From Bacteroidota bacterium (GTDB lineage Bacteria; Bacteroidota; Ignavibacteria; UBA10030; UBA8401): DNA of 53,610 nucleotides. Where the stretch lies: NCBI GenBank assembly GCA_020052095.1, contig JAGVPT010000159.1, forward strand, positions 1-53,610. Direction: 5' to 3'. Of this stretch, positions 1 to 53,610 are shown piece after piece. Under the pieces are notes generated by a model, which was not told the origin of the DNA, searched no databases, and saw only the letters and a program-made list of their open reading frames with translations. The position numbers and the translations under genes are program-made. How positions within the stretch are numbered: position 1 is the stretch's first letter; the number at the start of each line of letters is the position of its first letter.

Positions 1-97
1 AGTCTGCTCTAAAAAGGCATTTTTGAGAAAATAATTGTCCAATTTAAACTGGATTCGATATCTAAAAATTGAAATTAGACCTTTTTAGATTCGACTC
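1..97. mobile_element. MITE-like element with terminal inverted repeats (left end at or cut by the window edge)
   Basis: AGTCTGCTCTAAAAAGG (1-17) versus CCTTTTTAGATTCGACTC (80-97; reverse complement GAGTCGAATCTAAAAAGG). Non-coding AT-rich interior. End motif resembles the MITE at 11589-11758. Confidence 0.5.
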
Positions 98-116
98 AAT
101 CTTGTAATCCTGTAAT

Positions 117-929
117 TCAAACGGCTACCTCAAACCGGATCGGCTCATCACATTCATAGCCGAGTAACGTCAAGTCTTCGAATTGCAGCTGGTCGAGCGG
201 TTTTTTTGCGATGAGAAGTTTCGGGCGGGACTTCGGCGAACGCTTCAGTTGTTCTTTCAATCCGTCAATATGGTTCACATAAATATGAGCATCGACAATC
301 GTATGGCTGAAGTAACCGACCTCGAGTCCGACTTCCTGCGCAATCGCTTGAGTCAGGAGAGAGTATGCCGCGATGTTGAATGGAATGCCAAGCGCGATAT
401 CTCCTGAACGCTGCGTAAGATGGCAATTCAATTTGTTCTCCATTACGTTGAACACAAACGAGTAGTGGCACGGCGGCAGTTTGCTGTGCAACGCGTTTCC
501 CGGCTCCCACGCACTTACCACCATGCGGCGGGAATTCGGAGTCGTTTTCAAGAGATGAATCACTTCGGCTATTTGGTCTACTTCTTTCACTTCGTACTTT
601 CCGGTAGCCGGATTCAATTGCGCACTGGGGAATCGGCGCCAATAGCGGCCGTACGCTGTTTCGAGATTTCCGTTCTCGTCTGCCCAGGCGTCCCAGATCT
701 TTGTGTGTGTGCGAAGATTTCTGATGTGATCGTCACCTGAGATATACCAAAGCATTTCGTAGAAGAGAGACTTTGTCTGCATTTTCTTCGTCGTCAACAA
801 CGGATAACCTTCACTCAGATCGATCGTGTAATGCTCGGCAAAACATGTGAGCGTGTCTACTCCCGTCCGATTTTTCTTCAACACACCTTTGGACAGAACG
901 CGGTCGACAAGGTCAAGATATTCTCTCAT
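117..929 (-). CDS. thyA: Thymidylate synthase
   Basis: NRTGVDT, YGRYWR, SRRMVVSAW, catalytic LPPCH, QRSGDIALGIPFNIAAY and DAHIYVNH motifs. Start placed at ATG 929 (MREYLDL) behind a GGAG RBS. Confidence 0.97.
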   Translation of the reverse strand: MREYLDLVDRVLSKGVLKKNRTGVDTLTCFAEHYTIDLSEGYPLLTTKKMQTKSLFYEMLWYISGDDHIRNLRTHTKIWDAWADENGNLETAYGRYWRRFPSAQLNPATGKYEVKEVDQIAEVIHLLKTTPNSRRMVVSAWEPGNALHSKLPPCHYSFVFNVMENKLNCHLTQRSGDIALGIPFNIAAYSLLTQAIAQEVGLEVGYFSHTIVDAHIYVNHIDGLKEQLKRSPKSRPKLLIAKKPLDQLQFEDLTLLGYECDEPIRFEVAV

Positions 930-994
930 TACTTCTCCGAGTTGTAACAACACGCTGTAATTGCACAATCATAGATACTTTCCCCTTGAAAATC

Positions 995-1020
995 AAGCTC
1001 CGCCCGTCGACGGAGCTTTT
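995..1020 (-). terminator. Hairpin, probable intrinsic terminator of the 1042-1464 gene
   Basis: AAGCTCCG-(8 nt)-CGGAGCTT with T/A-rich flanks. Confidence 0.5.
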
Positions 1021-1041
1021 GTCAGCATCGTCACCGTAGGA

Positions 1042-1464
1042 TCAGTCGGGAAGAAAATTCATCAATCTCTCATAGAGATCGTGGACGGCGAGGTACGATT
1101 TCTTGAGCTCTGCATCCGTGCCGCTTTTCGCATCGCCCTTGTACTTCACAAGTGCATCTGAGAAGCTCTGCAATGTTCTCTCATACTCGGCCGTTTTCTC
1201 GATGTCTTTCGGAATTCCAAGATTCACGATCGCCTCCCCCTTCTCAACAAGCAATTTTGACTTCTCGCGGATCTTCTTAAAATCCTTAGCCGGAAGAGCT
1301 TTGTGCTGCAACGGCCGAAGCACACTATGGAAGGCTTCAAATTCCGCCTTGCCGAATTCCATTTTTATTTCCTTTTTTTCCATCTTTTGTTCTTCCTGAG
1401 CAGTAAGGATAAATGAATAGCTGAACAGCAATACGAGACCAAACATCCAGGCCATCTTTTTCAT
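1042..1464 (-). CDS. Hypothetical secreted helical protein (140 aa)
   Basis: Signal peptide MKKMAWMFGLVLLFSYSFILTA, AGGAG RBS, amphipathic helices. Confidence 0.75.
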   Translation of the reverse strand: MKKMAWMFGLVLLFSYSFILTAQEEQKMEKKEIKMEFGKAEFEAFHSVLRPLQHKALPAKDFKKIREKSKLLVEKGEAIVNLGIPKDIEKTAEYERTLQSFSDALVKYKGDAKSGTDAELKKSYLAVHDLYERLMNFLPD

Positions 1465-1507
1465 AGACTTCTCCTTTTTCCGATTGATGATTGATGATTG
1501 TTTATTG

Positions 1508-1990
1508 TTAGTGCGTTACAGCCACTCCCGCTGCAAAAATTCCCAACTTCCAGTTCCCGAATTACAGGGTTCGTTGAGATATCAATAATTGCGACAGTCC
1601 CAGTTCTGTTCCCCCCAGCAGTCGGATGGTGCGGCTTGTCGGATCCATCCAGATTTTCGCAAGATACAGAGGCGTACATCCCGTCCCGCGAAATAGCCAC
1701 TCCGTGCGGCTCCACACCGACGTTCAGTATCGTCGTCACCACCGCGTGGTCGGATGTTCGAATCACTGAGACCGAATTTGAATTCCGATTTGCAACGTAG
1801 ATGAAGTTTCTATCCGGCGTCATATCAAGGATGAGGGGCCGCTGTCCGACTTTGATTGAATCTAGAACCTTCAACGAAGTCGGATTAATCACTCGCACTT
1901 CATTCGAAGCCGCGCAAGTCACAAACGCGAATCTGCTATCCAAAGAAACCACAGATTGATATGGCTGGAATTTCGGTGCGGAATTCGGAA
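1508..1990 (-). pseudogene. Remnant of a YVTN/YncE-type beta-propeller gene (5'-truncated, frameshifted near the 3' end)
   Basis: Repeats such as IKVGQRP...TPDRNFIYVANRNSNSVSVI and VGVEPHGVAISRDG. No signal peptide and an in-frame stop just upstream. Removing one base from the A5 run at 1535-1539 gives a natural ending VGNFAAGVAVTH* (stop at 1508-1510). Confidence 0.7.
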
Positions 1991-2048
1991 ATGATTGAAA
2001 TTAATATACATAAAGAGGTCTTTGTGCGCAAATTGACCCGCGATGGTA

Positions 2049-2096
2049 GTGATGCCATCACTCTGTGCGGCTTAGACAAGAAAGTCATGGCATCAC
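2049..2096. repeat. REP/REPIN-like inverted doublet, GTGATGCCATGACT family (short copy)
   Basis: GTGATGCCATCACT ... AGTCATGGCATCAC, with GTAG at 2046-2049. Other copies at 35532 and 47748; half-site at 41927. Confidence 0.8.
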
Positions 2097-2261
2097 AGCC
2101 CCTACAGAGTGCACTTCCATTTGTTTGGATTGTTTGCCCTTTCGAGCTTTTTGCCGTATCTTTTTCGGAGACACAAGAATTCTGTCGAGCTTCACTGCGA
2201 AATCCCGTGCCATGGGATTCTGAAAAGAACAAACCGAATTATCTGCAAGAAAGTGACCATC

Positions 2262-3404
2262 ATGGCTGACAACGAAAACCTTATCCAATCATTGCAGACG
2301 AGCTGGAAAAAAGAAAAAGCCGGCGCGGAAACGTATCGCGCGCTCGCATCGCGAGAGACGGACGAGAAACAGAGATCAATTCTCCTGAAACTCGCCGAGG
2401 CTGAAGATCTCCATGCCAAAAAATGGGAAGCACGGCTGAAAGATCTCGGCGCTGCGGCACCAGCAAGAATCGAGTCTTCATTTGAGAAAATGCGCCGTTG
2501 GCTCCTAGTGCGCAGCGGAACGGCGAATGCGGTGCAACGCCTGGAGGAACAGGAAGATCGTGACACGGATCGGTACGAGGCGGAAGCAACGCTCGCAACG
2601 AGTCCGGACGACAAGGCAGCGATGAACGAAATCAAAAAGGAAGAAAAGGTTCACGCAAAGGTCCTGCAATCGATGAATAGCAACGAGCACCCGCAGGCAA
2701 GACTGGATTCGATCTTCAAACGCGAAAAGTGGCACGCCGGACATTCGGGAGGATGGATTGGCCAGGCCGTCTACGGGGCAAACGACGGACTCGGCGCAGT
2801 CTTCGGAATTGTTACCGGGATGGCGGGCTACTCCGGCGGAAGCCATGTTGTCTGGGTCGCGGGAGTCGCCGGTACACTTGCGAGTGCACTTTCGATGGGA
2901 TCGGGCGCATATCTTTCGAGGAAATCTGAACGGGAAGTCTACGAAGCAGAGTTAGAACGAGAGCGAAAAGAAATCGAAGAAAATCCCGAAGAAGAAAAGC
3001 AGGAATTGGAATTGTTTTATCAGTTGAAAGGGTTTACCGCGACCGAAGCATCCATGATGGCGCAACGATTAACCGAAAACCCGGATCAGTTCTTGAAAAC
3101 GCTCGCCCACGAAGAATTGGGACTCTCATCATCTTCATTCCCCAATCCCGTGAAGGAAGCATTCTCCGCCACAGCCGCAACAGCCGTCGGAGGAATCATC
3201 CCCGTGATCCCCTTCATCTTCTATTCCGGTACATTGGCAATCGTACTCAGTCTTGTCATTAGCACGATTGCGCATTTTTTGGTCGGCGTGTTGAAGACAA
3301 TCGTCACCGGGCGAAGTTGGTGGCGCAGCGGGATGGAAATGACGTTGGTGGGATTGCTCACGGCAGCTATCGCATACGCCGTCGGCATGTTTCTGAGTCC
3401 TTAG
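2262..3404 (+). CDS. Rubrerythrin/ferritin-like domain fused to a VIT1/CCC1 transporter (MbfA-like iron exporter)
   Basis: N-terminal E..Y..LA / E..H ferritin-like motifs (EKAGAETY, EDLH, EKVH). C-terminal VIT1 motifs VYGANDGL and SALSMGSGAYLS. Start at ATG 2262 (MADNENL). Confidence 0.88.
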   Translation: MADNENLIQSLQTSWKKEKAGAETYRALASRETDEKQRSILLKLAEAEDLHAKKWEARLKDLGAAAPARIESSFEKMRRWLLVRSGTANAVQRLEEQEDRDTDRYEAEATLATSPDDKAAMNEIKKEEKVHAKVLQSMNSNEHPQARLDSIFKREKWHAGHSGGWIGQAVYGANDGLGAVFGIVTGMAGYSGGSHVVWVAGVAGTLASALSMGSGAYLSRKSEREVYEAELERERKEIEENPEEEKQELELFYQLKGFTATEASMMAQRLTENPDQFLKTLAHEELGLSSSSFPNPVKEAFSATAATAVGGIIPVIPFIFYSGTLAIVLSLVISTIAHFLVGVLKTIVTGRSWWRSGMEMTLVGLLTAAIAYAVGMFLSP

Positions 3405-3491
3405 TCCTTGGTCCTTGGTCCTTGGTCCTGGGTCCTGGGTCCTGAGTCCTGAGTTCCTAATTCTTAATTCATAATTCTTAATTCATAATTC
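3397..3491. repeat. Compound heptamer tandem array: (GTCCNNN)x8 followed by (AATTCWW)x5
   Basis: GTCCTTA GTCCTTG x3 GTCCTGG x2 GTCCTGA x2 ... AATTCTT AATTCAT AATTCTT AATTCAT AATTC. The start of the array overlaps the VIT1 stop codon. Confidence 0.95.
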
Positions 3492-3494
3492 AAC

Positions 3495-4697
3495 ATGCCT
3501 CGTCAGCACAACGCAGTCATCGTCGACGCTCTCCGCACTCCCGTCGGAAAATACGGCGGAGCTCTCAAAGACGTTCGCGTCGATGACATGAGCGCACTCA
3601 TCCTTCGCACTTTGGTTGAGCGAACGAAACTTGACCCGGCACTTATCGAAGATGTTTTTTGGGGATGCGCCAATCAAGCGGGTGAAGACAACCGCAACCT
3701 CGCACGTATGGCTGCCTTACTCGCGGGATTTCCGCAGTCGGTCCCCGGCACAACAATCAATCGGTTGTGCGGCTCTTCTCTCGAAGCTATCATCCAGGGC
3801 GCACGAGCGATCTGGTCCGGAGAGAACCAGGTTGTCATCGCCGGCGGTGCCGAAAGTATGACCCGGGCGCCGTACGTATTTTCAAAGAACGTCTCCGGCA
3901 GTGCGTTGCACGGAAATCTCACGGCATACGACACCTCACTCGGCTGGCGATTTCCTAATCCGAAAATGGAGAAGATCATTCCCCTCGAGAGCATGGGCGA
4001 AACAGCGGAAAATGTTGCAGAAAAATATTTGGTGAAGAGGAGCGATCAGGATGAATTCGCTCTGAATAGTCATCGAAAGGCTGTTGCCGCACGGAGTAGA
4101 CTCGCTGAAGAAATAGTCACCGTGGAAGTCCCAACGAAAAACGGCTCCATAAAAATCTCTGCCGATGAAGGGCCGCGTGAAGACACTTCTATAGAAAGAC
4201 TCTCCAAGCTCAAGCCCGCATTCAGAGAAAACGGATCGGTTACGGCTGGTAATTCGTCGTCGTTGAACGATGGCGCTGCGGGACTCATCATGATGTCGGA
4301 AGAAAAGGCGAATGCTTTCGGATTGAAACCGCTCGCGAGAATAATTTCGAGCGGAGTCGCCGGAGTTGACCCGCGATGTATGGGCATCGGTCCGGTCCCG
4401 GCCACTCAAAAGGCGCTTCAGAAAGCGAATATCAAGACAAGCGATATCGGATTGATTGAACTGAACGAAGCATTCGCCGCCCAGTCGATCGCTGTCATTC
4501 GAGAATTGAAATTGGATGGCTCACTTGTCAACGTGAACGGAGGCGCAATCGCACTCGGGCATCCCCTCGGATGCAGCGGCGCGCGGATCATGACAACGCT
4601 CGTTCACGAAATGCGCCGCCGCGACGTTCGCTTCGGACTTGCAACGATGTGCATCGGAGTGGGACAAGGAATTGCGGTTGTCGTGGAGAAGGGGTGA
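3495..4697 (+). CDS. Acetyl-CoA C-acyltransferase (thiolase), PcaF/PaaJ-like
   Basis: GCANQAGEDNRNLARMA, NRLCGSS (catalytic Cys), LGWRFPNP, NEAFAAQ, GGAIALGHPLGCSG and MCIGVGQG. Confidence 0.95.
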   Translation: MPRQHNAVIVDALRTPVGKYGGALKDVRVDDMSALILRTLVERTKLDPALIEDVFWGCANQAGEDNRNLARMAALLAGFPQSVPGTTINRLCGSSLEAIIQGARAIWSGENQVVIAGGAESMTRAPYVFSKNVSGSALHGNLTAYDTSLGWRFPNPKMEKIIPLESMGETAENVAEKYLVKRSDQDEFALNSHRKAVAARSRLAEEIVTVEVPTKNGSIKISADEGPREDTSIERLSKLKPAFRENGSVTAGNSSSLNDGAAGLIMMSEEKANAFGLKPLARIISSGVAGVDPRCMGIGPVPATQKALQKANIKTSDIGLIELNEAFAAQSIAVIRELKLDGSLVNVNGGAIALGHPLGCSGARIMTTLVHEMRRRDVRFGLATMCIGVGQGIAVVVEKG

Positions 4698-4701
4698 GGT
4701 T

Positions 4702-4734
4702 GGAAGGATGAATTAGGAATTAAGAATTATGAAG
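4702..4734. repeat. Left heptamer arm of the four-helix-bundle cassette
   Basis: GGAAGGATGAATTAGGAATTAAGAATTATGAAG. Inverted relative to 5097-5126 and the exact reverse complement of 9596-9628. Confidence 0.9.
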
Positions 4735-4756
4735 GGGGAAGCATGAGGGGGGGGAA

Positions 4757-5103
4757 GTGGAAAATCTGGTATCGCGAACGAAGAAATTTGCGCTACGGGT
4801 AATTCGATTATACAGTTCGTTGCCAAAACAGACTCTTGCACAAGTTCTTGGCAAGCAGGTATTGAGATCGGGAACCTCGGTTGGCGCGAACTACGAGAAG
4901 CATTCCGGGCGCATTCGTCAGCAAAATTTGTAGCCAAGATGGGAGATTGCGTGAAGGAATTGGAGGAGACTTCTTATTGGTTTGAGCTTCTCCTTGACAC
5001 AAATCTAATAACGACCGAGAGGCTGCATCCATTGCAGGATGAATGCAATCAATTGCTCTCAATCTTCGTGTCCATCATCAAACGCAAGAAAAGAAATTCA
5101 TAA
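4757..5103 (+). pseudogene. Four-helix-bundle protein (TIGR02436 / 23S rRNA intervening-sequence protein family), one-base frameshift; absent from the ORF track
   Basis: GTG start reads MENLVSRTKKFALRVIRLYSSLPKQTLAQVLGKQVLRSGTSVGANY. Adding one C at ~4894 (AAC TAC [C]GA GAA GCA) continues REAFRAHSSAKFVAKMGDCVKELEETSYWFELLLDTNLITTERLHPLQDECNQLLSIFVSIIKRKKRNS*. This matches the family pattern Q.LRSGTSVGANY.EA....S...F..K......EL.ET.YW.ELL. Confidence 0.9.
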
Positions 5104-5126
5104 TTCCTAATTCATGATTCTTCCTT
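5097..5126. repeat. Right heptamer arm of the four-helix-bundle cassette
   Basis: TTCATAATTCCTAATTCATGATTCTTCCTT. It contains the gene's stop codon and abuts the ALDH ATG. Confidence 0.85.
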
Positions 5127-6629
5127 ATGAAAGAATACGCCCTTTACATCAACGGCTCCTTCGTCGACTCCGACACGCTCCAGTCCTTCGCCTCCCTCAA
5201 CCCGTACAACCAGGAGACAGTCGCGCGAATAGCGCGCGCCGGCGTCGCCGATACGCAAAACGCGATTCGCGCGGCACGCAAAGCATTCGACGATGGTCCG
5301 TGGCCGCGAATGCCCCTCACCGAACGAGCCGCGTTCCTGAAAGCCATTTCAGACAAGATCAACGAACGGGCGAAGGAGTTGATTGCGCTGGAGGTGGACG
5401 ATTCCGGCTCGACACTCCGCAAAGCGAAGGAAGATATTTTCCTGAGTGCGCGGTGCATGAATTATTTTTCAAAGCTGGCAGCGAACGAGCTGACCGAGAA
5501 TATCGAGGGACTGTCTAAGCCCGGCTTCTCCCAGAATTTGATTGTGCACGAGCCGATCGGAGTGGTTGCCGCGATTATTCCCTGGAATTTCCCGCTGAAG
5601 ATGGCGGTGTGGAAACTCGGTCCTGCACTCGCTGCGGGGAACACGATTGTGCTGAAACCATCCGAACTGACGCCGTGCACCGCAATGGAACTGGCAAAGA
5701 TCTGCCACGAAGTTGGAATTCCGAAGGGAGTCGTGAATATCATCCCCGGATTTGGGGAAGATGTCGGGGAAGAGCTGGCGAAAAATCCGATGGTGGATAA
5801 AGTTTCTTTCACGGGTTCGACAGTCGTTGGCCGGCGGGTTATGTCGCTTGCTTCCTCTTCGCTCAAGAAATGCACTCTTGAATGTGGTGGCAAATCGGCT
5901 AACATTGTCCTGGACGACGCCGATTTGAATCTCGCGATAGACGGCGCGATGTACGCGATCTTTTATCATGCGGGACAATGCTGTGAAGCCGGAAGCCGGC
6001 TTCTCCTACCGGAAACAATTCACGACGATTTTGTCGGGAAGCTTGTTGCGAAAACTGCAAAAATAAAACTCGGCGATCCTAAACTAGAAACCACCGATAT
6101 GGGACCGGTGATTTCGAAGAAACAACAGGATAGGATTCTCGGATATATAGCTAAAGGAAAATCAGAAAACGGAACGCTGTCGTCGGGCGGCGGGATCCCC
6201 TCCTCCCTTGAATTGAAAAACGGATTCTTCGTAGAGCCGACGATCTTCACAAACGTTGAGAACAAATCGACGATCGCGCAGGAGGAAATTTTCGGTCCCG
6301 TCCTCTCTGTGATCAAATATAAAACGACAGTCGACGCTGTCCGGATTGCAAACGATTCAACGTACGGACTCGGCGCCGGCGTTTGGTCATCGGACAAAGT
6401 AAAAGCACTGAGCATCGCCAGACGGTTACGAGCAGGAACGGTTTGGATCAACGAATGGCACTTGATTTCCGAAAAAGCGCCGTTCGGCGGATATAAACAG
6501 AGCGGCGTCGGCCGCGAGTTTGGTGTGGATGGACTGAAGGAGTACACCGAGACAAAGCACCTCCACATCGACGAAGTCGGCTCGCGCGAAAAGAAATTCT
6601 GGTACGACACGGTTGTGCCGAAAGAGTGA
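5127..6629 (+). CDS. NAD(P)-dependent aldehyde dehydrogenase
   Basis: IIPWNFP, LKPSE, FTGSTVVG, LECGGKS, GQCCEAGSR, EEIFGPV and PFGGYKQSGVGRE. Confidence 0.96.
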   Translation: MKEYALYINGSFVDSDTLQSFASLNPYNQETVARIARAGVADTQNAIRAARKAFDDGPWPRMPLTERAAFLKAISDKINERAKELIALEVDDSGSTLRKAKEDIFLSARCMNYFSKLAANELTENIEGLSKPGFSQNLIVHEPIGVVAAIIPWNFPLKMAVWKLGPALAAGNTIVLKPSELTPCTAMELAKICHEVGIPKGVVNIIPGFGEDVGEELAKNPMVDKVSFTGSTVVGRRVMSLASSSLKKCTLECGGKSANIVLDDADLNLAIDGAMYAIFYHAGQCCEAGSRLLLPETIHDDFVGKLVAKTAKIKLGDPKLETTDMGPVISKKQQDRILGYIAKGKSENGTLSSGGGIPSSLELKNGFFVEPTIFTNVENKSTIAQEEIFGPVLSVIKYKTTVDAVRIANDSTYGLGAGVWSSDKVKALSIARRLRAGTVWINEWHLISEKAPFGGYKQSGVGREFGVDGLKEYTETKHLHIDEVGSREKKFWYDTVVPKE

Positions 6630-6646
6630 CGCTGCGGGGGAATCAT

Positions 6647-6776
6647 GGAGTATGCAGTATGGAGTAGGAAGTAAGCTGTGAGACAAAAGAAATAAATTCG
6701 TAATCACGTTTCACGTCTCAATGCTAGATCTCGACTTAAAACTCAAAACTTTTCACTTTTAACTTTCAACTCTCAC
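6647..6776. repeat. Degenerate heptamer arrays (GGAGTAT-, CACGTYT- and ACTYTYA-type)
   Basis: GGAGTAT GCAGTAT GGAGTAG GAAGTAA ... CACGTTT CACGTCT ... ACTCAAA ACTTTTC ACTTTTA ACTTTCA ACTCTCA. Confidence 0.8.
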
Positions 6777-6794
6777 CACTTACGCGGAGCAACC

Positions 6795-7124
6795 ATGGAC
6801 CACACACTTGTCACAACAAACTTCCAACTCGACGGATACAAGATCACAAAAAACCTCGGCGTCGTTCGGGGGATCGTCGTTCGTTCGCGATCGTTGATCG
6901 GCAATATCGGAGCTGGATTTCAAATCCTCTTCGGTGGAAATATCACCCTCTATACGAATTTGTGCGAGCAAACACGTCGCGATGCGTTCGAGGTGATGAT
7001 CCAACATGCCGCGCAACTCGGCGCAAATTCCGTCATAGGCTTCCGTTACGACGCTACAGAGATTATGGCCGGCGTAAGTGAAGTGCTCGCCTATGGAACG
7101 GCGTGTGTAGTGGAAAAAGTGTAA
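6795..7124 (+). CDS. YbjQ / UPF0145 family protein
   Basis: GYKITKNLGVVRG, GG....YT.L.EQTR..A, GAN.VIG.RYD and EVLAYGTA. Confidence 0.93.
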   Translation: MDHTLVTTNFQLDGYKITKNLGVVRGIVVRSRSLIGNIGAGFQILFGGNITLYTNLCEQTRRDAFEVMIQHAAQLGANSVIGFRYDATEIMAGVSEVLAYGTACVVEKV

Positions 7125-7199
7125 TAAAGTTGTTATTTTAGATGTAGTTTTTCACTTTCAGAATAAGCTGCTTTTTCTCTTCCGCTGAAAGGGGGCTGT

Positions 7200-9503
7200 A
7201 TGATCGCGAACTTGTGTTTCTCCGTTATAGTTACATTCTCTTTCGTTGCTCTTCCCTCCCTCATTGCTCAACAGCGTGTCCTTCTCCGCATAAACAAAGA
7301 TGGGCAACAAGAGGCGATTTCCATTCGCAAAGGCGAACGTACGGAAGATGTTCTTTCGCGCTTGGATAAAATGGCTCCTGATACTCGTGCTTCTGGTCCC
7401 AGAGACTCCATTTTCAATTTCGGTCCAAACGGCGCGACGAATTTTATCGCCAGCCATCAGGACGTGATGTTCCAGTGGTTTGATCCACAGGCAAGCGGAC
7501 TAGTCCTTGAGTTCGGTTGGAGAAACGGCGCTGACCTCGGGACCATCAAAAAGTCTACTATCCGGGCATGGCAAGGAGACAAACGACTTACGTCCCTACC
7601 CTCGAATGCAATGTCTACAAGTGGGACGGGCTTACCGGGAAATATGGGTTACTATAAAAAATCTGACGATGGCGATGGTCTGAAGACGCCCTTCAGGGAT
7701 GATGCAACGGATACGAATTTTGTCGGCGGCAAAGGTGACTCCCTTACGACTCGCTTCGATCCACTCGGGAAAGAAGCCAAATGGTTACTAGGCGGGCGAC
7801 AATTTTCCCTCGTGCCGGACGCGTGGCAGTCCTTCAAGCTCCTTGACTTCGGTGATTCAATGGTGTTTGCCGCCCATCAACCGTTCGGCTTCACGAAGCA
7901 AAACGACACTAAATTTAGTGACCTCGGCGGATCAATAGACGACGTGAACCAGTTGATCGCTGCAAACGGAGTCGATGCATATCCTTTTCATTCCATCAAA
8001 TTCTATGAAGGAAAACCGGCCAGCAATTATGGGTGGCAAATCCGTGACTATGAATGGAATATGTATGTAATTGTCACGTACACTACGTGTCGCCCCCCGA
8101 AGATCACATACACCCAATTGCGCACAACATTGAAGACGACGCCAAGAAAAGTAAGCGCGACCATTTACGGTTATGACTGTGACGGGCTGACTGAGATAAG
8201 CTCTGTCGACCTATTCAATAAAATGAACAGCGGTGCGTATATCCAGTCTCCAATGACGGGGACTGCACCGAACTACACAGGAACCGTCCCCGGCGCAAAT
8301 CCTGGTGACACGGTAACGTATTACATTACCGCAACCTTCTCAAGTAATTCAACTTTAAGAACAGTTAACACAATGTATACTATTTTCAAACCGACGAAAA
8401 ATGTTCTGTATCTCTGGAACGGCCGGAGTGTTCCAGCGGGCTTTGCTTCACCTACCGTCCTGGCAAGATATGGTATGATGTTGGATAGCACAAATGAAAA
8501 AGTGTACTATGATGTTTGGGATGTTAAAAAGTATGGTACCGATGATATCCCAACCTTGCTGCCATATTATGATCACGTCGTCGAATCGACGGGAGATGGT
8601 GGGTATGCCGACTTAACAATGTTCGCCGGTGGATGGCTGGCTAAAGGTACACTGGTAAAGCCGAAATCATGGTTCTGGTCCGATCAGGACCACGGATTCA
8701 TCAGCAACTTTGATGATACAACATTTTCTGATACTGACCCTCATGCAAAATACTTTGGCGTAAAATCGCTCATTAATCAGGATTATCCGTACTCAGCAAA
8801 CGGGAACGCTAGTCTGACGAAGCCGTGGCAGTTGGATCTCGTTGCCAAAACCGATGATGCGTTCGGCTATATCGATACAAAGATGGCAAAGGACACAGTA
8901 ACCTATTGGTACGATCCGAATTATGAAATGCCGCCGTTCCTGAACTGGATGGATCAATTTGTCCCAACAGCCGGTGCTGTCACGCTTTTCAAGGACAAGA
9001 AAACCAACACCATCATCAACGGAGTACGGAACACCGCAGCAGACAGGTCGTGGTATACCGTGTGGCTTGCGTTCGATTACCTCTCCACAGATTTCCGCAG
9101 TGATACTTCAAGGGCAAAATACGCTACGCCTCGCGCCGACCCCAAGTATAAGTGGATTCTTGACGTTGGGAATCCAATTCGGGAATTCGTTCTACCGAAA
9201 TTGATAGTGGGTAATTCTAAGATGGATGTGGCGGTGTCAAGTAAGTTCTCATTGCAGCAAAACTTCCCAAACCCGTTTAACCCCGTTACAGTGATCAGTT
9301 ATCAGTTAGCAGTAAACAGTTTTGCCACGGTGAGGGTGTATGATCTCCTCGGCCGGGAAGTTGTGACGCTGATGAACGAGGAGAAGTCCGCTGGGAGTTA
9401 CACGGTACAATGGGACGCGACACATATTGCCAGTGGCGTCTATTTCTACAGATTGCAGGCCGGCGCATTCTCCGACACAAAAAAACTCTTGCTCTTGAGG
9501 TGA
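7200..9503 (+). CDS. Secreted protein with a T9SS type-A C-terminal sorting domain; function unknown
   Basis: Signal peptide, an Ig-like segment (YTGTVPGANPGDTVTYYITAT) and C-terminal FSLQQNFPNPFNP...SGVYFYRLQAG..S.TKKLLLLR. Confidence 0.88.
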   Translation: MIANLCFSVIVTFSFVALPSLIAQQRVLLRINKDGQQEAISIRKGERTEDVLSRLDKMAPDTRASGPRDSIFNFGPNGATNFIASHQDVMFQWFDPQASGLVLEFGWRNGADLGTIKKSTIRAWQGDKRLTSLPSNAMSTSGTGLPGNMGYYKKSDDGDGLKTPFRDDATDTNFVGGKGDSLTTRFDPLGKEAKWLLGGRQFSLVPDAWQSFKLLDFGDSMVFAAHQPFGFTKQNDTKFSDLGGSIDDVNQLIAANGVDAYPFHSIKFYEGKPASNYGWQIRDYEWNMYVIVTYTTCRPPKITYTQLRTTLKTTPRKVSATIYGYDCDGLTEISSVDLFNKMNSGAYIQSPMTGTAPNYTGTVPGANPGDTVTYYITATFSSNSTLRTVNTMYTIFKPTKNVLYLWNGRSVPAGFASPTVLARYGMMLDSTNEKVYYDVWDVKKYGTDDIPTLLPYYDHVVESTGDGGYADLTMFAGGWLAKGTLVKPKSWFWSDQDHGFISNFDDTTFSDTDPHAKYFGVKSLINQDYPYSANGNASLTKPWQLDLVAKTDDAFGYIDTKMAKDTVTYWYDPNYEMPPFLNWMDQFVPTAGAVTLFKDKKTNTIINGVRNTAADRSWYTVWLAFDYLSTDFRSDTSRAKYATPRADPKYKWILDVGNPIREFVLPKLIVGNSKMDVAVSSKFSLQQNFPNPFNPVTVISYQLAVNSFATVRVYDLLGREVVTLMNEEKSAGSYTVQWDATHIASGVYFYRLQAGAFSDTKKLLLLR

Positions 9504-9524
9504 AATCTACTAGTTTTTTAGTGC

Positions 9525-9628
9525 AAGGATGAATTAGGAATGAGGAATTGTCAGAAATCAAAATGCTTTCTGACCAGCAGCTATAAATATCTGTTCTTCA
9601 TAATTCTTAATTCCTAATTCATCCTTCC
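9525..9628. repeat. 'Empty' inverted heptamer cassette (same arms as the four-helix cassette, short spacer)
   Basis: Perfect 17-bp inverted repeat AAGGATGAATTAGGAAT (9525-9541) / ATTCCTAATTCATCCTT (9610-9626). Confidence 0.9.
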
Positions 9629-9677
9629 TCCTTCAACTTTTTCGTTCATCTACTACTCATATAACCAGGAAACTCGC

Positions 9678-11387
9678 ATGGACATTCAAAATAGAACTGT
9701 TTTAGTCCTCGGCGGCTGGGGACTTGTTGGATCCGCTGTCTGCCGCTCGCTGATGGATGAGCATCCGAAAAGCATCATTATCACATCGCTGAAGGAATCC
9801 GAGGCCAAGGAAGCGGTCGCGCAGATGAAAAGCGAGTATCCGAAAGCCGGTAAGAATTTTTTCCTCCCCTGGTGGGGAAACATCTTTACGCGGCACGAGA
9901 TGAAAGACATCAACCGCGAAGACATCCTGAACAATTCGAAATTTCGCGCAATGTACATCGACGATATCGTTGACGAGCTCACGGAACCGGTCCTTCATCG
10001 CTCGGCGCTGTTTCAGCTTCTCAACCACTACAAGCCGGAAATCGTTATCGATTGCATCAACTCGGCGACGGCAATTGCGTACCAGGATCTTTTCCAGAGC
10101 GCACGCGATGTGATGAAACAGTTGAAGAATGCGAAACCATCCAATCAGGACGCCCTGCACGAAACCATCGAGCGGCTCCTCTGCACTCTCTACGTTCCGC
10201 AACTGATCCGACACGTGCAAATTTTCTACAAATCGATGAAGCAGGCCGGAACAACTATTTATGTCAAGATCGGAACCAGCGGCACCGGCGGTATGGGATT
10301 GAATATTCCGTACACCCACAGTGAAGAAAAGCCCTCGCGCGTTCTGTTGAGCAAGTCCGCAGTCGCCGGGGCGCATACGCTTCTCCTCTTCCTGATGGGA
10401 CGGACGCCCGATGCACCGATCACGAAAGAAATTAAACCGACCGGCGCGATTGCCTGGAAAAAAATCGGCTTCGGACAGATTGCCAAGCGCGGGAAGCCGA
10501 TCGAACTGTACGATTGTCCCCCCGAAAAGGGAATTACATTGCACGATACATTCACCATTAGAGCAAACGAGGGTGTTGCTTCGCCGACACATCAATTGCT
10601 GCAATCGGTTTTCATCGATACCGGAGAGAACGGGATTTTTTCTCGTGGAGAATTCGAAGCGATCTCCACTCCAGGACAAATGGAGTATGTGACGCCCGAA
10701 GAGATCGCGCAGGATGTCATCTACGAGATCAAGGGAGGCAACACCGGGCACGATATTATCAACGCCCTGGACAATGCGACGCTTGAACCGACCTATCGCG
10801 CCGGCTTCATGTTCAACAGCGCGTTGGAAAAAATGAAGGCGCTGGAGAAGGAGCATAACGTCGACAGCGTTGCATTTGAAATACTTGGGCCGCCTCGGCT
10901 TTCAAAGCTCCTTTACGAAGCGTATCTCCTCAAAGTGGGATTTCTCACGATGCGAACGGTGATCCAATCCGCTGCCAAGGAACTCTCGAGCGCCCTGACT
11001 GAGCTCATCCGGGAAAATCAGACGCTACGATCGCACATCATTTCCATCGGGATTCCCATCCTCCTTCCGGATGGAAAAACGCTGCTGCGGGGAAAAGATA
11101 TTAAGATCCCGCAATACCGTGGAGAGAATGTATTGAAGGTGACAAACAAATCGATCGACGACTGGGCGATGAACGGCTGGGTCGACCTCCGCGTCAGCAA
11201 TATGGAACGATGGAAAAACCGGTTCAAGGATGCGATGTCGGCTGTCGAAAAACTTTCGGAGAGCGAGACAAGCTCCCGCTATTTACGGAACAATGAATAT
11301 TGGAAGAATTTCACCGATATCGATCCGGGAAAGATCGTTGGTTGGATTTTTACCGAGGAAGAAAAAGGCAAGAGGATGAAGGCGTGA
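9678..11387 (+). CDS. Uncharacterised Rossmann-fold (SDR-like) oxidoreductase, 569 aa
   Basis: N-terminal VLVLGGWGLVG dinucleotide-binding motif, Gly-rich KIGTSGTGGMG, AGGA RBS. Confidence 0.75.
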   Translation: MDIQNRTVLVLGGWGLVGSAVCRSLMDEHPKSIIITSLKESEAKEAVAQMKSEYPKAGKNFFLPWWGNIFTRHEMKDINREDILNNSKFRAMYIDDIVDELTEPVLHRSALFQLLNHYKPEIVIDCINSATAIAYQDLFQSARDVMKQLKNAKPSNQDALHETIERLLCTLYVPQLIRHVQIFYKSMKQAGTTIYVKIGTSGTGGMGLNIPYTHSEEKPSRVLLSKSAVAGAHTLLLFLMGRTPDAPITKEIKPTGAIAWKKIGFGQIAKRGKPIELYDCPPEKGITLHDTFTIRANEGVASPTHQLLQSVFIDTGENGIFSRGEFEAISTPGQMEYVTPEEIAQDVIYEIKGGNTGHDIINALDNATLEPTYRAGFMFNSALEKMKALEKEHNVDSVAFEILGPPRLSKLLYEAYLLKVGFLTMRTVIQSAAKELSSALTELIRENQTLRSHIISIGIPILLPDGKTLLRGKDIKIPQYRGENVLKVTNKSIDDWAMNGWVDLRVSNMERWKNRFKDAMSAVEKLSESETSSRYLRNNEYWKNFTDIDPGKIVGWIFTEEEKGKRMKA

Positions 11388-11389
11388 GG

Positions 11390-11418
11390 CAATGAACAAT
11401 GAGTAATGAGTAATAAGT
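11390..11418. repeat. Heptamer array (AATGARY type)
   Basis: C AATGAAC AATGAGT AATGAGT AATAAGT directly after a stop codon. Confidence 0.75.
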
Positions 11419-11461
11419 AGCAGCTAGGTGAGATTATTCCTCAAGCCAATGCACTCCGTCT

Positions 11462-11774
11462 CTCGCTCCCACGCCCTCCGCCACAGGCGGACAAGTGCGT
11501 GGGAACAACCCGACTCCGCCTCTGGCTCCAACGCTCCGCGTGGGAGCTTTGCTCTATCCGGCGAGCTACCTTCTCGTTCCCACGCAGACAGACTGTGTAA
11601 AAAGTAATTATTTCCGATGCACGATTTGGAAAATGTAATCGCTGTGGGGAAAACGTTGCACCCATATCAACAATTCGTGATCGGAGACAATTGAATAGAT
11701 GAATCTGTGAAAAATAATCCCCACTGAAAATTCTTGAGATTACTTTTTACACAAGCTCAGAGCGTGGGAACGAG
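11462..11774. repeat. Cluster of three CTCGTTCCCACGC...GCGTGGGAACGAG-type REP palindromes, the last interrupted by a MITE
   Basis: CTCGCTCCCACGC..GCGTGGGAAC; GCTCCAACGCTCCGCGTGGGAGC; CTCGTTCCCACGCAGA[MITE]AGAGCGTGGGAACGAG. Confidence 0.85.
11589..11758. mobile_element. 170-bp MITE with ~20-bp TIRs and a 3-bp target duplication (AGA)
   Basis: Left CAGACTGTGTAAAAAGTAAT; right ATTACTTTTTACACAAGCTC. AGA at 11586-11588 and 11759-11761. Excision restores the palindrome CCCACGCAGAGCGTGGG. Confidence 0.85.
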
Positions 11775-11848
11775 AAACAGGCATCTTTGACAATTGAACA
11801 GAAAAAAGACACATTCATGTAGTCCTGCACATTACTTCCTAATCAAAA

Positions 11849-12949
11849 ATGCGATTTCTCACTGTTGCATCTCTTATCCCGCTTCTCCTCCACTCACAGT
11901 CCAACCCGAATTTCAACGTCTCTCTTCAGGTTGACTATGCCTCTGCCGAGCAGATCATAGAACTGTGCGAAGGACGAATGTACAATGTAAAGAACGTGAC
12001 GGATCTGAGAGGCACTCAACTCGCCGCGGCGACAAGCATGGTGCTTGCACGGAAAGAGCTTCCCCCGGAAACATTCCAGAGAGAGCTCGAAGGGCTGCGG
12101 GACAAATTCAAAAGCTCCGATGATGTTTTCGGTTTTGCTCCCACGCGCGCGCATCTTGCGGAGATCAAAGCGCTGCTTGAAGAGTATAAGAAGCGGCAAC
12201 TCGATCGCCGCGTGCTCGCGACGATTGAGCAGTTCTTCCCGAATGACGCCAGGATATCGGCAACTCTTTCTGTCTACATAGTTGCGTTTGGAAATGAAAA
12301 CGCCTCGGCGTTTGTCCGGCGGGTCGTGTGGCGGGGAAATACGCCGATATTTGTCGGCGAGGGTCAGGGCGAGCCGATTATTGTTGTCAACCTGCAGCGC
12401 CTTGTCGAAGCCAATCCTGCAACGGAAATTCAGTTCATCGAGACCCTCAGCACTCTTGCCCACGAGACATTCCATGCCGTCTTCGAAGTCTATCAGTCGA
12501 CCTCGCCTGTCTGGAGAGCCATCAACACGCGAAGAGAACCGCCATGGGCGCTTGCAGAACTTGTGCAGAACGAGGGCATCGCCTATCGGATCTCTTTTCA
12601 ACAGCGAGCAGGCGGTTCGCTCCCTCCGAATATTTTCAACGGAGCGAGAAATGCAATCCCTGTGCTCAACAGTGCGATGCTCGAACTTATCTCTCCAGGG
12701 GTCTCTTCGTCGCGGGCCCGCGAATTATTGATGAACGCAAACCTCTCCGGCTCTTTTGAAAAGAACTACGGCGCCACTGCCGGCTTGCTGATGGCATTCG
12801 CCATCGATACAAAATTGGGGAGAAATGCACTTACGGAGACTATCACTAACGGGGTCGGAGATTTTTTCCAGAAGTATGACGCGCTAACGAAGCAGTACGA
12901 TGAATTGCCGAGACTGTCAGAAGAGATTAAGAGGGAATTAGTGAGGTGA
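11849..12949 (+). CDS. Putative secreted Zn-dependent protease (HExxH...E, DUF5700-like)
   Basis: Signal-like N-terminus, LAHETFH, and downstream QNEGIA (gluzincin-type third ligand). Confidence 0.75.
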   Translation: MRFLTVASLIPLLLHSQSNPNFNVSLQVDYASAEQIIELCEGRMYNVKNVTDLRGTQLAAATSMVLARKELPPETFQRELEGLRDKFKSSDDVFGFAPTRAHLAEIKALLEEYKKRQLDRRVLATIEQFFPNDARISATLSVYIVAFGNENASAFVRRVVWRGNTPIFVGEGQGEPIIVVNLQRLVEANPATEIQFIETLSTLAHETFHAVFEVYQSTSPVWRAINTRREPPWALAELVQNEGIAYRISFQQRAGGSLPPNIFNGARNAIPVLNSAMLELISPGVSSSRARELLMNANLSGSFEKNYGATAGLLMAFAIDTKLGRNALTETITNGVGDFFQKYDALTKQYDELPRLSEEIKRELVR

Positions 12950-13043
12950 TTTTCAATTTACGAATTGCGATTTCCGATTTGTCAATGGCATCAGAATGCT
13001 GAAGATCAACAAAATCGAAAATTGGCACTCGTAAATCGTAAAT
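12948..13043. repeat. Inverted heptamer cassette (GATTTAC / GTAAATC family) between convergent genes
   Basis: GATTTTC AATTTAC GAATTGC GATTTCC GATTT ... AAATCGA AAATTGG CACTCGT AAATCGT AAAT. Confidence 0.8.
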
Positions 13044-13046
13044 ATC

Positions 13047-14321
13047 TTACTCGTACCTCAGCGATTCAATCGGGTCGAGATTTGCCGCCTTCCATGCCGG
13101 ATACACTCCAAAGACAATTCCAATAAACGAACAGAAAATAATCGCCACGATATTCAGTCCGAGGGCGGAAAGGCTCACGAACGGCGTCGAAAGGATAGCG
13201 ACGCTGCTGTTCCATGGGAGTATCGGAGGCGCGCTCGTAATTAGAGCGACGACATTCCCGAGAATCGACCCTGCGATAATCCCTATCACACCGCCGATCT
13301 GACTGAAGACGACCGATTCGCTGAGGAATTGCATCAACACGTTGATTTTCGTCGCGCCGAGTGCCTTACGGATTCCAATTTCCTTCGTCCGCTCTGTCAC
13401 CGAGACGAGCATGATATTCATGATACCGACGCCCGCAGCGAGCAGTGCGATGCACGCGATTCCGAGCGTACCGATTTTCACCATAAACGTCAGATCGTTG
13501 AACTGCTTAATGAGTGTATCGTTTGAGAAAATTGCGAAATCGTCTTCCGCCCCGGGCGGAACGTGGCGAATCGTCCGGAGGATCGCCGTCGAAAGCTCGA
13601 TGATATCGTTATAGCTTTCCTGATCCCGCGTTTGGACCATGATGTTGATCGATCGTTGCTTGCCGTAGAGCGACATCGCCGTGGTCAGGGGGATCGCGAG
13701 ATAATTGTCCTGATTTCCGCCAAGAAATCCCCCCTTCGGTTCGACCGTCCCGATAACTCTGAATTTGTTCCCGTCAATTTTTACTATTTCGCCGATCGGA
13801 CTCCCGCGCTCAAATAACTTTTCTACGACGCCATTTCCGAGAACGCAGACCGAAGCTGCGTTATCGACTTCCTGATTTGTAAATGCGCGACCTTGTTTGA
13901 TTGTCCAATTGTTTGTCGGAAATCCTTGTACCGTCTCTCCCACTAAGCTTATGTTAGGATTTGTTTTATCGTTGTTGTGGAAGATCTGCTTGATCCCAAA
14001 CCACGATTCAAGCCCGATGTACTTTGCCTCATTCATGCGCTCGATGAACATTTCGCCCTGCTCGAGCGTGATGTCCTTCCTGTTTCGGGATCGTGAACGC
14101 CCGTCGTGGAAAAAGGTAACGGGGAATTTCTGGATCTGAAACGTATTGGTGCCGAGGCCGCTGAGACCATTCTCGATTGCGTTTTGCAAGACCCCCATCG
14201 CCGTCATGACTCCGATAATGGAAAAGACCCCCACACCGATTCCAAGCAATGTGAGACTTGACCGAAGTTTGTTCACACGGATGGCGATGATCGCCATTTT
14301 AAAGCTTTCCTGTATCTGCAT
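13047..14321 (-). CDS. MacB/FtsX-family ABC transporter permease
   Basis: NKLRSSLTLLGIGVGV, GIMNIMLVSVTERTKEIGIRKALGA and AANLDPIESLRYE. Confidence 0.95.
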   Translation of the reverse strand: MQIQESFKMAIIAIRVNKLRSSLTLLGIGVGVFSIIGVMTAMGVLQNAIENGLSGLGTNTFQIQKFPVTFFHDGRSRSRNRKDITLEQGEMFIERMNEAKYIGLESWFGIKQIFHNNDKTNPNISLVGETVQGFPTNNWTIKQGRAFTNQEVDNAASVCVLGNGVVEKLFERGSPIGEIVKIDGNKFRVIGTVEPKGGFLGGNQDNYLAIPLTTAMSLYGKQRSINIMVQTRDQESYNDIIELSTAILRTIRHVPPGAEDDFAIFSNDTLIKQFNDLTFMVKIGTLGIACIALLAAGVGIMNIMLVSVTERTKEIGIRKALGATKINVLMQFLSESVVFSQIGGVIGIIAGSILGNVVALITSAPPILPWNSSVAILSTPFVSLSALGLNIVAIIFCSFIGIVFGVYPAWKAANLDPIESLRYE

Positions 14322-14331
14322 GGCCTTTTCT

Positions 14332-14442
14332 AAGGATGAAGGACGAATTATGAATTATGAAGAGGAGGTGATGGTACTGCTTTATTAGTCACCCTCTACT
14401 TCTACTCCACAATTCCTATTTCATAATTCCTAATTCATAATT
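14332..14442. repeat. Inverted heptamer cassette between two co-oriented permease genes
   Basis: AAGGATG AAGGACG AATTATG AATTATG ... AATTCCT ATTTCAT AATTCCT AATTCAT AATT. Confidence 0.85.
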
Positions 14443-14443
14443 G

Positions 14444-15685
14444 CTACTCATACCGCAACGCTTCCACCGGATCAAGCTTCGACGCCCGGTTCGCCGGAAG
14501 AAAACCGGAGACGACGCCGACGATGATCGAGATGAGGATAGCTATTCCAACAACGCTCAGCGGCATCGATGTCGGCAAAATCTGATTCACAAGCAAACTC
14601 AACGGATACGAAATGATGATACCGATGATCCCGCCAATGAGAGAGAGAGACGCTGATTCGACCAAAAACTGGAGCAAGATCGTGCTACGTTTCGCACCGA
14701 TCGCCTTCCTGATCCCGATCTCCTTAGTCCGTTCCGTGACCGATACGAACATAATATTCATGATCCCGATGGCTCCGACGAATAACGAAAGAGCGGTGAT
14801 GAATAATCCGATTCCAGCAACGACGGCACCGATAGCGTTGAACGTCTGGATGAACATCTCCTGCTGATTGATGGCAAAATCATCTTCTCCGGTTGGCGGA
14901 ACATGACGGGCCTTCCGAAGAATGCCGCGCAGCTCTTCTTTGGTATCGTCCAGATTCTTGATGTCGGCGGCTTTGACATTGATCTGAATTCCTCGATTAG
15001 CACCGAACCTCCGGATGAACCCTTCGATGGGGACAACAATTCGGTTATCGAGGCTTTCGATTCCAAGAAGACTCCCTTGCTTCTCCATTACTCCTATAAC
15101 GCGGAAGGTTGATGTCCCAATTCTTATCGTCTTTCCGAGAGGAGTCTCATTGGGGAAGAGGTTTTCCGCGACTTCCGATCCTAAAACGCATATCGGCCTT
15201 CCGCCGTCGGACTCCGCTTGATTGAAAAACCGGCCGAAGTCCATTGAAACCCCGCCTGTCTCCAGGTACTGATCGTTCGCGCCGAGAGTAAGTACACCTT
15301 CGGAGCTTTGGCCCTTATACTTCACGGGGGCTCGCGTCCCGGCCATCGGGGTGGCGGATTTGATCAGCGTGGCGTGGCGTTCAATGGCGTCGAATTGCGG
15401 CATCTTTATGTCCTTCCTGTTCCGGTACTTCCACCACTCCCCTTCACCGCCAAACCAGGGCCACTTCTGAACATACAACACATCCGCGCCGATTTTGGAA
15501 ATGCTATCGTTGAAACCGCGGCTGAGCCCCTCGATCGCGGTCCCCATCAGCGTCACCGAAACGATTCCGATCACGATTCCGAGCGTGGTCAACACCGAGC
15601 GCATCTTATTCGCACGGATCGCCTGAAAGGAAATCGCCAAGCCCTCTTTCAACTCGTATGCAAAATCTGCAATTCTCATTCCCAT
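14444..15685 (-). CDS. MacB/FtsX-family ABC transporter permease (paralog)
   Basis: NKMRSVLTTLGIVIG, GIMNIMFVSVTERTKEIGIRKAIGA and LDPVEALRYE. Confidence 0.95.
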   Translation of the reverse strand: MGMRIADFAYELKEGLAISFQAIRANKMRSVLTTLGIVIGIVSVTLMGTAIEGLSRGFNDSISKIGADVLYVQKWPWFGGEGEWWKYRNRKDIKMPQFDAIERHATLIKSATPMAGTRAPVKYKGQSSEGVLTLGANDQYLETGGVSMDFGRFFNQAESDGGRPICVLGSEVAENLFPNETPLGKTIRIGTSTFRVIGVMEKQGSLLGIESLDNRIVVPIEGFIRRFGANRGIQINVKAADIKNLDDTKEELRGILRKARHVPPTGEDDFAINQQEMFIQTFNAIGAVVAGIGLFITALSLFVGAIGIMNIMFVSVTERTKEIGIRKAIGAKRSTILLQFLVESASLSLIGGIIGIIISYPLSLLVNQILPTSMPLSVVGIAILISIIVGVVSGFLPANRASKLDPVEALRYE

Positions 15686-15725
15686 TTTTTCCCTCGCGTC
15701 AGGAGTTTTCCGAAGAACGACTGCG

Positions 15726-16433
15726 TCACGCTACCGTTGGTATAACACGTTTTTGGACATTCTCATCTTTTTCAATCACGCCGTCACGAAGGCGAATGAT
15801 ACGGTGCGCATGTTCGGCGATATACTCCTCGTGCGTCACCAGAATTATCGTGTTCCCTTGATGATGAAGTTCTTCGAACAATGTCATAATTTCATCGCCG
15901 GTCTTTGTATCCAAATTTCCCGTCGGCTCGTCTGCCAGGATAATCGACGGCTTCGTGACGAGTGCCCGGGCGATGGCAACGCGCTGCCGCTGTCCACCCG
16001 AAAGCTCGTTGGGCCGATGATGCATGCGATCGCCGAGGTTGACGTGATTCAATGCCTCGGCGGCGAGTCGTTTGCGCTCGTGCGCATTCACTCCTCCATA
16101 AATCAGCGGCAGTTCGACATTATGCAATGCGTCGGACCGTGGAATAAGGTTGAATGTCTGGAAGACAAAACCGATCTCCTTGTTGCGAATTCTCGCAAGA
16201 TCGTTGTCATTCATTTCGCTGACGTTGGCGCCGTTGAATTCGTACAGTCCGGATGTCGGCGTGTCGAGACAACCAAGCATATTCATGAGCGTCGATTTGC
16301 CGGAGCCCGATGGCCCCATGATCGCAACATACTCGCCGCGGTCAATTTGCACGGTAACATCGTGAAGCGCATGCACTTCTTCCACCCCCATGACGTACGT
16401 TTTGCTGATGTTCCTGATGTTGATGACGTTCAT
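15726..16433 (-). CDS. ABC transporter ATP-binding protein (MacB/LolD type)
   Basis: [35 protein letters not shown] and VTHE. Confidence 0.97.
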
Positions 16434-16455
16434 ATGGAAATCCTTGAGGGTGATG

Positions 16456-17421
16456 TTAGGACAGTTCTTTGATTTTCTTTCGGGCCGAATCGGCGTTTCT
16501 GCCCGATGGGTCCACAGTCAAATACCATTGATACGTCTCTATCGCCTTTGTTTTCATTCCCTTTTTCTCGTAGCACGCGCCCAGTTGATAGATTGATGAT
16601 GAAAAGTTCTTGTCGAGAGAAAGAGCGAAATTATACTTCTCGATCGCGTCGTCGAATTTCTCCTGGGCGAAAAGCGCGTCGCCGTAGCTGTCATACGCAT
16701 CGGGATTCTTCGGATCAAGCTCGCCGTATTTCTTGAATTGTGCGACTGCCTGGTCGAACTTTTTTTGTTTGATGTAGAAATATCCCAGCTCCTTGTAGCC
16801 GTCGATTTTTTTCGGGTCGGCGTCGATTACTTTCTTGTATTCGGCCTCTGCCTGCGTAAAATCCTTCTTCCTCTGGTAGAAATTTGCCAGTAGAATGTGC
16901 CCACGGACGAAGTTGAGCTTTACGACTTCGTTCGCTTGCTTCAGCGCTTCTTCCTCGCTCCCGCCCATGATCCCCGGTGCCATAATGTAATAATTATAGA
17001 GGCCAATCCGCGCCGCCACCAGTGACGGGTCGAGTTCGACGGCACGGAGGAATGCATTTTTCACTTTCGGGGCAAGAATCGCTTGTTTGAATATATTCGC
17101 TTTTCGTGCCCTGTCACCGAGAATATTTCCACGCAAAAAATGATAGCGCGCGTTCGATTCGTTTAATTCCAGTGCTTCGTCGATCTGATCTTCCGCATCG
17201 TCCGAATTTCCTTGAAAGAGGAGCACGCGTGCAAGGTGATAATGTGCTTCGGCATCCTTCTGGTCAGTTCCAATCGCGGCTTCGAAGAACGACTTTGCTT
17301 CGGCATACTTGCGCTGCGCGACAAGTTTAATGCCCGTGCTGTCAATTTGAGCTTCAGCGGCGGACAGAAATGCCGTCGCACCCATGAGCAGGAGAACTGC
17401 CTGAACACGCATCGTTCGCAT
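16456..17421 (-). CDS. Secreted tetratricopeptide-repeat protein
   Basis: Signal peptide ([16 protein letters not shown]) and several TPRs ([29 protein letters not shown]). Exact start uncertain (17412-17436). Confidence 0.88.
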
Positions 17422-17425
17422 AGGA

Positions 17426-18754
17426 TTAATTTGCACCTTCTTTTTTCACCATGCCCATGCGTTTCTGGCTGTTGTCGACCTTGACCGATACGCCGTCTTC
17501 CAATTCACGGTTGATCGCTTTGTAACTTCCGGAGACGATTTCAACGCTCTCCGAAATACCATCCATGATTTCCACCGTCGTTTCATCGCTGATGCCCCGC
17601 TTCACGGAAACCTGCTTCACTTTGCCATTTTCGACGACGAAAACAACTTCTATCGGCTTTTCCTGCATCATCATTGAACTTCCTTTAGTATCGACGGCGG
17701 CCGCATCTTTTTGGTCTTTTGCAGCCGAATCCGTTTTCGCCCCTTCTTTCATTTTCGGCGTTCGCGTTGTGACGCTTTGAATCGGCACGGCGAGCACATT
17801 GAGTCTGGTTTCCGTTTCGATATCGGCGGACATAGACATGCCGGGGCGAAGGGAGACGTCTTTGTCGAGTACGCGAATCCTGACTTCAAAATTTGTCACC
17901 TCGTCCTGTGAACCCAGTCCTTTGGTCTTCGCGGTGTTGGCGATTTCGGACACAATTCCTTTCAGCTTTCGATCTGGATATGCGTCGACTTGAATGCGCG
18001 CCGTATCACCGATAGAAATCAACACAACATCGTTCTCTCCTATGTCCACGCGCGCTTCCATCATTGCAAGGTCGGCCACAGTCATGATCTCGGTCCCCTG
18101 CATGAAGCTGCTGCCGCTCACCCGTTCGCCGAGCTCGGAAATCAACTGCGAGACGATGCCGATCATCGGAGAATAGACGGAAGTCTTGGCAAGGCTCTCT
18201 TTTGAGTCTTTCAATGAGGCTTGCGCCTGTGCGACGCCTGCTTTCGCAGATTCATATTGGGACTTGGCAACTTGGTATGATGTTTTCGCGGCGATGAATT
18301 CCTGATCTGACATCAATTTCTTCTGAAACAATTCTTCCGCGCGCTTGAATTCGCTCTTCGATTTTTCGAGGTTTGCGGAGTTGAGCGCCAGACCCGCTTT
18401 GGCCGATGCCAGTACAGCCTCCGACCGATCTACGCCCGCCTGGTACTGATCCGGTTTGATACGCACGAGTAATTCACCGCGTCGCACGGGCTGACCTTCT
18501 TTCACCGGCAATTCGATGATCTCGCCGCTGACTTCCGCATTGATTTTCACTTTCGTCTCGGGCTGGATCTTACCGGAAGCCGTCACAATCTGGGTAATCG
18601 ATTTGCGCTGCGCCTTCTCTGTCTGCACAGTAACGACATTTTCTCTTTTGCTCCCCAGTAACACAATCAACACCAACGCAATAATGATAACGCCGATGCC
18701 CGAGAAGATGAAGAGCTTCTTTCTCGATTTCATTCCTTTTCCGTTCTTAGCCAT
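17426..18754 (-). CDS. Efflux periplasmic adaptor (MacA-like membrane fusion protein)
   Basis: N-terminal TM, ASGKIQP..VKINAEVSGEI, coiled hairpin and LRPGMS. Start placed at MAKNGKG. Confidence 0.93.
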   Translation of the reverse strand: MAKNGKGMKSRKKLFIFSGIGVIIIALVLIVLLGSKRENVVTVQTEKAQRKSITQIVTASGKIQPETKVKINAEVSGEIIELPVKEGQPVRRGELLVRIKPDQYQAGVDRSEAVLASAKAGLALNSANLEKSKSEFKRAEELFQKKLMSDQEFIAAKTSYQVAKSQYESAKAGVAQAQASLKDSKESLAKTSVYSPMIGIVSQLISELGERVSGSSFMQGTEIMTVADLAMMEARVDIGENDVVLISIGDTARIQVDAYPDRKLKGIVSEIANTAKTKGLGSQDEVTNFEVRIRVLDKDVSLRPGMSMSADIETETRLNVLAVPIQSVTTRTPKMKEGAKTDSAAKDQKDAAAVDTKGSSMMMQEKPIEVVFVVENGKVKQVSVKRGISDETTVEIMDGISESVEIVSGSYKAINRELEDGVSVKVDNSQKRMGMVKKEGAN

Positions 18755-18787
18755 GGTATTCCACTCCTGGATGATATAAATACGCAA

Positions 18788-20194
18788 TCAGTATTTTTCA
18801 GCGCCGACGACGTACTTCAGTTGCTGTTTTGCGAGGACAAGATTGTACTGCGCAGTCACCTTGTTGCTCAAGGCCTGTGTATAATTTGCATTCGCGGTCA
18901 ATAGATCAAGCAGAATGCCTGCGCCGAGATTGTATCGTTCTTCGGCAATGCGCCGGTCTTCTACAGCCGAGATAACCGTCTTCAGACTTACTTCAAGTTG
19001 TTTTTGTGCAGATTCGAAATTCAACTTCGCTTTTCTCACATCAACCTGGACTTGGCGCTCAGTCTGCGCAACCTCTTGTTCGGAATTCCTAAGAGCAAGC
19101 TTCGCCGCTTGCACTCTTGCGTTGGTCTGGAAACCGTTGAAAAGGGGGAGGCTAAAAGAAATACCCCAATTGAGCGTTTTATTATCCGAGAGACCTGAAA
19201 GCTGATCGTTGTCGAATGAGTATCCGACATTGGCGGAGATAGCAGGAAAATATGCGCTCCGAGCAATAGTAACGTCCGACTCCGCACTTTCCATTCCGTA
19301 TTTTGCGGCCTGATAGTCCGGCCGCGACGCGACCGCCTTTGAAACGAGTTGGCCGTAATCTGAATATGCAACTTTCTCGTCTGCCGGAATGACCTGCTCA
19401 GCTTCCACGATCAGCCCCGGGTCAGAGATATCATACTCTTGGGAAACGTCGAGCGACAGCAAGAATAGCAAGTCGGCCTTTGAATTATCATAAGTGTTTT
19501 GGGCGCGGATAAGAGCGAGCTCATCATTCGCCGTCGTAACTTGCTGGCGGTACACGTCGGCGGCAGCAACCGATCCGACTTTGTTCGATTCGATGATGCG
19601 CTGCAATTGTTGCTGACTCCGCTTAAGATTGTCTTCACTGACTTTGAGTAATGATTTATTGAGGAGGACTTGCAGATACGAGGTCTGTGTTTGGAATATG
19701 ATCATCTGCTTCGTGCGATAGAGCGAGTACTCGTTCGCAACTGCAATGGACGACGCTTTATTGAGACTCGACGTATTATTGAGCCCGTCGAATAGCGTAA
19801 GACTTGCTTTCATTCCGGCGGAGTAGCTGGTTTTTGTCAGTTGCCCGGAGGACCCAGGCGAATAAGCAGAAATCGTTCCGGTCTGTTGGCTCCCCCCAGT
19901 TGGAGTATAAAGGATTGGAGAAGGAAATGAAAAACCGGCAGATGATCCGGGAGACCGCGAGTCTGAATTGGAGTACCCCCCGGTGGCAGAAATGCTCGGC
20001 AAGAAACTTCCGTAGGCCGACAACACGGCACTCTGTTGTGCCTCAAGTGTGTTCTGAGCTCGCAAAATGTCAATATTCTTTTCCAGCGCGGCATCAACCG
20101 CCTGTTTAAGTGTGAGCTGTTTTCCGGGGGTCGTTTGGGCAATTAGGTTTGCTGCTAAGAAGAGCGGGAGCAGCAGGAAAGGCATGCGTTTCAT
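18788..20194 (-). CDS. TolC-family outer-membrane efflux protein
   Basis: Signal peptide, LTLKQAVDAAL, FLPSISA / YFPAISA repeats and ERYNLGAGILLDLLTA. Confidence 0.93.
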   Translation of the reverse strand: MKRMPFLLLPLFLAANLIAQTTPGKQLTLKQAVDAALEKNIDILRAQNTLEAQQSAVLSAYGSFLPSISATGGYSNSDSRSPGSSAGFSFPSPILYTPTGGSQQTGTISAYSPGSSGQLTKTSYSAGMKASLTLFDGLNNTSSLNKASSIAVANEYSLYRTKQMIIFQTQTSYLQVLLNKSLLKVSEDNLKRSQQQLQRIIESNKVGSVAAADVYRQQVTTANDELALIRAQNTYDNSKADLLFLLSLDVSQEYDISDPGLIVEAEQVIPADEKVAYSDYGQLVSKAVASRPDYQAAKYGMESAESDVTIARSAYFPAISANVGYSFDNDQLSGLSDNKTLNWGISFSLPLFNGFQTNARVQAAKLALRNSEQEVAQTERQVQVDVRKAKLNFESAQKQLEVSLKTVISAVEDRRIAEERYNLGAGILLDLLTANANYTQALSNKVTAQYNLVLAKQQLKYVVGAEKY

Positions 20195-20359
20195 ACATCG
20201 TCTCCAAAATGATCTGTTAACCTCAGCTTATGGCTTATTTGTAAACGAAGAGGTTTAATGAAAGTTTCAAATACTTATTGATTTCCTGCCATTAATATAA
20301 CGGTTTGGCACGAGAGAAGCATAGAACCGGACATTCTCATCCGATTTTGGGTGGTACTC

Positions 20360-21784
20360 TTATGGTGTGCGCTGGAATTCTTGTATCACAGCTTCTTTAA
20401 TAGAGAGAAGATACTGCAGTGCAGATTCATGTTCATTGGGTATGGTGCCGGCGAGAATTGCTTCCTCAATTTTTGATTTCAGTGCCCCTACCAATTTCCC
20501 CGGACCCAAATTGCACACCTGCATGATTTCGTCTCCCCGAACAGGAGGCTGAAACGCGCGCAGTCGATCCTTCTCCTCCACCTCTTTCATTTTCGAGTGC
20601 ACACGGTCGTAGTTCGCTGTGTACTGCTTGACAAGTTTAGAATTCTTGGACGTGATATCCGCGCGGCATAACGTCATGAGGTCATCGGTCAGATCGCCCG
20701 CCTCGAAAAGCAATCGGCGCACCGCAGAGTCGGTCACTTCTTCATCCGCAAGAGCCATCGGCCGGAGATGAAGGTGCACAAGACCCTCGACGTATGGAAT
20801 CTTATCGAATGGAAGTTTCATGCGTTTGAAAATGTGTTTCACCATCCGCGCGCCGAGCTCTTCATGACCATAAAACGTCCATCCAATGCCTTCGCGAAAT
20901 TGTTTCGTCTTTGGCTTGGCGATATCGTGTACGAGCGCCGCGAACCTGAGATAGACATCGTCCGTCATCGTCGTTATGTTATCCACAACCATGCAGGTGT
21001 GGAGAAACACATCTTTATGGTGATGGTCCCCTCGCTGATCGACGCCGGAAAGTTCAGCAACTTCCGGAAAGACAATTGACATGACGCCGGTGTCGAACAT
21101 CAACCGCAACCCGATCGACGGTGCCGGACTGGCGAGAATTTTCATGAACTCATCGGTGATGCGCTCCTGCGCAATAATGGCAAGCCGATCTCTCATTTTT
21201 GGGATAGCCTCAAGCGTCTCCTTTCCAAGGGAAAAACCAAGCTGGGAGGCGAATCGGATCGCGCGCATAGTGCGCAACGGGTCGTCATCGAATGTTCTCA
21301 ATGGATTGAGCGGGGTTCGAATTATTTTAGCCTGAAGGTCACTCTGTCCATGGAACGGATCCAGCACTTCGCCCCACGTCTCTGAGTTGAGCGACGCCGC
21401 AAGCGTGTTGATGGTAAAATCGCGTCTGGAAAGGTCGTCATGGAGCGATCCCGGTTCAACTTTCGGATTGCGCGAGTCCTTTGAGTAACTCTCTTTTCGT
21501 GCACCGACAAATTCGAGCTTCAGTTGGTTGACGTGCAACATTGCGGTGCCGAACTTCTTGTACGTCGTCAGCGCGTCAATCTTGAATTTCGCTGCCGCGT
21601 GTTTGGCAAAATCAATCCCATCACCGACGACAAGCACGTCGATGTCTTGAACTTCTTTCCCGAGCAATTTGTCCCGCACGTAGCCTCCGACGACGTACAC
21701 ATCAATGCGCAGCTCATCCGCACACTCACCGATCGTGTGTAGCTCCGGTTGTTGAATATCGATGCGTCGTTTTTGAGCGGTCAT
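20360..21784 (-). CDS. cca: CCA-adding tRNA nucleotidyltransferase with HD domain
   Basis: YVVGGYVRD, DIDVLV, DLSRRDFTIN, FDDDPLR.MRAIRF, ERI.DE and LVHDIAK. Confidence 0.9.
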   Translation of the reverse strand: MTAQKRRIDIQQPELHTIGECADELRIDVYVVGGYVRDKLLGKEVQDIDVLVVGDGIDFAKHAAAKFKIDALTTYKKFGTAMLHVNQLKLEFVGARKESYSKDSRNPKVEPGSLHDDLSRRDFTINTLAASLNSETWGEVLDPFHGQSDLQAKIIRTPLNPLRTFDDDPLRTMRAIRFASQLGFSLGKETLEAIPKMRDRLAIIAQERITDEFMKILASPAPSIGLRLMFDTGVMSIVFPEVAELSGVDQRGDHHHKDVFLHTCMVVDNITTMTDDVYLRFAALVHDIAKPKTKQFREGIGWTFYGHEELGARMVKHIFKRMKLPFDKIPYVEGLVHLHLRPMALADEEVTDSAVRRLLFEAGDLTDDLMTLCRADITSKNSKLVKQYTANYDRVHSKMKEVEEKDRLRAFQPPVRGDEIMQVCNLGPGKLVGALKSKIEEAILAGTIPNEHESALQYLLSIKEAVIQEFQRTP

Positions 21785-21951
21785 ACACGCATGGACGAAA
21801 CTTAAGAATAGCGTACGCTGGCTCTTATCCTAATGATCTCAGATTCCAGCGGGAAAAATCCGCAACGAAAATCTTGACCTAGTTCTCAGATTGCTGGTTC
21901 CCTTGCAGGGATTCCTTGGGCATTTCTCTTTCGATAATTTCCCCGATGTGC

Positions 21952-23004
21952 CTAGACACCGAACTTTTGCACCTGAATTGTATTTAGGATTTGCTGTGCA
22001 ACCTCGAGAGCTCGTCGACCGTCGACGCCGGAGACGACCGGTTCTTTCTTCTCACGGATGGCATTGACAAACGATTCCAATTCATACTTGAGGGCGTTCA
22101 CTTCTTTTACTTCAGGCTGCTCGTAGACGATATTGCGCTTCTTCTTCCCTTCACCGATTTGTCCGAGAAGCATGGTCGTCCCCGCCGTGCTCTCGCCGTC
22201 GTTGACAAGACGAAAAACTTCCGCAAGCCCCTGCGAAAAATCGATTGAAATATATCCATTGTGTTGGAACATCCTCATCTTGCGCATTTTGTTTTGTGAT
22301 ATTCTGCTTGCCGTAACGTTTGCAACGCATCCGTTTTCAAATTGGAGGCGCGCGTTGGCGATATCAACCGATTCAGATACGACGGCAACGCCGTTCGCGT
22401 CGATTCTCGAAACGGGAGATTGCACAAGGCTCAGGATGACGTCGATATCATGGATCATCAGGTCGAGCACGACGGCAACATCTGTTCCCCGTGGATTGAA
22501 CTGTGCAAGCCGGTGCGATTCGATGAACATCGGCCGGAGATCATAGGATTCAAGCGCGAGGATCGCCGGGTTGAAACGTTCTATGTGCCCCACTTGAATG
22601 ATACGCCCTTTCGCCTTCGCGAGGGCAATCAACTCGTCGGCCTCAAGAACTGATTGCGTTATCGGTTTTTCGATCAAGACGTCAATGCCGGCGTTGAGCG
22701 CTTCTCGGGCAACTTCGAAGTGGCGCGATGTTACCGTCGCAACGCTTACTGCGTCCACATGTTCCAAAAGTTCCTTGAGCGTTGAATAGGACTTCACCCC
22801 GGGATAATGTGAAGCCACGGCATTCCGTTTGGATTCGTCGATATCATAAACTCCGACCAACGCCGCAGACGCAATCTCGGAATACATTTTTGTGTGTAGC
22901 GAACCAAGATGCCCGACGCCGATAACGCCTATGCGTGTCGGTTGCGATGCGGAGTGCGCGGTGCGTGGTGCGTGGTGCGTTATGCCTGCGCTATTATTCA
23001 TCAT
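21952..23004 (-). CDS. Gfo/Idh/MocA-family oxidoreductase
   Basis: IGVIGVGHLG, IEKPI, QVGHIERFNPA and DLMIHDID. The N-terminal ~20 codons are translated heptamer repeats, so the start is uncertain. Confidence 0.92.
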   Translation of the reverse strand: MMNNSAGITHHAPRTAHSASQPTRIGVIGVGHLGSLHTKMYSEIASAALVGVYDIDESKRNAVASHYPGVKSYSTLKELLEHVDAVSVATVTSRHFEVAREALNAGIDVLIEKPITQSVLEADELIALAKAKGRIIQVGHIERFNPAILALESYDLRPMFIESHRLAQFNPRGTDVAVVLDLMIHDIDVILSLVQSPVSRIDANGVAVVSESVDIANARLQFENGCVANVTASRISQNKMRKMRMFQHNGYISIDFSQGLAEVFRLVNDGESTAGTTMLLGQIGEGKKKRNIVYEQPEVKEVNALKYELESFVNAIREKKEPVVSGVDGRRALEVAQQILNTIQVQKFGV

Positions 23005-23060
23005 TCATGATCCATTCGTCAAAAATCATTACTCATTGATCATTGTTCATTGTTCATTGA
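22947..23060. repeat. Heptamer arrays (GTGCGTG and CATTGWT types) overlapping both flanking gene ends
   Basis: ATGCGGA GTGCGCG GTGCGTG GTGCGTG GTGCGTT ... CATTACT CATTGAT CATTGTT CATTGTT CATTGAG. Confidence 0.85.
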
Positions 23061-24333
23061 GCGTTGCCTTCGTTTCATCCGTCCCTCCTGGGCTCTTCGC
23101 AATCGCACTGCCGACAACCCGGTCGAATCCACCGAATCGTTCGTCATGATAATAGACGAGAGCGGTGTAGCGGTTGATTGTGCGCCAGTCGTTCCCTTCC
23201 AACGCCAGCCAATCTTGATCCGCAACGTCCCCCATTGCAGGGTCAACACTGCCGACGACATATTGATAATCGTAAACTCCCCGGCGAATCCATTTGTGAA
23301 GTGTATACAATTTTCCCAGAGAGTCGAGCTCCATTCTATGCCCGGTCGTCGGCTGCCATTGATTGAATGCGCCAACAAGAAAAATACTCTTCTCGTTCGG
23401 AGCCGGAAGTTCCAGACGGAGCGTGACATCGAGATAATCGGAATTTACACCGATGAAAGGAGCGAGTTTAGCCGCGCCGTTCGCATCGATTTTTCCCTGC
23501 CATTGATACCGCGAGAGATCGGCCCCCTCCTTCAACCGTACGGGTAGGCCATTCGGATAGAAGCGTACCGAGCCGATGTCCAGGCGGCGGTACTCATTAC
23601 CGGGCGGTACATTGCGAATCTTAAATCGTTTGTTCGGGCGGTAGAATTCCTCCACGAACGTGTCGGGATTTTTGTCTTCGACATCAATGCGATACGGGTT
23701 GTAGAGTTCCCAATTTCTAATGATGTCCACGGTTTTCACATTGGGATGAAAAATTCGTCCCTCGACGGGCTGACTCTCCTCCGCGGGGACATTGACGTTG
23801 ATCGTGATGTAATGCATTTGATTAAGCGGCGACGGCTGCTCGGAATAAAACTTGTTATCAACGCGCAATGATGCTTCGACCGAATTTTCCACGACAATAA
23901 ACCGCCCTTCGGCGAGAACGACACCGCTTGACTCCTTCTCGACGATCGTGAAGAGGTAATTTCCGGAAAACGGAAAACGGATAGCACCTCGGTCGTCCGG
24001 GAAAAAATTTTTGTAATGATATGAGTACTGATGGACTCCGACCGGCGCTAGGCCGAACTGAATCTGTTGACTCTTGTTATGGGACTGGTCGTTCACAAAG
24101 GGGCTGTCGTCGGGGACCCAGTCTTTCGATGCGTGGACGAAAAGTATCTGAAGATCCGGCGGGTGCACGGCGGCGACGTCGAACTCTATCGTGATTTTCT
24201 GACCCATCGCAACAATCGGCGGAAGATACTCATCGTTGAACGCGTACACGCGCAGGCCCAGAATTTCAAATGCATTGTTTTGGGCTGCGCAGAAGCTGCA
24301 TCCCGCAAGAAGGAGAATGAGTAGGCGTTTCAT
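23047..24333 (-). CDS. DUF5103-like (T9SS plug / PorG-type) protein
   Basis: Signal peptide MKRLLILLLAGCSFCAAQ; ITIEFD, FSGNY, GNEYRRLD, GAFNQW, RGVYDYQY, EGNDWRT.N.YTALVYY....GGFDRVVG. The ATG overlaps the upstream stop (ATGA). Confidence 0.75.
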   Translation of the reverse strand: MKRLLILLLAGCSFCAAQNNAFEILGLRVYAFNDEYLPPIVAMGQKITIEFDVAAVHPPDLQILFVHASKDWVPDDSPFVNDQSHNKSQQIQFGLAPVGVHQYSYHYKNFFPDDRGAIRFPFSGNYLFTIVEKESSGVVLAEGRFIVVENSVEASLRVDNKFYSEQPSPLNQMHYITINVNVPAEESQPVEGRIFHPNVKTVDIIRNWELYNPYRIDVEDKNPDTFVEEFYRPNKRFKIRNVPPGNEYRRLDIGSVRFYPNGLPVRLKEGADLSRYQWQGKIDANGAAKLAPFIGVNSDYLDVTLRLELPAPNEKSIFLVGAFNQWQPTTGHRMELDSLGKLYTLHKWIRRGVYDYQYVVGSVDPAMGDVADQDWLALEGNDWRTINRYTALVYYHDERFGGFDRVVGSAIAKSPGGTDETKATLNEQ

Positions 24334-25016
24334 GACATCCCCGTTGTCCTGTGAAGCATTTGTTCCAGCCACGAATGAAATTCCTGAACGCTGTGAAAAA
24401 GATAATCCGTCGCCGCCTCCATAACGGTCTCTTTGCTGTACGAATCCCACACAACCGCCGCAATGCGCACTCCGCACTCGCGCGAGGCTTTGATATCGGC
24501 GACCGCATCGCCGACCATTATTACCTCATCGGGCTGCAACGAGAATTGTGCCATGATTTTTCTAATGCCGTCGCCGGAAGGCTTGAAATGATCGACGTCA
24601 TCGCCAGTCATAACGATGTCGAAATAGCGCTCGATGCCGAATTCGTGCAGGGTGATCTCCGTCGTACGTCTCCCTTTTCCCGTAAATAGTCCAATCAGTA
24701 TTCCATTGCTCTTTACAAAATCGAGTAATTCCTTGATTCCTGGATACAACGAGGCCAGATCATTATGCCGTTCCTGATAAAAATGATAATATTCTTTCAT
24801 CGCCTCATCAATATGACGAGTGCCGATCATGTTCTCAACAGCTTCTTGTTCCGGCGGACCAAAATACGCGACAATCTCTTTCGGTGTCAACCGTTTGTTG
24901 ATATATTTCTCTGCTACATGGTTGAACGAGTCACAGATGAGTTGATTCGTCTGCGTCAACGTGCCGTCCATATCGAAGATAATGCAACGCAATTTTTGTG
25001 GGGCGGCGGCGGTCAT
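24330..25016 (-). CDS. HAD-superfamily hydrolase (phosphoglycolate phosphatase / PPase-like)
   Basis: FDMDGTL, FTGK, KPSGDG and MVGDAVADI. Confidence 0.92.
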   Translation of the reverse strand: MTAAAPQKLRCIIFDMDGTLTQTNQLICDSFNHVAEKYINKRLTPKEIVAYFGPPEQEAVENMIGTRHIDEAMKEYYHFYQERHNDLASLYPGIKELLDFVKSNGILIGLFTGKGRRTTEITLHEFGIERYFDIVMTGDDVDHFKPSGDGIRKIMAQFSLQPDEVIMVGDAVADIKASRECGVRIAAVVWDSYSKETVMEAATDYLFHSVQEFHSWLEQMLHRTTGMS

Positions 25017-25032
25017 GAGTTCGTGGCGTGTA

Positions 25033-25105
25033 GTCCTTGGTCCTGAGTCCTGGGTCCAAAGTCCTAGGTCCTAATTCTTAATTCCTAATTCTTAATTTCT
25101 AACTC
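25033..25105. repeat. Compound heptamer array: (GTCCNNN)x5-6 plus (AATTCYT)x3-4
   Basis: GTCCTTG GTCCTGA GTCCTGG GTCCAAA GTCCTAG GTCCT AATTCTT AATTCCT AATTCTT AATTTCT AACTCCT. Confidence 0.92.
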
Positions 25106-25115
25106 CTGTTTACTG

Positions 25116-26501
25116 CTAACTGCCTGATGGTTCTACATGAATATTCACTTCTCGTATACGCGGGAACTCCACCATGATTTTATTCTCCAGAGCGGTTGAG
25201 ATTGCATGGACCTCTTCAAGCGATAGTTGCTTGTCCACAATGGAGTTCATCGATACGCGGTATTTGCCCTTCACTTCAAGAACCGAAAGAATAGTGCATT
25301 CCTTGATGCCGGGGTGTCTGTACGCAAGTTGCAGAATTTCTTCGATCAGTTCCTGCGAGGTTTGGGTAACATCCACGGAGGCGACGACACTTTCCCGGGA
25401 ATCCTCGATGTGCACGATCACCGCGGCAACGTTCGGAATTTCATTCTTAATGCGCGATTCAATCTCGTCGACCATCGTGTGCACATGGACAAATTCCTGC
25501 TGTTGCTCGAACTCAAGCTGAAACTCCACCTGATATTTTCCATCCACCTGAAATGCCTGCACGTCGTGCGCGCGTAATCCGCTCTTCGACATCATGAGTT
25601 TCACTTTATCTACAACAGTTTCGTCAGAGGTCTCCGTCGGCTCAGGATGAATCATGATGTCGGCATTCGGAAGAATCTTGTGAATCGTGTCTTCAACGTT
25701 ATGCACAACCGTGTCCGCCTTTTCAAAAGAGAGTGTCCGCTTGAGATCCAGGGTCAAATCGACGAACGTTTTGGATCCGGAATTCCTAACACGAACATGT
25801 TCGACATTCTGGACTCCCTCCATCGCCACGGCAGCCCGCTTCACTTGTTCTTCGACGCCAAGGGGCGCGCGATCGAGCAGTTCGTTAATCGTTCGTTTGC
25901 CGAGGGAGAGAGACACGAAGATCACGATGATTGCCACAATCAACGCTGCGATGGAATCCGCCACGGGTATTTTCAGCAGGGTCAATACCAATCCGAACAA
26001 CACGACACCGGAACTCCACACGTCGGTGCTGAAGTGAAGCGCATCAGCTTCCAGCGCCTGGCTTCTATACTTGTGGGCGACACGATACAATGCGCGCGAT
26101 CGGGAAACATCGACCACGATCGAGAGAATGATCACAAAGAAACTCCAGAAGTTTACCTCAATCTCGACCGTGTGGTACAGCAGGCGCTTGATAGCTTCGT
26201 TAATGATCCAGAAGCATGTAATAAGAAGAAGAAGCGTTTCGATCAGTGCAGAGAAGCTCTCTATTTTGCCGTGACCATAGAGATGCGTTTTATCCGCGGG
26301 CCTTGCCGAAAATTTGACCGCGAGCAATGTGATGATGGCAGCCAGGAAGTCCAATCCGGAATGTGCTGCTTCCGACAAAATTCCCAAGCTCCCTGTCCAC
26401 ACTCCGACCCAAATTTTTAAACCGGTGATGACAAACGCGGCTGCAACTGAAGAAAGAGCGACCGTCGATTTTTCGTTATCTTGTATTGATGAATAATCCA
26501 T
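25116..26501 (-). CDS. Cation diffusion facilitator (FieF-like) with repeated C-terminal dimerisation domains
   Basis: SEAAHSGLD, HLYGHGKIE and EADALHFSTD. Three C-terminal domains end in IHPEP, VHIED and IHVEP. Confidence 0.92.
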   Translation of the reverse strand: MDYSSIQDNEKSTVALSSVAAAFVITGLKIWVGVWTGSLGILSEAAHSGLDFLAAIITLLAVKFSARPADKTHLYGHGKIESFSALIETLLLLITCFWIINEAIKRLLYHTVEIEVNFWSFFVIILSIVVDVSRSRALYRVAHKYRSQALEADALHFSTDVWSSGVVLFGLVLTLLKIPVADSIAALIVAIIVIFVSLSLGKRTINELLDRAPLGVEEQVKRAAVAMEGVQNVEHVRVRNSGSKTFVDLTLDLKRTLSFEKADTVVHNVEDTIHKILPNADIMIHPEPTETSDETVVDKVKLMMSKSGLRAHDVQAFQVDGKYQVEFQLEFEQQQEFVHVHTMVDEIESRIKNEIPNVAAVIVHIEDSRESVVASVDVTQTSQELIEEILQLAYRHPGIKECTILSVLEVKGKYRVSMNSIVDKQLSLEEVHAISTALENKIMVEFPRIREVNIHVEPSGS

Positions 26502-26508
26502 GAGAATC

Positions 26509-26544
26509 AAAATAAAGAAGGCGCCCCGCCACGGCGGGACGCCC
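26509..26544 (-). terminator. Intrinsic terminator after fbaB, immediately before the CDF gene
   Basis: On the minus strand, a GGGCGTCCCGCCGTGGCGGGGCGCC hairpin followed by TTCTTTATTTT. Confidence 0.7.
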
Positions 26545-26654
26545 GTTCAGATCAAAATACGATTTGTTTTCACTTGTCGTTGTACGCTGATGCCAAAAAC
26601 TAAAAACGTAGGGGATGCACATCTCCAACAAATCATCCGCTAACAATATTCTCT

Positions 26655-27710
26655 TTAAGCAACAGTCACGTCTTTCGAAAGGTACACATCCTGAATTGCA
26701 TTGAGAATTTGGACGCCTTCGTTCATTGACCGTTGGAACGCTTTGCGCCCGGAGATGAGGCCCATCCCGCCCGCACGCTTATTGATGACGGCTGTGCGAA
26801 CGGCTTCCGCGAGATCGCTCGCACCGGAAGAGGCGCCGCCGGAATTTATCAATCCTGCACGCCCCATGTAGCAATTCGCTACCTGGTAACGCGTTAGGTC
26901 GATGGGATTATCGGTGGTGAGTTTCTCGTAGACCAACTTGTGTGTCTTACCGAAATTGAGCGCGGTGTAGCCGCCGTTATTCTCCGGCAATTTCTGCTTG
27001 ATAATGTCCGCCTCGATCGTGACGCCTAAGTGGTTCGCCTGTCCGGTCAAGTCGGCGGAGACGTGGTAGTCTTTTTCCTTCGTCTTAAATGCATTGTTGC
27101 GCGTGTAACACCACAAAATTGTTCCCATACCAAGCTCGTGCGCGTGCTGGAATGCCTGACTCACTTCCCAGATTTGCCTGCGCGATTCTGCAGAGCCAAA
27201 ATAAATCGTCGCGCCGACTGCAACGGCTCCCATCCAATATGCCTGCTTCACGGTGGCAAAGAGTGTCTGATCGTACGTATTTGGATACGAGAGAATTTCG
27301 TTGTGGTTGATTTTCAGAATGAATGGAATCTTGTGCGCATATTTTCTCGACACGGCTCCCAACACACCGAGGGTTGACGCCACTGCATTTGCGCCCCCTT
27401 CGATGGCGAGTTTCACGATATTTTCGGGGTCGAAGTACGCCGGATTTGGAGCAAAGGATGCACCCGCGGAGTGTTCGATTCCCTGGTCGACGGGAAGAAT
27501 AGAGAGATAGCCTGTCCCCGCCAATCTTCCGTTGTCAAACAACGCCTGCAGACTTTTCAAAACCGGCGTCGGCCGGTCGGATAATGCATAGTTGTTGTCA
27601 ACGTAGTCGGGACCGGGCAGATGAAGCGATTCCTTTGGAATAGTGCTGCATTTGTGGCTGAGAAGCGTCTTTGCATCAGCTCCCAAAAGTTTTTCGAAAT
27701 CTAACGACAT
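26655..27710 (-). CDS. fbaB: Class I fructose-bisphosphate aldolase (DhnA/FbaB type)
   Basis: [34 protein letters not shown] and [10 protein letters not shown]. Start MSLDFEK at 27710 with a GGAG RBS. Confidence 0.95.
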
Positions 27711-27872
27711 AATAATCTCCAATAAAAATGAAGTTTCAGGTTGAGTGTTCACAAAAATATACGAAAGAGTCGTTTGTGTTGCAAGCCCATTTTGGCGGCG
27801 GAGTTGCCGCACACGCACCATCATCGTTCCTCCTCCGGTAGTGTTGTGTTTTGCAGGAGTTGCAACGGTGAA

Positions 27873-27909
27873 CAAGCTATCCGATTGCCGCGAACAATCG
27901 GATAGCTTG
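27873..27909. other. Perfect 15-bp hairpin in the divergent fbaB / rlmI intergenic region
   Basis: CAAGCTATCCGATTG-CCGCGAA-CAATCGGATAGCTTG. Confidence 0.7.
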
Positions 27910-28165
27910 AAACTGTACCGCTGTTCCTCCTCCTCCTGTTCCTCCTCCTCCTCCGCATTCCTTGACATTCCCTTTCTTTCTTGATACTTTGCACGCAGAA
28001 GAATTAGAAGCAATACCAAAAATGGGGAGTGCACCTTGAGCGTAACTAGGACGGTCGCGGCAGAGTCGAAGAGCGACCATCAATAGTATTTTTGGGTTAG
28101 CCCCCAGTCAATTCTGTTAAGGTTTGTAATTTTGAAAAGCCTACTCTGTTGCATCGAGTACAATC

Positions 28166-29344
28166 ATGCCGATCCGCAAGAAAAATATTGTCTTAAAGAA
28201 GAACGAGGAACGGAGGATCCATTCGGGTCATCAATGGGTTTTCAGTAATGAAATCCACGCGGTGAACGGCGCCCCGAAGAGCGGCGATATCGTGGAGATT
28301 TTCCGCCATGATATGAAACGGCTCGGTATCGGCTTCTACAATCCCCACTCACTCATCGCAGTCCGATTTCTTTCCCCCGACGACGAAGAGATCGATTTCA
28401 AATTCTTCGAACGGCGTGTTGAATCAGCCCTCGCTCTCCGAAAGAAATTATATCCAAAATGTGCGGCGTTCCGCATTGTTCACAGCGAAAGTGATTTCCT
28501 CCCCGGCCTTATAATAGACAAATATAACGAGTACCTTTCTGTCCAGACCTTTTCCGCGGGTATGGATTCGAGGCTCACGCTCATCTGCGACGTGCTCGTC
28601 TCCATTTTTTCACCGCGCGGGATCGTTGAACGGAACGAATCCCCCCTGCGATCCCTGGAAGAAATCCCGGCCCGGAAAGGAATCCTTCGTGGAACCGTAG
28701 AGCCGACGATTATTGAGCTTCACGATTTGAAATTCCGGATCGATTTGCTGGAAGGTCAGAAAACGGGATTTTTCCTCGACCAGAGAGAGAACCGGACTTC
28801 TCTTCGTCCGTTTGCCAAGGACGCAACCGTTCTCGATTGTTTCTGCAATGAAGGGGGCTTTGGGCTCTACGCCGCCCACTACGGATCGAAAAGTGTCTCG
28901 GGGGTGGACAGTTCGGAATTCGCCATTGAGAAATCGAAAGTAAACGCCACGCTCAATAACCTGCGCAACATTTCATTCCAGTGCGCCGATGTATTTGAAA
29001 CTCTTTCATCCGAGATTAAGCAGAATAGGAAGTACGACATTGTCGTCCTCGATCCCCCCTCATTTACCAAAAACAAGAAAACAGTGGCAACCGCCACGAA
29101 AGGATACAAGGAACTGAACACCAATGCGTTGAAAATTATGAATAGCGGCGGCGTCCTTGCCACCGCCTCCTGCTCGCATCACATATCGGAAGAGACTTTT
29201 TTAAGCATTATTAACGACAGTGCTGTCAAAGCAGAACGAAAAATCAGGTTGTTGGATTTCGGGGGCGCTGCGCCTGACCACCCGGTGTTATCATCAATGC
29301 CGGAAACAAAATATTTAAAGTTTGCCCTGATTGGGGTTGAATAG
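28166..29344 (+). CDS. rlmI: RlmI-family SAM-dependent rRNA m5C methyltransferase
   Basis: PUA-like GHQWVFSNEI, ESDFLPGLIID, GQKTGFFLDQRENR, VLDPPSF, SCSHH and DHP...PETKYLK. Confidence 0.85.
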   Translation: MPIRKKNIVLKKNEERRIHSGHQWVFSNEIHAVNGAPKSGDIVEIFRHDMKRLGIGFYNPHSLIAVRFLSPDDEEIDFKFFERRVESALALRKKLYPKCAAFRIVHSESDFLPGLIIDKYNEYLSVQTFSAGMDSRLTLICDVLVSIFSPRGIVERNESPLRSLEEIPARKGILRGTVEPTIIELHDLKFRIDLLEGQKTGFFLDQRENRTSLRPFAKDATVLDCFCNEGGFGLYAAHYGSKSVSGVDSSEFAIEKSKVNATLNNLRNISFQCADVFETLSSEIKQNRKYDIVVLDPPSFTKNKKTVATATKGYKELNTNALKIMNSGGVLATASCSHHISEETFLSIINDSAVKAERKIRLLDFGGAAPDHPVLSSMPETKYLKFALIGVE

Positions 29345-29390
29345 TAGGTAGTTACAATAGTCTTTCACTATTTCACGAAAGAAGCAATAG

Positions 29391-31544
29391 ATGAAATACA
29401 TTTTCCGACCTGTCCGCTGGGGCGGATTTCTTTTTGTCGTGTTCTGCCTATTCACCACTACGAGTTCATTGCATGCTCAATGGATCCAAACCAACGGCCC
29501 CTACGGCGGCTACGTTCGTGCTTTTGCCGTCTCCACCAACGGGGCAAGCGGCACGAATACCTTTGCCGGGGCTACTTTCAACGGCGGCGTCTTTCTTTCC
29601 ACCAACAACGGTCTAAGCTGGACTGAGGTCGATACCGGCATGACGAACACTAATGTCAATGCTCTTGCCGTCTCCGGCACAAATCTCGTCGCAGGGACTT
29701 CAGACGGCGTCCTTTTTTCCTCCAACAACGGCACAAGCTGGCGTGCAATCGATACCGGCTTGGTGAACACTGTTGTGTTTTCTCTTACTGTCTCCGGCAC
29801 AAATCTCTTTGCCGGGACTTCTGACGGCGTCTTTCTCTCCACCAACAACGGCGTAAGCTGGAGTGCAGCGAGTACCGGTTTGACGAACACTAATGCCATT
29901 GCCCTTGCTGTCAAGGGCACGAATCTTTTTGCAGGGACTTATGATGGCGTCTTTCTTTCTGTCAACAACGGCACAAGCTGGAGTGCAGTCAATACAGGCT
30001 TGACGAACACCAATGTCGATGCTTTTGCAGTCTCCGGCACGAATCTCTTCGCCGGAAGTGATGGTGGCGGTGTCTTTCTTTCCACCAACAACGGCACAAG
30101 CTGGAGTGCAGCGAGTAGCGGCTTGACGAGCACTAACGTCTACGCTCTTGCTGTCTCCCCCAACGGGGCAGGCGGCACGAATCTCTTTGCCGGGACCTAC
30201 GGCGGCGTCTTTCTTTCCACCAACAACGGCACGAGCTGGACACAAACCGACTTGACGACAATTGTCCGTGCTCTTGCCTTCTCCGGCATGAATTTGTTAA
30301 GTGGGATGCATGGCGGTGGAGTCTTTCTTTCCACCAACAACGGCACAAGCTGGACACAAACCGGCTTAACGAAGACTGATGTCACGGCTCTTGCCGTATC
30401 CGGCACGAATCTCTTTGCGGGGACTTTAACCGGCGGCGTCTCTCTTTCCACCAACAACGGCATAAGCTGGAGACAAACCGGTGTGATGAACGGTAATGTC
30501 TACGCTCTTGCCGTCTCCAGCACGAACCTTTTTGCCGGAACTTTTGGCGGAGCCTATCGTTCAAGCGACAACGGTACAAACTGGACTTGGGTTAGTACCG
30601 GCTTGACGAACACTCATGTCCGTGCTTTTGCCGTCTCCCCCGACGGGGCAGGCGGCACGAATCTCTTTGCCGGGACTTTTGACAATGTCTTTCTTTCCAA
30701 CAACGACGGCACAAGCTGGACTGCAACCAACTTGCAGGGCGCATATGTTAATGCTCTTGCCATCTCCAGTACGAATCTCTTTGCGGGGATCACCTTTGGC
30801 GTCTATCTTTCCACTGACAACGGCACAAGCTGGAATGCGATGAGTACCGGCTTGACAAACACTTATGTGACGGCTCTTGCCGTCTCCGGCACGAATCTCT
30901 TTGCCGGGACTTTTGGCGGTGGCGTCTTTCGTTCCACCAACAAAGGCTCAAGCTGGACTGCAGTCAATACCGGCTTGACGGACAAAACTGTCCAAACCCT
31001 TGCTGTCTCCGGCACGAATCTTTTTGCCGGAACTTATGACGGCGTTTTTCTTTCCACCAACGACGGCAGCAACTGGACTGCGGTCAATACCGGCTTGACG
31101 GACAAAACTGTCCAGACCCTTGCCGTCTCCGGCACGAATCTCTTTGCCGGGACTTATGAAAGCGGTGTCTGGAGACGACCGTTGTCGGAAATATTAACCT
31201 CAGTGCCCGCGGAAGGCGGGTCGACCGACTTGCCGACCCATTTCAGTCTTGAGCAGAATTATCCGAACCCGTTTAATCCGACAACACATTTACGATTTAC
31301 GATTGCAGATTTACGATTTGTTACGCTGGCGGTCTTCGATCTGGTCGGGCGGCAAGTGGCAACGCTGGTGAAGGAAGAGATGAATCCGGGAAGTTATGAA
31401 GTAACTTTTGATGGGACCGGTTTGGCGAGCGGCATCTATTTCTACCGTTTTGTGGCGAATGCATCTTCCAAGGGAATCCCTTTGGGACATTCAGGACAGG
31501 CTGGCTCATTCACCGAGAGTAAGAAGCTTCTTTTGCTCAGATGA
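29391..31544 (+). CDS. BNR/Asp-box repeat beta-propeller protein with a T9SS type-A sorting domain
   Basis: Signal peptide; 13 copies of a ~40-aa unit (LAVSGTNLFAGT..GVFLSTNNGTSW); C-terminal FSLEQNYPNPFNP...SGIYFYR...KKLLLLR. Confidence 0.92.
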   Translation: MKYIFRPVRWGGFLFVVFCLFTTTSSLHAQWIQTNGPYGGYVRAFAVSTNGASGTNTFAGATFNGGVFLSTNNGLSWTEVDTGMTNTNVNALAVSGTNLVAGTSDGVLFSSNNGTSWRAIDTGLVNTVVFSLTVSGTNLFAGTSDGVFLSTNNGVSWSAASTGLTNTNAIALAVKGTNLFAGTYDGVFLSVNNGTSWSAVNTGLTNTNVDAFAVSGTNLFAGSDGGGVFLSTNNGTSWSAASSGLTSTNVYALAVSPNGAGGTNLFAGTYGGVFLSTNNGTSWTQTDLTTIVRALAFSGMNLLSGMHGGGVFLSTNNGTSWTQTGLTKTDVTALAVSGTNLFAGTLTGGVSLSTNNGISWRQTGVMNGNVYALAVSSTNLFAGTFGGAYRSSDNGTNWTWVSTGLTNTHVRAFAVSPDGAGGTNLFAGTFDNVFLSNNDGTSWTATNLQGAYVNALAISSTNLFAGITFGVYLSTDNGTSWNAMSTGLTNTYVTALAVSGTNLFAGTFGGGVFRSTNKGSSWTAVNTGLTDKTVQTLAVSGTNLFAGTYDGVFLSTNDGSNWTAVNTGLTDKTVQTLAVSGTNLFAGTYESGVWRRPLSEILTSVPAEGGSTDLPTHFSLEQNYPNPFNPTTHLRFTIADLRFVTLAVFDLVGRQVATLVKEEMNPGSYEVTFDGTGLASGIYFYRFVANASSKGIPLGHSGQAGSFTESKKLLLLR
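31466..31487. repeat. Degenerate copy of the 22-bp palindrome inside the T9SS sorting domain
   Basis: TTCCAAGGGAATCCCTTTGGGA compared with TCCCAAAGGGATCCCTTTGGGA at 38697. Confidence 0.8.
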
Positions 31545-31600
31545 CAGGCAATTGCAACTATCACGGCAAACAACGACGCTCCTTCTTTTTGATAAGGATT

Positions 31601-31630
31601 TGCGCCAGAGGCGCATCCGCCTTCGGCGGA
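31601..31630. repeat. Tandem small REP-like hairpins
   Basis: TGCGCC-AGA-GGCGCA followed by TCCGCC-TTC-GGCGGA. Confidence 0.6.
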
Positions 31631-31771
31631 TTGTAGTCGCACAACACTTTTGATCGCGATAAAATGAGTCATTAATAGCTCGCAAAAGTGCTGCGTTGTT
31701 TGCCGAGACAGTAGATGAAACTATTCTATTTTGATTTTGTTTTAAGAGAAGGATCAACTGCAGGAGTGAGC

Positions 31772-32509
31772 ATGAAAATCAATATCTTCCCGTCGATGCG
31801 CTGGTCATTAGCTTCGCTTTTTCTCGTGTCTACGGTCTCTTTATCGCAGGACTTTTTTGCCGGAAAGCCGGCATTTTCCCCCGCGCAAAACGATACAAAT
31901 ATTGTCTTTGAATCTCCTAACAAGAATTTTGCGAGCTCTGCAAAGACATCGTCGCTGCTCGACGCATGGGGTCTGGACATCCTGATTTCCAACAATGGTT
32001 TTGGCCTTGGTGGTTTTTATCGTCATCAGTACACGAACGAATTATTCGGTACGGTAACGTTCGCTATTTCCGACGCGAAAGATGACAACGAGGTTGAATA
32101 TGTTACCTATTATGGACAGACAATTGTTCCCGGCAAGATAAACAGGTTTCTCCTGATTCCGCTTGACTTCGGCATGCAGTACCGTCTCTTCGCCGACGAC
32201 ATCCTCGATAATTTCCGTCCCTATATCAATGGCGCCATCGGGCCAACGCTGGTGTTCGCTTCGCCATACGAGCGGGAATTCTTCAACAGTCTCGGATACG
32301 GGCAGGCGCACTATACCGTTGGCGGGTATATCGGATTCGGGGCATTCTTCGGTTCCGATAAGGAGAGTCTCTCCGGAATCAATATCCGCTACTACTTCGT
32401 GCCGTTTAAGAAAGGGATCGACAGCATGGTGAACGGTTACGGCGGAATTGATACGAAAAAGGATTTTGGAGGATTTTTTATTACACTGAATTTCGGTTCG
32501 GTGTTTTAA
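31772..32509 (+). CDS. Hypothetical exported protein, probable outer-membrane beta-barrel
   Basis: AGGAG RBS before ATG 31772, signal peptide, alternating aromatic beta-strands, C-terminal ...ITLNFGSVF. Confidence 0.7.
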   Translation: MKINIFPSMRWSLASLFLVSTVSLSQDFFAGKPAFSPAQNDTNIVFESPNKNFASSAKTSSLLDAWGLDILISNNGFGLGGFYRHQYTNELFGTVTFAISDAKDDNEVEYVTYYGQTIVPGKINRFLLIPLDFGMQYRLFADDILDNFRPYINGAIGPTLVFASPYEREFFNSLGYGQAHYTVGGYIGFGAFFGSDKESLSGINIRYYFVPFKKGIDSMVNGYGGIDTKKDFGGFFITLNFGSVF

Positions 32510-32516
32510 GAAGTGC

Positions 32517-32549
32517 AGGAGCAGGATGATTATGAAATATCCTGCTCCT
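32517..32549. terminator. Hairpin between convergent genes
   Basis: AGGAGCAGGAT-(11 nt)-ATCCTGCTCCT. Confidence 0.55.
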
Positions 32550-32601
32550 CATTGTACGGAGGCAACGTTGACCGGCATTTCAGAGGCTTCGGACACCTTT
32601 T

Positions 32602-35442
32602 TTATTTGGACGAAAGAATTTTTTTCAGGAAGTGTCCCGTGTACGATTGAGCGTTGGCGGCGATTTCCTCCGGACTCCCCTTTGCGACGATCTTCCCCCC
32701 ATTCACTCCTCCCCCCGGCCCCAGATCAATAATGTAATCGGCGCATTTGATAACATCGAGGTTATGTTCTATGATCAGGACCGACTGGCCGCCATTCAAC
32801 AACGCCTCGAAGCATTTCAGCAGTTTTGCGATGTCGTCGAAGTGAAGTCCTGTCGTTGGTTCATCAAAAATAAAGAGCGTGTGACCTTCCGGCTGCGTGT
32901 TGAGGTGTGCAGCTAGTTTCACGCGTTGTGCCTCGCCGCCGGAGAGAGTCGTCGCAGGCTGGCCGAGACGCAAATAGCCAAGGCCGACATCGTCCAAGAT
33001 TTTCAGCTTCTGCACGACCCGCTTACCGTCGGCACGGGCTTTGAAGAACTCGATCGATTCGTTCACCGTCGTCGAGAGAATATCGTCCACATTTTTTCCA
33101 TTGTAGCGAACGTCGAGCGCCTCCTTCTTGTAGCGCTTCCCTTTGCAGCTCTCGCAGGTAAGGTACAGGTCGGCCATAAACTGCATTTCAATCTTCTGAA
33201 CGCCATCCCCTTCACATGTTTCGCAGCGCCCCCCCGGAACGTTGAAAGAGAAGTATCCTGGCGCATAGCCATGAATCTTCGCGGCCTGCGTGTTCGCCAG
33301 CAAATCCCGGATGAGTTCAAACGCCTTAATGTACGTGATCGGATTGGATCGCGGCGACCGCCCGATCGGTGACTGATCGACCAGTTCAACGGCGCTAAGA
33401 TGATGCATACCTTCAAGAGCACCGGCACCGACGATCCTGTCAATATCGGACACCAATTTCTTTTTCAGTCCTTCGTACAGCACCTCATGGACCAGTGTAC
33501 TCTTTCCCGATCCGCTGACGCCGGTGATGCAGACAAACATGTTGAGCGGAATCTCGACGTCGATGTTCCGCAAATTGTGTTCGAATGCGTTAACGACTTT
33601 TATCGACTTCGCGTTTCTTTTTCTCCTCGTTTTCGGAATTGGGATCGATAGCTTTCCGCTCAGATATTTTCCGGTAAGAGACGAGGGGGCATTCATCGCA
33701 TCCATGGTCGTCCCGAAGAAGGTAATCTCGCCGCCGTGTTCGCCCGCACGTGGCCCCATATCAACAAGCACATCTGCCTCACGCATCATATCTCCATCGT
33801 GTTCGACGACCAACACTGTGTTACCGATATCGCGCAGGGATTTCAAAATGCGAATAAGGCGGTCGTTGTCAAGGGGATGGAGTCCTATGCTCGGCTCATC
33901 AAGCACATAAATCGAACCGACGAGAGAAGATCCGATCGATGTCGCGAGATTGATCCGTTGAGATTCTCCGCCGGATAATGTCGGCGAAAGACGGTCGAGC
34001 GTAAGATACCCCAATCCGACATCGACCAAATACTGTAGACGCTTCCGTAGCTCTTCGAGAATTCTCTTGGCGACGCTCAGCTCGAAGTCCGAGAAATCGA
34101 CCGTTCTGAAAAATTCGTCCGCCGCTTCGATTGTCATCTGAACGATATCGGCGATGGTTTTAGCGGATATTTTGATGTTGAGCGCTTCGCGGCGCAGGCG
34201 TGCGCCGCCGCACTCGTCGCACCGTGTGTAACCTCGATACTTGCTCAAGAGAACGCGGTACTGGATCTTGTACGCCTTTCGTTCCACCATCTTGAAAAAT
34301 CCGTTGATGCCATCGAACTGGCGGCCGAAGCCGTTCATCACGATATTCAATTGTTCCGGCGTGAGCTTGCTGAATGGGACATTCACCGGGATCTCCGCTT
34401 CGGATGAAATCGTCAATAAATCTCTAAGATTTTCGCGGAACTTCGGCGTCGTCCATGGCTGTATCGCGCCATCGCGGAGAGATTTTTCCTTGTTCGGGAC
34501 GATCAAATCCATATCGAGCCCGACGGCGCGGCCGAATCCCTGACACTTCGGGCAGGCGCCAATCGGATTATTGAACGAAAACAGGTGCGGTTCCGGCTCT
34601 TCGTAACGGATGTGGTCGACCGGACATTCAAAATGCTGATTGAATGAGAGTTGCTCTTTCGTTTCAAGGTTAAATGTCGCGGCGTAACCGTCCCCCTCAA
34701 CGAACGCGGTCTGGATTGAATCTGCCAACCGTGCTACGCTTGCCCGATCATTTTTCCGGAGAACATATCGGTCAACAAGAACGAAGGTCCCCTTTTTTGA
34801 TGATGACGTGTACGCCCGTTCGTTGAGGTCAATCAATGCGCCGTTAACGATCAATCGGAAAAATCCGCGCATCTTCAGGGCCGAGAGTTCTTCTTTCAGG
34901 GTATGCCCTTCGTGCTCGCGCATCGGGAACACGAGGTAGAATTTTGCGCCGTCTGCCTCTTGCGTGACGCGATCGACGACGGTATGCACCGAATCGCGCG
35001 TAATGAGGCGGCCGCACATGTGGCAGTACGTTTTTCCGACACGGGCAAAAAGAAGGCGGAGGTAATCATAGATCTCGGTGGTCGTGGCGACAGTGGAGCG
35101 GGGGTTGCGCGTGTTCGTCTTCTGCTCAATGGCAATTGCCGGACTCATTCCTTGAATTGAGTCCACGTCCGGCTTGTCCATTCGTTCCAAAAACTGTCGG
35201 GCGTATGCAGAAAGGCTTTCCACATATCGGCGCTGGCCTTCGGCGTAGATCGTATCGAACGCGAGGCTCGATTTTCCCGATCCGCTCACGCCGGTAATGA
35301 CCACGAGTTTATTCCGTGGAATATCGATGCTGATGTTCTTGAGGTTGTGAACACGCGCTCCTCGGATGCTGAGGAAATGTTTTGCTGCAGGAGTGCTTGA
35401 TGTTTCCTTTAGAACAGGTGCGATCTGCTTTGCCTTTGCCAT
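32602..35442 (-). CDS. uvrA: Excinuclease ABC subunit A (possibly the second, UvrA2-type paralog)
   Basis: [10 protein letters not shown], two GVSGSGKS P-loops, EGQRRYVES, CxxC zinc fingers and LSGGESQRI / [12 protein letters not shown]. Confidence 0.96.
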
Positions 35443-35531
35443 GCGGGCTTTAGTCGTGGGTCCGATATTTTCTCTGACTAGAGAATAGCGATATAAAGAT
35501 CTATTTGCAAGAATCGGATTTGACGAGACCG

Positions 35532-35613
35532 AGTGATGCCATGACTTTCTGATTTAAATCGGCGAAAATTGTGTGATGAACGCATGCAAAATGACAGAAG
35601 TCATGGCATCACT
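35532..35613. repeat. 82-bp REPIN-like inverted doublet, GTGATGCCATGACT family
   Basis: Perfect 16-bp inverted repeat AGTGATGCCATGACTT ... AAGTCATGGCATCACT. Confidence 0.9.
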
Positions 35614-35697
35614 ATTTAATGGCGACCTCCGCACTTCTCGAACGATCTTGCATCCCTTCCCAAAAATGCCTACATTGATTGGAATTTTTCCAAAGAA

Positions 35698-36804
35698 ATG
35701 ACGAAGACAAATCTCAAAGGGCTTCCTTTGCAACAGTTGGAAGCTTTTGTTGCTTCAATAGGCGAGCCCAAATACCGCGGGAAGCAAATTTTCACATGGC
35801 TCTACAAGCACCGCGCAGCCTCGTTCGATGCGATGACCAGCCTTTCACAGTCGTTGCGCGACCGGCTCAACAACGAAGCAAGCATCGGCCATCTCGGCCT
35901 TGTAACCAAACAGAGTTCGGCATCGGACAGTACGATTAAATTTCTCTTCGCCCTTCCGGACGGACTGAGAATCGAAAGCGTTCTCATTCCCCCGCGGAAG
36001 GAATCAGTCGACGCGGAAAAGCGCCTCACGCTCTGCATCTCAACTCAAGTCGGCTGTCCGCTCGATTGCAGGTTCTGCGCTACCGCGACGATGGGCTTCG
36101 CCAGAAATTTGACCGCGGGCGAAATTCTCGATCAGGTCCTTGCGGTGCAGTCGATCAGCGAACGGCCGATTACAAATATTGTCTACATGGGAATGGGCGA
36201 GCCGATGCTGAATTATGACAATGTCATGACGTCGGTGGATATTCTCTCATCGGAAATCGGAATGGGCATAAGTCCGCGGCGGATTACCATCTCGACAGCC
36301 GGCTACGCGCACCACATCCGGCGGATGGCCGACGAAGGGAGAAAGCCGAAGCTCGCGCTCTCACTCCACTCGCTCAACAACGAGACACGCACATCCCTGA
36401 TGCCGATTACAAAGAAGTTCCCCGTGGAAGAGCTGATGGACGCGCTCGAGTATTATTGCCACAAGACCAGGAAAAATGTAATGTTCGAATATATTCTTTT
36501 TGAAGGCATCAACGACGGTGATGATGATGTGAGAAAAATTATAAAAGCATCGAAACGATTTCCGTGCAGAGTGAATTTGATCCCGTTCCATTCCATCGAA
36601 TTCACTCATCCGCACGGATTTTCTGCCTCACTTAAGGGGGCATCGCCGGAAAGAATCGCCCGGTTCTCCAAAAAGCTCCGCGATGCGGACATTCCGGTTT
36701 TCGTTCGCAACAGCGCCGGTGAAGATATCGACGCCGCATGCGGCCAACTCGCCGTAAACAACGAAGCCGCGCAGCCTGCACATGAACTGAGCGTTATCCT
36801 TTAA
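35698..36804 (+). CDS. rlmN: Dual-specificity 23S rRNA/tRNA m2A radical-SAM methyltransferase
   Basis: CISTQVGCPLDCRFC, MGMGEP, LALSLH, VNLIPF and DIDAACGQL. Confidence 0.97.
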   Translation: MTKTNLKGLPLQQLEAFVASIGEPKYRGKQIFTWLYKHRAASFDAMTSLSQSLRDRLNNEASIGHLGLVTKQSSASDSTIKFLFALPDGLRIESVLIPPRKESVDAEKRLTLCISTQVGCPLDCRFCATATMGFARNLTAGEILDQVLAVQSISERPITNIVYMGMGEPMLNYDNVMTSVDILSSEIGMGISPRRITISTAGYAHHIRRMADEGRKPKLALSLHSLNNETRTSLMPITKKFPVEELMDALEYYCHKTRKNVMFEYILFEGINDGDDDVRKIIKASKRFPCRVNLIPFHSIEFTHPHGFSASLKGASPERIARFSKKLRDADIPVFVRNSAGEDIDAACGQLAVNNEAAQPAHELSVIL

Positions 36805-36841
36805 TTCCTGATCCATTCTTCTTCATTCTCGAATCCACATC

Positions 36842-37486
36842 ATGAATATCATTTTGTTCGGTGCGCCAGGCGTCGGCAAAGGAACGCAGGCCAAGATCCT
36901 CTCGCACATTTATCATATTCCTCACATATCCACCGGCGACATCCTCCGCGAAGCGATCAAGGAACAAACGCCACTGGGCATAAAAGCGAAGCAATTCATG
37001 GACCGCGGTAATCTCGTACCGGACGACGTCATGATCGGGATGATTAAAGATATTCTCCAAACCGACCGGTGTAAGAACGGTTTTATTTTTGACGGCTTCC
37101 CGCGGACGGTGGAACAGGCGCAATCGCTCCACCCGATCTTCAAAGAGCTTCATATCCATGTTAAGAAGGTAATTAATATCGAGGTAGACGAGAAAGAGAT
37201 CGTTGACCGGCTTGGCCAGCGTCTGGTATGCAAAGGCTGCGGAAAAATCTACAATTCTGAAATGGACCATTTCAATATCGGCGATAAATGTTTCAAGTGC
37301 GGGGGCGAACTGTACCAGCGGAATGATGATAGAGCGGAAACAGTCAAGAAAAGGCTGCAAGTGTACCGAAAAGAAACAGAACCGGTCAAGAAATATTATG
37401 AAGATTTGGGATTGCTCCACAACGTGAACGGAGTCGGCGAGATAGAAGAAATCACGCAACGTCTCTTTACGGCGTTGAAGGATTAG
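36842..37486 (+). CDS. adk: Adenylate kinase (zinc lid)
   Basis: GAPGVGKGTQA, HISTGDILR, DGFPRT, CKGC...CFKC and QRNDD. Confidence 0.97.
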   Translation: MNIILFGAPGVGKGTQAKILSHIYHIPHISTGDILREAIKEQTPLGIKAKQFMDRGNLVPDDVMIGMIKDILQTDRCKNGFIFDGFPRTVEQAQSLHPIFKELHIHVKKVINIEVDEKEIVDRLGQRLVCKGCGKIYNSEMDHFNIGDKCFKCGGELYQRNDDRAETVKKRLQVYRKETEPVKKYYEDLGLLHNVNGVGEIEEITQRLFTALKD

Positions 37487-37822
37487 GAAGCGGAAGTTAG
37501 GAGAGTGGAAGCAGTTGTAAGTTGTAAGTTTAGAGTTGCAGGTTTTAAGTTGTAAGTTGAGACATCTGAAAAATTCTTGAGTTAGTCATGGTGAGCGAAG
37601 GCGAACCATGATTTCACTCTAAATTTCACACTTCGACTACGCTCACTGTGAATTTTGTCGGCTTAAAACCAATTTTTCAGATGTCTCAAGTTATAAGTGG
37701 TAAGAATACAGAATTCAGGAGACAGCATATAGAATAAAAGTGCGAGGCTTGATTCGTAGGAAGGTTCCTGAGTGAACACCTCCTGTATCCTGAATCCTGT
37801 ATACTCGTATCTGTATTCTTTC
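37487..37822. repeat. Compound heptamer region (AGTTGTA family; AGAATWC / ATCCTGW inverted arms) containing a MITE
   Basis: AGTTGTA AGTTGTA AGTTTAG AGTTGCA GGTTTTA AGTTGTA AGTT[MITE]AAGTTAT AAGTGGT ... AGAATAC AGAATTC AGGAGAC AGCATAT ... CTCCTGT ATCCTGA ATCCTGT. Confidence 0.85.
37559..37687. mobile_element. 129-bp MITE with perfect 17-bp TIRs, a 5-bp flanking duplication and an internal REP doublet
   Basis: GAGACATCTGAAAAATT / AATTTTTCAGATGTCTC; AAGTT on both sides (37554-37558, 37688-37692). Interior GTCATGGTGAGCGAAGGCGAACCATGA ... CTTCGACTACGCTCAC. Confidence 0.85.
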
Positions 37823-37853
37823 TCGACTCACAACATCGGAGTGACGAACAACC

Positions 37854-38642
37854 GTGCCTCCTTCCAAAAAATTGCTCCATTCTCTCGGCTCCAGTGAATC
37901 GCCGGTGGTGATTGCTCACCGCGGATCTTCCGAGGAGGCGCCGGAGAACTCCATCGCTGCATTTCATAAAGCGATCGAGGCAAAAGCCGACATGATCGAA
38001 CTCGATGTGCGGCTCTCTTCCGACAATGAATTTGTCGTGTTCCACGACAAGAAATTGAATCGAACCTCCGATGGCCGCGGACTTCTGAATAGTTTCCCAG
38101 CGGGTGAGTTGACGGAGCTTGACAACGGGTCATGGTTCTCTCGGAAATTCTCACGCGAGCGAATCCCGCTCCTCCGCGATGTTCTTCCACTCACAAAACA
38201 CGGTGTCATGATCAACATCGAAATCAAGCCCGATGTCACGAGCTTGAGCGAACTCTCGGTGGAGGAAGAAATTGTCAGAGTCGTGTCTAAATTCAAAGCG
38301 ACCCATCGCGTCATGTTTTCGTCGTTCAATCATTTCATGATGAAAGCGATCAAGCGTATCGACGACGGTATCGTGACCGGAATTCTATACAATCCGATCG
38401 CCGATTTTCGTCATTCTCCCTCCCAACTCGCGGCTCGAGCGCACGCCGACATCTTTATTTGCAGCAAGTATCAACTCAACAGCGACGTCATGCACGATGC
38501 CCACAAGAACGATTGCCGCGTCTATGTCTATGGAGTCAAATCGGAGCGCGATGTGGAACGGATGGTCCGCCTCGGAGTCGACGGCATCATCGCCGACAAT
38601 CCGGCGATGGTGAAGAGAATGTTTAAATCTCTTTTTTCTTAG
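37854..38642 (+). CDS. Glycerophosphodiester phosphodiesterase
   Basis: IAHRG, PENSIAAF, IELDV, VFHD, NIEIK and GVDGIIADNP. Confidence 0.94.
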   Translation: MPPSKKLLHSLGSSESPVVIAHRGSSEEAPENSIAAFHKAIEAKADMIELDVRLSSDNEFVVFHDKKLNRTSDGRGLLNSFPAGELTELDNGSWFSRKFSRERIPLLRDVLPLTKHGVMINIEIKPDVTSLSELSVEEEIVRVVSKFKATHRVMFSSFNHFMMKAIKRIDDGIVTGILYNPIADFRHSPSQLAARAHADIFICSKYQLNSDVMHDAHKNDCRVYVYGVKSERDVERMVRLGVDGIIADNPAMVKRMFKSLFS

Positions 38643-38690
38643 AAGAGGATGAAGCTAGTGCCGTGTCCAATAAATAACATTGTGTGGTTG

Positions 38691-38794
38691 AACCGCTCCC
38701 AAAGGGATCCCTTTGGGACAAGACGCTAAGAACGCCAAGAAGGTTCAGTAAAATTGATAATAATATTCTTTGCGATCTTGGCGCCTTGGCGGTA
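38691..38794. repeat. Inverted 9-mer REP element (ACCGCCAAG..CGCCAAG / CTTGGCG..CTTGGCGGT) interrupted by a perfect 22-bp palindrome
   Basis: AACCGC[TCCCAAAGGGATCCCTTTGGGA, 38697-38718]CAAGACGCTAAGAACGCCAAG ... CTTTGCGATCTTGGCGCCTTGGCGGT. Confidence 0.85.
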
Positions 38795-38833
38795 AAATAC
38801 AATATAATTATTGGGGATAACACTAATTGGTGG

Positions 38834-38860
38834 AAGCCGTCTTTCATAGACGGCTTTTTT
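38834..38860 (+). terminator. Intrinsic terminator
   Basis: AAGCCGTCT-TTCAT-AGACGGC followed by a T6 run, between the convergent GDPD and acpS genes. Confidence 0.8.
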
Positions 38861-38885
38861 ATTGGGGAGAATTTATTCGTTGGAG

Positions 38886-39266
38886 TTATTTTGATTCAGC
38901 GACTTCGATAACGGCGAACGCCACGACGGAGGCGTCGGAATGGGAGAGTGAAAGATACACGGTGCTCTTCTCCAATGCTTGCGCTGTGATGCCGTGGAGG
39001 ATCACGCTCGGCTTTCCCGACAGCTCGTTCATCACCTCGACATTTTTCCATTCAAACTCGCCGCTCCATCCGGTCGCCAACGCTTTGCTCACCGCTTCCT
39101 TTGCGGCGAATCGCGCCGCGAAATGCTGGGTAGGATTTTTTCGCGATCGACAGTACGCAATTTCCGCGTCGGTAAAAATTTTCCGCAGAAAGGTGTCGCC
39201 GAACTTTTCTATCGACGATTGGATCCTTTGTATCTCTATAATGTCAACGCCGATTCCTTGAATCAC
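38886..39266 (-). CDS. acpS: Holo-ACP synthase
   Basis: GIGVDIIEI.RI, ARFAAKEAVSKALATG, GKP and LSLSH. Confidence 0.96.
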   Translation of the reverse strand: MIQGIGVDIIEIQRIQSSIEKFGDTFLRKIFTDAEIAYCRSRKNPTQHFAARFAAKEAVSKALATGWSGEFEWKNVEVMNELSGKPSVILHGITAQALEKSTVYLSLSHSDASVVAFAVIEVAESK

Positions 39267-39312
39267 TCTTCTCTTCCCTTTGTGCCGTTTCGTGCTTGTG
39301 GTCCGTGAATCG

Positions 39313-40002
39313 TTATATTCTCACTTTATTTTCATCTCTCACAATATCGATCAGCTCCGCAATGTCATCCACTTCGAAGTCCGCATTCGATTCGACGGTG
39401 CCGAATGTATCGCCGTACCGTGCGAAGACGGTTTTCATCCCCACTTTCGCCGCCCCGACGACGTCTCGTTCAGCCCAATCGCCGACCATGAGCGCCTCAC
39501 TTGCATCGACGCGGAGCAGTTCGAGTGCGCGACGGAACGGCGCTTCGTGAGGCTTGCGTTGTCCGGTGTCTTCAAACGTGACTACATTGTTAAAAATGTG
39601 GTGAAAGTTGAGGTACGAGAGCCGCAGCCACGCCTCGCGCGCGGGCGCATCGGACACGACGGCCAGACGGATCCCCATTTTCAATAACTCCATGAGTGTC
39701 ATATAGACGTGAGGATACGGTACAAGCGCCGCTTCACGAGCGCGCCGGTAGGCAATGACTCCGGCAGACAGAATCTTGTAATCGACTTTTTGAAATTCGT
39801 CGTACAACAGCTGGTCGAAGACGTTCTGGAATTCCATCCCGCGTTCTTTGTAGATGGCGTTGATACGCGATTGAATATCGTCCCGGCTTAATTGCAGACC
39901 TGCGTCCATCATGGCGTCAATGGCTGCATCGATCGCCTTGCGCTTCATCAGCATGAAATCGACAAGCGTGTTATCCAAATCGAAGATGACCGCTTTGATC
40001 AT
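39313..40002 (-). CDS. HAD-superfamily hydrolase (TIGR02253-like)
   Basis: MIKAVIFDLDNTL, KPHEAPF and MVGDWAERDVVGA. The ATG overlaps the aroQ stop. Confidence 0.92.
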   Translation of the reverse strand: MIKAVIFDLDNTLVDFMLMKRKAIDAAIDAMMDAGLQLSRDDIQSRINAIYKERGMEFQNVFDQLLYDEFQKVDYKILSAGVIAYRRAREAALVPYPHVYMTLMELLKMGIRLAVVSDAPAREAWLRLSYLNFHHIFNNVVTFEDTGQRKPHEAPFRRALELLRVDASEALMVGDWAERDVVGAAKVGMKTVFARYGDTFGTVESNADFEVDDIAELIDIVRDENKVRI

Positions 40003-40433
40003 GATTTCGGAGAGTGTTGGAGAAGCGTCTCGACCGCAATGCGGTACCCCGCAGAACCGAATCCGGAAATCTGTGCCTTGCATACGGGCGCGATAACCGA
40101 GTGTTTTCGGAACTCTTCGCGTAAATGAATATTCGAAAGGTGAACTTCAATAACCGGAACCGTCAAGGCTGAAATGGCGTCGCGAATCGCGTACGAGTAG
40201 TGTGTGAATGCCGCCGGATTGATCACAACGGCATCTACCTTTTTCGAAAGTGTCGATTGCAGTTTGTCGATTATCACACCCTCGTGATTCGACTGGAAGA
40301 ACGTGAAGCGAATCTTCGGAAATGCTCGCCGGAGTTCATCCTGAATATCTTTCAGGGTCTGAGTGCCGTAGATTTCCGGCTCCCGCCTGCCGAGAAGATT
40401 GAGATTGGGTCCGTTGATGACGAGTACGTTCAT
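39999..40433 (-). CDS. aroQ: Type II 3-dehydroquinate dehydratase
   Basis: NGPNLNLLGRREPEIYG, QSNHEG, INPAAFTHYS and EVHLSNIHLREEFR. Confidence 0.97.
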   Translation of the reverse strand: MNVLVINGPNLNLLGRREPEIYGTQTLKDIQDELRRAFPKIRFTFFQSNHEGVIIDKLQSTLSKKVDAVVINPAAFTHYSYAIRDAISALTVPVIEVHLSNIHLREEFRKHSVIAPVCKAQISGFGSAGYRIAVETLLQHSPKS

Positions 40434-40442
40434 GAGTGTGGA

Positions 40443-40555
40443 GTCCGTAGTCCGCAGTCCTGAGTCCGAGGTCCAAAGTCCAAGGTTCGGAAAACTGGGG
40501 TTTGATCTTCAATTCCTAATTCATCCCTCATCTCTTCTCTCTTTTCTCTTATCTC
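40443..40555. repeat. Compound heptamer array: (GTCCNNN)x6 plus AATTC / ATCYCTY-type units
   Basis: GTCCGTA GTCCGCA GTCCTGA GTCCGAG GTCCAAA GTCCAAG ... AATTCCT AATTCAT CCCTCAT CTCTTCT CTCTTTT CTCTTAT. Confidence 0.9.
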
Positions 40556-40569
40556 TATTCAATCACGCG

Positions 40570-40842
40570 CTACCGTGCCCGTACAAGCTCGTCTTCGATA
40601 AACACTCGGATCGCCGGTTTGATGAACACGTTATCGATCCCAAGCTCTCCGAACGCCTGCGAAATAACCGATGCTTTTCGGTTCGGATTGAGCTTTTTAT
40701 TCACGACAATAATGCGCTCGTCGCGCAACAGGCAATACCCGCCGTCGAAATCGCCCTTTTCAAACCGGATGCGAACTCCCAGATCACGGGCAACAATATC
40801 GAGCTCGGACAATATCTCCTCAGCAGTCATATCGTGATCCAT
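40570..40842 (-). CDS. Small hypothetical protein
   Basis: Compact globular-looking ORF (LGVRIRFEKGDFDGGYCLL..ERIIVVNKKL) in operon-like spacing with its neighbours. Confidence 0.75.
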   Translation of the reverse strand: MDHDMTAEEILSELDIVARDLGVRIRFEKGDFDGGYCLLRDERIIVVNKKLNPNRKASVISQAFGELGIDNVFIKPAIRVFIEDELVRAR

Positions 40843-40859
40843 CCATAAAGTTCGAGATT

Positions 40860-41363
40860 CTACTTCTTCATCGGCTGCCAGACTACCAGCCCGACGATCG
40901 TGTAATACGACAACAATGCAATCATCGGGACGCCCGCTAATGCGGCAAGCCGATGGATAAACAGAACGCGGAAGTCCGTCAACGACGGGTTAAAAAAGAA
41001 ATCAAGCGAAATCATTTTCCAATCAAGGTAGAGCGTATAGAACTCTACGGGGGAAAACATGAAAAATAGGATTGCGCTCATCATGAGCCATCCGTTTTGC
41101 TTGAACGGAAGTGTTGTGGTACTCACGAAGAAAATCGCGCTGGCAAATGTTCCAAGATATCCGCCGATCACGATCACAGAACTGAGACTGATCAGCCGAA
41201 ACACCTCCCCCTCAAGTTCCGCATCCAGGTTTGTCTTGAACTGCAGCGTTCCAAAATTCAGGAGCTCGTTGCCGATCACGGCGCGGACATTAACGGCGCC
41301 CAGCCAAATAATTGAACTGACCATGAGCGCAAAGAGGGAAATCCTGGCAATCTGATTTCGCAT
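40860..41363 (-). CDS. Hypothetical membrane protein (about 4 TM)
   Basis: Four hydrophobic segments; C-terminal VVWQPMKK. Confidence 0.8.
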   Translation of the reverse strand: MRNQIARISLFALMVSSIIWLGAVNVRAVIGNELLNFGTLQFKTNLDAELEGEVFRLISLSSVIVIGGYLGTFASAIFFVSTTTLPFKQNGWLMMSAILFFMFSPVEFYTLYLDWKMISLDFFFNPSLTDFRVLFIHRLAALAGVPMIALLSYYTIVGLVVWQPMKK

Positions 41364-41473
41364 AAAGTAAAATTAGAACAATTCCCTCTGAGTTGCAACC
41401 TACCCAAAGAGTTTCATTCTCTTTGGGACAAATAGAGTCTCGTTGGTGGGCCCGTCGAGTCCTTACTAATGAT

Positions 41474-41888
41474 GTTACTTTCTTTCCGAGAAAGTCCCAA
41501 AGGGATCACTTCGGGAAAAGTAACCAAAGAAATCTTATCGAAATCGTAACGCACGGATTCAATCCCATCCGCACTTGCTGACAATTTCGGTGCGCCAAGA
41601 GGGATGAGGCCTTGTCCATTGAACCGAAGCACCGAAATTGAAACCCTCCGATTGAATCCTTCCCCCCCCCGCGCACCCAACGATTTCGACGCGACCGGAA
41701 CGATGCTGCGTTGATGAACTCGGAATCGGCGGCATGTGCGAGGGGGCGATGCGTGCGTTAAGAAAACGGCTGGCCTGAGAGGTGGCGTGTGTGAGTCGTT
41801 TTCTTCGGCAAGTGCGCGGCGAAGCATCGCAAGGGTTTCGATTCCGAAAAGCTCTCATTGCTTCTTTCTCTGGCATCAGAGAAAGAAG
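41474..41888. ncRNA. Candidate large structured ncRNA or non-autonomous mobile element (unassigned)
   Basis: Two related terminal hairpins plus at least six internal helices found by eye (see findings). No credible ORF. Confidence 0.55.
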
Positions 41889-41926
41889 GGAGTGGATAAG
41901 TTGTACCAAAATTAAAGACTACCAGC

Positions 41927-41941
41927 AGTGATGCCATGACT
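41927..41941. repeat. Half-site of the GTGATGCCATGACT REP family
   Basis: AGTGATGCCATGACT without a partner arm. Confidence 0.7.
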
Positions 41942-41962
41942 GGCCAAGACATCGCTTTTCAG

Positions 41963-43024
41963 TTACCGAACAATCAGTACCCGTACTTTGCTCCGCACTT
42001 TGATCGCGCCTTTGCCTTTGAGAATTGTTGCCATGGAGAGGTGCGTGCCGCGGACTTCTATGATCTGAACCTCTCCGACTCGGGCATCCTTCGTTCCAAG
42101 CGCCTCTTTTGTGGTGGGATCAAGGATAGGCTCTCCCTCCACGAACACCGTTAGGACATCACCCACCTGCACGCTTTCGTCCGAGCCGATGTTGAGAAAC
42201 ACCTGGTCAGAGTCGACGAGGACTATTTCTCCCCGCACAATCCGCCGAGTCAAACGAGTTGCGGTGTCTGCACCGGTCGAATCGATTTGGAGGGTTGATG
42301 ATACGACAGCGGCCTTTGTCTTCAATGCCGGTATAGCCTTTTCAAGTTTTCCAGCGAAGTCTTCCGCGCACTTCAGCATTGCCTCGCCGATAATTGTCTT
42401 ATTGAATTGATCGCCTCCAAAGTAGAGGTCATCGAGAGAAAAAAATTGATTCGTCCTTTCCGTTTGCTTGCCAAACAACGTGATGCCAAGCCCCTTATCT
42501 TTGACCACGCCTGACGCATCGCCTTCGTAGAGAGGAGAGATCTCCTTATTAGCGCGGAGTTCTGCGGCGTCGTAGATTGAAAACTGCAACTGGACTTCGC
42601 CGGCGAATGCCTCGTACCCCGCGAGTGTCTGTTCTGCCACGAGAAATCGTGAGACAGAGAATGTTTCCACCGAGCCAAGAATGATGTACCGTAAGTGGAA
42701 TTCTTCTGAATACAACTGAAGCGACTGTGCTGATCTCCGGTTTCTCCCATTAATGTGCTCTGCTGTATCAAAATATGCGACGGTAATCGGGCTGACAACG
42801 CCCGTCTGAAATCTAAGTCTGCAGTACGACGCCATGTAGCGCGGGATATCGTATCCCAACTTCCATTTGCCGCCAAATCCTGAATTATCTTCAATGGGTG
42901 TGAAGAGGAGCAGCGTGTCGGAACCAGCGAAATAGATTGATCTATTAGGTTCCTGCGCGAACGCGACGGGAGGGAAAAATCGAATAATGCACACAAAGAG
43001 GACAGCACACTTCAGTCTACTCAT
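41963..43024 (-). CDS. Exported protein with a CsgG/FlgT-like architecture (FlgT C-terminal-like domain)
   Basis: Signal peptide from MSRLKCAV; C-terminal GEIV.VDS.QVFLNIGS...VQVGDVLTVF..GEPILDPTT.E.LG...VGEVQI. Confidence 0.65.
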   Translation of the reverse strand: MSRLKCAVLFVCIIRFFPPVAFAQEPNRSIYFAGSDTLLLFTPIEDNSGFGGKWKLGYDIPRYMASYCRLRFQTGVVSPITVAYFDTAEHINGRNRRSAQSLQLYSEEFHLRYIILGSVETFSVSRFLVAEQTLAGYEAFAGEVQLQFSIYDAAELRANKEISPLYEGDASGVVKDKGLGITLFGKQTERTNQFFSLDDLYFGGDQFNKTIIGEAMLKCAEDFAGKLEKAIPALKTKAAVVSSTLQIDSTGADTATRLTRRIVRGEIVLVDSDQVFLNIGSDESVQVGDVLTVFVEGEPILDPTTKEALGTKDARVGEVQIIEVRGTHLSMATILKGKGAIKVRSKVRVLIVR

Positions 43025-44270
43025 ACAGCAGATACTTCTTTCGGACCAATCTAAATGATTCGATATCTTTATTCCAATGTGAAACAATTTCTTCGACCGG
43101 AGCCTTCTTTTCGAGAGCCAAACGGACTGCGTTTGTGCCCATTACCTTATCGAACATTTGAATTCGTGACGAATCGGATAATGCGAAAATGCTTTTCGCG
43201 GGGTACAACTCGTTTATCACCTCAATGATGTGGAGTTGGAGATTGACAAGATTTACCTTCTCGCGGTCGAGAATGTAAATCTGCACTCCGTTCACTTGTT
43301 TCCCCTGCATCGCCGCATAGAAGGGTTTGTAGATGATCGGACGGAAGTAGACGCCCGCAATTTTCTTGGCGTTCAGTGATTGGGCAAAACGCGAAGCATC
43401 GATCCATGGAGTGCCGACAAGTTGAAACGGCAATGTGTATCCGACGCCAATACTCACAGCATCAAGCTCACCGAGAATTCCCGTTCCAGCATAAAACAAC
43501 GCCGTCGCAGCGTTCGGGATATGAGGCGACGGGGGAACCCACTCCAATCCGGTCTCTTCCCACCACATCGAACGATTCCATCCTATTATCTTGATAACAG
43601 TGAGCCTGCATGCCACGCCGCCTTTGAGCCACCCTTCGACGTTCAACAACGTCGCCAGCTCGCCGCACGTCATTCCGTAGACATATGGGATCGGGAACAT
43701 GCCGACAAATGATTTGTATTTTACGTCGAGAATATTCCCCTCGATCTTGTTTCCAGTGAGAGGATTCGGCCTGTCGAGCACGACAAAATCGATATTGTTC
43801 TCGGCGGCGGCTTCCATGGCAACCGCCATTGTGTTGATGTAGGTATACGATCGCGAGCCGATATCCTGGATGTCGTATACCAGAACATCAACCCCTTTGA
43901 GCATTTCGGGAGTCGGCTTGGTAGTTTTTCCGTAGAGCGAGTACACCGGAATCCCCGTTGCCGAATCGGTGTACGAATCAACCCGTTCTCCGGCTGCCAC
44001 ATCCCCACGGACACCGTGTTCCGGGCCATAGAGGGCAACGAGCTTGAGCTCCTTCGCTCGCGCAAAGATATCGACTGTGGAAACGAGAGTGTTAGAAACT
44101 CCGGTCGGATTGGTGATCAGGCCAACGCGTCTGCCGATGAGCGGAGAGAAGTTGTTTTCGACGAGAACATCAATGCCGGTTTTAATGACGGGCTTAGGCC
44201 GCGGTTGAGGTTGTGCGTGGAGAGTGACAGCTAATGCAAAAGTCAAAATTAGAAATGATAAATTCTTCAC
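43017..44270 (-). CDS. namZ: Exo-beta-N-acetylmuramidase NamZ family (DUF1343)
   Basis: VGLITNPTG, LYGPEHGVRG, YSLYG, YDIQDIGSRSYTY, VLDRPNP, GMTCGELA and WVPPSPHIP. Confidence 0.9.
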   Translation of the reverse strand: MKNLSFLILTFALAVTLHAQPQPRPKPVIKTGIDVLVENNFSPLIGRRVGLITNPTGVSNTLVSTVDIFARAKELKLVALYGPEHGVRGDVAAGERVDSYTDSATGIPVYSLYGKTTKPTPEMLKGVDVLVYDIQDIGSRSYTYINTMAVAMEAAAENNIDFVVLDRPNPLTGNKIEGNILDVKYKSFVGMFPIPYVYGMTCGELATLLNVEGWLKGGVACRLTVIKIIGWNRSMWWEETGLEWVPPSPHIPNAATALFYAGTGILGELDAVSIGVGYTLPFQLVGTPWIDASRFAQSLNAKKIAGVYFRPIIYKPFYAAMQGKQVNGVQIYILDREKVNLVNLQLHIIEVINELYPAKSIFALSDSSRIQMFDKVMGTNAVRLALEKKAPVEEIVSHWNKDIESFRLVRKKYLLYE

Positions 44271-44311
44271 AGTCTTCTTCGGTTTGGTCTAACAATAAGG
44301 TTGTCTCTCTT

Positions 44312-44370
44312 TTCATAATTCTTATTTCATAATTCCTAATTCATCCCTCATCCCTTATCCCTCTTCCCTT
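44312..44370. repeat. Heptamer array (right-arm type)
   Basis: TTCAT AATTCTT ATTTCAT AATTCCT AATTCAT CCCTCAT CCCTTAT CCCTCTT CCCT. Confidence 0.88.
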
Positions 44371-44374
44371 CGAT

Positions 44375-45826
44375 CTAGATCCCCCGCAGTTTCGTCGCCT
44401 TGGCCACGCGGTCGACAGCGAGGATGAATGCGCCGATCCGTATCGAGACATTATATTTCTCGGTAGTCTTCATAACTTCAGCGTAACTCGTCGTCATTAT
44501 TTTTTCAAGTTCGGCGACGACGCGCTGGTAATCCCACCGGAATTGTTGAAGATTCTGCGCCCATTCGAAGTAGCTTACGGTGACGCCGCCGGCATTCGCG
44601 TAAATATCGGGGATGACTGGAATTTTCCTCGCTGCGAAGATATCGTCCGCTTCGTAGGTGGTGGGTCCGTTGGCGGCCTCCACGATGAGTTTCGCCTTCA
44701 CGCGGTCGGCGTTGCGAGCGTGCAATTGACCCCCCATCGCGGCAGGAATAAGGACGTCGCACTTCAATTCCAACAATTCTGCATTTGTGATTTTCGCAGC
44801 CCCCTTTAGTCCAACAACGGAACCGGTCTCGAGAACATGTTCCATTGCATCTTTATAGCGGATGCCGCGCGGATTGTACACTCCCCCTTTTACATCGCTG
44901 ACACCGACAACCTTCACACCAAATTCATCTTCCAGAATTCTTGCAGCATGGGCGCCGACATTTCCGAATCCCTGAATTGCCACCGCGGTTTTCCTCAGAT
45001 CAAACTTGAATGATTTCGACGCTTCGCGCAAGGCAATGCACACTCCTCGTCCGGTCGCCTCCTCCCGCCCAGCAGAGCCTCCCAGCTCGAGAGGCTTACC
45101 CGTGACAACCGCGGGCGTATGACCATGACGCCTGCTGTATTGATCCATCATCCACGACATCACTTGTGCATTGGTGTTGACATCGGGTGCGGGAATATCT
45201 TCGGACGGTCCGATCACGCAATCAATCTTTTGCGTGAAAATGCGTGTGAGGCGTTCAAGCTCTCCGAGCGACAATTGTTTCGGGTCGACAGCGATGCCCC
45301 CTTTTGCACCGCCGAACGGGATATCGACGATCGCCGTCTTCCACGTCATCAACGACGCGAGGGCTCTCACTTCATCGAGGTCGACATCCGGATGATACCG
45401 AATGCCACCTTTAGTCGGACCGCGAGCATTATTATGCTGTACGCGATACCCGATGAACGTGTTAAGTTTCCCGTCGTCCATGATGATCGGAAGCTCTACG
45501 CGCAATTCACGGTCGGGAGTCTTGATAAGCTGCTTTATTTCTTCGCTCAATTGGAGCTTTGCCGCTGCGATGTCAAAATTGTGCAGCACAACATCATACG
45601 AACTGATATTTTTCGCGGGCTGACTGGGCTGGCGGACAGGCAGTGCAACGGATTGCGGGGTGCCGCCTCGCCGGTTCTTTTTTGGTGAGGATTTCTTGCG
45701 CACGTTTTTCTTGTGTGCCGGTTTCTTGTGCACCAGTTTCTTGCGAATTGGCCTTGATTTTTTCCGAAGGGCTGTGCGCTTCTTTTTATGAACGCTCTTC
45801 TTATTTTTCTTCTTGCGTGCCATCAT
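44375..45826 (-). CDS. gdhA: Glu/Leu/Phe/Val dehydrogenase (glutamate dehydrogenase type) with a long Lys/Arg-rich N-terminal extension
   Basis: GYRVQHNNARGPTKGGIRYHP, PFGGAKGG, DIPAPDVNT, IQGFGNVG, VEAANGP and NAGGVTVSYFEW. AAAGGAG RBS before the Lys-rich start. Confidence 0.9.
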   Translation of the reverse strand: MMARKKKNKKSVHKKKRTALRKKSRPIRKKLVHKKPAHKKNVRKKSSPKKNRRGGTPQSVALPVRQPSQPAKNISSYDVVLHNFDIAAAKLQLSEEIKQLIKTPDRELRVELPIIMDDGKLNTFIGYRVQHNNARGPTKGGIRYHPDVDLDEVRALASLMTWKTAIVDIPFGGAKGGIAVDPKQLSLGELERLTRIFTQKIDCVIGPSEDIPAPDVNTNAQVMSWMMDQYSRRHGHTPAVVTGKPLELGGSAGREEATGRGVCIALREASKSFKFDLRKTAVAIQGFGNVGAHAARILEDEFGVKVVGVSDVKGGVYNPRGIRYKDAMEHVLETGSVVGLKGAAKITNAELLELKCDVLIPAAMGGQLHARNADRVKAKLIVEAANGPTTYEADDIFAARKIPVIPDIYANAGGVTVSYFEWAQNLQQFRWDYQRVVAELEKIMTTSYAEVMKTTEKYNVSIRIGAFILAVDRVAKATKLRGI

Positions 45827-45920
45827 GAACTCCTTTCACATCCTCGTACGCGATTTCCTTTGATCATGTTCGTACATTGCCCGTGCAATGAATTCATTTT
45901 CTATCCTCTACGGGTTTGTT

Positions 45921-45960
45921 GTAGGGGGCGTTGTGGGGGCGTTCAATTGAACGCCCCCAC
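45921..45960. repeat. GTAG-type REP palindrome
   Basis: GTAGGGGGCGTT followed by the palindrome GTGGGGGCGTTCAATTGAACGCCCCCAC. Confidence 0.8.
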
Positions 45961-45968
45961 GGTTGTCA

Positions 45969-46394
45969 TCATTGAGCCGTCGAACGATGGTCAATGTTCC
46001 AGTTTTTCAGCCAGCTGATATCGTGTAACAATTGCATGAGACGGTCCATAGCTTCAGGCGTCATTCTGAAATACCCTGTTGTAAACCGTCGCTTTACATC
46101 GTCGGGTGCTTCTTTAACGAGCAGGCGGACAAAGGTCAACGCTTTCTCCAGGTTCTCTGCGAACTCGTGATCAAGTTTCTCATATCCCTCTCCGTTCTTG
46201 CCGATGCGCTTCATGACTGCGGAGGTATTGACAAGGAACTTGGCGATGAATGTCAAATCGTCGAGCACTAGGTCGTGGCGATGAAGTCTTGAGAGTTCAA
46301 TCAGCGAGGCAAGGTCATCGGGGTGATGAAGTTTCTCCCGGGAAAAATTCTGAAGCGAGGAGACGAGCAACGTGGTTTCCTGACTGATAACCAT
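45969..46394 (-). CDS. Hypothetical helical protein (141 aa)
   Basis: Co-oriented with neighbours; helical amphipathic sequence (L.F.AKF...; LLHDISWLKNW). Confidence 0.7.
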   Translation of the reverse strand: MVISQETTLLVSSLQNFSREKLHHPDDLASLIELSRLHRHDLVLDDLTFIAKFLVNTSAVMKRIGKNGEGYEKLDHEFAENLEKALTFVRLLVKEAPDDVKRRFTTGYFRMTPEAMDRLMQLLHDISWLKNWNIDHRSTAQ

Positions 46395-46462
46395 CTACAA
46401 TTTGCGAAAGTGATTTTTGGTCGGATTCAATATAGAGCATCTTCAAAAGAGAATCAATAAGA

Positions 46463-46587
46463 AATGAGCAATGATCAATCACCAATGATCAATGATGAAT
46501 GATCGATGGAAAACACTGGTATTTGTATCATAAATCATGGTTTTTCATTACTCATTGCTCATTGGTGATTGATCATTGCGCATCATT
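46463..46587. repeat. Inverted heptamer cassette (AATGATC / GATCATT family) with a perfect 21-bp inverted repeat
   Basis: GCAATGATCAATCACCAATGA (46468-46488) / TCATTGGTGATTGATCATTGC (46559-46579). Confidence 0.92.
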
Positions 46588-47645
46588 TATTTCCCGATCA
46601 GGCGCAACGACGCAGTGTACACTTCATCAATACCGATATCGTTCATGCATTTGAAATGGCCTTTCGGGCATTCCGCCCGGCCGATGTGCGAACAGGGGCG
46701 GCACGTGAGGGAATTATTCTCGATAAGTACGGATTCCGTCCCGTACGGGGCGAATCCAAATTCTTTAACCGTCGATCCAAAGATGGCGACCACCTTCCGC
46801 TGTCGGGCGCAGGCCACGTGCATCAGGCCGCTGTCATTAGTGAGGACAATATCGCAGAACTCCATTGCGGCGGCCACTTCCAGCAACGAAAACTCTCCGG
46901 AGAGATCTGTCACTGCATTTTCAGAAACTCGCATTTCTATCTCGGACGCGATCGCGGAGCAGTCGCTTTTATCGGCCGCGCCGCCAAACAGCAGCACTTT
47001 CGCATGCATTTCTTTCGCGAAACGCGCACTCACAGCGGAAAATTTTTCTTTCTGCCAGCGCTTCGTAAAATGTTTTGCCCCGGGACAAACGCCGATCACT
47101 TTATTGAATTCGCTGAGCCGCAGCTTCGCGATTTTTCCCGAAACAGCAAACTGAATTTCATCGGGGATGAAGAGTTCCAGCCCTTTGCCATCGTCCGTAA
47201 TCCCGAATTCGCCAAGCGTCTCGATGTAGCGATCTGCGATGGGGACGTTTCCGGCATAAATGTTGCGTTTCAAATGCACAAGCTGCCATCGCTCATAGAG
47301 CCGCTTGTTGACAGTGACGACCTCCTTCGTGTTGCAGAAATTGCGCAAGTAAATCGTCCTCAGATTGTTGTGGATATCAACAACAAGGTCGTACTCCTCC
47401 GCGCGAAGAGTGTCCCGGAGCTCCTGAAGGCCGCGAAACCCGCGCGCATCATCGAACTCGTGAATGACCGAGAGATGATGGTTGAATTTCACGAGGTCCG
47501 CGTATTCCTGCTTCACTACGAAATCGATCCTGGCTTTGGGACCCGCAGAGGCGCGCATCGCTCGAAGAAGCGGCGATGAAAGAACGATGTCGCCGATGGA
47601 ACTTAATCGAAAGACAACTGTTTTAGTAGGTAATGATCGTTTCAT
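46587..47645 (-). CDS. GT9 family LPS heptosyltransferase (WaaF-like)
   Basis: RLSSIGDIVLS, CPGAKHFTKRW, TNDSGLMHVA, AIFGST and CRPC...C...HFKCM. Confidence 0.9.
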   Translation of the reverse strand: MKRSLPTKTVVFRLSSIGDIVLSSPLLRAMRASAGPKARIDFVVKQEYADLVKFNHHLSVIHEFDDARGFRGLQELRDTLRAEEYDLVVDIHNNLRTIYLRNFCNTKEVVTVNKRLYERWQLVHLKRNIYAGNVPIADRYIETLGEFGITDDGKGLELFIPDEIQFAVSGKIAKLRLSEFNKVIGVCPGAKHFTKRWQKEKFSAVSARFAKEMHAKVLLFGGAADKSDCSAIASEIEMRVSENAVTDLSGEFSLLEVAAAMEFCDIVLTNDSGLMHVACARQRKVVAIFGSTVKEFGFAPYGTESVLIENNSLTCRPCSHIGRAECPKGHFKCMNDIGIDEVYTASLRLIGK

Positions 47646-47747
47646 ACCAAAGTTCTTGTGAGCGTGGTTCAAAATAGCGTTTTGATTTTCTACTTGCAAC
47701 GTAAATTGGTAGTCGGGTCTTCTGATTCTTATGTCATTGATTAGCCA

Positions 47748-47829
47748 AGTGATGCCATGACTTTCTCAATTTGATACGCGAGAATTCAGAGAATGGCACA
47801 ACCAAAACAGTAGAAGTCATGGCATCACT
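47748..47829. repeat. 82-bp REPIN-like inverted doublet, GTGATGCCATGACT family
   Basis: AGTGATGCCATGACTT ... AAGTCATGGCATCACT. Same length as the 35532 copy but a different interior. Confidence 0.9.
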
Positions 47830-47879
47830 ATACATCTCATGGTAGCGACTCGTTGGCGGCTTCCGTATGCTCCTTAAGC

Positions 47880-47982
47880 ACCACCCCTTAATCCCCTCCT
47901 CATCGAGGAGGGGAATGCCCGGCCTGTCCGCTCGACGAGTCGAGTCTTCGACCGTTTTTTTGGCGGAAGGGCCAGGGGTGGT
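47880..47982. repeat. REP-like element (ACCACCCCT..TCCCCTCCT type)
   Basis: ACCACCCCT ... AGGGGTGGT ends, with an internal hairpin TCCCCTCCTC-ATC-GAGGAGGGGA. Confidence 0.7.
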
Positions 47983-48105
47983 CGCAAACATTTCCGGGAG
48001 TGTTTCACTTTTCTTGGCAGACCAACCCACTACTCTTAAATTGATTTTCCCGCATCCACACACTATATTGTTCTGCCATCAATCCAATAAGGAGTTGTAA
48101 AGAAT

Positions 48106-49617
48106 ATGTCCCGTCCCTCGACGCTCGGCGAGTTGAGAAATAGTGGCTATAAGGTTCTTCCTGTCAAAGAAGAGATCAGAAACAATCTGATAAATAAAAT
48201 ACAAAACGGCGAGCAGCTCTTTCCGGGAATCATCGGTTACGAAAAAACCGTTGTCCCGGCCCTGATCAATGCTATCCTGGCAAAACACGATATTATCTTG
48301 CTTGGACTTCGCGGACAGGCAAAATCGCGCCTCGTGCGCCAGATCCCATCCCTTCTCGATGAATATATACCGATCATCAAGGGAAGCGAGATCAACGACA
48401 ATCCATTTGCTCCCGTCAGCAAATTCGGGGCCGATCTGATCAAGCAATATGGCGATGCGACCGAGATCGAGTGGATTCAGCGCGACTCGCGTTTCAGCGA
48501 AAAACTCGCGACGCCTGATGTCACGATCGCCGACCTCATCGGAGACATCGACCCGATCAAAGCGGCAACACAACGGCTCCACTACTCGCACGAGGGGGCG
48601 ATCCATTTCGGATTGATACCCAGGAGCAACCGTGGAATTTTCGCGATCAACGAATTGCCCGACCTCCAGCCGCGCATCCAGGTCGGCCTCTTCAATATTT
48701 TGGAAGAGAAGGATATTCAGATACGCGGATTTAACATTCGCATCCCGCTCGACGTCATGATCATCTTCACGGCAAACCCGGAAGACTACACAAACCGCGG
48801 GAACATCATCACTCCATTAAAGGACAGAATCGATTCGCAAATTCTGACACACTATCCGCGGTCGCTTGAAGATGCCATTGCGATTACGGAACAAGAAGCG
48901 TGGGTCCGGCGCAATGGATTGGATGCACACGTGCCTTACTATTTCAAAGAAATAATCGAGCACATTGCATTCGAGGCGCGCAAGAGCGAATTTGTCGATC
49001 AGAAATCGGGCGTGAGCGCACGACTCACGATCGCCGCGATGGAAAATCTCGTGAGTAATGCCGAAAGGCGCTCGATCATATTGAATGAGAAGTGCGTGGT
49101 ACCTCGAATTTGCGATCTGCCGCATGTCCTTCCCGGATTAACGGGAAAACTCGAGCTCGTTTTCGAAGGCGAACAGGAAGGATCGATCAAAGTAAGCCGC
49201 GCGCTTATTGGTAAGGCAGTGCGCACTGTATTCAAGAAATATTTCCCGGATCCCCTGCAAAAGCGGCAGAGAACCCAGCAGCAAACCCACGACGACCCGG
49301 AGTACGGAAAAATTCTCAGCTGGTTCGAATCGGGAAACACGCTGGAAGTGGCCGACGATATGCCCCTCGCTGCATACTTGACTGAGCTCGAACGTGTGAA
49401 AGGATTACGTGACCTGACGAAACGCCACTTGAAAATTGACGAAAACAGCAAGTACGAGCTGGCCTCCGCTATGGAGTTTGTACTGGATGGACTGCATCAG
49501 AATTCCAAAATTGCTAAAGACGAAGTTGAACACGTCACGACGTACAAAGATATGGTAGGAAGCATCTTTACCGGACGAGGCGCTGCGGAGGACTATGAGT
49601 TGGAGAGTGATAGGTAG
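48106..49617 (+). CDS. AAA+ ATPase, magnesium-chelatase/MoxR-related
   Basis: Variant Walker A GLRGQAKS, EKLATPD, DLIGDIDPIK, variant Walker B FAINELPDL, TANPEDYTNRG and GVSAR. Confidence 0.88.
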   Translation: MSRPSTLGELRNSGYKVLPVKEEIRNNLINKIQNGEQLFPGIIGYEKTVVPALINAILAKHDIILLGLRGQAKSRLVRQIPSLLDEYIPIIKGSEINDNPFAPVSKFGADLIKQYGDATEIEWIQRDSRFSEKLATPDVTIADLIGDIDPIKAATQRLHYSHEGAIHFGLIPRSNRGIFAINELPDLQPRIQVGLFNILEEKDIQIRGFNIRIPLDVMIIFTANPEDYTNRGNIITPLKDRIDSQILTHYPRSLEDAIAITEQEAWVRRNGLDAHVPYYFKEIIEHIAFEARKSEFVDQKSGVSARLTIAAMENLVSNAERRSIILNEKCVVPRICDLPHVLPGLTGKLELVFEGEQEGSIKVSRALIGKAVRTVFKKYFPDPLQKRQRTQQQTHDDPEYGKILSWFESGNTLEVADDMPLAAYLTELERVKGLRDLTKRHLKIDENSKYELASAMEFVLDGLHQNSKIAKDEVEHVTTYKDMVGSIFTGRGAAEDYELESDR

Positions 49618-49623
49618 CGCCGG

Positions 49624-49783
49624 AGTCCGGGGTCCTGAGTCCGTAGTCCGAGGTCCTGAGTCCGTAGTCCAAAGTCCAAGGTCCGTAGTCCGGGGTCGGC
49701 AGATCAGAGTATTGAATCCTGTCTCCCGAATCCTGAATTCTGTATTCAGAATTCCTAATTCTTAATTCCTATTTCATAATTTC
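49624..49783. repeat. Longest compound heptamer array: (GTCCNNN)x10 plus ATYCTGW and AATTCYT units
   Basis: GTCCGGG GTCCTGA GTCCGTA GTCCGAG GTCCTGA GTCCGTA GTCCAAA GTCCAAG GTCCGTA GTCCGGG ... ATCCTGT CTCCCGA ATCCTGA ATTCTGT ATTCAG AATTCCT AATTCTT AATTCCT ATTTCAT. Confidence 0.95.
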
Positions 49784-49788
49784 AAAGA

Positions 49789-50886
49789 ATGCGCTTCCTC
49801 TACACAAAGTGGACTCCTCAATCGCAGACTGACGAGCAGCGGCTGCAAAACCTTATGCAGCTCTTTAGTCATTTGCTCATCCAAACGAGCGGCGATGTCG
49901 AAGAAGCGATGGAATGGCTGCGCCAGCTCGCGGAAGAATACGGCATCTTCGACGAAAATCTCTCCATGGAAGATCTGATCGCGAAGTTGAAAGAGATGGG
50001 CATCATCGAAGAAGTGAACAACACGCCTGTGCTAACGACGAAGGGCGTACAGAAAATCAGGCAGGACGCACTCAAGGAGATTTTTTCATCCCTCAAAAAA
50101 ACACCGATGGGCTCGCATGAAACGCCGCACACCGGCGCGGGCGTTGAACGCCTGAGCGAGACGAAGAAATGGGTCTTCGGCGATATGCCGACGAATATCG
50201 ACCTTACGTCGACCATGACGAATGTATTCAAGCGGGATGGAATCGAGAATTTTAATTTGACGGAAGACGATCTCGAAGTCTACGATACCGAGAACCTCTC
50301 GACGTGTGCGACTGTGCTCATGCTCGATATCAGCCACAGCATGATACTGTATGGAGAGGACCGCATCACGCCGGCAAAGCAGGTAGGATTGGCGCTCAGC
50401 GAGCTGATCATGACGAAATTCCCGCGCGACTACATCGCGCTGGTCGTTTTCGGGGACGATGCGAAGCTCGTCAGCATCAATGAGCTCCCATTTCTTAACG
50501 TCGGGCCGTATCACACCAATACGAGGGCCGGATTACAGCTTGCCCGGAATCTCCTTCGGCGCTGCGGCAATGTGAATAAGCAAATTTTCATGATTACGGA
50601 CGGCAAGCCATCTGCGATGTTCGACGACGCCGGAAGACTCTACAAGAACTCGTTCGGACTCGACCCGAAGATCGTGAACAAGACTCTCGATGAGGCCGTT
50701 GCATGCAGGCGCGAGAAAATTACCATCAGCACGTTCATGGTTGCGCGCGATCCGTATCTCATTAATTTTGTGGAAGAATTGACGAAGGCAAATCATGGGC
50801 GGGCATACTATTCTTCCCTTAATAACCTTGGACAATTTATTTTCGTCGACTATATCCGGAACAGACGCAAACTTTTTTCTTCATGA
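49789..50886 (+). CDS. von Willebrand factor A domain protein (partner of the upstream AAA+ ATPase)
   Basis: MIDAS DISHS, YHTNT and MITDGKPS. Confidence 0.92.
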   Translation: MRFLYTKWTPQSQTDEQRLQNLMQLFSHLLIQTSGDVEEAMEWLRQLAEEYGIFDENLSMEDLIAKLKEMGIIEEVNNTPVLTTKGVQKIRQDALKEIFSSLKKTPMGSHETPHTGAGVERLSETKKWVFGDMPTNIDLTSTMTNVFKRDGIENFNLTEDDLEVYDTENLSTCATVLMLDISHSMILYGEDRITPAKQVGLALSELIMTKFPRDYIALVVFGDDAKLVSINELPFLNVGPYHTNTRAGLQLARNLLRRCGNVNKQIFMITDGKPSAMFDDAGRLYKNSFGLDPKIVNKTLDEAVACRREKITISTFMVARDPYLINFVEELTKANHGRAYYSSLNNLGQFIFVDYIRNRRKLFSS

Positions 50887-50994
50887 CCTTCATTCATGGG
50901 CATCTCGCAATATTCCCGTTGATAAAATATCAAGAAATGGTTACATTGACACACTGAATTTTCTGCTCCCACTCAACAACAGAGAGGAATTCTT

Positions 50995-52182
50995 ATGAAG
51001 TCATCCGTCGTACTGTTCATTCTTGCTTGCGTGTTCTTTGCGAGCGTCCCGCAGGCGTCAGCGCTGCCGAAATTTGCAAGCAGGGTTGGTGCGAAGTGCC
51101 AGGCGTGCCATGTGAATCCGACCGGTAAAGGGATGAGAAACACGTTTGGCTCAACGTATGGCCGCGAGGAACTGCCGATGCGGACATACAAAACCGTCCA
51201 GGACACGAGCGAAGATGGCAAAGTGACGGTTACGAAAGAGGACGTTACGAACCTCGAAGATTTCTCGACAAACCTTACTCCGTTTTTTTCTTACGGTGCG
51301 GACTTCCGCAGTCTCTATTTCTACGACGGCAAAAGTAAGGGGACGAGCTTTTTCCAGATGCAGGGCGATCTCTATTTTGACCTGCGCATAAACAAGACGT
51401 TCAGAGTGTATCTGGACAAAGGATTATACAGCGGTTTTGAAGTCTTCGGGCTTGCGAAGGTGCTGCCGCTCGACGGCTACATCAAGCTCGGGCAGTTCAT
51501 CCCAGCCTACGGAACAAAGACCGACGATCATAATGCGTTCATCCGCGGCGGACCCTATTCAACCCTTAATCCTGCCCTCGCAGGTTATCGGCAGGGACTC
51601 ATATTCGGACAGCGCTCCGAGCAAACGGGGGTTGAAGTCGGAATAGCCCCCGGCATATTCTCATTGCAAGTCGGATTGTTCAATGGTGCGCCGAATGCCG
51701 GAGTGGGTGGAACGTCCGCGACAAAATTCAAGGCGGTCGCTGTCCGCGGCGACGCGACAATACAGACTGATGGAATGAATGCGAACATCGGTTTGTCGTG
51801 GTACAACGATCCAAATCCCAGTCCGCTCGAAAAAGGAACGTTCTACGGCGCGTTTGGCTCCGTGACTGTCTTGAAGAACCTTACATTTATCGGTGAATTC
51901 GATTACATCAAGACGCCGGTCGGGGGAAGCGATACAACCGGTTATATGTTGTATACCGAAATTAATTACATGGTAGCGAACGGCGTCGATCTAAAAGTGG
52001 GATATGATTTCTACGATCCAAACAGAGATTTGAAGACCGGCAGCAGCGGCAGGATCACGGTCGGCGGAGAATTCTTCCCAATGAGCGGCGTTGAAGTGCG
52101 TCCGTTGTATCATATCAATCAGGAAAAGCCGACGGACATTTCTAATAACGATTTTCAGTTAATGTTCCATTTCTTTTTATAG
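50995..52182 (+). CDS. Probable outer-membrane beta-barrel with an N-terminal c-type heme motif
   Basis: Signal peptide; LPKFASRVGAKCQACHVNPTG.G.RN.FG; porin-like alternating strands; C-terminal FQLMFHFFL. Confidence 0.8.
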   Translation: MKSSVVLFILACVFFASVPQASALPKFASRVGAKCQACHVNPTGKGMRNTFGSTYGREELPMRTYKTVQDTSEDGKVTVTKEDVTNLEDFSTNLTPFFSYGADFRSLYFYDGKSKGTSFFQMQGDLYFDLRINKTFRVYLDKGLYSGFEVFGLAKVLPLDGYIKLGQFIPAYGTKTDDHNAFIRGGPYSTLNPALAGYRQGLIFGQRSEQTGVEVGIAPGIFSLQVGLFNGAPNAGVGGTSATKFKAVAVRGDATIQTDGMNANIGLSWYNDPNPSPLEKGTFYGAFGSVTVLKNLTFIGEFDYIKTPVGGSDTTGYMLYTEINYMVANGVDLKVGYDFYDPNRDLKTGSSGRITVGGEFFPMSGVEVRPLYHINQEKPTDISNNDFQLMFHFFL

Positions 52183-52194
52183 AAGGCGGATTGA

Positions 52195-52848
52195 ATGATA
52201 CGAACGTATTTTTTTCTGGCATTTGTCTCGGCGACATTCCTTGCGGTGATTGGAGGATGTAGCGATATGGGATCGAATCCGCCGAAGCCCGCCGGCCCGC
52301 CCCATATTACATCCTTCCAGCCCGACTCGGCTTTTGCAGGCGACACGCTCAAGATCGTTGGGACAGATTTCGGAGCGAGCAAGGGATCGAGCACAGTTAC
52401 AGTCGGGGGCAAAAACGCCGACACGATCTACCTCTGGAGCGCGAATGAGATTCGCCTGAAGATCCCTGCTGCAGCCGTGACAGGAAATGTCACCGTTACC
52501 GTGGGCGGAACAGCCAGTAACGCGGTGACCTTCAAAGTGCGCGGAACTGTCGTCGCGGATGTGTCATTTGTGCTTGATGTCGCTCCCGTCTTTGCGAACA
52601 ACGGTTGCGTTGGCTGCCATGGGGGTACCAACAACTTGAGAGTAGACACGTACGCTCGGTTAATGTTGGGCACGAGCCTCAACGGACCTGTCATCACACC
52701 CGGAAACGGGGAAGGAAGCGTCATCATCAAGAAGCTGCGAGGCACGGCGTCATTCGGCGACCGGATGCCGCAAGGGGGACCGTTTCTCAGCAATTCGGTT
52801 ATCGACAAGATCTCTCTCTGGATTACCCAAGGCGCAAAAAATAATTAA
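52195..52848 (+). CDS. Lipoprotein with an IPT/TIG domain and a planctomycete-type cytochrome c domain
   Basis: Lipobox IGGC; IPT (PHITSFQP...GDTLKIVGTDFG); VSF..DVAPVF...CVGCH ... RMP ... WITQGAKNN. Confidence 0.85.
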   Translation: MIRTYFFLAFVSATFLAVIGGCSDMGSNPPKPAGPPHITSFQPDSAFAGDTLKIVGTDFGASKGSSTVTVGGKNADTIYLWSANEIRLKIPAAAVTGNVTVTVGGTASNAVTFKVRGTVVADVSFVLDVAPVFANNGCVGCHGGTNNLRVDTYARLMLGTSLNGPVITPGNGEGSVIIKKLRGTASFGDRMPQGGPFLSNSVIDKISLWITQGAKNN

Positions 52849-52880
52849 CATCGTAGCGCAATAATAGGAGTACACAATTG

Positions 52881-53270
52881 ATGAAGTCTCTCTTTTCCGT
52901 CGTTTTCATTGCGGCAATCGTATTCGCATCCGGCGCTACATCACAGGAGAAGAAAAGCACAAAGAAGCCGACAGTTTCATTTTCAAACGATGTCTTCCCC
53001 ATCATCAAGAAGCGGTGCCTCCCGTGCCACGCAGCGGACAGCGAGAACCCGAGCGAATTAATTGTGGAGACGCTCTCTGATCTTGTCAAAGGAGGCAAGC
53101 ACGGAAAACCGATCATCCCGAAGAACGGCGATGTGAGTATCCTCGTTCAAAAAATAAAGCCGAATCCCCCTTTCGGCGAGCAGATGCCCCTGATGACGAA
53201 AAAGAAATTAACCGACGAAGAGGTCGAACTGTTCAAAACGTGGATTGACCAGGGGGCGAAGAAGAACTAG
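52881..53270 (+). CDS. Exported monoheme planctomycete-type cytochrome c
   Basis: AGGAG RBS, signal peptide, VSFSNDVFPIIKKRCLPCH ... QMP ... WIDQGAKKN. Confidence 0.88.
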   Translation: MKSLFSVVFIAAIVFASGATSQEKKSTKKPTVSFSNDVFPIIKKRCLPCHAADSENPSELIVETLSDLVKGGKHGKPIIPKNGDVSILVQKIKPNPPFGEQMPLMTKKKLTDEEVELFKTWIDQGAKKN

Positions 53271-53349
53271 GGTGGTAGGGATGAGGGAAGAATGATGAAT
53301 TAGGAATTAGGAATTGGGTATTAGGGATTGGGAATAAGGAATCGGGAGT
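53269..53349. repeat. Heptamer array (left-arm, purine-rich type)
   Basis: AGGGTGGT AGGGATG AGGGAAG AATGATG AATTAGG AATTAGG AATTGGG TATTAGG GATTGGG AATAAGG AATCGGG. Confidence 0.88.
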
Positions 53350-53493
53350 TCTGGAATATTGACTATCGATTGTCATTCTGCTCGGAACGAAGAATCTTAA
53401 AGCTAGAATGAAAGAAGAATTCGAAGATTCGTCGTCGTCCCGGCAAGCCGCCACTCTTCAGCATGACATTTACGGGGTTTTTTCAGAAATCTC
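53346..53493. mobile_element. Degenerate MITE carrying a TGTCATTCTG..CAGMATGACA REP doublet
   Basis: TGTCATTCTG (53371) .. GAAGAATCT .. AGATTC .. CAGCATGACA (53468). The right end TTTTTCAGAAATCTC resembles the 37559 MITE end; the left end GAGTTCTGGAATA is only a partial match. Confidence 0.5.
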
Positions 53494-53610
53494 ACCTAGT
53501 GTGCCGTCTCTGAAATACCTTGAATAAGTCCCGATCAGTGAAAAGGCGAATTTGAATGATTTTCAAGCAAAACCACAAGAAAAATATTCGACGTACTTGC
53601 GAGACGGCAC

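Follow-up and report, generated by a model that had tools for sequence, protein, structure and literature searches.

Tandem arrays of 7-nt simple-sequence repeats (SSRs) are described from several bacterial groups, including (i) the STRR of the cyanobacteria Calothrix and Nostoc, (ii) the GGGAATC-type repeats of Xanthomonas, in whose (GGGANTN)n form positions 1-4 and 6 are conserved, and (iii) the TAACTGA repeats of Beggiatoaceae, Microcystis and some Bacteroidetes, heptamers being the most frequent unit of long SSRs in many bacteria according to both accounts (Rehm 2015, PMC4692102; MacGregor 2015, PMC4679880). Two further systems involve proteins of the PF05635 four-helix-bundle type. The ORF-bearing 23S rRNA intervening sequence (IVS) of Leptospira and Coxiella has a terminal inverted repeat whose stem is cut by RNase III and whose loop carries an S23p ORF (Warrier 2016, PMC4990558), and Avd of diversity-generating retroelements is a PF05635-like pentamer that works with a reverse transcriptase (RT) (PMC10053308).

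The arrays analysed here lie in the window, i.e. the whole 53,610-nt stretch of DNA from an Ignavibacteria MAG, and in the remainder of its genome. As far as the excerpted accounts describe them (PMC4692102; PMC4679880), the bacterial heptamer SSRs share with these arrays the tandem 7-nt units, mostly intergenic and often by start codons, several families per array with a conserved core and one to three variable positions, inverted pairs, indels in 7-nt steps, and the occupation of the same spacers in sister species with differing length and sequence. With 7-nt units dominant, a mostly intergenic position and strain length differences in unit steps, the arrays are heptamer microsatellites of the STRR / long simple-sequence repeat class, here in Ignavibacteria; the TAACTGA unit itself is present as its complement at 9288-9321. 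Unlike the known heptamer SSR hosts, the present host is an Ignavibacteria MAG, and the closest relatives of its thiolase gene belong to Ignavibacteriales / Bacteroidota MAGs (70-78% amino-acid identity). STRR in the strict sense implies a (heterocystous) cyanobacterial host and the units STRR1-3; that assignment was rejected, and the likeness to cyanobacterial STRR is one of resemblance only, because the host is not a cyanobacterium. Our literature search found no account combining Ignavibacteria, tandem repeats and intergenic position, and the available portions of the heptamer SSR accounts do not connect the repeats to a four-helix gene (PMC4692102; PMC4679880). The tie between the arrays and this gene appears unpublished; new here is the link of array occurrence to the four-helix gene across 120 genomes. 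The features of the window, found by a lag-7 identity scan or by Tandem Repeats Finder (TRF) and given without strand except for the gene, are the following:

1469-1510: period-7 array of ATTGNNN units (lag-7 scan, TRF)
3393-3493: GTCC to AATTC array, in phase, filling the spacer between genes 2109-3404 and 3495-4697 (lag-7 scan)
4708-4742: cassette left arm, GAATTAN units (lag-7 scan)
4772-5064, plus strand: broken PF05635 gene (23S rRNA IVS protein / S23p, Avd-like four-helix bundle; profile matches)
5094-5122: cassette right arm, NTAATTC units, reverse complement of 4708-4742 (lag-7 scan, inverted alignment)
6645-6682: AGT-core array, partner of 6734-6783 (lag-7 scan, TRF)
6734-6783: ACT-core array, complement of AGT, 21 nt shorter in one X3 contig (lag-7 scan)
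9288-9321: CAGTNNN-periodic stretch in the 3' part of ORF 7200-9503 (lag-7 scan)
9597-9635: AATTC array upstream of gene 9678-11387 (lag-7 scan)
11379-11420: AATGAGT array (lag-7 scan, TRF)
12948-12981: GATTTNC array, hairpin left arm between convergent genes (lag-7 scan)
13029-13043: TCGTAAA units, right arm of the same hairpin (TRF)
14331-14362: GAATTAT array, left arm (lag-7 scan)
14411-14443: AATTCNT array, right arm (lag-7 scan)
22947-22987: GTGCGNN array (lag-7 scan, TRF)
23024-23066: TCATTGN array just upstream of the minus-strand gene 21952-23004 (lag-7 scan)
25031-25115: GTCC to AATTC array, in phase (lag-7 scan)
31287-31320: GATTTAC array (lag-7 scan, TRF)
37513-37559: AGTTGTA array, split by an insert bounded by 17-bp inverted ends (lag-7 scan, TRF)
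37702-37738: CAGAATA array (lag-7 scan)
40433-40486: AGTCC array (lag-7 scan, TRF)
40510-40557: TCTCTTN array (lag-7 scan, TRF)
44312-44370: AATTC to CCCTCAT array, in phase (lag-7 scan, TRF)
46456-46504: CAATGAN array, left arm (lag-7 scan)
46544-46579: NTCATTG array, right arm (lag-7 scan)
49619-49699: GTCC array with a 21-nt super-period (lag-7 scan, TRF)
49717-49781: AATTC array reaching to 8 nt upstream of the gene 49789-50886 start codon (lag-7 scan)
53276-53349: GAATTNG array (lag-7 scan, TRF)

The first-pass annotation had reported intergenic period-7 arrays built on the cores GTCC, AATT, CATT/AATG, AGTT, GATT, GTGC and CAGT, all of which are present in the unit-chopped listing. The lag-7 scan (at least 19 of 28 matches, then merging and trimming) confirms the arrays: the window has 26, and the 3.9-Mb genome has 315 that sum to 16,208 nt, compared with 0-6 in a simulated genome; before merging, 483 regions were obtained vs 6 in a third-order Markov simulation. 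At a stricter cut-off (at least 23 of 28 matches), the genome comprises 0, 1, 135, 48 and 1 regions at lags 5, 6, 7, 8 and 9, and 117 and 44 at the super-period lags 14 and 21, the simulation giving 0 at every lag tested; the counter-case that period 7 be no commoner than 5, 6 or 8 thus does not hold. In the window 52 of 70 TRF rows have period 7, 14 or 21, and indels are 0% in nearly all rows, which bears out the view that the 7-nt phase is kept almost without indels. Over the whole genome, TRF (minimum 3 copies, minimum score 40) assigns 193 of 303 loci to period 7 and 46 to period 8, vs 3 loci in the simulation, and a second array class, of period 8, comprises 66 regions in the genome. On a crude ORF map covering 87% of the genome, 79% of the array bases lie outside ORFs; of the 315 arrays, 230 are chiefly intergenic and 51 chiefly within ORFs, with 34 straddling.

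Variation within the units is unevenly distributed. Among the 229 of 315 arrays usable for this comparison, the best three contiguous phases hold a share of 0.737 of the lag-7 mismatches, vs 0.630 under a uniform null, and the share falls to 0.692 vs 0.652 (z 5.6) when each distinct variant is counted once, so per-position variation is not uniform in either count. GTCC units are followed by three bases of the form D-D-R, with C at ~1% and 28 of 64 triplets in use, and AATTC units by H and then T (58 of 58 units). The proposed rule of four fixed and three variable positions is nevertheless a soft tendency only: the bias exists, but the strict form fails, at least four contiguous invariant phases being seen in 21 of 225 arrays vs 8.9 expected.

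The arrays gain and lose whole 7-nt units. Between related strains, compared through metagenome contigs rather than reads, a contig from run X4 is 28 nt short at 3417, inside the array 3393-3493, and one 10.3-kb contig of run X3 is shorter by 8+3+2+5+3 = 21 nt at 6719-6745, differences that point to change by whole units. The earlier argument that ordinary slippage cannot give the pattern is therefore weak, because strains differ by whole units, because 14- and 21-nt super-periods occur, and because most of the position bias is gone once copied variants are counted once. Concatenation of families in one phase is real, as in the passage from GTCC to AATTC units at 3393-3493 and 25031-25115, but the joined families are merely one substitution apart, which accounts for the preserved phase: AAGTCCT and AATTCCT units stand together in 25031-25115, whose GAGTCCT units are represented by GAGTTCT units in the same G001 spacer. 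Two- and three-unit blocks would be copied as well, and a base change in one unit could then be copied to neighbouring units; copying of changed units would yield runs of near-identical units, phase-keeping family walks and variation at few unit positions.

Several same-genus genomes, ~75% identical in coding DNA, have arrays in the corresponding spacers. The hairpin 12948-13043 recurs in 4 of 5 such genomes, as do AATTC arrays in the spacer of 14411-14443; the TCATTGN family occupies the site of 23024-23066 in 4 of 4 genomes compared (G004 giving no data), and the spacer of 49717-49781 holds a GAATTAN...NTAATTC hairpin in G001, G005 and G009. Seven same-genus genomes show no array in the spacer corresponding to 3393-3493.

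Small four-helix-bundle genes (PF05635) sit in the loop between two inverted arrays. The window copy (4772-5064) gives two PF05635 matches in different frames (34.0 bits, E 8.7e-8, and 27.2 bits, E 1.2e-5; bit-score cut-off 33.8) and is broken, with one in-frame TAG and a G-run preceding the gene. Its arms reach an inverted score of 20.0, the right arm being the best partner for the left among 69 right flanks. The array-gene-array unit 4708-5122 is absent from 5 of 5 same-genus genomes, the corresponding spacers measuring 20-125 nt with neither array nor gene; this unit, comprising a broken PF05635 ORF, inverted arrays on both sides and a discrete insertion relative to relatives, arrived as one piece. 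The genome has 12 PF05635 loci, all 12 with short-period repeats close by and at least 10 with complementary repeats on both sides as judged by eye, C80 running off its contig. Across 69 loci drawn from Ignavibacteria, Cytophagia, Chloroflexota, Cyanobacteria, Gemmatimonadota and Xanthomonadales, the inverted left/right flank score has a median of 17.5 vs 8.0 between loci, and 52 exceed the 95th percentile of the between-locus distribution; a score >20 is reached by 6 of 789 control genes of G000.

Compared with the 23S rRNA IVS, the cassette likewise places a PF05635 four-helix ORF in the loop between inverted repeats able to form a long stem, but it lies between protein genes, its window copy is broken, and its arms consist of heptamers in tandem over 30-225 nt instead of the unique 28-bp repeat given for the IVS. 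Identity with the 23S rRNA IVS was rejected, the window cassette being located between the thiolase gene and the next protein gene. With Avd the cassette shares the fold family and a basic protein (pI 9.0-10.2 in nine full-length copies); unlike diversity-generating retroelements, it has no RT nearby, the one RT match of G000 being on another contig. RT carriage is not associated with the arrays: RT genes occur in 28 of 121 genomes of the class, arrays in 14 of 27 RT-bearing genomes vs 61 of 120 overall, and the array-richest genomes show no RT match. A diversity-generating retroelement was accordingly rejected, and writing of the arrays by RT is unlikely.

Class genomes without the four-helix gene almost never carry such arrays. 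In a sample of 120 genomes, with no phylogenetic correction and with the gene-less ones tending to be smaller, arrays of the four families tested are present in 60 of 94 gene-bearing vs 1 of 26 gene-less genomes (Fisher 1.3e-8), and in 0 of 9 gene-less genomes of at least 3.7 Mb. The contrast is repeated in 5 of 5 informative genera; g62, g65 and g69 show 0 hits without the gene and 46-512 with it, the exceptions being G092 (11) and G117 (1), both of g65. G122 is gene-less yet has a few arrays, and 34 of the 94 gene-bearing genomes have none of the four families. A family-agnostic scan found 4 regions across 10 gene-less genomes (751 kb scanned), 2 across 8 genomes with 0-2 copies (650 kb) and 35 across 8 genomes with 8-17 copies (702 kb), 3 of these last having only ~1 array per 100 kb. 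G134 combines 2 gene copies with 428 pattern hits, and genomes with at least 10 copies have a median of 2.5. The link to the four-helix gene anticipated by the first-pass annotation stands as regards flanking inverted arrays and occurrence, but array number does not scale with gene copy number.

The whole explanation proposed here, to which we give about even credence, is that of slippage-evolving heptamer arrays supplied or kept by the four-helix cassette and drifting after gene loss. The cassette may bring arrays in as its arms, or its basic pentameric protein may keep them; after gene loss, the arms would remain and drift as hairpins and solo arrays. Against this explanation stand the observations that a four-helix gene lies within ~300 nt of only 14 of the 315 arrays, only 54 of the remaining 301 (solo) arrays are arm-like, i.e. 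share at least half of their 7-mers with resident cassette arms, only 51 of 315 (~1 in 6) have an inverted partner at most 200 nt away, and array number does not follow gene number. In addition, the syntenic 55 kb of five same-genus genomes carry 5-9 arrays each, with no PF05635 among the matches listed.

An alternative that we regard as doubtful is that the arrays are neutral microsatellites and cassettes only settle or survive in hairpin-array genomes, being a matter of habitat and not cause. Replication slippage favouring 7-nt units was reportedly proposed by Mrazek. Whole-unit indels between strains, the scarcity of nearby genes, the missing dose relation and the structure of single arrays, which is not below that of shuffles (z -0.08), agree with this, as does the rank of heptamers among long SSR units (PMC4679880; PMC4692102). 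It is opposed by the sharp differences between genomes of g62, g65 and g69 that presumably share their replication machinery, by the recurrence of the same few cores in dozens of spacers and across phyla, and by the arrival of 4708-5122 as one piece.

Alternatively, the inverted arrays might be putative RNase III processing stems belonging to a selfish, IVS-like cassette. A solo array would then be the single arm remaining once the hairpin is cleaved and both the loop and the other arm are deleted, and the arrays would lack host function; we find this rather improbable. The layout fits the IVS as described (PMC4990558), arms co-vary within a locus, and co-directional genes flank 203 of the 239 spacer arrays, which would be co-transcribed. 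Resident arm families are enriched in solo arrays (54 of 301, vs 23 of 301 matched by 27 foreign cassettes in the same 7-mer test). On the other hand, 301 solo arrays vs 12 gene loci would demand very high turnover, some solo arrays occupy conserved positions from species to species, no PF05635 remnants were seen beside solo arrays at E 0.001 or better, and stems of 7-nt units are left unexplained.

Ring proteins such as TRAP and HutP read periodic triplets. By analogy, the arrays could be putative binding platforms for a pentameric four-helix protein, one subunit per 7-nt unit of ssRNA/ssDNA, and selection by the binder would keep core and strict period, perhaps controlling translation or RNA processing of flanking genes; we judge this quite unlikely. 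It would fit the conserved core with restricted variable positions, the abutment of arrays on upstream stops (106 of 203 within 15 nt) and downstream starts (66 of 203 within 15 nt), the families kept at the same spacer across species, including CAGAATN arms across families of the order, and a presence that tracks the gene without dose, as expected for a trans-acting factor. The proteins are basic and S23p is a homopentamer in the available text (Warrier 2016, PMC4990558), and the sole S23p gene of the one Xanthomonas genome searched is flanked by GGGAAT-type heptamers, abundant in other Xanthomonas species according to excerpts of Rehm 2015 (PMC4692102). It fits poorly with an orientation only moderately biased relative to transcription (GTCC 8 sense and 22 antisense, AATTC 5 and 3), with many unrelated unit families per genome, the largest of which (TCATT/AATGA, 75 arrays) has no resident cassette seen, with period-8 arrays that behave alike, and with a small event-based position bias.

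Extending the proposed role of the cassette, heptamer arrays at large, including cyanobacterial STRR and Xanthomonas SSRs, might be made or kept by a pentameric S23p/Avd-like protein with one subunit per 7-nt unit, an improbable generalization which, if true, would make them a protein-dependent repeat system spreading with its gene and not a by-product of polymerase slippage.

Several arrays of the window are closely fitted to their surroundings. The array 3393-3493 begins where the upstream gene has its conserved Leu-Ser-Pro codons and also provides the TAG stop of this gene, and the cassette right arm 5094-5122 stops at the start codon of gene 5127-6629. GAATTAG-type units lie ~60 nt upstream of 9597-9635, and the arms 46456-46504 and 46544-46579 are near-exact reverse complements over ~21 nt, off-consensus unit included.

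Short-unit tandem arrays are abundant in the genome containing the window (3.90 Mb in 281 contigs, 48.6% G+C), where a lag-7 identity scan, after merging and trimming, discloses 315 arrays totalling 16.2 kb in the genome and 26 in the window. Tandem Repeats Finder (TRF) reports 70 rows in the window, 52 of them with period 7, 14 or 21 and nearly all without indels. Before merging, the genome comprises 483 lag-7 regions, compared with 6 in a third-order Markov simulation. Under a strict cut, the genome displays 0 regions at lag 5, 1 at lag 6, 135 at lag 7, 48 at lag 8 and 1 at lag 9, with 117 and 44 at lags 14 and 21, respectively, and the simulated genome displays zero at the lags scanned; genome-wide TRF places 193 of 303 loci at period 7 and 46 at period 8. 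Period 7 is therefore neither rarer than its neighbours nor level with them, and the heptameric period claimed in the first-pass annotation holds genome-wide. Octamer arrays form a real minority class of like appearance (66 regions, families GGAATNNT and CAAGATTG), the longest one seen (contig C20 of this genome, 6390-6625) running through about 24 GGAATNNT units and straight on into inverted TCCATTNN units. A few cores account for most of the arrays in the genome.

Core families of the arrays in the genome
TCATT/AATGA, 75 arrays
AGTA, 56 arrays
GTCC, 51 arrays
AATTC, 29 arrays
CAGT, 28 arrays

A distinct repetition is found at 29583-31159, inside ORF 29391-31544, comprising 120-nt tandem repeats (about 13 copies, 68% matches; alternative period 243) that are protein-level and unrelated to the heptamers; this ORF has weak partial matches alone in five same-genus genomes, away from the syntenic position.

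The units had been described as four fixed followed by three variable positions, a grammar attributed to dedicated writing or to an oligomeric binder. Variation is indeed position-biased: in the 229 of 315 arrays whose length and variability allowed the comparison, the best three contiguous phases carry 0.737 of the mismatches between neighbouring units, compared with 0.630 under a uniform null. The strict rule does not stand, four or more contiguous variant-free positions being present in just 21 of 225 arrays (8.9 expected). Much of the mismatch concentration is owed to variant copying: with a single count per distinct variant state, the share is 0.692 against 0.652 (z 5.6). According to unit logos, GTCC is followed by D, D and R, with C at about 1% per position and 28 of the 64 triplets in use, AATTC by H and then T (58 of 58 units), and TCATT by R and then N. 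Because the variable positions are themselves restricted and the bias shrinks on single counting, the unit grammar amounts to a soft tendency in which 4 to 6 positions are conserved. The concatenation of families in phase was likewise upheld in part. Joins are seen at 3393-3493 and 44312-44370, where the unit changes stepwise along the array, and at 25031-25115, where AAGTCCT and AATTCCT units, one base apart, stand together; in the spacer of the latter, GAGTCCT in the window corresponds to GAGTTCT in the same-genus genome G001. Separately written blocks are not needed, and joins that keep the phase are what in-place divergence with local copying predicts.

Regarding their placement, a crude ORF map spanning 87% of the genome leaves 79% of the array bases uncovered. 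Spacers between co-directional genes, 1850 of all 2510, hold 203 of the 239 spacer-assigned arrays; among these 203, the upstream stop codon is at most 15 nt from the array start in 106, and the downstream start codon at most 15 nt from the array end in 66. A strand rule was rejected, orientation relative to transcription being just moderately biased (sense versus antisense: GTCC, 8 vs 22; TCATT, 14 vs 35; AATTC, 5 vs 3). The idea of unstructured spacers was also rejected, with an MFE per nt of -0.098 in arrays and -0.095 in shuffles (mean z -0.08, n = 230). A CAGTNNN periodicity occurs at 9288-9321 within the C-terminal part of ORF 7200-9503 (767 aa), a part that may be a type IX secretion sorting domain; either coding sequence has taken over an array here or a conserved motif happens to be periodic, and several contigs of metagenome run X4 have this stretch alone in common with the window. 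The ORF itself is an insertion relative to all five same-genus genomes, where 28-101 nt separate the genes on either side.

The best relatives of the thiolase gene at 3495-4697, with 70-78% amino-acid identity, belong to MAGs labelled Ignavibacteriales, Ignavibacteriaceae or Bacteroidota, placing the host outside the cyanobacteria, the group named in the first-pass annotation for its heptamer repeats. When contigs of four metagenome runs were placed on window 3001-13000, the arrays were found to change by whole units: the GTCC array is shorter by four units (28 nt) in one X4 contig, and the array at 6734-6783 by three units (21 nt in total) in one 10.3-kb contig of run X3, in which one other array-bearing spacer is wholly replaced. 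In the same X3 contig, 286 nt of a 461-nt spacer are missing at 11497-11784, with 30 different letters instead, the missing stretch being probably another small inserted element. The AATTC stretch at 3458-3493 is matched by many contigs with unrelated flanks, and is thus a widely common repeat.

Over longer times, arrays persist in place while their units drift. Gene order is retained over about 55 kb in five same-genus genomes, G004 being covered for 20 kb, and some arrays occupy the same spacer in several species, differing in unit number and sequence.

Arrays retained in the same spacer
12948-13043, ACGATTN...NAATCGT hairpin, same spacer in several species
14411, AATTC arrays, same spacer in several species
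Upstream of gene 21952-23004, TCATTGN array, in 4 of 4 comparable relatives

The array at 3393-3493 is private to the window: its first base falls right at the upstream gene's conserved Leu-Ser-Pro codons, and it takes the place of the final ~7 codons, provides the stop and overwrites an AGGA motif found in relatives ahead of the next start. In this way arrays overwrite gene ends and ribosome-binding regions, and they break assemblies, both of consequence for annotation. Two further differences from the relatives were observed. An element of 129 nt (37559-37687), its 17-bp ends perfectly inverted, lies within an AAGTTNN array, in a spacer of 394 nt in the window and 54-63 nt in four same-genus genomes; it looks like a miniature transposon landed in the array. 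Between genes 45969-46394 and 46587-47699, about 2.1 kb found in G001, G005, G007 and G009 is missing in the window, which holds a CAATGAN/NTCATTG hairpin alone.

A reverse-complement partner lies within 200 nt of 51 of the 315 arrays, compared with 0-1 in controls, and in many phyla arrays constitute the two arms around four-helix genes (PF05635; 23S rRNA IVS protein, S23p, Avd-like). The genome comprises 13 PF05635 matches at 12 loci, including one broken copy at window 4772-5064. Short-period repeats lie near all 12 loci and, by eye, complementary repeats occupy both sides of at least 10, the locus on contig C80 running off the contig. Each locus has its own unit, for example TAGGCAN, CAGTANN, GGTCCRA, GAGACGT, AAAGTTG or GAATTAN, with an octamer at one locus. 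Proteins encoded by the nine full-length copies measure 112-129 aa and have a pI of 9.0-10.2, and a G-run precedes the start codon in eight. The array-gene-array layout was also seen in (i) 29 other genomes of the order, one locus each; (ii) Anaerolineales, Chloroflexia, Cyclobacteriaceae and Lacihabitans; (iii) the cyanobacteria Moorena and Egbenema; and (iv) a Gemmatimonadaceae MAG, Luteimonas and Xanthomonas euroxanthea, the last with a single gene copy flanked by inverted GGGAAT-type units. Four-helix genes wrapped in heptamer-type repeats are present in at least six phyla.

Arms were scored by gapped inverted alignment of the 200-nt flanks at 69 loci, 17 others having been set aside before the count (one own contig-end locus, two that are truncated and 14 with a weaker or partial match); RNA duplex energy of the flanks was discarded as a score, being noisy and GC-driven. 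The median is 17.5 within a locus and 8.0 between loci, with 52 of 69 loci above the between-locus 95th percentile and 26 above the 99th, and for 35 loci the own right flank is the best partner among all 69. Control genes of 90-200 aa in this genome score above 20 in 6 of 789 cases. The spacer corresponding to that of the window cassette measures 20-125 nt and holds neither array nor gene in all five same-genus genomes compared; since both are missing together, the array-gene-array unit is one insertion. Apparent empty-site joints from 4726-4741 to 5095-5097 (runs X1, X4 and X5) were not counted, their shorter side measuring just 22-27 nt; other GAATTAN/NTAATTC hairpins are their most likely source.

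Arrays are nearly restricted to genomes that bear the four-helix gene. In a class-level sample of 120 other genomes with a completeness of 90% or more, PF05635 (E threshold 1e-8) matches in 94 and has no match in 26. Exact four-unit arrays of CAGTNNN, AATTCNN and the reversed controls TGAC and CTTAA, themselves heptamer families, were counted, and at least one of the four occurs in 60 of 94 gene-bearing versus 1 of 26 gene-less genomes (Fisher 1.3e-8, Spearman 0.49, both uncorrected for phylogeny). Gene-less genomes are usually smaller; nevertheless, arrays occur in 0 of 9 gene-less genomes of at least 3.7 Mb. Five genera with both genome kinds (g40, g49, g62, g65 and g69) display the contrast in the same direction, and in two others (g44 and g63) arrays of the tested families are wholly absent. 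The four families are also absent from 34 of the 94 gene-bearing genomes, and the gene-less G122 has a few arrays. The scaling of array density with four-helix copy number envisaged in the first-pass annotation was not borne out: in the class genomes hits do not follow dose, counts of 428 and 512 being reached with 2-3 copies and the median being 2.5 with at least 10 copies. Densities were compared by a family-agnostic scan of sampled DNA, in which three of eight high-copy genomes yield only about 1 array per 100 kb.

Family-agnostic lag-7 scan of sampled DNA (order-level sample and 10 gene-less genomes)
8 genomes with 0-2 copies, 2 regions in 650 kb scanned
8 genomes with 8-17 copies, 35 regions in 702 kb scanned
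10 further gene-less genomes, 4 regions, two of which look real, in 751 kb scanned

Solo arrays, located away from any four-helix gene, could be fresh cassette remnants, and resident cassette arms cover 54 of 301 of them versus 23 of 301 for 27 foreign cassettes. This origin was rejected on that limited arm-family cover, on synteny, none of the PF05635 matches listed falling within the collinear 55-kb stretch in the five same-genus genomes, and on a remnant search (E threshold 0.001), which found no four-helix gene remnants beside solo arrays of this genome. Writing by a reverse transcriptase was rejected as well, array presence being unassociated with PF00078: 28 of 121 genomes have a reverse transcriptase, arrays are present in 14 of 27 bearing one versus 61 of 120 in the whole sample, and no such match exists in those genomes of the class that are richest in arrays. 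Cassettes may seed the arrays, or the cassette protein may keep them, and the arms would persist as hairpins and solo arrays.

Heptamer tandem repeats of cyanobacteria have been known since about 1990, and heptamer repeats serve in strain typing; the present genome displays the whole phenomenon outside cyanobacteria. The accessible text of MacGregor 2015 (PMC4679880) covers heptamer mixtures in Microcystis, Cyanothece strains that differ by 7-nt indels, and heptamers in five Bacteroidetes, and recounts the slippage proposal of Mrazek. In Xanthomonas, the available sections of Rehm 2015 (PMC4692102) report (GGGANTN)n repeats with positions 1-4 and 6 conserved, inverted pairs, and common spacers with length variation; as far as these portions extend, neither paper offers an origin or function. 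A 2022 preprint (10.1101/2022.06.06.494920) reports that Nostoc heptamers affect recF and recO expression and postulates a binding protein. For the gene, the IVS layout and the pentameric S23p are described in the accessible part of Warrier 2016 (PMC4990558), and PF05635 is equated with Avd in that of PMC10053308. A search of largely open-access main texts found no paper tying PF05635, S23p or Avd to heptamer repeats. The gene-repeat link provides a concrete handle by which an old descriptive puzzle becomes experimentally addressable. GGGAATC-type repeats are abundant, according to the available text of Rehm 2015 (PMC4692102), in two Xanthomonas species other than X. euroxanthea. Four exact GGGAATC units (loci L237-L316) were found in lineages as far apart as Xanthomonadales, several cyanobacteria, Gemmatimonadaceae, Acidobacteriota, Elusimicrobia, Pirellulales, a Thermoplasmata archaeon and a Vibrio, one heptamer vocabulary recurring across phyla.

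Follow-up and report, generated by a model that had tools for sequence, protein, structure and literature searches.

The locus lies between a thiolase gene and an aldehyde dehydrogenase (ALDH) gene in a window of 53,610 nt, the window being the whole stretch of DNA that was analysed. A small gene of the TIGR02436/PF05635 family is found between these two host genes, enclosed by two inverted arrays of 7-nt tandem repeats (arms). The features of this cassette and its hosts are listed below.

3495-4697, + strand: thiolase, 400 aa, upstream host gene (Pfam Thiolase_N 1.1e-77, Thiolase_C 3.8e-50)
4702-4734, + strand: left arm of the inverted repeat, outer AAGGATG, then GAATTAG, GAATTAA, GAATTAT
4735-4756, + strand: purine-/G-rich leader, GGGGG...GGGGGGGG, with a ribosome-binding site directly 5' of the GTG start, read from the sequence
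4757-4933, + strand: cassette gene, N-terminal part, GTG start to premature TAG (4931-4933), 58 aa, from the open reading frame (ORF) list
4873-5103, + strand: cassette gene, C-terminal frame, continuing from about 4895; TAA at 5101-5103, inside the right arm
4894-4895, + strand: frameshift site, one base short relative to related genes, directly after the N of R-x3-S-x3-N-x2-E
5095-5126, + strand: right arm, TTCATAA, TTCCTAA, TTCATGA, TTCTTCC, the reverse-complement heptamers
5127-6629, + strand: ALDH, 500 aa, downstream host gene (Pfam Aldedh 1.6e-172)

The left arm begins 4 nt 3' of the thiolase stop codon, and the last base of the right arm directly precedes the ALDH start codon. Both arms are period-7 arrays, and a 30-nt portion of each (4704-4733 and 5097-5126, 363 nt apart) is 87% complementary to the other. 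The left arm is also the exact reverse complement of 9596-9628 (33 of 33 nt), and its terminal 14-mer, AAGGATGAATTAGG, has five exact copies in the genome, each at the outer end of an array. When 4690-5135 was folded as RNA, the arms formed the terminal helix in both the minimum-energy and the centroid structures (z-score of -3.06 for the whole stretch). The preliminary description of this DNA had placed inverted 7-nt repeat arrays around a gene between thiolase and ALDH and had proposed that they pair into a long stem; the GAATTAN arrays at 4702-4734 and 5095-5126 and the predicted terminal helix agree with both statements.

The TIGR02436/PF05635 protein is encoded at 4757-5103, where the loss of one nucleotide after 4894 breaks the frame. 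In profile searches with the two halves, TIGR02436 scored 36.0 bits (profile positions 3-49) and 48.2 bits (43-108), both above its cut-off of 24, and PF05635 scored 28.6 bits (7-54) and 36.3 bits (46-103), with a cut-off of 33.8. These were the only Pfam and NCBIfam matches of the gene. Its earlier assignment to this four-helix-bundle family is confirmed. The family motif has been given as GxxRxxxSxxxNxxE (PMC3936711), and the R, S and N of R-x3-S-x3-N-x2-E are present in the window copy (LRSGTSVGAN), with the frameshift separating the N from the E. An intact frame of about 115-125 codons is not found in the window copy, which runs into the premature TAG. The orthologues in two congeners (G002 and G003) have unbroken 119-aa frames reading ANYRE, and the frame is restored by an extra A behind 4894 in one related-strain contig from each of two sequencing runs of one study (X1 and X2), by which the window gene would regain the E of the motif. 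The deletion may be genuine or may stem from misassembly; as it stands in this assembly, the copy is predicted to be inactivated. Because it is frameshifted, the gene was overlooked by the ORF track. The preliminary description was right that a real gene of about 115 codons had been missed there, but had not noticed that it is broken.

A comparable run of G was seen 5' of the start in other copies of this genome, as judged by eye. Sequence and profile searches of the PDB returned only 2GSC and 2RLD, uncharacterised relatives that were each deposited with five chains. PADLOC had no match for three of four family proteins and one weak match to Cas11e for the fourth (E 8.8e-4), which was disregarded, and no match to the family was found in the phage collection searched. 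No catalytic activity is known for the protein itself, a helical bundle of 115 aa. Kinship of the family with HEPN-like helical domains was considered, but a literature search on HEPN and intervening sequences (IVSs) gave it no support, and it is not claimed here.

Association of inverted heptamer arrays with the gene family

Complementary flanking arms (inverted score of at least 12) were present at nine of the 12 PF05635 loci in this genome, compared with 8 of 642 random long ORFs. Each locus, and thus each paralogue, has its own heptamer unit, and in 10 of the 11 rows of a cross-locus matrix no arm matched better than the locus's own partner. In a larger set of 120 loci from this order and many phyla, 84 reached the same inverted score, with 12 doing so in a direct-orientation control and 3 in a reversed control, and a lag of 7 was dominant in 61 of the 84 arm-bearing loci. 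Five named isolates had arms at 21 of 30 loci. By the score used, about 30% of loci had no arms (36 of 120 in the multi-phylum set, 9 of 30 in the isolates). Complementarity was scored without gaps, against direct-orientation and reversed controls, in place of RNAduplex energies of upstream against downstream flanks (cross-locus pairs as control), which put 19 of 80 loci below the 1% threshold; that measure was dropped because GC differences between phyla dominated the energies.

Close relatives of the protein (57-73% identical) occurred in Ignavibacteria, Bacteroidota, Chloroflexi, Clostridia and deltaproteobacteria, with arms in every case. Plasmid matches of the protein family were mostly from Nostoc, Calothrix and Anabaena. 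One cyanobacterial plasmid has the arrangement cas6-[GGTGACA]n-gene-[TGTCACC]n-cas4, and in one Nostoc plasmid copy the heptamer arrays to the left and right of the gene are not complementary to each other. Among seven genomes of the order, the density of period-7 arrays was 1.4-1.7 per 100 kb in those with 0 copies of the gene and 6-11.6 in those with 2-14 copies. The true Avd gene of this genome, from its diversity-generating retroelement (DGR), served as a negative control and has no period-7 arrays. On contig C121, an ordinary ALDH-like gene of 473 aa likewise lies between inverted heptamer arrays, so the arms are not exclusive to the PF05635 family. The arm-gene-arm arrangement is a genuine unit, statistically tied to this family in this genome and across phyla. 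It had been proposed as a unit in the preliminary description, with an enrichment test as the check and a lack of genome-wide association as the outcome that would count against it; the counts above came out in its favour.

Placement and inheritance of the cassettes

The neighbour downstream of the cassette was co-oriented with it at 103 of 113 loci, and the upstream neighbour at 88 of 117. Neighbours identified by Pfam included SdhA/SdhB, GroES/GroEL, HisA/HisF and LeuA/LeuB, and the operon sites occupied by cassettes included sdhA-sdhB, groES-groEL, hisA-hisF and cas6-cas4. At two loci a SAM riboswitch (RF00521) lay 5' of the cassette, and one cassette was located between tRNA-His and tRNA-Glu. 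An Rfam scan of 13 cassette loci gave no rRNA match.

At the thiolase-ALDH junction, arms and gene were both present in three congeners (G000, G002 and G003). The junction was 11-113 nt long in five others (G001, G004, G005, G007 and G009), with no heptamers and no gene. Congeners thus have either the whole cassette or a bare junction, which indicates that arms and gene are gained or lost as one unit. In the ALDH tree G002 and G003 formed a clade and G000 was unresolved, which did not polarise one gain against several losses, and the naive junctions of relatives were too diverged for any target-site duplication to be read.

The two arms also evolve in concert. At orthologous loci, both arms shared one variant unit per genome (ACGTTTT, AAGTTTT, GAGTTTT or AGGCTAT), and units drifted at such loci with the protein remaining orthologous. 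Across phyla, unit distance fell as protein identity rose (Mantel r = -0.32; 0 of 2000 permutations as low), from a mean of 3.5 at less than 30% protein identity to 2.2 at 60% or more. Many cassette loci are old, and they keep their synteny across a genus or family. An alignment of junctions had been suggested in the preliminary description, which would have given up its proposal if orthologues had always been filled and the arms had varied independently of the gene; the five naive alleles and the co-varying arms are the opposite of this. Among 316 mismatched positions in the arms, 70 were G:U (sense) and 80 were A:C (antisense). There is thus no G:U bias, so that nothing in the arm sequences themselves points to selection for an RNA helix.

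Dispersed arrays and gene-less hairpins

Arrays of the GAATTAN type are found at several other places in the window.

3393-3492, no strand assigned: two abutting heptamer arrays 5' of thiolase, CTGGGTC x8.4 (3393-3451) and TTCATAA x5.6 (3454-3492), from TRF
9525-9628, no strand assigned: gene-less GAATTAN hairpin, with a loop of about 45 nt between the arms 9525-9551 and 9596-9628
14339-14446, no strand assigned: gene-less GAATTAN hairpin, arms 14339-14361 and 14409-14446, 49-nt loop
25071-25105, - strand: single GAATTAN arm, 5 units, adjoining an array of GTCCTAG type (25032-25074) (TRF, GAATTAN scan)
40511-40528, - strand: short GAATTAN remnant, about 2 units, AGGGATG-type end (GAATTAN scan)
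44311-44348, - strand: single GAATTAN arm, 4 units, AGGGATG end, abutting a TCATCCC array (TRF, GAATTAN scan)
49744-49782, - strand: GAATTAN arm, 5 units, with weak complementarity to an arm 3.5 kb further on (53290-53347)
53290-53347, + strand: GAATTAN arm, at least 5 units, near the window end (TRF, GAATTAN scan)

Two gene-less cassettes had been reported near 9525-9628 and 14332-14442, and both are real, the second being placed here at 14339-14446; its loop opens with a remnant-like GAGGAGG-N-ATG. Of the lone arms described with them, those at about 3457, 25071, 44315, 49748 and 53290 were found to have 4-5 units, and that at 40511 has only about two. Not all of them are truly lone. The array at 3454-3492 is a GAATTAN-family arm in the right-arm orientation whose inverted pairing with 4710-4733 (score 21) spans the thiolase gene, and 49713-49781 pairs with 53297-53347 (score 16). 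Dispersed arms can be nearly identical, with matches of 33/33 and 30/30 nt. At the site orthologous to 9525-9628, one congener (G011) had a similar hairpin, nine of 11 had no heptamer hairpin, and one (G010) had what is possibly a decayed one.

Genome-wide, period-7 arrays accounted for 454 TRF rows, more than any neighbouring period, and their density on the window contig was about seven times the median. TRF was used for this count, degenerate units being beyond the reach of a strict period scan. The genome has 42 GAATTAN arrays, of which ten are inside the 53.6-kb window. Arrays were assigned to repeat families by a 5-mer core, which left 207 of 485 arrays unassigned; single-linkage clustering of units was discarded, having chained 446 of the 454 arrays into one family. 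Several repeat families consisted of one gene-bearing copy and many gene-less ones (AGTCC/GGACC with 42 arrays, AATTA with 25, AGTAA with 21, AAAGT with 13 and AGGCA with 9). In this assembly, no copy of the largest family, AATGA (78 arrays), bears a gene. Heptamer arrays also flank or punctuate ordinary genes on contigs C121 and C130.

Contigs of related strains from four sequencing runs were about 88-99% alike, and no piece covered the whole stretch. Among the listed runs that contain it, none was of RNA. Inter-arm joints that skip 361-368 nt were considered as excision products of the cassette and rejected, since their sides were only 20-27 nt long with unrelated letters between; they are read as further gene-less hairpins of this repeat family, located at another locus or in another organism.

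Possible nature and working of the cassette

The heptamer packaging of this family in many phyla suggests a widespread, little-described cassette that resides in the transcription units of other genes. Our favoured reading, to which we give about an even chance, is that the locus is one copy of such a cassette, a free-standing counterpart of the ORF-bearing IVSs of 23S rRNA with dispersed gene-less hairpins as its relatives. A cassette would then consist of a promoter-less TIGR02436/PF05635 gene with a strong ribosome-binding site and the two enclosing inverted 7-nt arrays. It would reside in host transcription units in the same direction as the gene behind it, whether at operon junctions, between a riboswitch and its gene, in tRNA spacers or, according to the literature, in rRNA helices. 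A read-through transcript of the host unit would carry the cassette, and on this transcript the arms would form a long, imperfect stem that closes a loop containing the gene. By analogy with the rRNA IVSs, the stem may be cut by RNase III, a gene for which is present on contig C219 of this genome. Such a cut would free the RNA of the cassette, and the host cistrons on either side would stay usable with no need for re-ligation. Arms and gene are gained and lost together, the arms evolve in concert with a unit that follows the protein phylogeny, and the gene-less hairpins of the same repeat families would be dispersed relatives of the cassettes. In favour of this reading are the family membership of both halves, the association of arms with the family, the whole-unit gain or loss, the concerted arms, the placement in transcription units, the predicted terminal stem, the precedent of the Coxiella IVS and the array-free Avd gene. 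Against it are the loci that lack arms, the Nostoc plasmid copy with non-complementary arrays, the arms around an ALDH-like gene on C121 and an ALDH tree that did not separate one gain from several losses. Two further points run counter to an RNA stem. The arm mismatches show none of the G:U excess that is usual under selection for an RNA helix, a pattern that would fit neutral decay of copied arms or a constraint at the DNA level. In addition, a stem that reaches the ALDH start codon would mask the initiation region unless it were cut or melted.

ORF-bearing 23S rRNA IVSs with inverted-repeat stems are already known, and the available portion of one study describes the S23p ORF and an IVS of Coxiella in which RNase III cuts within the inverted-repeat stem, three tandem heptamers of variable copy number lie 5' of the S23p ORF, and the element is regarded by the authors as selfish or formerly mobile (PMC4990558). 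Like the IVSs of Leptospira and Coxiella (S23p/PF05635), the cassette has the same protein family in the loop of a long terminal-repeat stem inside a host transcription unit. Unlike them, the window cassette lies between protein-coding genes rather than in a 23S helix (9, 25 or 45), the arms are whole heptamer arrays on both sides, and there are many paralogues per genome, each with its own units, in addition to gene-less relatives. RNase III processing has been demonstrated for the rRNA IVSs, whereas here it is proposed from sequence and analogy. The system had been put forward as a candidate for an undescribed one; this does not hold for the family and its stems, which are known from rRNA IVSs, but no description of inverted heptamer arrays around free-standing family genes was found in the literature searched, which lay mostly outside subscription journals, so that an earlier description is possible. 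The only related mention was that of the heptamers in the Coxiella IVS (PMC4990558).

Intergenic tandem 7-nt repeats are known in Cyanobacteria as STRR repeats. The TAACTGA repeats of Beggiatoaceae, Cyanobacteria and Bacteroidetes, which share the 7-nt tandem unit and in part the taxa with the cassettes, are likewise intergenic and near start codons; as described in the available text, they are direct repeats 5' of genes, a single inverted set being reported among about 170, and the terms 'intervening sequence', 'four helix' and 'S23' are absent from that text (PMC4679880).

A second reading, to which we give some weight but which we doubt, is that the cassette moves as DNA, as foldback elements, MITEs and REPINs do. 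The arrays would serve as terminal repeats or as single-stranded DNA hairpins, and the RNA stem would be incidental. The four-helix protein, or a recombinase or transposase encoded elsewhere, would recognise the arrays and move gene-bearing cassettes and gene-less hairpins alike. Filled and naive alleles at the thiolase-ALDH junction, together with the presence or absence of a gene-less hairpin at a second orthologous site, are consistent with movement, as are the near-identity of dispersed arms, the terminal 14-mer at outer array ends, the clustering of GAATTAN arrays in one window and the lack of G:U bias in the mismatches. So too are the always-armed relatives in distant phyla, the repeat families with one gene-bearing and many gene-less copies, and the period-7 excess that follows family copy number in the order. 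On the other hand, no transposase or integrase was identified at the cassette, where the enclosed gene matches PF05635/TIGR02436 only, and the protein is a 115-aa helical bundle without known catalytic activity, with one weak PADLOC match and uncharacterised relatives in the PDB. The lack of a gene-bearing copy in the largest repeat family, the age and synteny of many loci, and a co-orientation that an element carrying its own expression signals would not be expected to show also argue against this reading.

Two known types of element are comparable. In REP/REPIN-RAYT systems a gene is flanked by inverted short dispersed repeats, gene-less hairpin doublets are found in intergenic regions and also inside operons, and there are several repeat families, each with its own gene-bearing copy; the RAYT transposases are thought to act on the REPINs. 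The cassette is likewise a gene between inverted dispersed repeats that also form gene-less hairpins, but the gene encodes a four-helix bundle instead of an HUH/Y1 (IS200/IS605-like) transposase, the arms are tandem 7-nt arrays and not single palindromes, and the largest family is without a gene-bearing copy. In eukaryotic foldback transposons and MITEs, the long terminal inverted repeats are themselves built up from short tandem units, and the elements occur in cargo-bearing and cargo-less forms with presence/absence polymorphism. They belong to another domain of life, and the cassette differs in its strong bias of orientation to host transcription; its arms have outer ends marked by a conserved terminal 14-mer, and its naive junctions have diverged too far for duplications to be read.

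It is also conceivable, though improbable in our view, that the arrays are tandem binding sites of the cassette's own protein, a putative pentameric ring that would contact one heptamer per subunit in the manner of TRAP on RNA or of iteron-binding proteins on DNA. By binding the arms, the protein would act as an auto-regulator of translation, processing or stability, with each paralogue tuned to its own heptamer. That each paralogue within a genome has its own unit and that the left arm stops just 5' of the ribosome-binding site would be in keeping with this, and the five chains of the solved relatives 2GSC and 2RLD would suit a pentamer. According to the accessible parts of two sources, the Xanthomonas protein is a pentameric toroid, and Avd is a positively charged pentameric barrel that binds RNA stem-loops beside a duplex of template-flanking sequences (PMC4990558; preprint 10.1101/2023.10.23.563531). 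The increase of unit similarity with protein similarity fits as well, but is equally expected from co-inheritance of gene and arms. Against binding sites, the number of units is not fixed at five and ranges from 3 to more than 20, and units drift at orthologous loci although the protein stays orthologous. The two most variable unit positions were adjacent in 24 of 62 arrays compared with 20.7 expected (p = 0.22); variable positions are therefore not preferentially adjacent, and a unit design of core plus spacer is not supported.

Coincidence, that is a small gene that happens to fall between two arrays in a heptamer-rich genome, is highly improbable: the period-7 excess, the array density of the window contig and the arrays beside ordinary genes on C121 and C130 speak for it, and the contrast between family loci and control ORFs, the locus-specific complementarity, the same architecture in unrelated phyla and isolates, and the naive alleles that lack gene and arms alike speak against it. 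That the cassette gene is itself the DGR accessory protein Avd (bAvd, NF033474/PF22296) is virtually out of the question, for although Avd is a distant homologue with a pentameric helical-bundle architecture, the preliminary description had stated a shared fold and one paralogue (L001) scored 29.6 bits against NF033474, the equivalog cut-off of 80 bits was unreached, the window halves had no match, there is no reverse transcriptase or template/variable repeat near the window gene, and the genome's only reverse transcriptase (RVT_1) is on contig C36, which has its own Avd (100.9 bits, without heptamer arrays), a target with an FGE-sulfatase domain and none of the 12 family loci. Avd works on RNA with pairing flanking segments, according to the available text of a preprint (10.1101/2023.10.23.563531).

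Under the favoured reading, of a cassette carried in host transcription units, the rRNA IVSs may have a candidate origin, in that the ribosomal RNA would be one landing site of a general transcription-unit cassette. To our knowledge, these intervening sequences have lacked an explanation since about 1990. For TIGR02436, a large uncharacterised family annotated as 'four helix bundle protein', the arms add a concrete feature open to testing, a conserved nucleic-acid architecture that accompanies the gene. Published work counts the family as CRISPR-linked and places it within cas operons (PMC3936711, PMC10910872). The same cassette is found here in operons of sdh, groE, his and leu genes and downstream of a riboswitch, and its neighbourhood alone therefore does not indicate its function. 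The heptamer-repeat excess of some bacteria can be tied to one gene family, and it was absent from those sampled genomes in which the gene was not found (n=7 genomes in all). The long hairpin-forming repeats that persist in essential operons are a natural system for the study of RNA processing and genome stability.

A bolder proposal, which we put forward tentatively and consider unlikely as a whole, is that PF05635/TIGR02436 proteins and their 7-nt arrays form a self-propagating, phylum-spanning system, in which the protein ring would read its own heptamer, one unit for each subunit, and help to copy or maintain both the cassette and the gene-less hairpins, comparable to the action ascribed to RAYT transposases on REPINs. 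If this were true, insertions would be tolerated wherever the transcript can be cut at a long stem, as at operon junctions, in leaders, in tRNA spacers, in cas operons and in rRNA helices. The classical rRNA IVSs would then be the visible tip of a larger population, and much of the bacterial heptamer excess, including that of filamentous cyanobacteria, would be its footprint.

Arms and gene at the thiolase-ALDH junction

A four-helix-bundle gene with inverted heptamer arms, which the preliminary description had placed between a thiolase gene and an aldehyde dehydrogenase (ALDH) gene, was recovered by profile analysis. The 429-nt spacer contained a TIGR02436/PF05635-family gene spread over two frames, the halves of which scored 36.0 and 48.2 bits against TIGR02436 (cut-off 24) and matched PF05635 profile positions 7-54 and 46-103. 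The left arm began 4 nt past the thiolase stop codon, the stop codon of the four-helix gene was within the right arm, and the last base of the right arm was one before the ALDH start codon. RNA folding gave the arms as the terminal helix in the minimum-energy and centroid structures alike (z = -3.06, 100 shuffles).

Features of the junction and related GAATTAN-type heptamer arrays in the window
3495-4697, thiolase gene (ORF and Pfam)
4704-4733, left arm, 30 nt, GAATTAN-type heptamers, 87% complementary to 5097-5126
4757-4933, four-helix gene, N-terminal part, GTG start to TAG, 58 aa
4873-5103, frame containing the remainder of the four-helix gene
5097-5126, right arm, 30 nt, GAATTAN-type heptamers, 87% complementary to 4704-4733
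5127-6629, ALDH gene (ORF and Pfam)
9525-9628, gene-less GAATTAN hairpin
14339-14446, gene-less GAATTAN hairpin
near 3457, 25071, 44315, 49748 and 53290, single arms of 4-5 units each
40511, single arm of only about 2 units

Two congener orthologues had unbroken 119-aa frames, and in contigs from related strains (two runs of one study) an extra A behind position 4894 restored the frame. The window copy thus carries a one-base deletion, either a real mutation or an assembly error, directly after the N of the family motif R-x3-S-x3-N-x2-E. In the junction orthologues of two congeners (L044 in G002, L045 in G003) the sole in-frame start was an ATG in the left arm's final heptamer; these had ATA or GTA where the window copy has its GTG start, and the window copy had a 16-nt G-rich insertion in that region.

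Orthologous junctions were both filled and naive: arms and gene were present in the window genome (G000), G002 and G003, and no heptamers were found at the junction in G001, G004, G005, G007 and G009 (11-113 nt). The ALDH tree joined G002 with G003 and left the placement of G000 unresolved, so one gain and several losses both stand; by gain or by loss alike, arms and gene come and go together. The arms also varied together rather than independently. At one locus, conserved throughout the genus and also in a second one, both arms carried the same variant unit within each genome, the unit differing between genomes (AAGTTTT, ACGTTTT, AGGCTAT, GAGTTTT), and a second syntenic series of loci behaved in the same concerted way. 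A gene-less hairpin upstream of a conserved gene was seen in G000 and G011 and, in what may be a decayed form, in G010; the other nine congeners examined showed no heptamer hairpin at that site.

Association of the family with inverted heptamer arrays

The proposed tie between four-helix genes and inverted arms held genome-wide. Complementary arms scoring at least 12 (ungapped, +1/-1.5, 230-nt flanks) were found at nine of the 12 family loci in the assembly, compared with 8 of 642 random ORFs of at least 150 aa from the same genome. Two further loci, with visibly periodic arms, scored 10 and 11, and the twelfth was at a contig end with 112 nt upstream only. The heptamer differed at every locus (AGGCAAT, TAAGTTT, CAGTAAT, ATTACAAG, GAGACGT, GGTCCAA, AAAGTTG, GAATTAG and others), and in a cross-locus matrix the best partner of the upstream arm was its own downstream arm in 10 of 11 rows (diagonal median 17; off-diagonal median 8, maximum 14.5).

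Of 31 genomes of the order, the window genome counted, 29 had the family, with 1-17 matches each; the loci listed had flanks built in the same way, each locus with a unit of its own. A cross-phylum scan, with one genome per species and one paralogue as query, listed 80 loci from Ignavibacteria (the best match, 73% identical), Bacteroidota, Planctomycetota, Verrucomicrobiota, Acidobacteriota, Desulfobacterota, Chloroflexota, Clostridia, Actinomycetota, Gammaproteobacteria and a CPR genome. The majority had inverted arrays, such as AGGCAAT, AGGCACA, AGGGAAT, AGTCACT and AGCGTAT. Among pooled loci, 84 of 120 evaluable ones had an inverted score of at least 12, an undercount since some start codons were mis-assigned; as controls, the same 120 loci gave 12 in direct orientation and 3 when reversed without complementing. 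Lag 7 was the dominant period in 61 of the 84. In five named isolates 21 of 30 loci passed, among 30 of 34 matches listed (Alcanivorax 4/4, Cerasicoccus 7/8, Hanamia 5/8, Aquimarina 4/8, Collinsella 1/2). Unit distance fell with rising protein identity, from 3.5 below 30% to 2.2 at identities of at least 60% (Mantel r = -0.32, with no value as low in 2000 permutations; 63 of 114 loci with a definable unit, three entries being duplicates of the same locus).

Plasmid matches were mostly from Nostoc, Calothrix and Anabaena. In plasmid pANA02 of Anabaena sp. 90 (NC_019429.1, 43095-45815) the order was cas6-[GGTGACA]n-gene-[TGTCACC]n-cas4 in a type I-D locus. The copy in plasmid gamma of Nostoc sp. 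PCC 7120 (NC_003267.1, 13897-16614), possibly a rearranged cassette, was located between two IS transposase genes; its flanking heptamer arrays, AAACTTC upstream and CTTCTGC/CCTCTGC downstream, did not complement each other. A third plasmid copy had a short right arm only.

The four-helix genes are not Avd proteins of diversity-generating retroelements (DGRs), since the 12 loci were off the contig with the DGR (C36) and below the Avd cut-off. The genuine and seemingly complete DGR there (G000:C36:1-3290) comprised an FGE-sulfatase-domain target, Avd (NF033474, 100.9 bits; PF22296) and reverse transcriptase, with no period-7 array at the locus. A transposase-like ORF adjoined it.

Gene-less hairpins and repeat families

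The empty cassettes of the preliminary description were found as gene-less hairpins of the same repeat; its lone arms stood at five sites as arrays of 4-5 units and at a sixth (40511) with about two units only. Positions 4702-4734 were identical to the reverse complement of 9596-9628 (33/33), and the outer 14-mer of the arm had five exact occurrences genome-wide, all at outer array ends. The 3.9-Mb assembly had 42 GAATTAN arrays, ten of them in the window, whose contig had 34 merged period-7 arrays (0.63 per kb, about 7 times the median of 0.089 per kb over 61 contigs longer than 20 kb). This clustering would fit one repeat family having spread locally.

Tandem Repeats Finder (TRF) gave 454 period-7 rows for the whole genome, and 60, 258 and 205 for periods 6, 8 and 9. 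The genome had at least 28 inverted array pairs with loops of 0-171 nt, which make up the empty hairpins. Assigned by 5-mer core, the families AGTCC/GGACC (42 arrays), AATTA (25), AGTAA (21), AAAGT (13) and AGGCA (9) each included one gene-bearing copy; neither AGGGA (16) nor AATGA, which with 78 arrays over 51 contigs was the largest family, had one in this assembly. Gene-less AATGATC-type hairpins at window 46453-46583 and G000:C133:12459-12570 had similar loop sequences of 36-37 nt, so at least some empty hairpins are copies of each other, with the loop.

Period-7 rows per 100 kb by number of family copies (243-400-kb samples of six relatives; whole genome for G000)
0 copies, 1.7
0 copies (second genome), 1.4
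1 copy, 2.9
2 copies, 6.0
8 copies, 6.2
14 copies, 6.2
12 copies (G000), 11.6

Other periods ranged from 2.7 to 5.7 per 100 kb in the same samples. These values hint that period-7 load tracks family copy number across seven related genomes of differing GC content.

Arrays were not exclusive to the family, being found also around or among ordinary genes on contigs C121 and C130. At G000:C121:33227-34999, nested mirror-image arrays enclosed a 473-aa ALDH-like gene, the left side having a CATTG-type array inside a GTCC-type one and the right side their complements: a filled bracket with cargo other than a four-helix gene. In a sugar-nucleotide/polysaccharide cluster (G000:C130:400-7800), GTCC/GGAC-type arrays of alternating orientation were in nearly every intergenic gap, one of which held a four-helix cassette. 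Two other window features were recorded. One has nothing to do with the heptamers: a long tandem repeat at 29583-31159 (period 120/243 nt, about 13 copies, 68-75% match), apparently within the coding sequence of a repeat protein with GGVFLSTNNGTSW-like units. The other is an additional stretch of about 2.5 kb (7125-9666) separating a YbjQ-like gene (6795-7124) from a conserved gene starting near 9680, two genes that are 25-110 nt apart in eleven congeners; part of this stretch matched many places in the genus and resembles a repeated domain.

Residence in operons and possible mechanism

Same-strand neighbours were found downstream at 103 of 113 loci, upstream at 88 of 117 and on both sides at 78 of 109, where a neighbour is the longest ORF of at least 70 aa and the counts are not independent because orthologous loci recur. 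Pfam analysis of neighbours placed cassettes between SdhA and SdhB in a flavobacterial MAG and a verrucomicrobial isolate, and at GroES/GroEL, HisA/HisF and LeuA/LeuB. In one relative a cassette was between tRNA-His and tRNA-Glu. At the conserved two-genus locus described above, a SAM riboswitch (RF00521) was upstream of the cassette in L002 and L042 (44.1 and 37.0 bits; gathering score 36), and the downstream gene had a homocysteine methyltransferase-like translation by eye; the cassette thus sits between the riboswitch and the gene presumed to be under its control.

Location of the riboswitch
G000:C194 (L002), 1918-1995, minus strand, SAM riboswitch RF00521

The closest known system is the ORF-bearing 23S rRNA intervening sequence (IVS), which has the same protein family and terminal inverted repeats forming a stem. 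A Coxiella paper (PMC4990558) describes demonstrated RNase III cuts inside the stem and, ahead of the ORF, a tandem run of two or three heptamers, noted in one IVS. The window cassette shares this anatomy in an mRNA setting, and is therefore most likely an IVS-type cassette relying on host read-through transcription. By this analogy, the cassette would be carried on the read-through RNA, where its arms would form a stem for RNase III to cut (G000 has a gene for the enzyme). Cassette RNA would in this way come apart from the host cistrons, which would need no re-joining.

A DNA-level foldback or REPIN-like mobile element remains as an alternative. A DNA-level copying step is favored by the near-identical dispersed arm ends and by the lack of G:U bias, no G:U excess being found among arm mismatches (70 sense versus 80 antisense). 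The orientation bias and operon positions favor transcription dependence. The arrays could also be binding sites for a ring-shaped four-helix protein, a reading that likewise remains. The IVS-type, DNA-level and binding-site readings are not mutually exclusive, and the data fit all three.

Free-standing family genes enclosed by inverted heptamer arrays were not found described in the full-text literature, as far as the incomplete coverage of the collection extends, and a TAACTGA-repeat paper (PMC4679880) did not mention the four-helix family. Earlier work places 18 family genes within cas operons, such as between cmr3 and cmr2 (PMC3936711), and lists the family as CRISPR-linked (PMC10910872). 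This published association may stem from the lodging of cassettes in operons and not from a function in CRISPR.

What the first reader, a model, noticed from the sequence alone, without database searches (positions are those of the whole stretch)
41474..41888. ~415-nt intergenic element with extensive nested base-pairing and related terminal hairpins: candidate large ncRNA or selfish element
Seen: a left hairpin GTTACTTTCTTTC-CGA-GAAAG^AAAGTAAC (13 bp once the 22-bp insert is removed) followed by CAAAGAAA, and a right hairpin CTTCTTTCTCTG-GCAT-CAGAGAAAGAAG (41861-41888). Domain 1 has nested helices 41538-47/41680-89 (10 bp), 41555-64/41650-59 (10 bp) and 41582-93/41629-40 (12 bp). Domain 2 has 41720-28/41839-47 (9 bp), 41746-52/41824-30 (7 bp) and 41760-71/41794-805 (12 bp with one G-U when read on +). 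An alternative pairing 41701-07/41823-29 would cross domain 2. There is no credible ORF, and I do not recognise it as RNase P, tmRNA, SRP, 6S or a riboswitch. Inference: a functional structured RNA, or an ssDNA-mobilised non-autonomous element. The single wobble weakly favours the + strand, antisense to both neighbours.
Basis: partly seen in the sequence, partly recalled or inferred. Interest (0 to 1): 0.8.

Follow-up and report, generated by a model that had tools for sequence, protein, structure and literature searches.

The report
Structured interior of an IS1-type MITE
The 415-base stretch is the folded middle of a roughly 520-base miniature transposon scattered through this Ignavibacteria-like genome and its relatives; that is a known kind of selfish DNA, but its hairpin-plus-three-helix building block is unusually well preserved across a whole bacterial order.

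Summary
The region folds better than all shuffles on both strands (z -4.8 and -4.4).

It is not a single-copy RNA gene. It is the interior of a dispersed repeat with 18 near-full copies in this genome. The repeat was found in 11 of 12 other genomes searched from the genus.

The whole element spans about window 41405-41923. The family has 16-18-bp terminal inverted repeats (GGTAGTG...) and 8-9-bp target-site duplications. Nine sites filled in relatives are empty in this genome. In a relative, a 4.3-kb element with the same ends encodes a distant IS1-family transposase. So this is a MITE moved by a DDE transposase, not a single-strand (HUH) element.

The interior consists of two inverted copies of a module: a perfect hairpin followed by a three-helix domain. 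The module occurs in 50 of 151 genomes of the order. Its helices covary strongly (27 of 32 pairs), and its unpaired CGCAC-type segments are conserved.

No Rfam family matches, and no RNA data were found. Whether the fold acts as RNA or as single-stranded DNA is open. The window's own copy has decayed ends, and no intact transposase was found in this assembly.

The parts
41405..41420 (+). Left terminal inverted repeat, decayed in this copy (about 10 of 16 letters match the genome's consensus GGTAGTGTCTCAYTTT)
   Evidence: Aligned with other copies. Homology of the orthologous flank in relatives ends at about 41398-41405. No target duplication is recognisable for this copy (read).
41421..41473 (+). 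Left subterminal region (..TTGGGACAAATAGAGTCTCGTTGGTGGGCCCGTCGAGTCCTTAC..)
   Evidence: Conserved among copies in the own genome, and joined to other cargo modules elsewhere.
41474..41525 (+). Left module hairpin (13-bp stem GTTACTTTCTTTC / GAAAGAAAGTAAC) carrying a nested insert
   Evidence: The hairpin varies with compensating changes in other genera.
41495..41516 (.). Nested 22-nt palindromic insert (TCCCnnnGGGATCnCnnnGGGA type)
   Evidence: Absent from 7 copies and present at other positions in other copies. The pattern matches 44 times counting both strands in the genome (about 22 sites, since the pattern is palindromic); a reversed control matches 0 times.
41526..41537 (+). Conserved spacer CAAAGAAATC.. 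between hairpin and domain
41538..41689 (+). Domain 1: three stacked helices (41538-47/41680-89, 41555-64/41650-59, 41582-93/41629-40), conserved unpaired segments and a variable end loop (41594-41628)
   Evidence: Matches model R1 at 155.6 bits.
41690..41719 (+). Linker between the two modules, with a small hairpin; the pair 41694/41715 covaries (A-T 31, T-A 15 of 70)
41713..41851 (-). Domain 2: an inverted, diverged copy of domain 1 (helices 41720-28/41839-47, 41746-52/41824-30, 41760-71/41794-805)
   Evidence: Matches model R1 on the minus strand over the whole model at 41.8 bits, E 8.5e-9. Covariation.
41861..41888 (-). Right module hairpin (12-bp stem), the inverted counterpart of the left hairpin
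   Evidence: The hairpin motif also occurs 36 times in the genome allowing up to 2 mismatches.
41889..41923 (+). Right subterminal region and right terminal inverted repeat (..CAAAATTAAAGACTACC, about 14 of 17 letters match the consensus CAAAATGAGACACTACC)
41361..41398 (-). Not part of the element: promoter-like boxes of the host's 167-aa gene (TTGCAA at 41393-98, TAATTTTA at 41368-75 on the minus strand), directly abutting the left end
   Evidence: The flank is conserved in 11 relatives' orthologous loci up to ..GAGTTGCAAAC. The promoter consensus is recalled, not tested.

Best explanation
The stretch is the interior of a non-autonomous DNA transposon (a MITE) about 520 bp long, at window 41405-41923.

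Elements of this family are cut and pasted, or copied, in trans by a distant IS1-family DDE transposase. That enzyme would recognise the 16-18-bp terminal inverted repeats (GGTAGTG[T/A]CTCA..) and duplicate 8-9 bp of target. The ends, the duplications and the transposase gene are shown. Mobilisation of the MITE by this transposase is inferred.

The interior is built from two inward-facing inverted copies of an older module. The module is a perfect 12-13-bp pyrimidine/purine hairpin, then the spacer CAAAGAAATC, then a stack of three helices with two internal loops. It is spread through the whole order, often on its own.

Compensating changes keep the module's helices paired. Its unpaired CGCAC-type segments are conserved. 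G.T outnumbers A.C when the module is read in its own sense. Together these indicate that the module folds as a single strand and that the fold is selected (shown).

What the fold does is inferred. I think it most likely serves the element's own spread or persistence. One route would be a single-stranded DNA or cruciform form that helps the ends meet or binds a host or transposase factor. Another would be that it tames transcripts running into the element from either side. I think a host RNA gene is less likely.

The window's copy is old and probably immobile. Its left end is decayed, it shows no recognisable duplication, its nearest relative in the genome is 86% identical, and only a transposase remnant was found in this assembly.
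For: Multi-copy repeat.
- 18 near-full core copies plus one divergent copy in the own genome, and about 20 fragments.
- Found in 11 of 12 other genomes searched from the genus.

Insertion polymorphism.
- For 28 filled loci in relatives, both flanks lay close together on one own-genome contig in 9 cases (gaps 79-388 nt). No element lay between them in any of the 9.

Ends.
- Filled versus empty alignment at L084/C262 shows the element bounded by GGTAGTGACTCATTTTGA...TCAAAATGAGTCACTAC, with TGGGATTGC on both sides.
- In relatives, 22 of 39 distinct end pairs have an 8-9-bp flanking repeat with at most 1 mismatch. A control displaced by 25 nt gives 1 of 39.
- In the own genome the figures are 10 of 50, against 0 of 49 for the control.
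- One complete relative genome holds 28 forward and 30 reverse matches to the end sequence. The reversed-pattern control gives 1 and 1.

Transposase.
- G001 1220945-1225229 has the same ends and the flanking repeat TGCAAGAG. Its 316-aa frame ends inside the right end.
- Pfam gives DDE_Tnp_IS1 at 28.5 bits (cut-off 24.1).
- The best NCBIfam hit is IS1 family, 66.9 bits, E 2e-18. That is below the 100-bit cut-off but ahead of IS6 (32 bits) and IS1595 (31 bits).
- The IS1 family is tabulated with ends GGnnnTG and 8-9-bp repeats (PMC10425158 Table 8 and PMC6807381 Discussion; passages read).
- Relatives of this transposase were found in 9 of 12 other genomes of the genus, with uninterrupted near-full frames in 6.

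Fold.
- Domain 1 (MAFFT alignment, 53 sequences): 95.1% of cells paired. 16 of 32 pairs changed on both sides, against 3.6 +/- 1.4 in shuffles (0 of 500 reach it) and 4-7 when the partners are slid.
- Domain 2 plus hairpin (44 sequences): 95.2% paired; 15 of 40 pairs, against 3.5 +/- 1.3 in shuffles and 2-9 slid.
- Order-wide, model-fitted alignment (40 sequences): 95.8% paired against 75.8% shuffled; 27 of 32 pairs, 212 cells, against 9-17 pairs slid.
- A blind mutual-information scan puts 41760/41805 first (G-C 32, A-T 26).
- G.T versus A.C is 42 to 15 in the order-wide set.
- The module was found in 50 of 151 genomes, 26 of 80 genera and 6 of 9 families.
Against: - The window's own copy shows no target duplication, and its left end matches the consensus at only about 10 of 16 positions.
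- No intact transposase was found in this genome. There is only a remnant on C155, 62-65% identical over about 70 residues. G002, G003 and G012 hold copies but gave no transposase match with this query. G006 has the transposase but no core copy.
- The transposase is a weak IS1 match. It is below NCBIfam's cut-off, and the IS6 family shares GGnnnTG ends.
- Outside the genus the module is often solitary, with no recognisable IS1-type ends. So IS1-type mobilisation does not explain the module's wider spread.
- Within the genus, G.T versus A.C shows no clear asymmetry on the + strand (55 to 64).
- The order-wide alignments were fitted to the model, which favours pairing and possibly G.U.
- Modules lie more often antisense than sense to the flanking genes. 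Two-module elements: 17 to 7 among 46. Solitary modules: 9 to 4 among 22 (crude ORF calls). This fits poorly with a role on read-through transcripts.
- A DDE transposase has no known need for such a fold.
Confidence: 0.8

Rival explanations
1. The hairpin-plus-three-helix module is a functional non-coding RNA, or a cis-acting RNA element, in its own right. The MITE merely carries and amplifies it. Candidate roles are a protein-binding or catalytic RNA, or an insulator or processing signal for neighbouring transcripts.
For: - The conservation pattern is the one seen in functional RNAs. Helices 2 and 3 covary: 10 of 10 and 11 of 12 pairs change on both sides order-wide. Meanwhile unpaired segments (AACGCAC, AAACSCTTC, CGCACACC-GCCG) stay at 90% or more.
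- G.T exceeds A.C 42 to 15 in module sense.
- The module exists without the IS1-type frame in other families.
- Because the two copies face inward, a transcript entering the element from either side meets a module in sense.
Against: - No Rfam family at gathering score in the window. Only chance-level hits, E 3.5-9.7, in 41300-42000.
- No conserved promoter is visible 5' of the hairpin, and there is no terminator-like signal at the hairpins.
- Neighbouring genes are unrelated to one another.
- Copy number is patchy, from 0 to at least 19 per genome, and insertions differ between species.
- G.U pairs are rare, about 3% of cells.
- Modules lie more often antisense to the flanking genes.
Confidence: 0.15
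2. The element is moved as single-stranded DNA by a Y1/HUH transposase, as a non-autonomous derivative of IS200/IS605 or a REP/RAYT-type repeat. The two related terminal hairpins would be the recognition sites.
For: - The two hairpins are related and perfect.
- The genome has 8 matches to the Y1 transposase family over its cut-off.
- The fold is evidently single-stranded and strand-specific.
Against: - The family has inverted terminal repeats and 8-9-bp target duplications. By my recall, IS200/IS605 and REP elements lack both.
- The two hairpins are in inverted, not direct, orientation.
- Of the eight Y1 genes examined in the own genome, five are flanked by other palindromes and three by none. 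None is flanked by these hairpins.
Confidence: 0.04
3. The fold has no function. The palindromy is a relic of inverted duplication of one module. The compensating changes arise from template-switch ('quasipalindrome') repair during replication, not from selection.
For: - Domain 2 is an inverted copy of domain 1.
- Stems are nearly perfect, with few wobbles. Within the genus, G.T and A.C are about equal (55 to 64), as expected for a DNA-level process.
- Template-switch correction of imperfect inverted repeats is an established mutational mechanism (recalled, not read here).
Against: - It does not explain why stems are 90% or more identical between copies and species while the end loops fall to 35-60%.
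- It does not explain why unpaired segments are conserved across the order.
- It does not explain why arms 85-130 nt apart stay complementary.
- It does not explain the 42 to 15 excess of G.T over A.C.
Confidence: 0.12

Closest known systems
Prokaryotic MITEs with structured interiors and modular build (Correia elements of Neisseria; BOX, RUP and SPRITE of Streptococcus pneumoniae; QMITE2 of Coxiella)
   Same: - Small and non-coding, with terminal inverted repeats and target duplications.
- Many copies, in intergenic DNA.
- Predicted stable stem-loops.
- Elements insert into one another.
- An IS110/IS1111-type element can sit inside a MITE. The review PMC10969869 describes these features (passages read). 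Further sources seen only as search listings and abstracts: PMC3184786, PMC2229807, PMC3049150.
   Different: - This family's ends are of IS1 type.
- The interior is two inverted copies of an about 200-nt module that also exists alone across an order.
- Compensating changes and conserved unpaired segments are documented here. I did not find that described for a bacterial MITE in my searches, though the library searched is partial.
IS1 family insertion sequences
   Same: - Ends GGnnnTG (here GGTAGTG).
- 8-9-bp target duplication.
- DDE transposase whose frame runs into the right end.
   Different: - The putative parent is 4.3 kb with passenger genes and one 316-aa frame.
- It scores below NCBIfam's IS1 cut-off.
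- It shares only its roughly 18-bp ends with the MITE.
Integron attC sites and other folded single-strand DNA sites
   Same: - Imperfect palindromes whose stems covary while specific unpaired bases are conserved.
- Strand-specific fold.
- Many copies, sometimes in the same orientation on both sides of single genes (G087).
   Different: - No RYYYAAC/GTTRRRY core sites (consensus recalled; by inspection only).
- No integron integrase nearby. The one recombinase-like neighbour has only the N-terminal SAM-like domain, and it has no relative in this genome.
- The module is much larger than an attC site.
REP/BIME elements with RAYT transposases
   Same: Perfect extragenic hairpins in many copies. 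RAYT-like genes flanked by palindromes are present in the same genome.
   Different: Those genes are flanked by other palindromes. This element has inverted ends and target duplications.

Membership tests
MITE (non-autonomous DDE-type transposon) | Terminal inverted repeats | tested here: met
   - GGTAGTGACTCATTTTGA / TCAAAATGAGTCACTAC(C) in G001: 28 forward and 30 reverse matches, against 1 and 1 for a reversed control.
- Own-genome consensus GGTAGTGTCTCAYTTT.
- The window's copy is decayed: about 10 of 16 on the left and 14 of 17 on the right.
MITE (non-autonomous DDE-type transposon) | Target-site duplication | tested here: met
   - 22 of 39 end pairs in relatives have an 8-9-bp repeat with at most 1 mismatch, against 1 of 39 in a displaced control.
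- 10 of 50 in the own genome, against 0 of 49.
- Not recognisable for the window's own copy.
MITE (non-autonomous DDE-type transposon) | Small, non-coding, many copies | tested here: met
   - About 520 bp.
- 18 near-full copies in the own genome.
- The only long frame (137 aa) has no Pfam match and is broken by indels in other copies.
MITE (non-autonomous DDE-type transposon) | Presence/absence at orthologous sites | tested here: met
   - 9 of 28 filled loci in relatives have both flanks adjacent in the own genome with no element between. The other 19 were not decidable.
- The window's site lacks this element in 11 relatives' orthologous loci; one of them (G009) holds a different but related hairpin element there.
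MITE (non-autonomous DDE-type transposon) | A related autonomous element with the same ends | tested here: met
   The G001 4.3-kb element has the same ends and an IS1-like transposase. None is intact in the own genome. Mobilisation in trans was not tested.
IS1 family (parent transposase) | Transposase matches the family model above its curated cut-off | tested here: inconclusive
   Pfam DDE_Tnp_IS1 scores 28.5 bits against a 24.1 cut-off (met). NCBIfam transpos_IS1 scores 66.9 bits against a 100 cut-off (not met, but the best hit).
IS1 family (parent transposase) | Ends GGnnnTG and 8-9-bp duplication | tested here: met
   Ends GGTAGTG; duplications of 8-9 bp. Family features come from PMC10425158 Table 8. 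IS6 shares the end motif (PMC6807381).
Known structured RNA family (Rfam 15) | Match at the family's gathering score | tested here: not met
   0 matches in the whole window. In 41300-42000 there were four hits with E 3.5-9.7, all far below gathering score.
IS200/IS605-type or REP/RAYT single-strand elements | No inverted ends and no target duplication; hairpins matching those beside a Y1 transposase gene | tested here: not met
   Inverted ends and duplications are present. The eight Y1 genes examined in the own genome are flanked by other palindromes or by none. The family features are recalled.
Integron attC site | R''/R' core sites and an integron integrase or attC array | tested here: not met
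   No core sites by inspection (consensus recalled). No integrase beside copies in the window's genome. No attC model was run.

The most novel reading that the evidence does not exclude
The hairpin-plus-three-helix module is an undescribed functional structured nucleic acid of Ignavibacteria-like bacteria. It would be either an RNA with a conserved CGCAC-rich binding or catalytic core, or a folded single-strand DNA site for an unidentified recombinase or replication factor. It spreads by riding in several kinds of mobile frames. The IS1-type MITE in this window is only one of its vehicles.
Probability: 0.2. Interest if true: 0.7.

Novelty: new variant of a known kind. Interest (0 to 1): 0.45.

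Why it matters
On its own terms this is selfish DNA of a familiar kind in an uncultured soil or groundwater lineage. It should not be annotated as an RNA gene.

Two things make it more than routine.

First, it links a MITE family to a distant, passenger-carrying branch of IS1-like elements in Ignavibacteria-like bacteria. My literature searches found no MITE described for that group.

Second, the interior module shows the signature usually reserved for functional RNAs: covarying helices plus conserved unpaired segments, held across at least six families of an order. I found no known RNA family, gene association or transcript for it.

If the fold serves transposition, it would be a rare case of secondary structure being selected in a DDE-type MITE. 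If it serves the host or acts as RNA, it is a new widespread structured element. Either way it gives a clean and testable system, because natural compensatory variants already exist.

Tried and rejected
- Rfam: nothing at gathering score in the window, and only chance-level hits in 41300-42000.
- Public runs: no RNA holder was listed. The four DNA runs laid gave only short contigs that break in the repeat. They showed no empty-site joint, only higher summed depth on the element. I draw nothing on expression or habitat from this.
- RAYT/Y1 link: 8 matches over the family's cut-off in the own genome, none flanked by these hairpins.
- Autonomous copy in the own genome: the only long end-bounded element (C155:4387-6308, 1.9 kb) holds a transposase remnant and other frames.
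- Recombinase lead: in G087 three modules bracket two frames. One frame (346 aa) has only a Phage_int_SAM_1 domain, one weak unrelated PDB hit and no relative in the own genome. Dropped.
- Common neighbour gene: the 10 flanking proteins of solitary modules belong to unrelated families or to none.
- Inter-domain complementarity (41548-54 with 41753-59, 41570-81 with 41805-16, 41640-47 with 41832-39, 41662-76 with 41735-46): I first read this as a possible pseudoknot. It is better explained by domain 2 being an inverted copy that reuses the same short motifs. Pair counts there are much poorer than in the local helices.
- Promoter at the left flank: I first suspected it was element-borne. It is conserved in relatives that lack the element, so it belongs to the host.
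- Terminator reading of the hairpins: no T-run and no terminator-like call at either hairpin.
- Viral contigs: 0 matches to the spacer-plus-helix-1 pattern. This was one exact pattern, so it is a weak test.
- Literature: no paper links MITEs with Ignavibacteria (the hits concern arthropod mites). One search for covariation in prokaryotic MITEs returned one unrelated paper. A search for 'ISMhu11' found nothing. Supplementary files were not consulted.
- Earlier-notes look-ups by place and by the domain sequence returned nothing.

Full report
**The observation**

The region folds better than every dinucleotide shuffle on both strands. As RNA, z is -4.83 on + and -4.39 on -. As DNA over the whole element, z is -3.09.

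The left hairpin is a 13-bp hairpin split by a 22-nt insert at 41495-41516. Seven copies elsewhere in the genome lack the insert.

A 137-aa frame does exist on the minus strand. It has no Pfam match and is broken by indels in other copies.

67 of 70 copies have G-C there.

**It is a dispersed repeat**

The stretch recurs in the window's own genome (3.9 Mb, 281 contigs). There are 18 near-full copies of the core at 77-86% identity, one divergent copy and about 20 fragments. Many lie at contig ends, so the true number is probably higher.

It was found in 11 of 12 other genomes searched from the genus at 70-79% identity, with up to 25 or more matches in one complete genome. Record titles of matching public MAGs say Bacteroidota or 'Chitinophagaceae'. 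Earlier notes of this scan call the genome Ignavibacteria-like (unchecked).

Rfam has no match.

**Boundaries and mobility**

Alignment of the copies shows that conservation extends beyond the finding, to about 41405 on the left and 41923 on the right.

I took 28 loci in relatives that hold the element and looked for both flanks in the own genome.
- In 9 cases both flanks lie next to each other, with gaps of 79-388 nt and no element between. The other 19 were undecidable.
- One filled/empty pair shows the exact limits: GGTAGTGACTCATTTTGA ... TCAAAATGAGTCACTAC, with TGGGATTGC on both sides.

End pairs were then scored for flanking repeats.
- In relatives, 22 of 39 distinct end pairs have an 8-9-bp repeat with at most one mismatch. 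A control displaced by 25 nt gives 1 of 39.
- In the own genome the figures are 10 of 50 against 0 of 49. The loose end pattern used there also picks up chance pairs.

The orthologous site of the window's copy lacks this element in 11 relatives' loci. Flank homology stops at about 41398-41405.

The window's copy has a decayed left end and no recognisable duplication.

**The likely driver**

In the complete genome G001, a 4.3-kb element has the same ends (GGTAGTGTCTCAGTTTGA) and the flanking repeat TGCAAGAG. It encodes a 316-aa protein whose frame runs into the right end.
- Pfam assigns DDE_Tnp_IS1 just above its cut-off.
- NCBIfam's best hit is IS1, below its cut-off but well ahead of IS6 and IS1595.
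- The IS1 family is tabulated with GGnnnTG ends and 8-9-bp duplications (PMC10425158 Table 8 and PMC6807381 Discussion; passages read).
- The parent shares only its ends with the MITE.

Relatives of this transposase occur in 9 of 12 other genomes of the genus, with uninterrupted near-full frames in 6. In the window's genome only a C-terminal remnant was found, inside a 1.9-kb end-bounded element on C155. This fits the absence of young copies there.

The link is imperfect. Three genomes hold copies but gave no transposase match with this query. One genome has the transposase but no core copy.

A single-strand (HUH) mechanism is not supported.
- The ends are inverted and make duplications.
- The two hairpins are inverted relative to each other.
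- The eight Y1-transposase genes examined in this genome are flanked by other palindromes or by none.

**Anatomy of the interior**

The core is two modules facing inward. Each module is a perfect 12-13-bp hairpin with a pyrimidine-rich first arm, then the spacer CAAAGAAATC, then three stacked helices with two internal loops and a variable end loop.

A covariance model built from domain 1 matches domain 2 on the opposite strand over its full length (41.8 bits, E 8.5e-9). So domain 2 is an inverted, diverged copy of domain 1. This also accounts for the long-range complementarities between the two domains.

Short versions of about 130 bp still carry remnants of an inserted module. They are therefore deletion derivatives, not ancestors.

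Small hairpin modules (22 nt and about 33 nt, the latter in both orientations) are inserted at different places in different copies.

**Is the fold selected?**

Across 70 copies the stems are 90% or more conserved, while end loops drop to 35-60%.

Covariation was counted on three alignments.
- Domain 1, sequence-only (MAFFT): 16 of 32 pairs change on both sides, against 3.6 +/- 1.4 in shuffles and 4-7 when partners are slid.
- Domain 2 plus hairpin, sequence-only: 15 of 40 pairs, against 3.5 +/- 1.3 in shuffles and 2-9 slid.
- Order-wide, 40 sequences fitted to the model: 27 of 32 pairs in 212 cells, with 95.8% paired against 75.8% in shuffles and 9-17 pairs when slid. Because these alignments were fitted to the model, the counts lean towards the structure.

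The model finds the module in 50 of 151 genomes of the order, in 26 of 80 genera and 6 of 9 families, with 1 to at least 19 copies each. The scoring cap limits the upper figure.

Helices 2 and 3 change sequence freely. Yet the unpaired segments AACGCAC, AAACSCTTC and CGCACACC-GCCG stay conserved.

Outside the genus the module is often solitary, with no recognisable IS1-type ends. In one genome nine copies are about 95% alike, which indicates recent spread by an unknown route.

**Which strand, RNA or DNA?**

In the order-wide set, G.T outnumbers A.C 42 to 15 when modules are read in their own sense.

Within the genus the + strand shows 55 to 64 overall. Re-read in module sense, the counts are:
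- domain 1: 31 to 26;
- domain 2: 23 to 20;
- right hairpin: 15 to 4.

So the module's sense strand looks like the folded one. The two modules of one element would then fold on opposite strands.

That suits a single-strand DNA or cruciform form. It also suits transcripts entering from either side. It does not suit one long RNA.

Several points count against a role on read-through RNA.
- Modules lie more often antisense than sense to co-directional neighbours: 17 to 7 among 46 two-module copies and 9 to 4 among 22 solitary modules. These counts rest on crude ORF calls.
- There is no terminator-like signal at the hairpins.
- Neighbouring genes are unrelated to one another.

No RNA run was listed for this sequence. 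The DNA contigs laid on the region showed only that it is repeated.

**Verdict**

The finding is real. It is best described as the interior of an IS1-type MITE, a known kind of selfish element. The window's copy is old and probably immobile.

What is unusual is the interior module. It is order-wide, its helices covary, its unpaired motifs are conserved, and it has no Rfam family, no associated gene and no known function.

I commit to the MITE reading at about 0.8. I think the fold most likely serves the element itself. I leave about 0.2 for the module being a functional structured RNA or single-strand DNA site in its own right.

It shares short words with this one. It agrees with my reading but is not independent evidence.

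Noticed in passing
window 41495-41516; also inside other copies (own genome C123, C108, C45, C98, C131, C216): A 22-nt palindrome of the form TCCCnnnGGGATCCCnnnGGGA is inserted at three or more different positions in different copies of the element. The pattern matches 44 times on both strands of the genome (about 22 sites); a reversed control matches 0 times. Longer variants centred on GGGATCCC occur in relatives. How such tiny palindromes insert is unexplained.
   Followed up: partly
own genome copies C148, C45, C201, C131 (left side) and C22, C98, C97, C267, C131, C216, C124, C254 (right side): A roughly 33-nt module (CTCAGCCAAAGGCTGATGAGCCTCYGGCTCAAA) is inserted in either orientation, next to the left or the right hairpin of the element.
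   Followed up: no
L119 = G001:C1:2875900-2877900: A 376-aa IS110-family transposase (Pfam DEDD_Tnp_IS110 plus Transposase_20) lies between two ends of a MITE copy. An IS110-type element seems to have inserted into the MITE, as described for IS1111 in QMITE2 of Coxiella.
   Followed up: partly
L118 = G001:C1:1220600-1225700: The IS1-like element is 4.3 kb long. Besides the transposase it carries an HTH_3 plus Peptidase_M78 (IrrE-like) protein of 358 aa and a 221-aa protein with no Pfam family, so it is a passenger-carrying IS.
   Followed up: partly
own genome C155:4387-6308: A 1.9-kb element has identical 16-bp ends (GGTAGTGCCTGAATTT) and an 8-of-9 flanking repeat. It holds a remnant of the IS1-like transposase C-terminus and a 208-aa frame that I did not analyse.
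   Followed up: partly
window 41361-41398 (minus strand) and orthologous loci L030-L040: The left flank holds promoter-like boxes (TTGCAA .. TAATTTTA) only a few bases upstream of the ATG of the 167-aa gene. They are conserved in relatives that lack the element. Left flanks of several other copies show similar boxes reading away from the element, so insertion or retention just upstream of promoters may be favoured. The promoter consensus is recalled.
   Followed up: partly
L034 = G009:C19:280872-284548, the site orthologous to the window's insertion: At the same intergenic position, another species holds a different but related hairpin element: the same type of CTTTCTCT..AGAGAAAG hairpin and a ..TGAGACAC end, with a different interior. 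This suggests repeated use of the site.
   Followed up: no
L140 = G087:C7:21234-24395: Three modules in the same orientation bracket two frames. One frame is a 346-aa protein with only a Phage_int_SAM_1 domain. The layout recalls a cassette array, but the protein has no relative in the window's genome.
   Followed up: partly
L027 = G011:C111:32295-35658: A fragment of the IS1-like transposase gene (residues about 230-308, with one TGA) abuts the left end of a MITE copy, as if the MITE had landed in its own putative parent.
   Followed up: no
own genome C86, C125, C6, C237, C93, C254, C251, C201: The same left and right ends also frame a different cargo: a roughly 85-nt module (..AAAAACCACCCCTGGCGC..GGGGTGGTGGCAAAC). 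The GGGGTGGTGGCAAAC motif occurs 27 times in the genome and often sits just left of another copy's left end.
   Followed up: no
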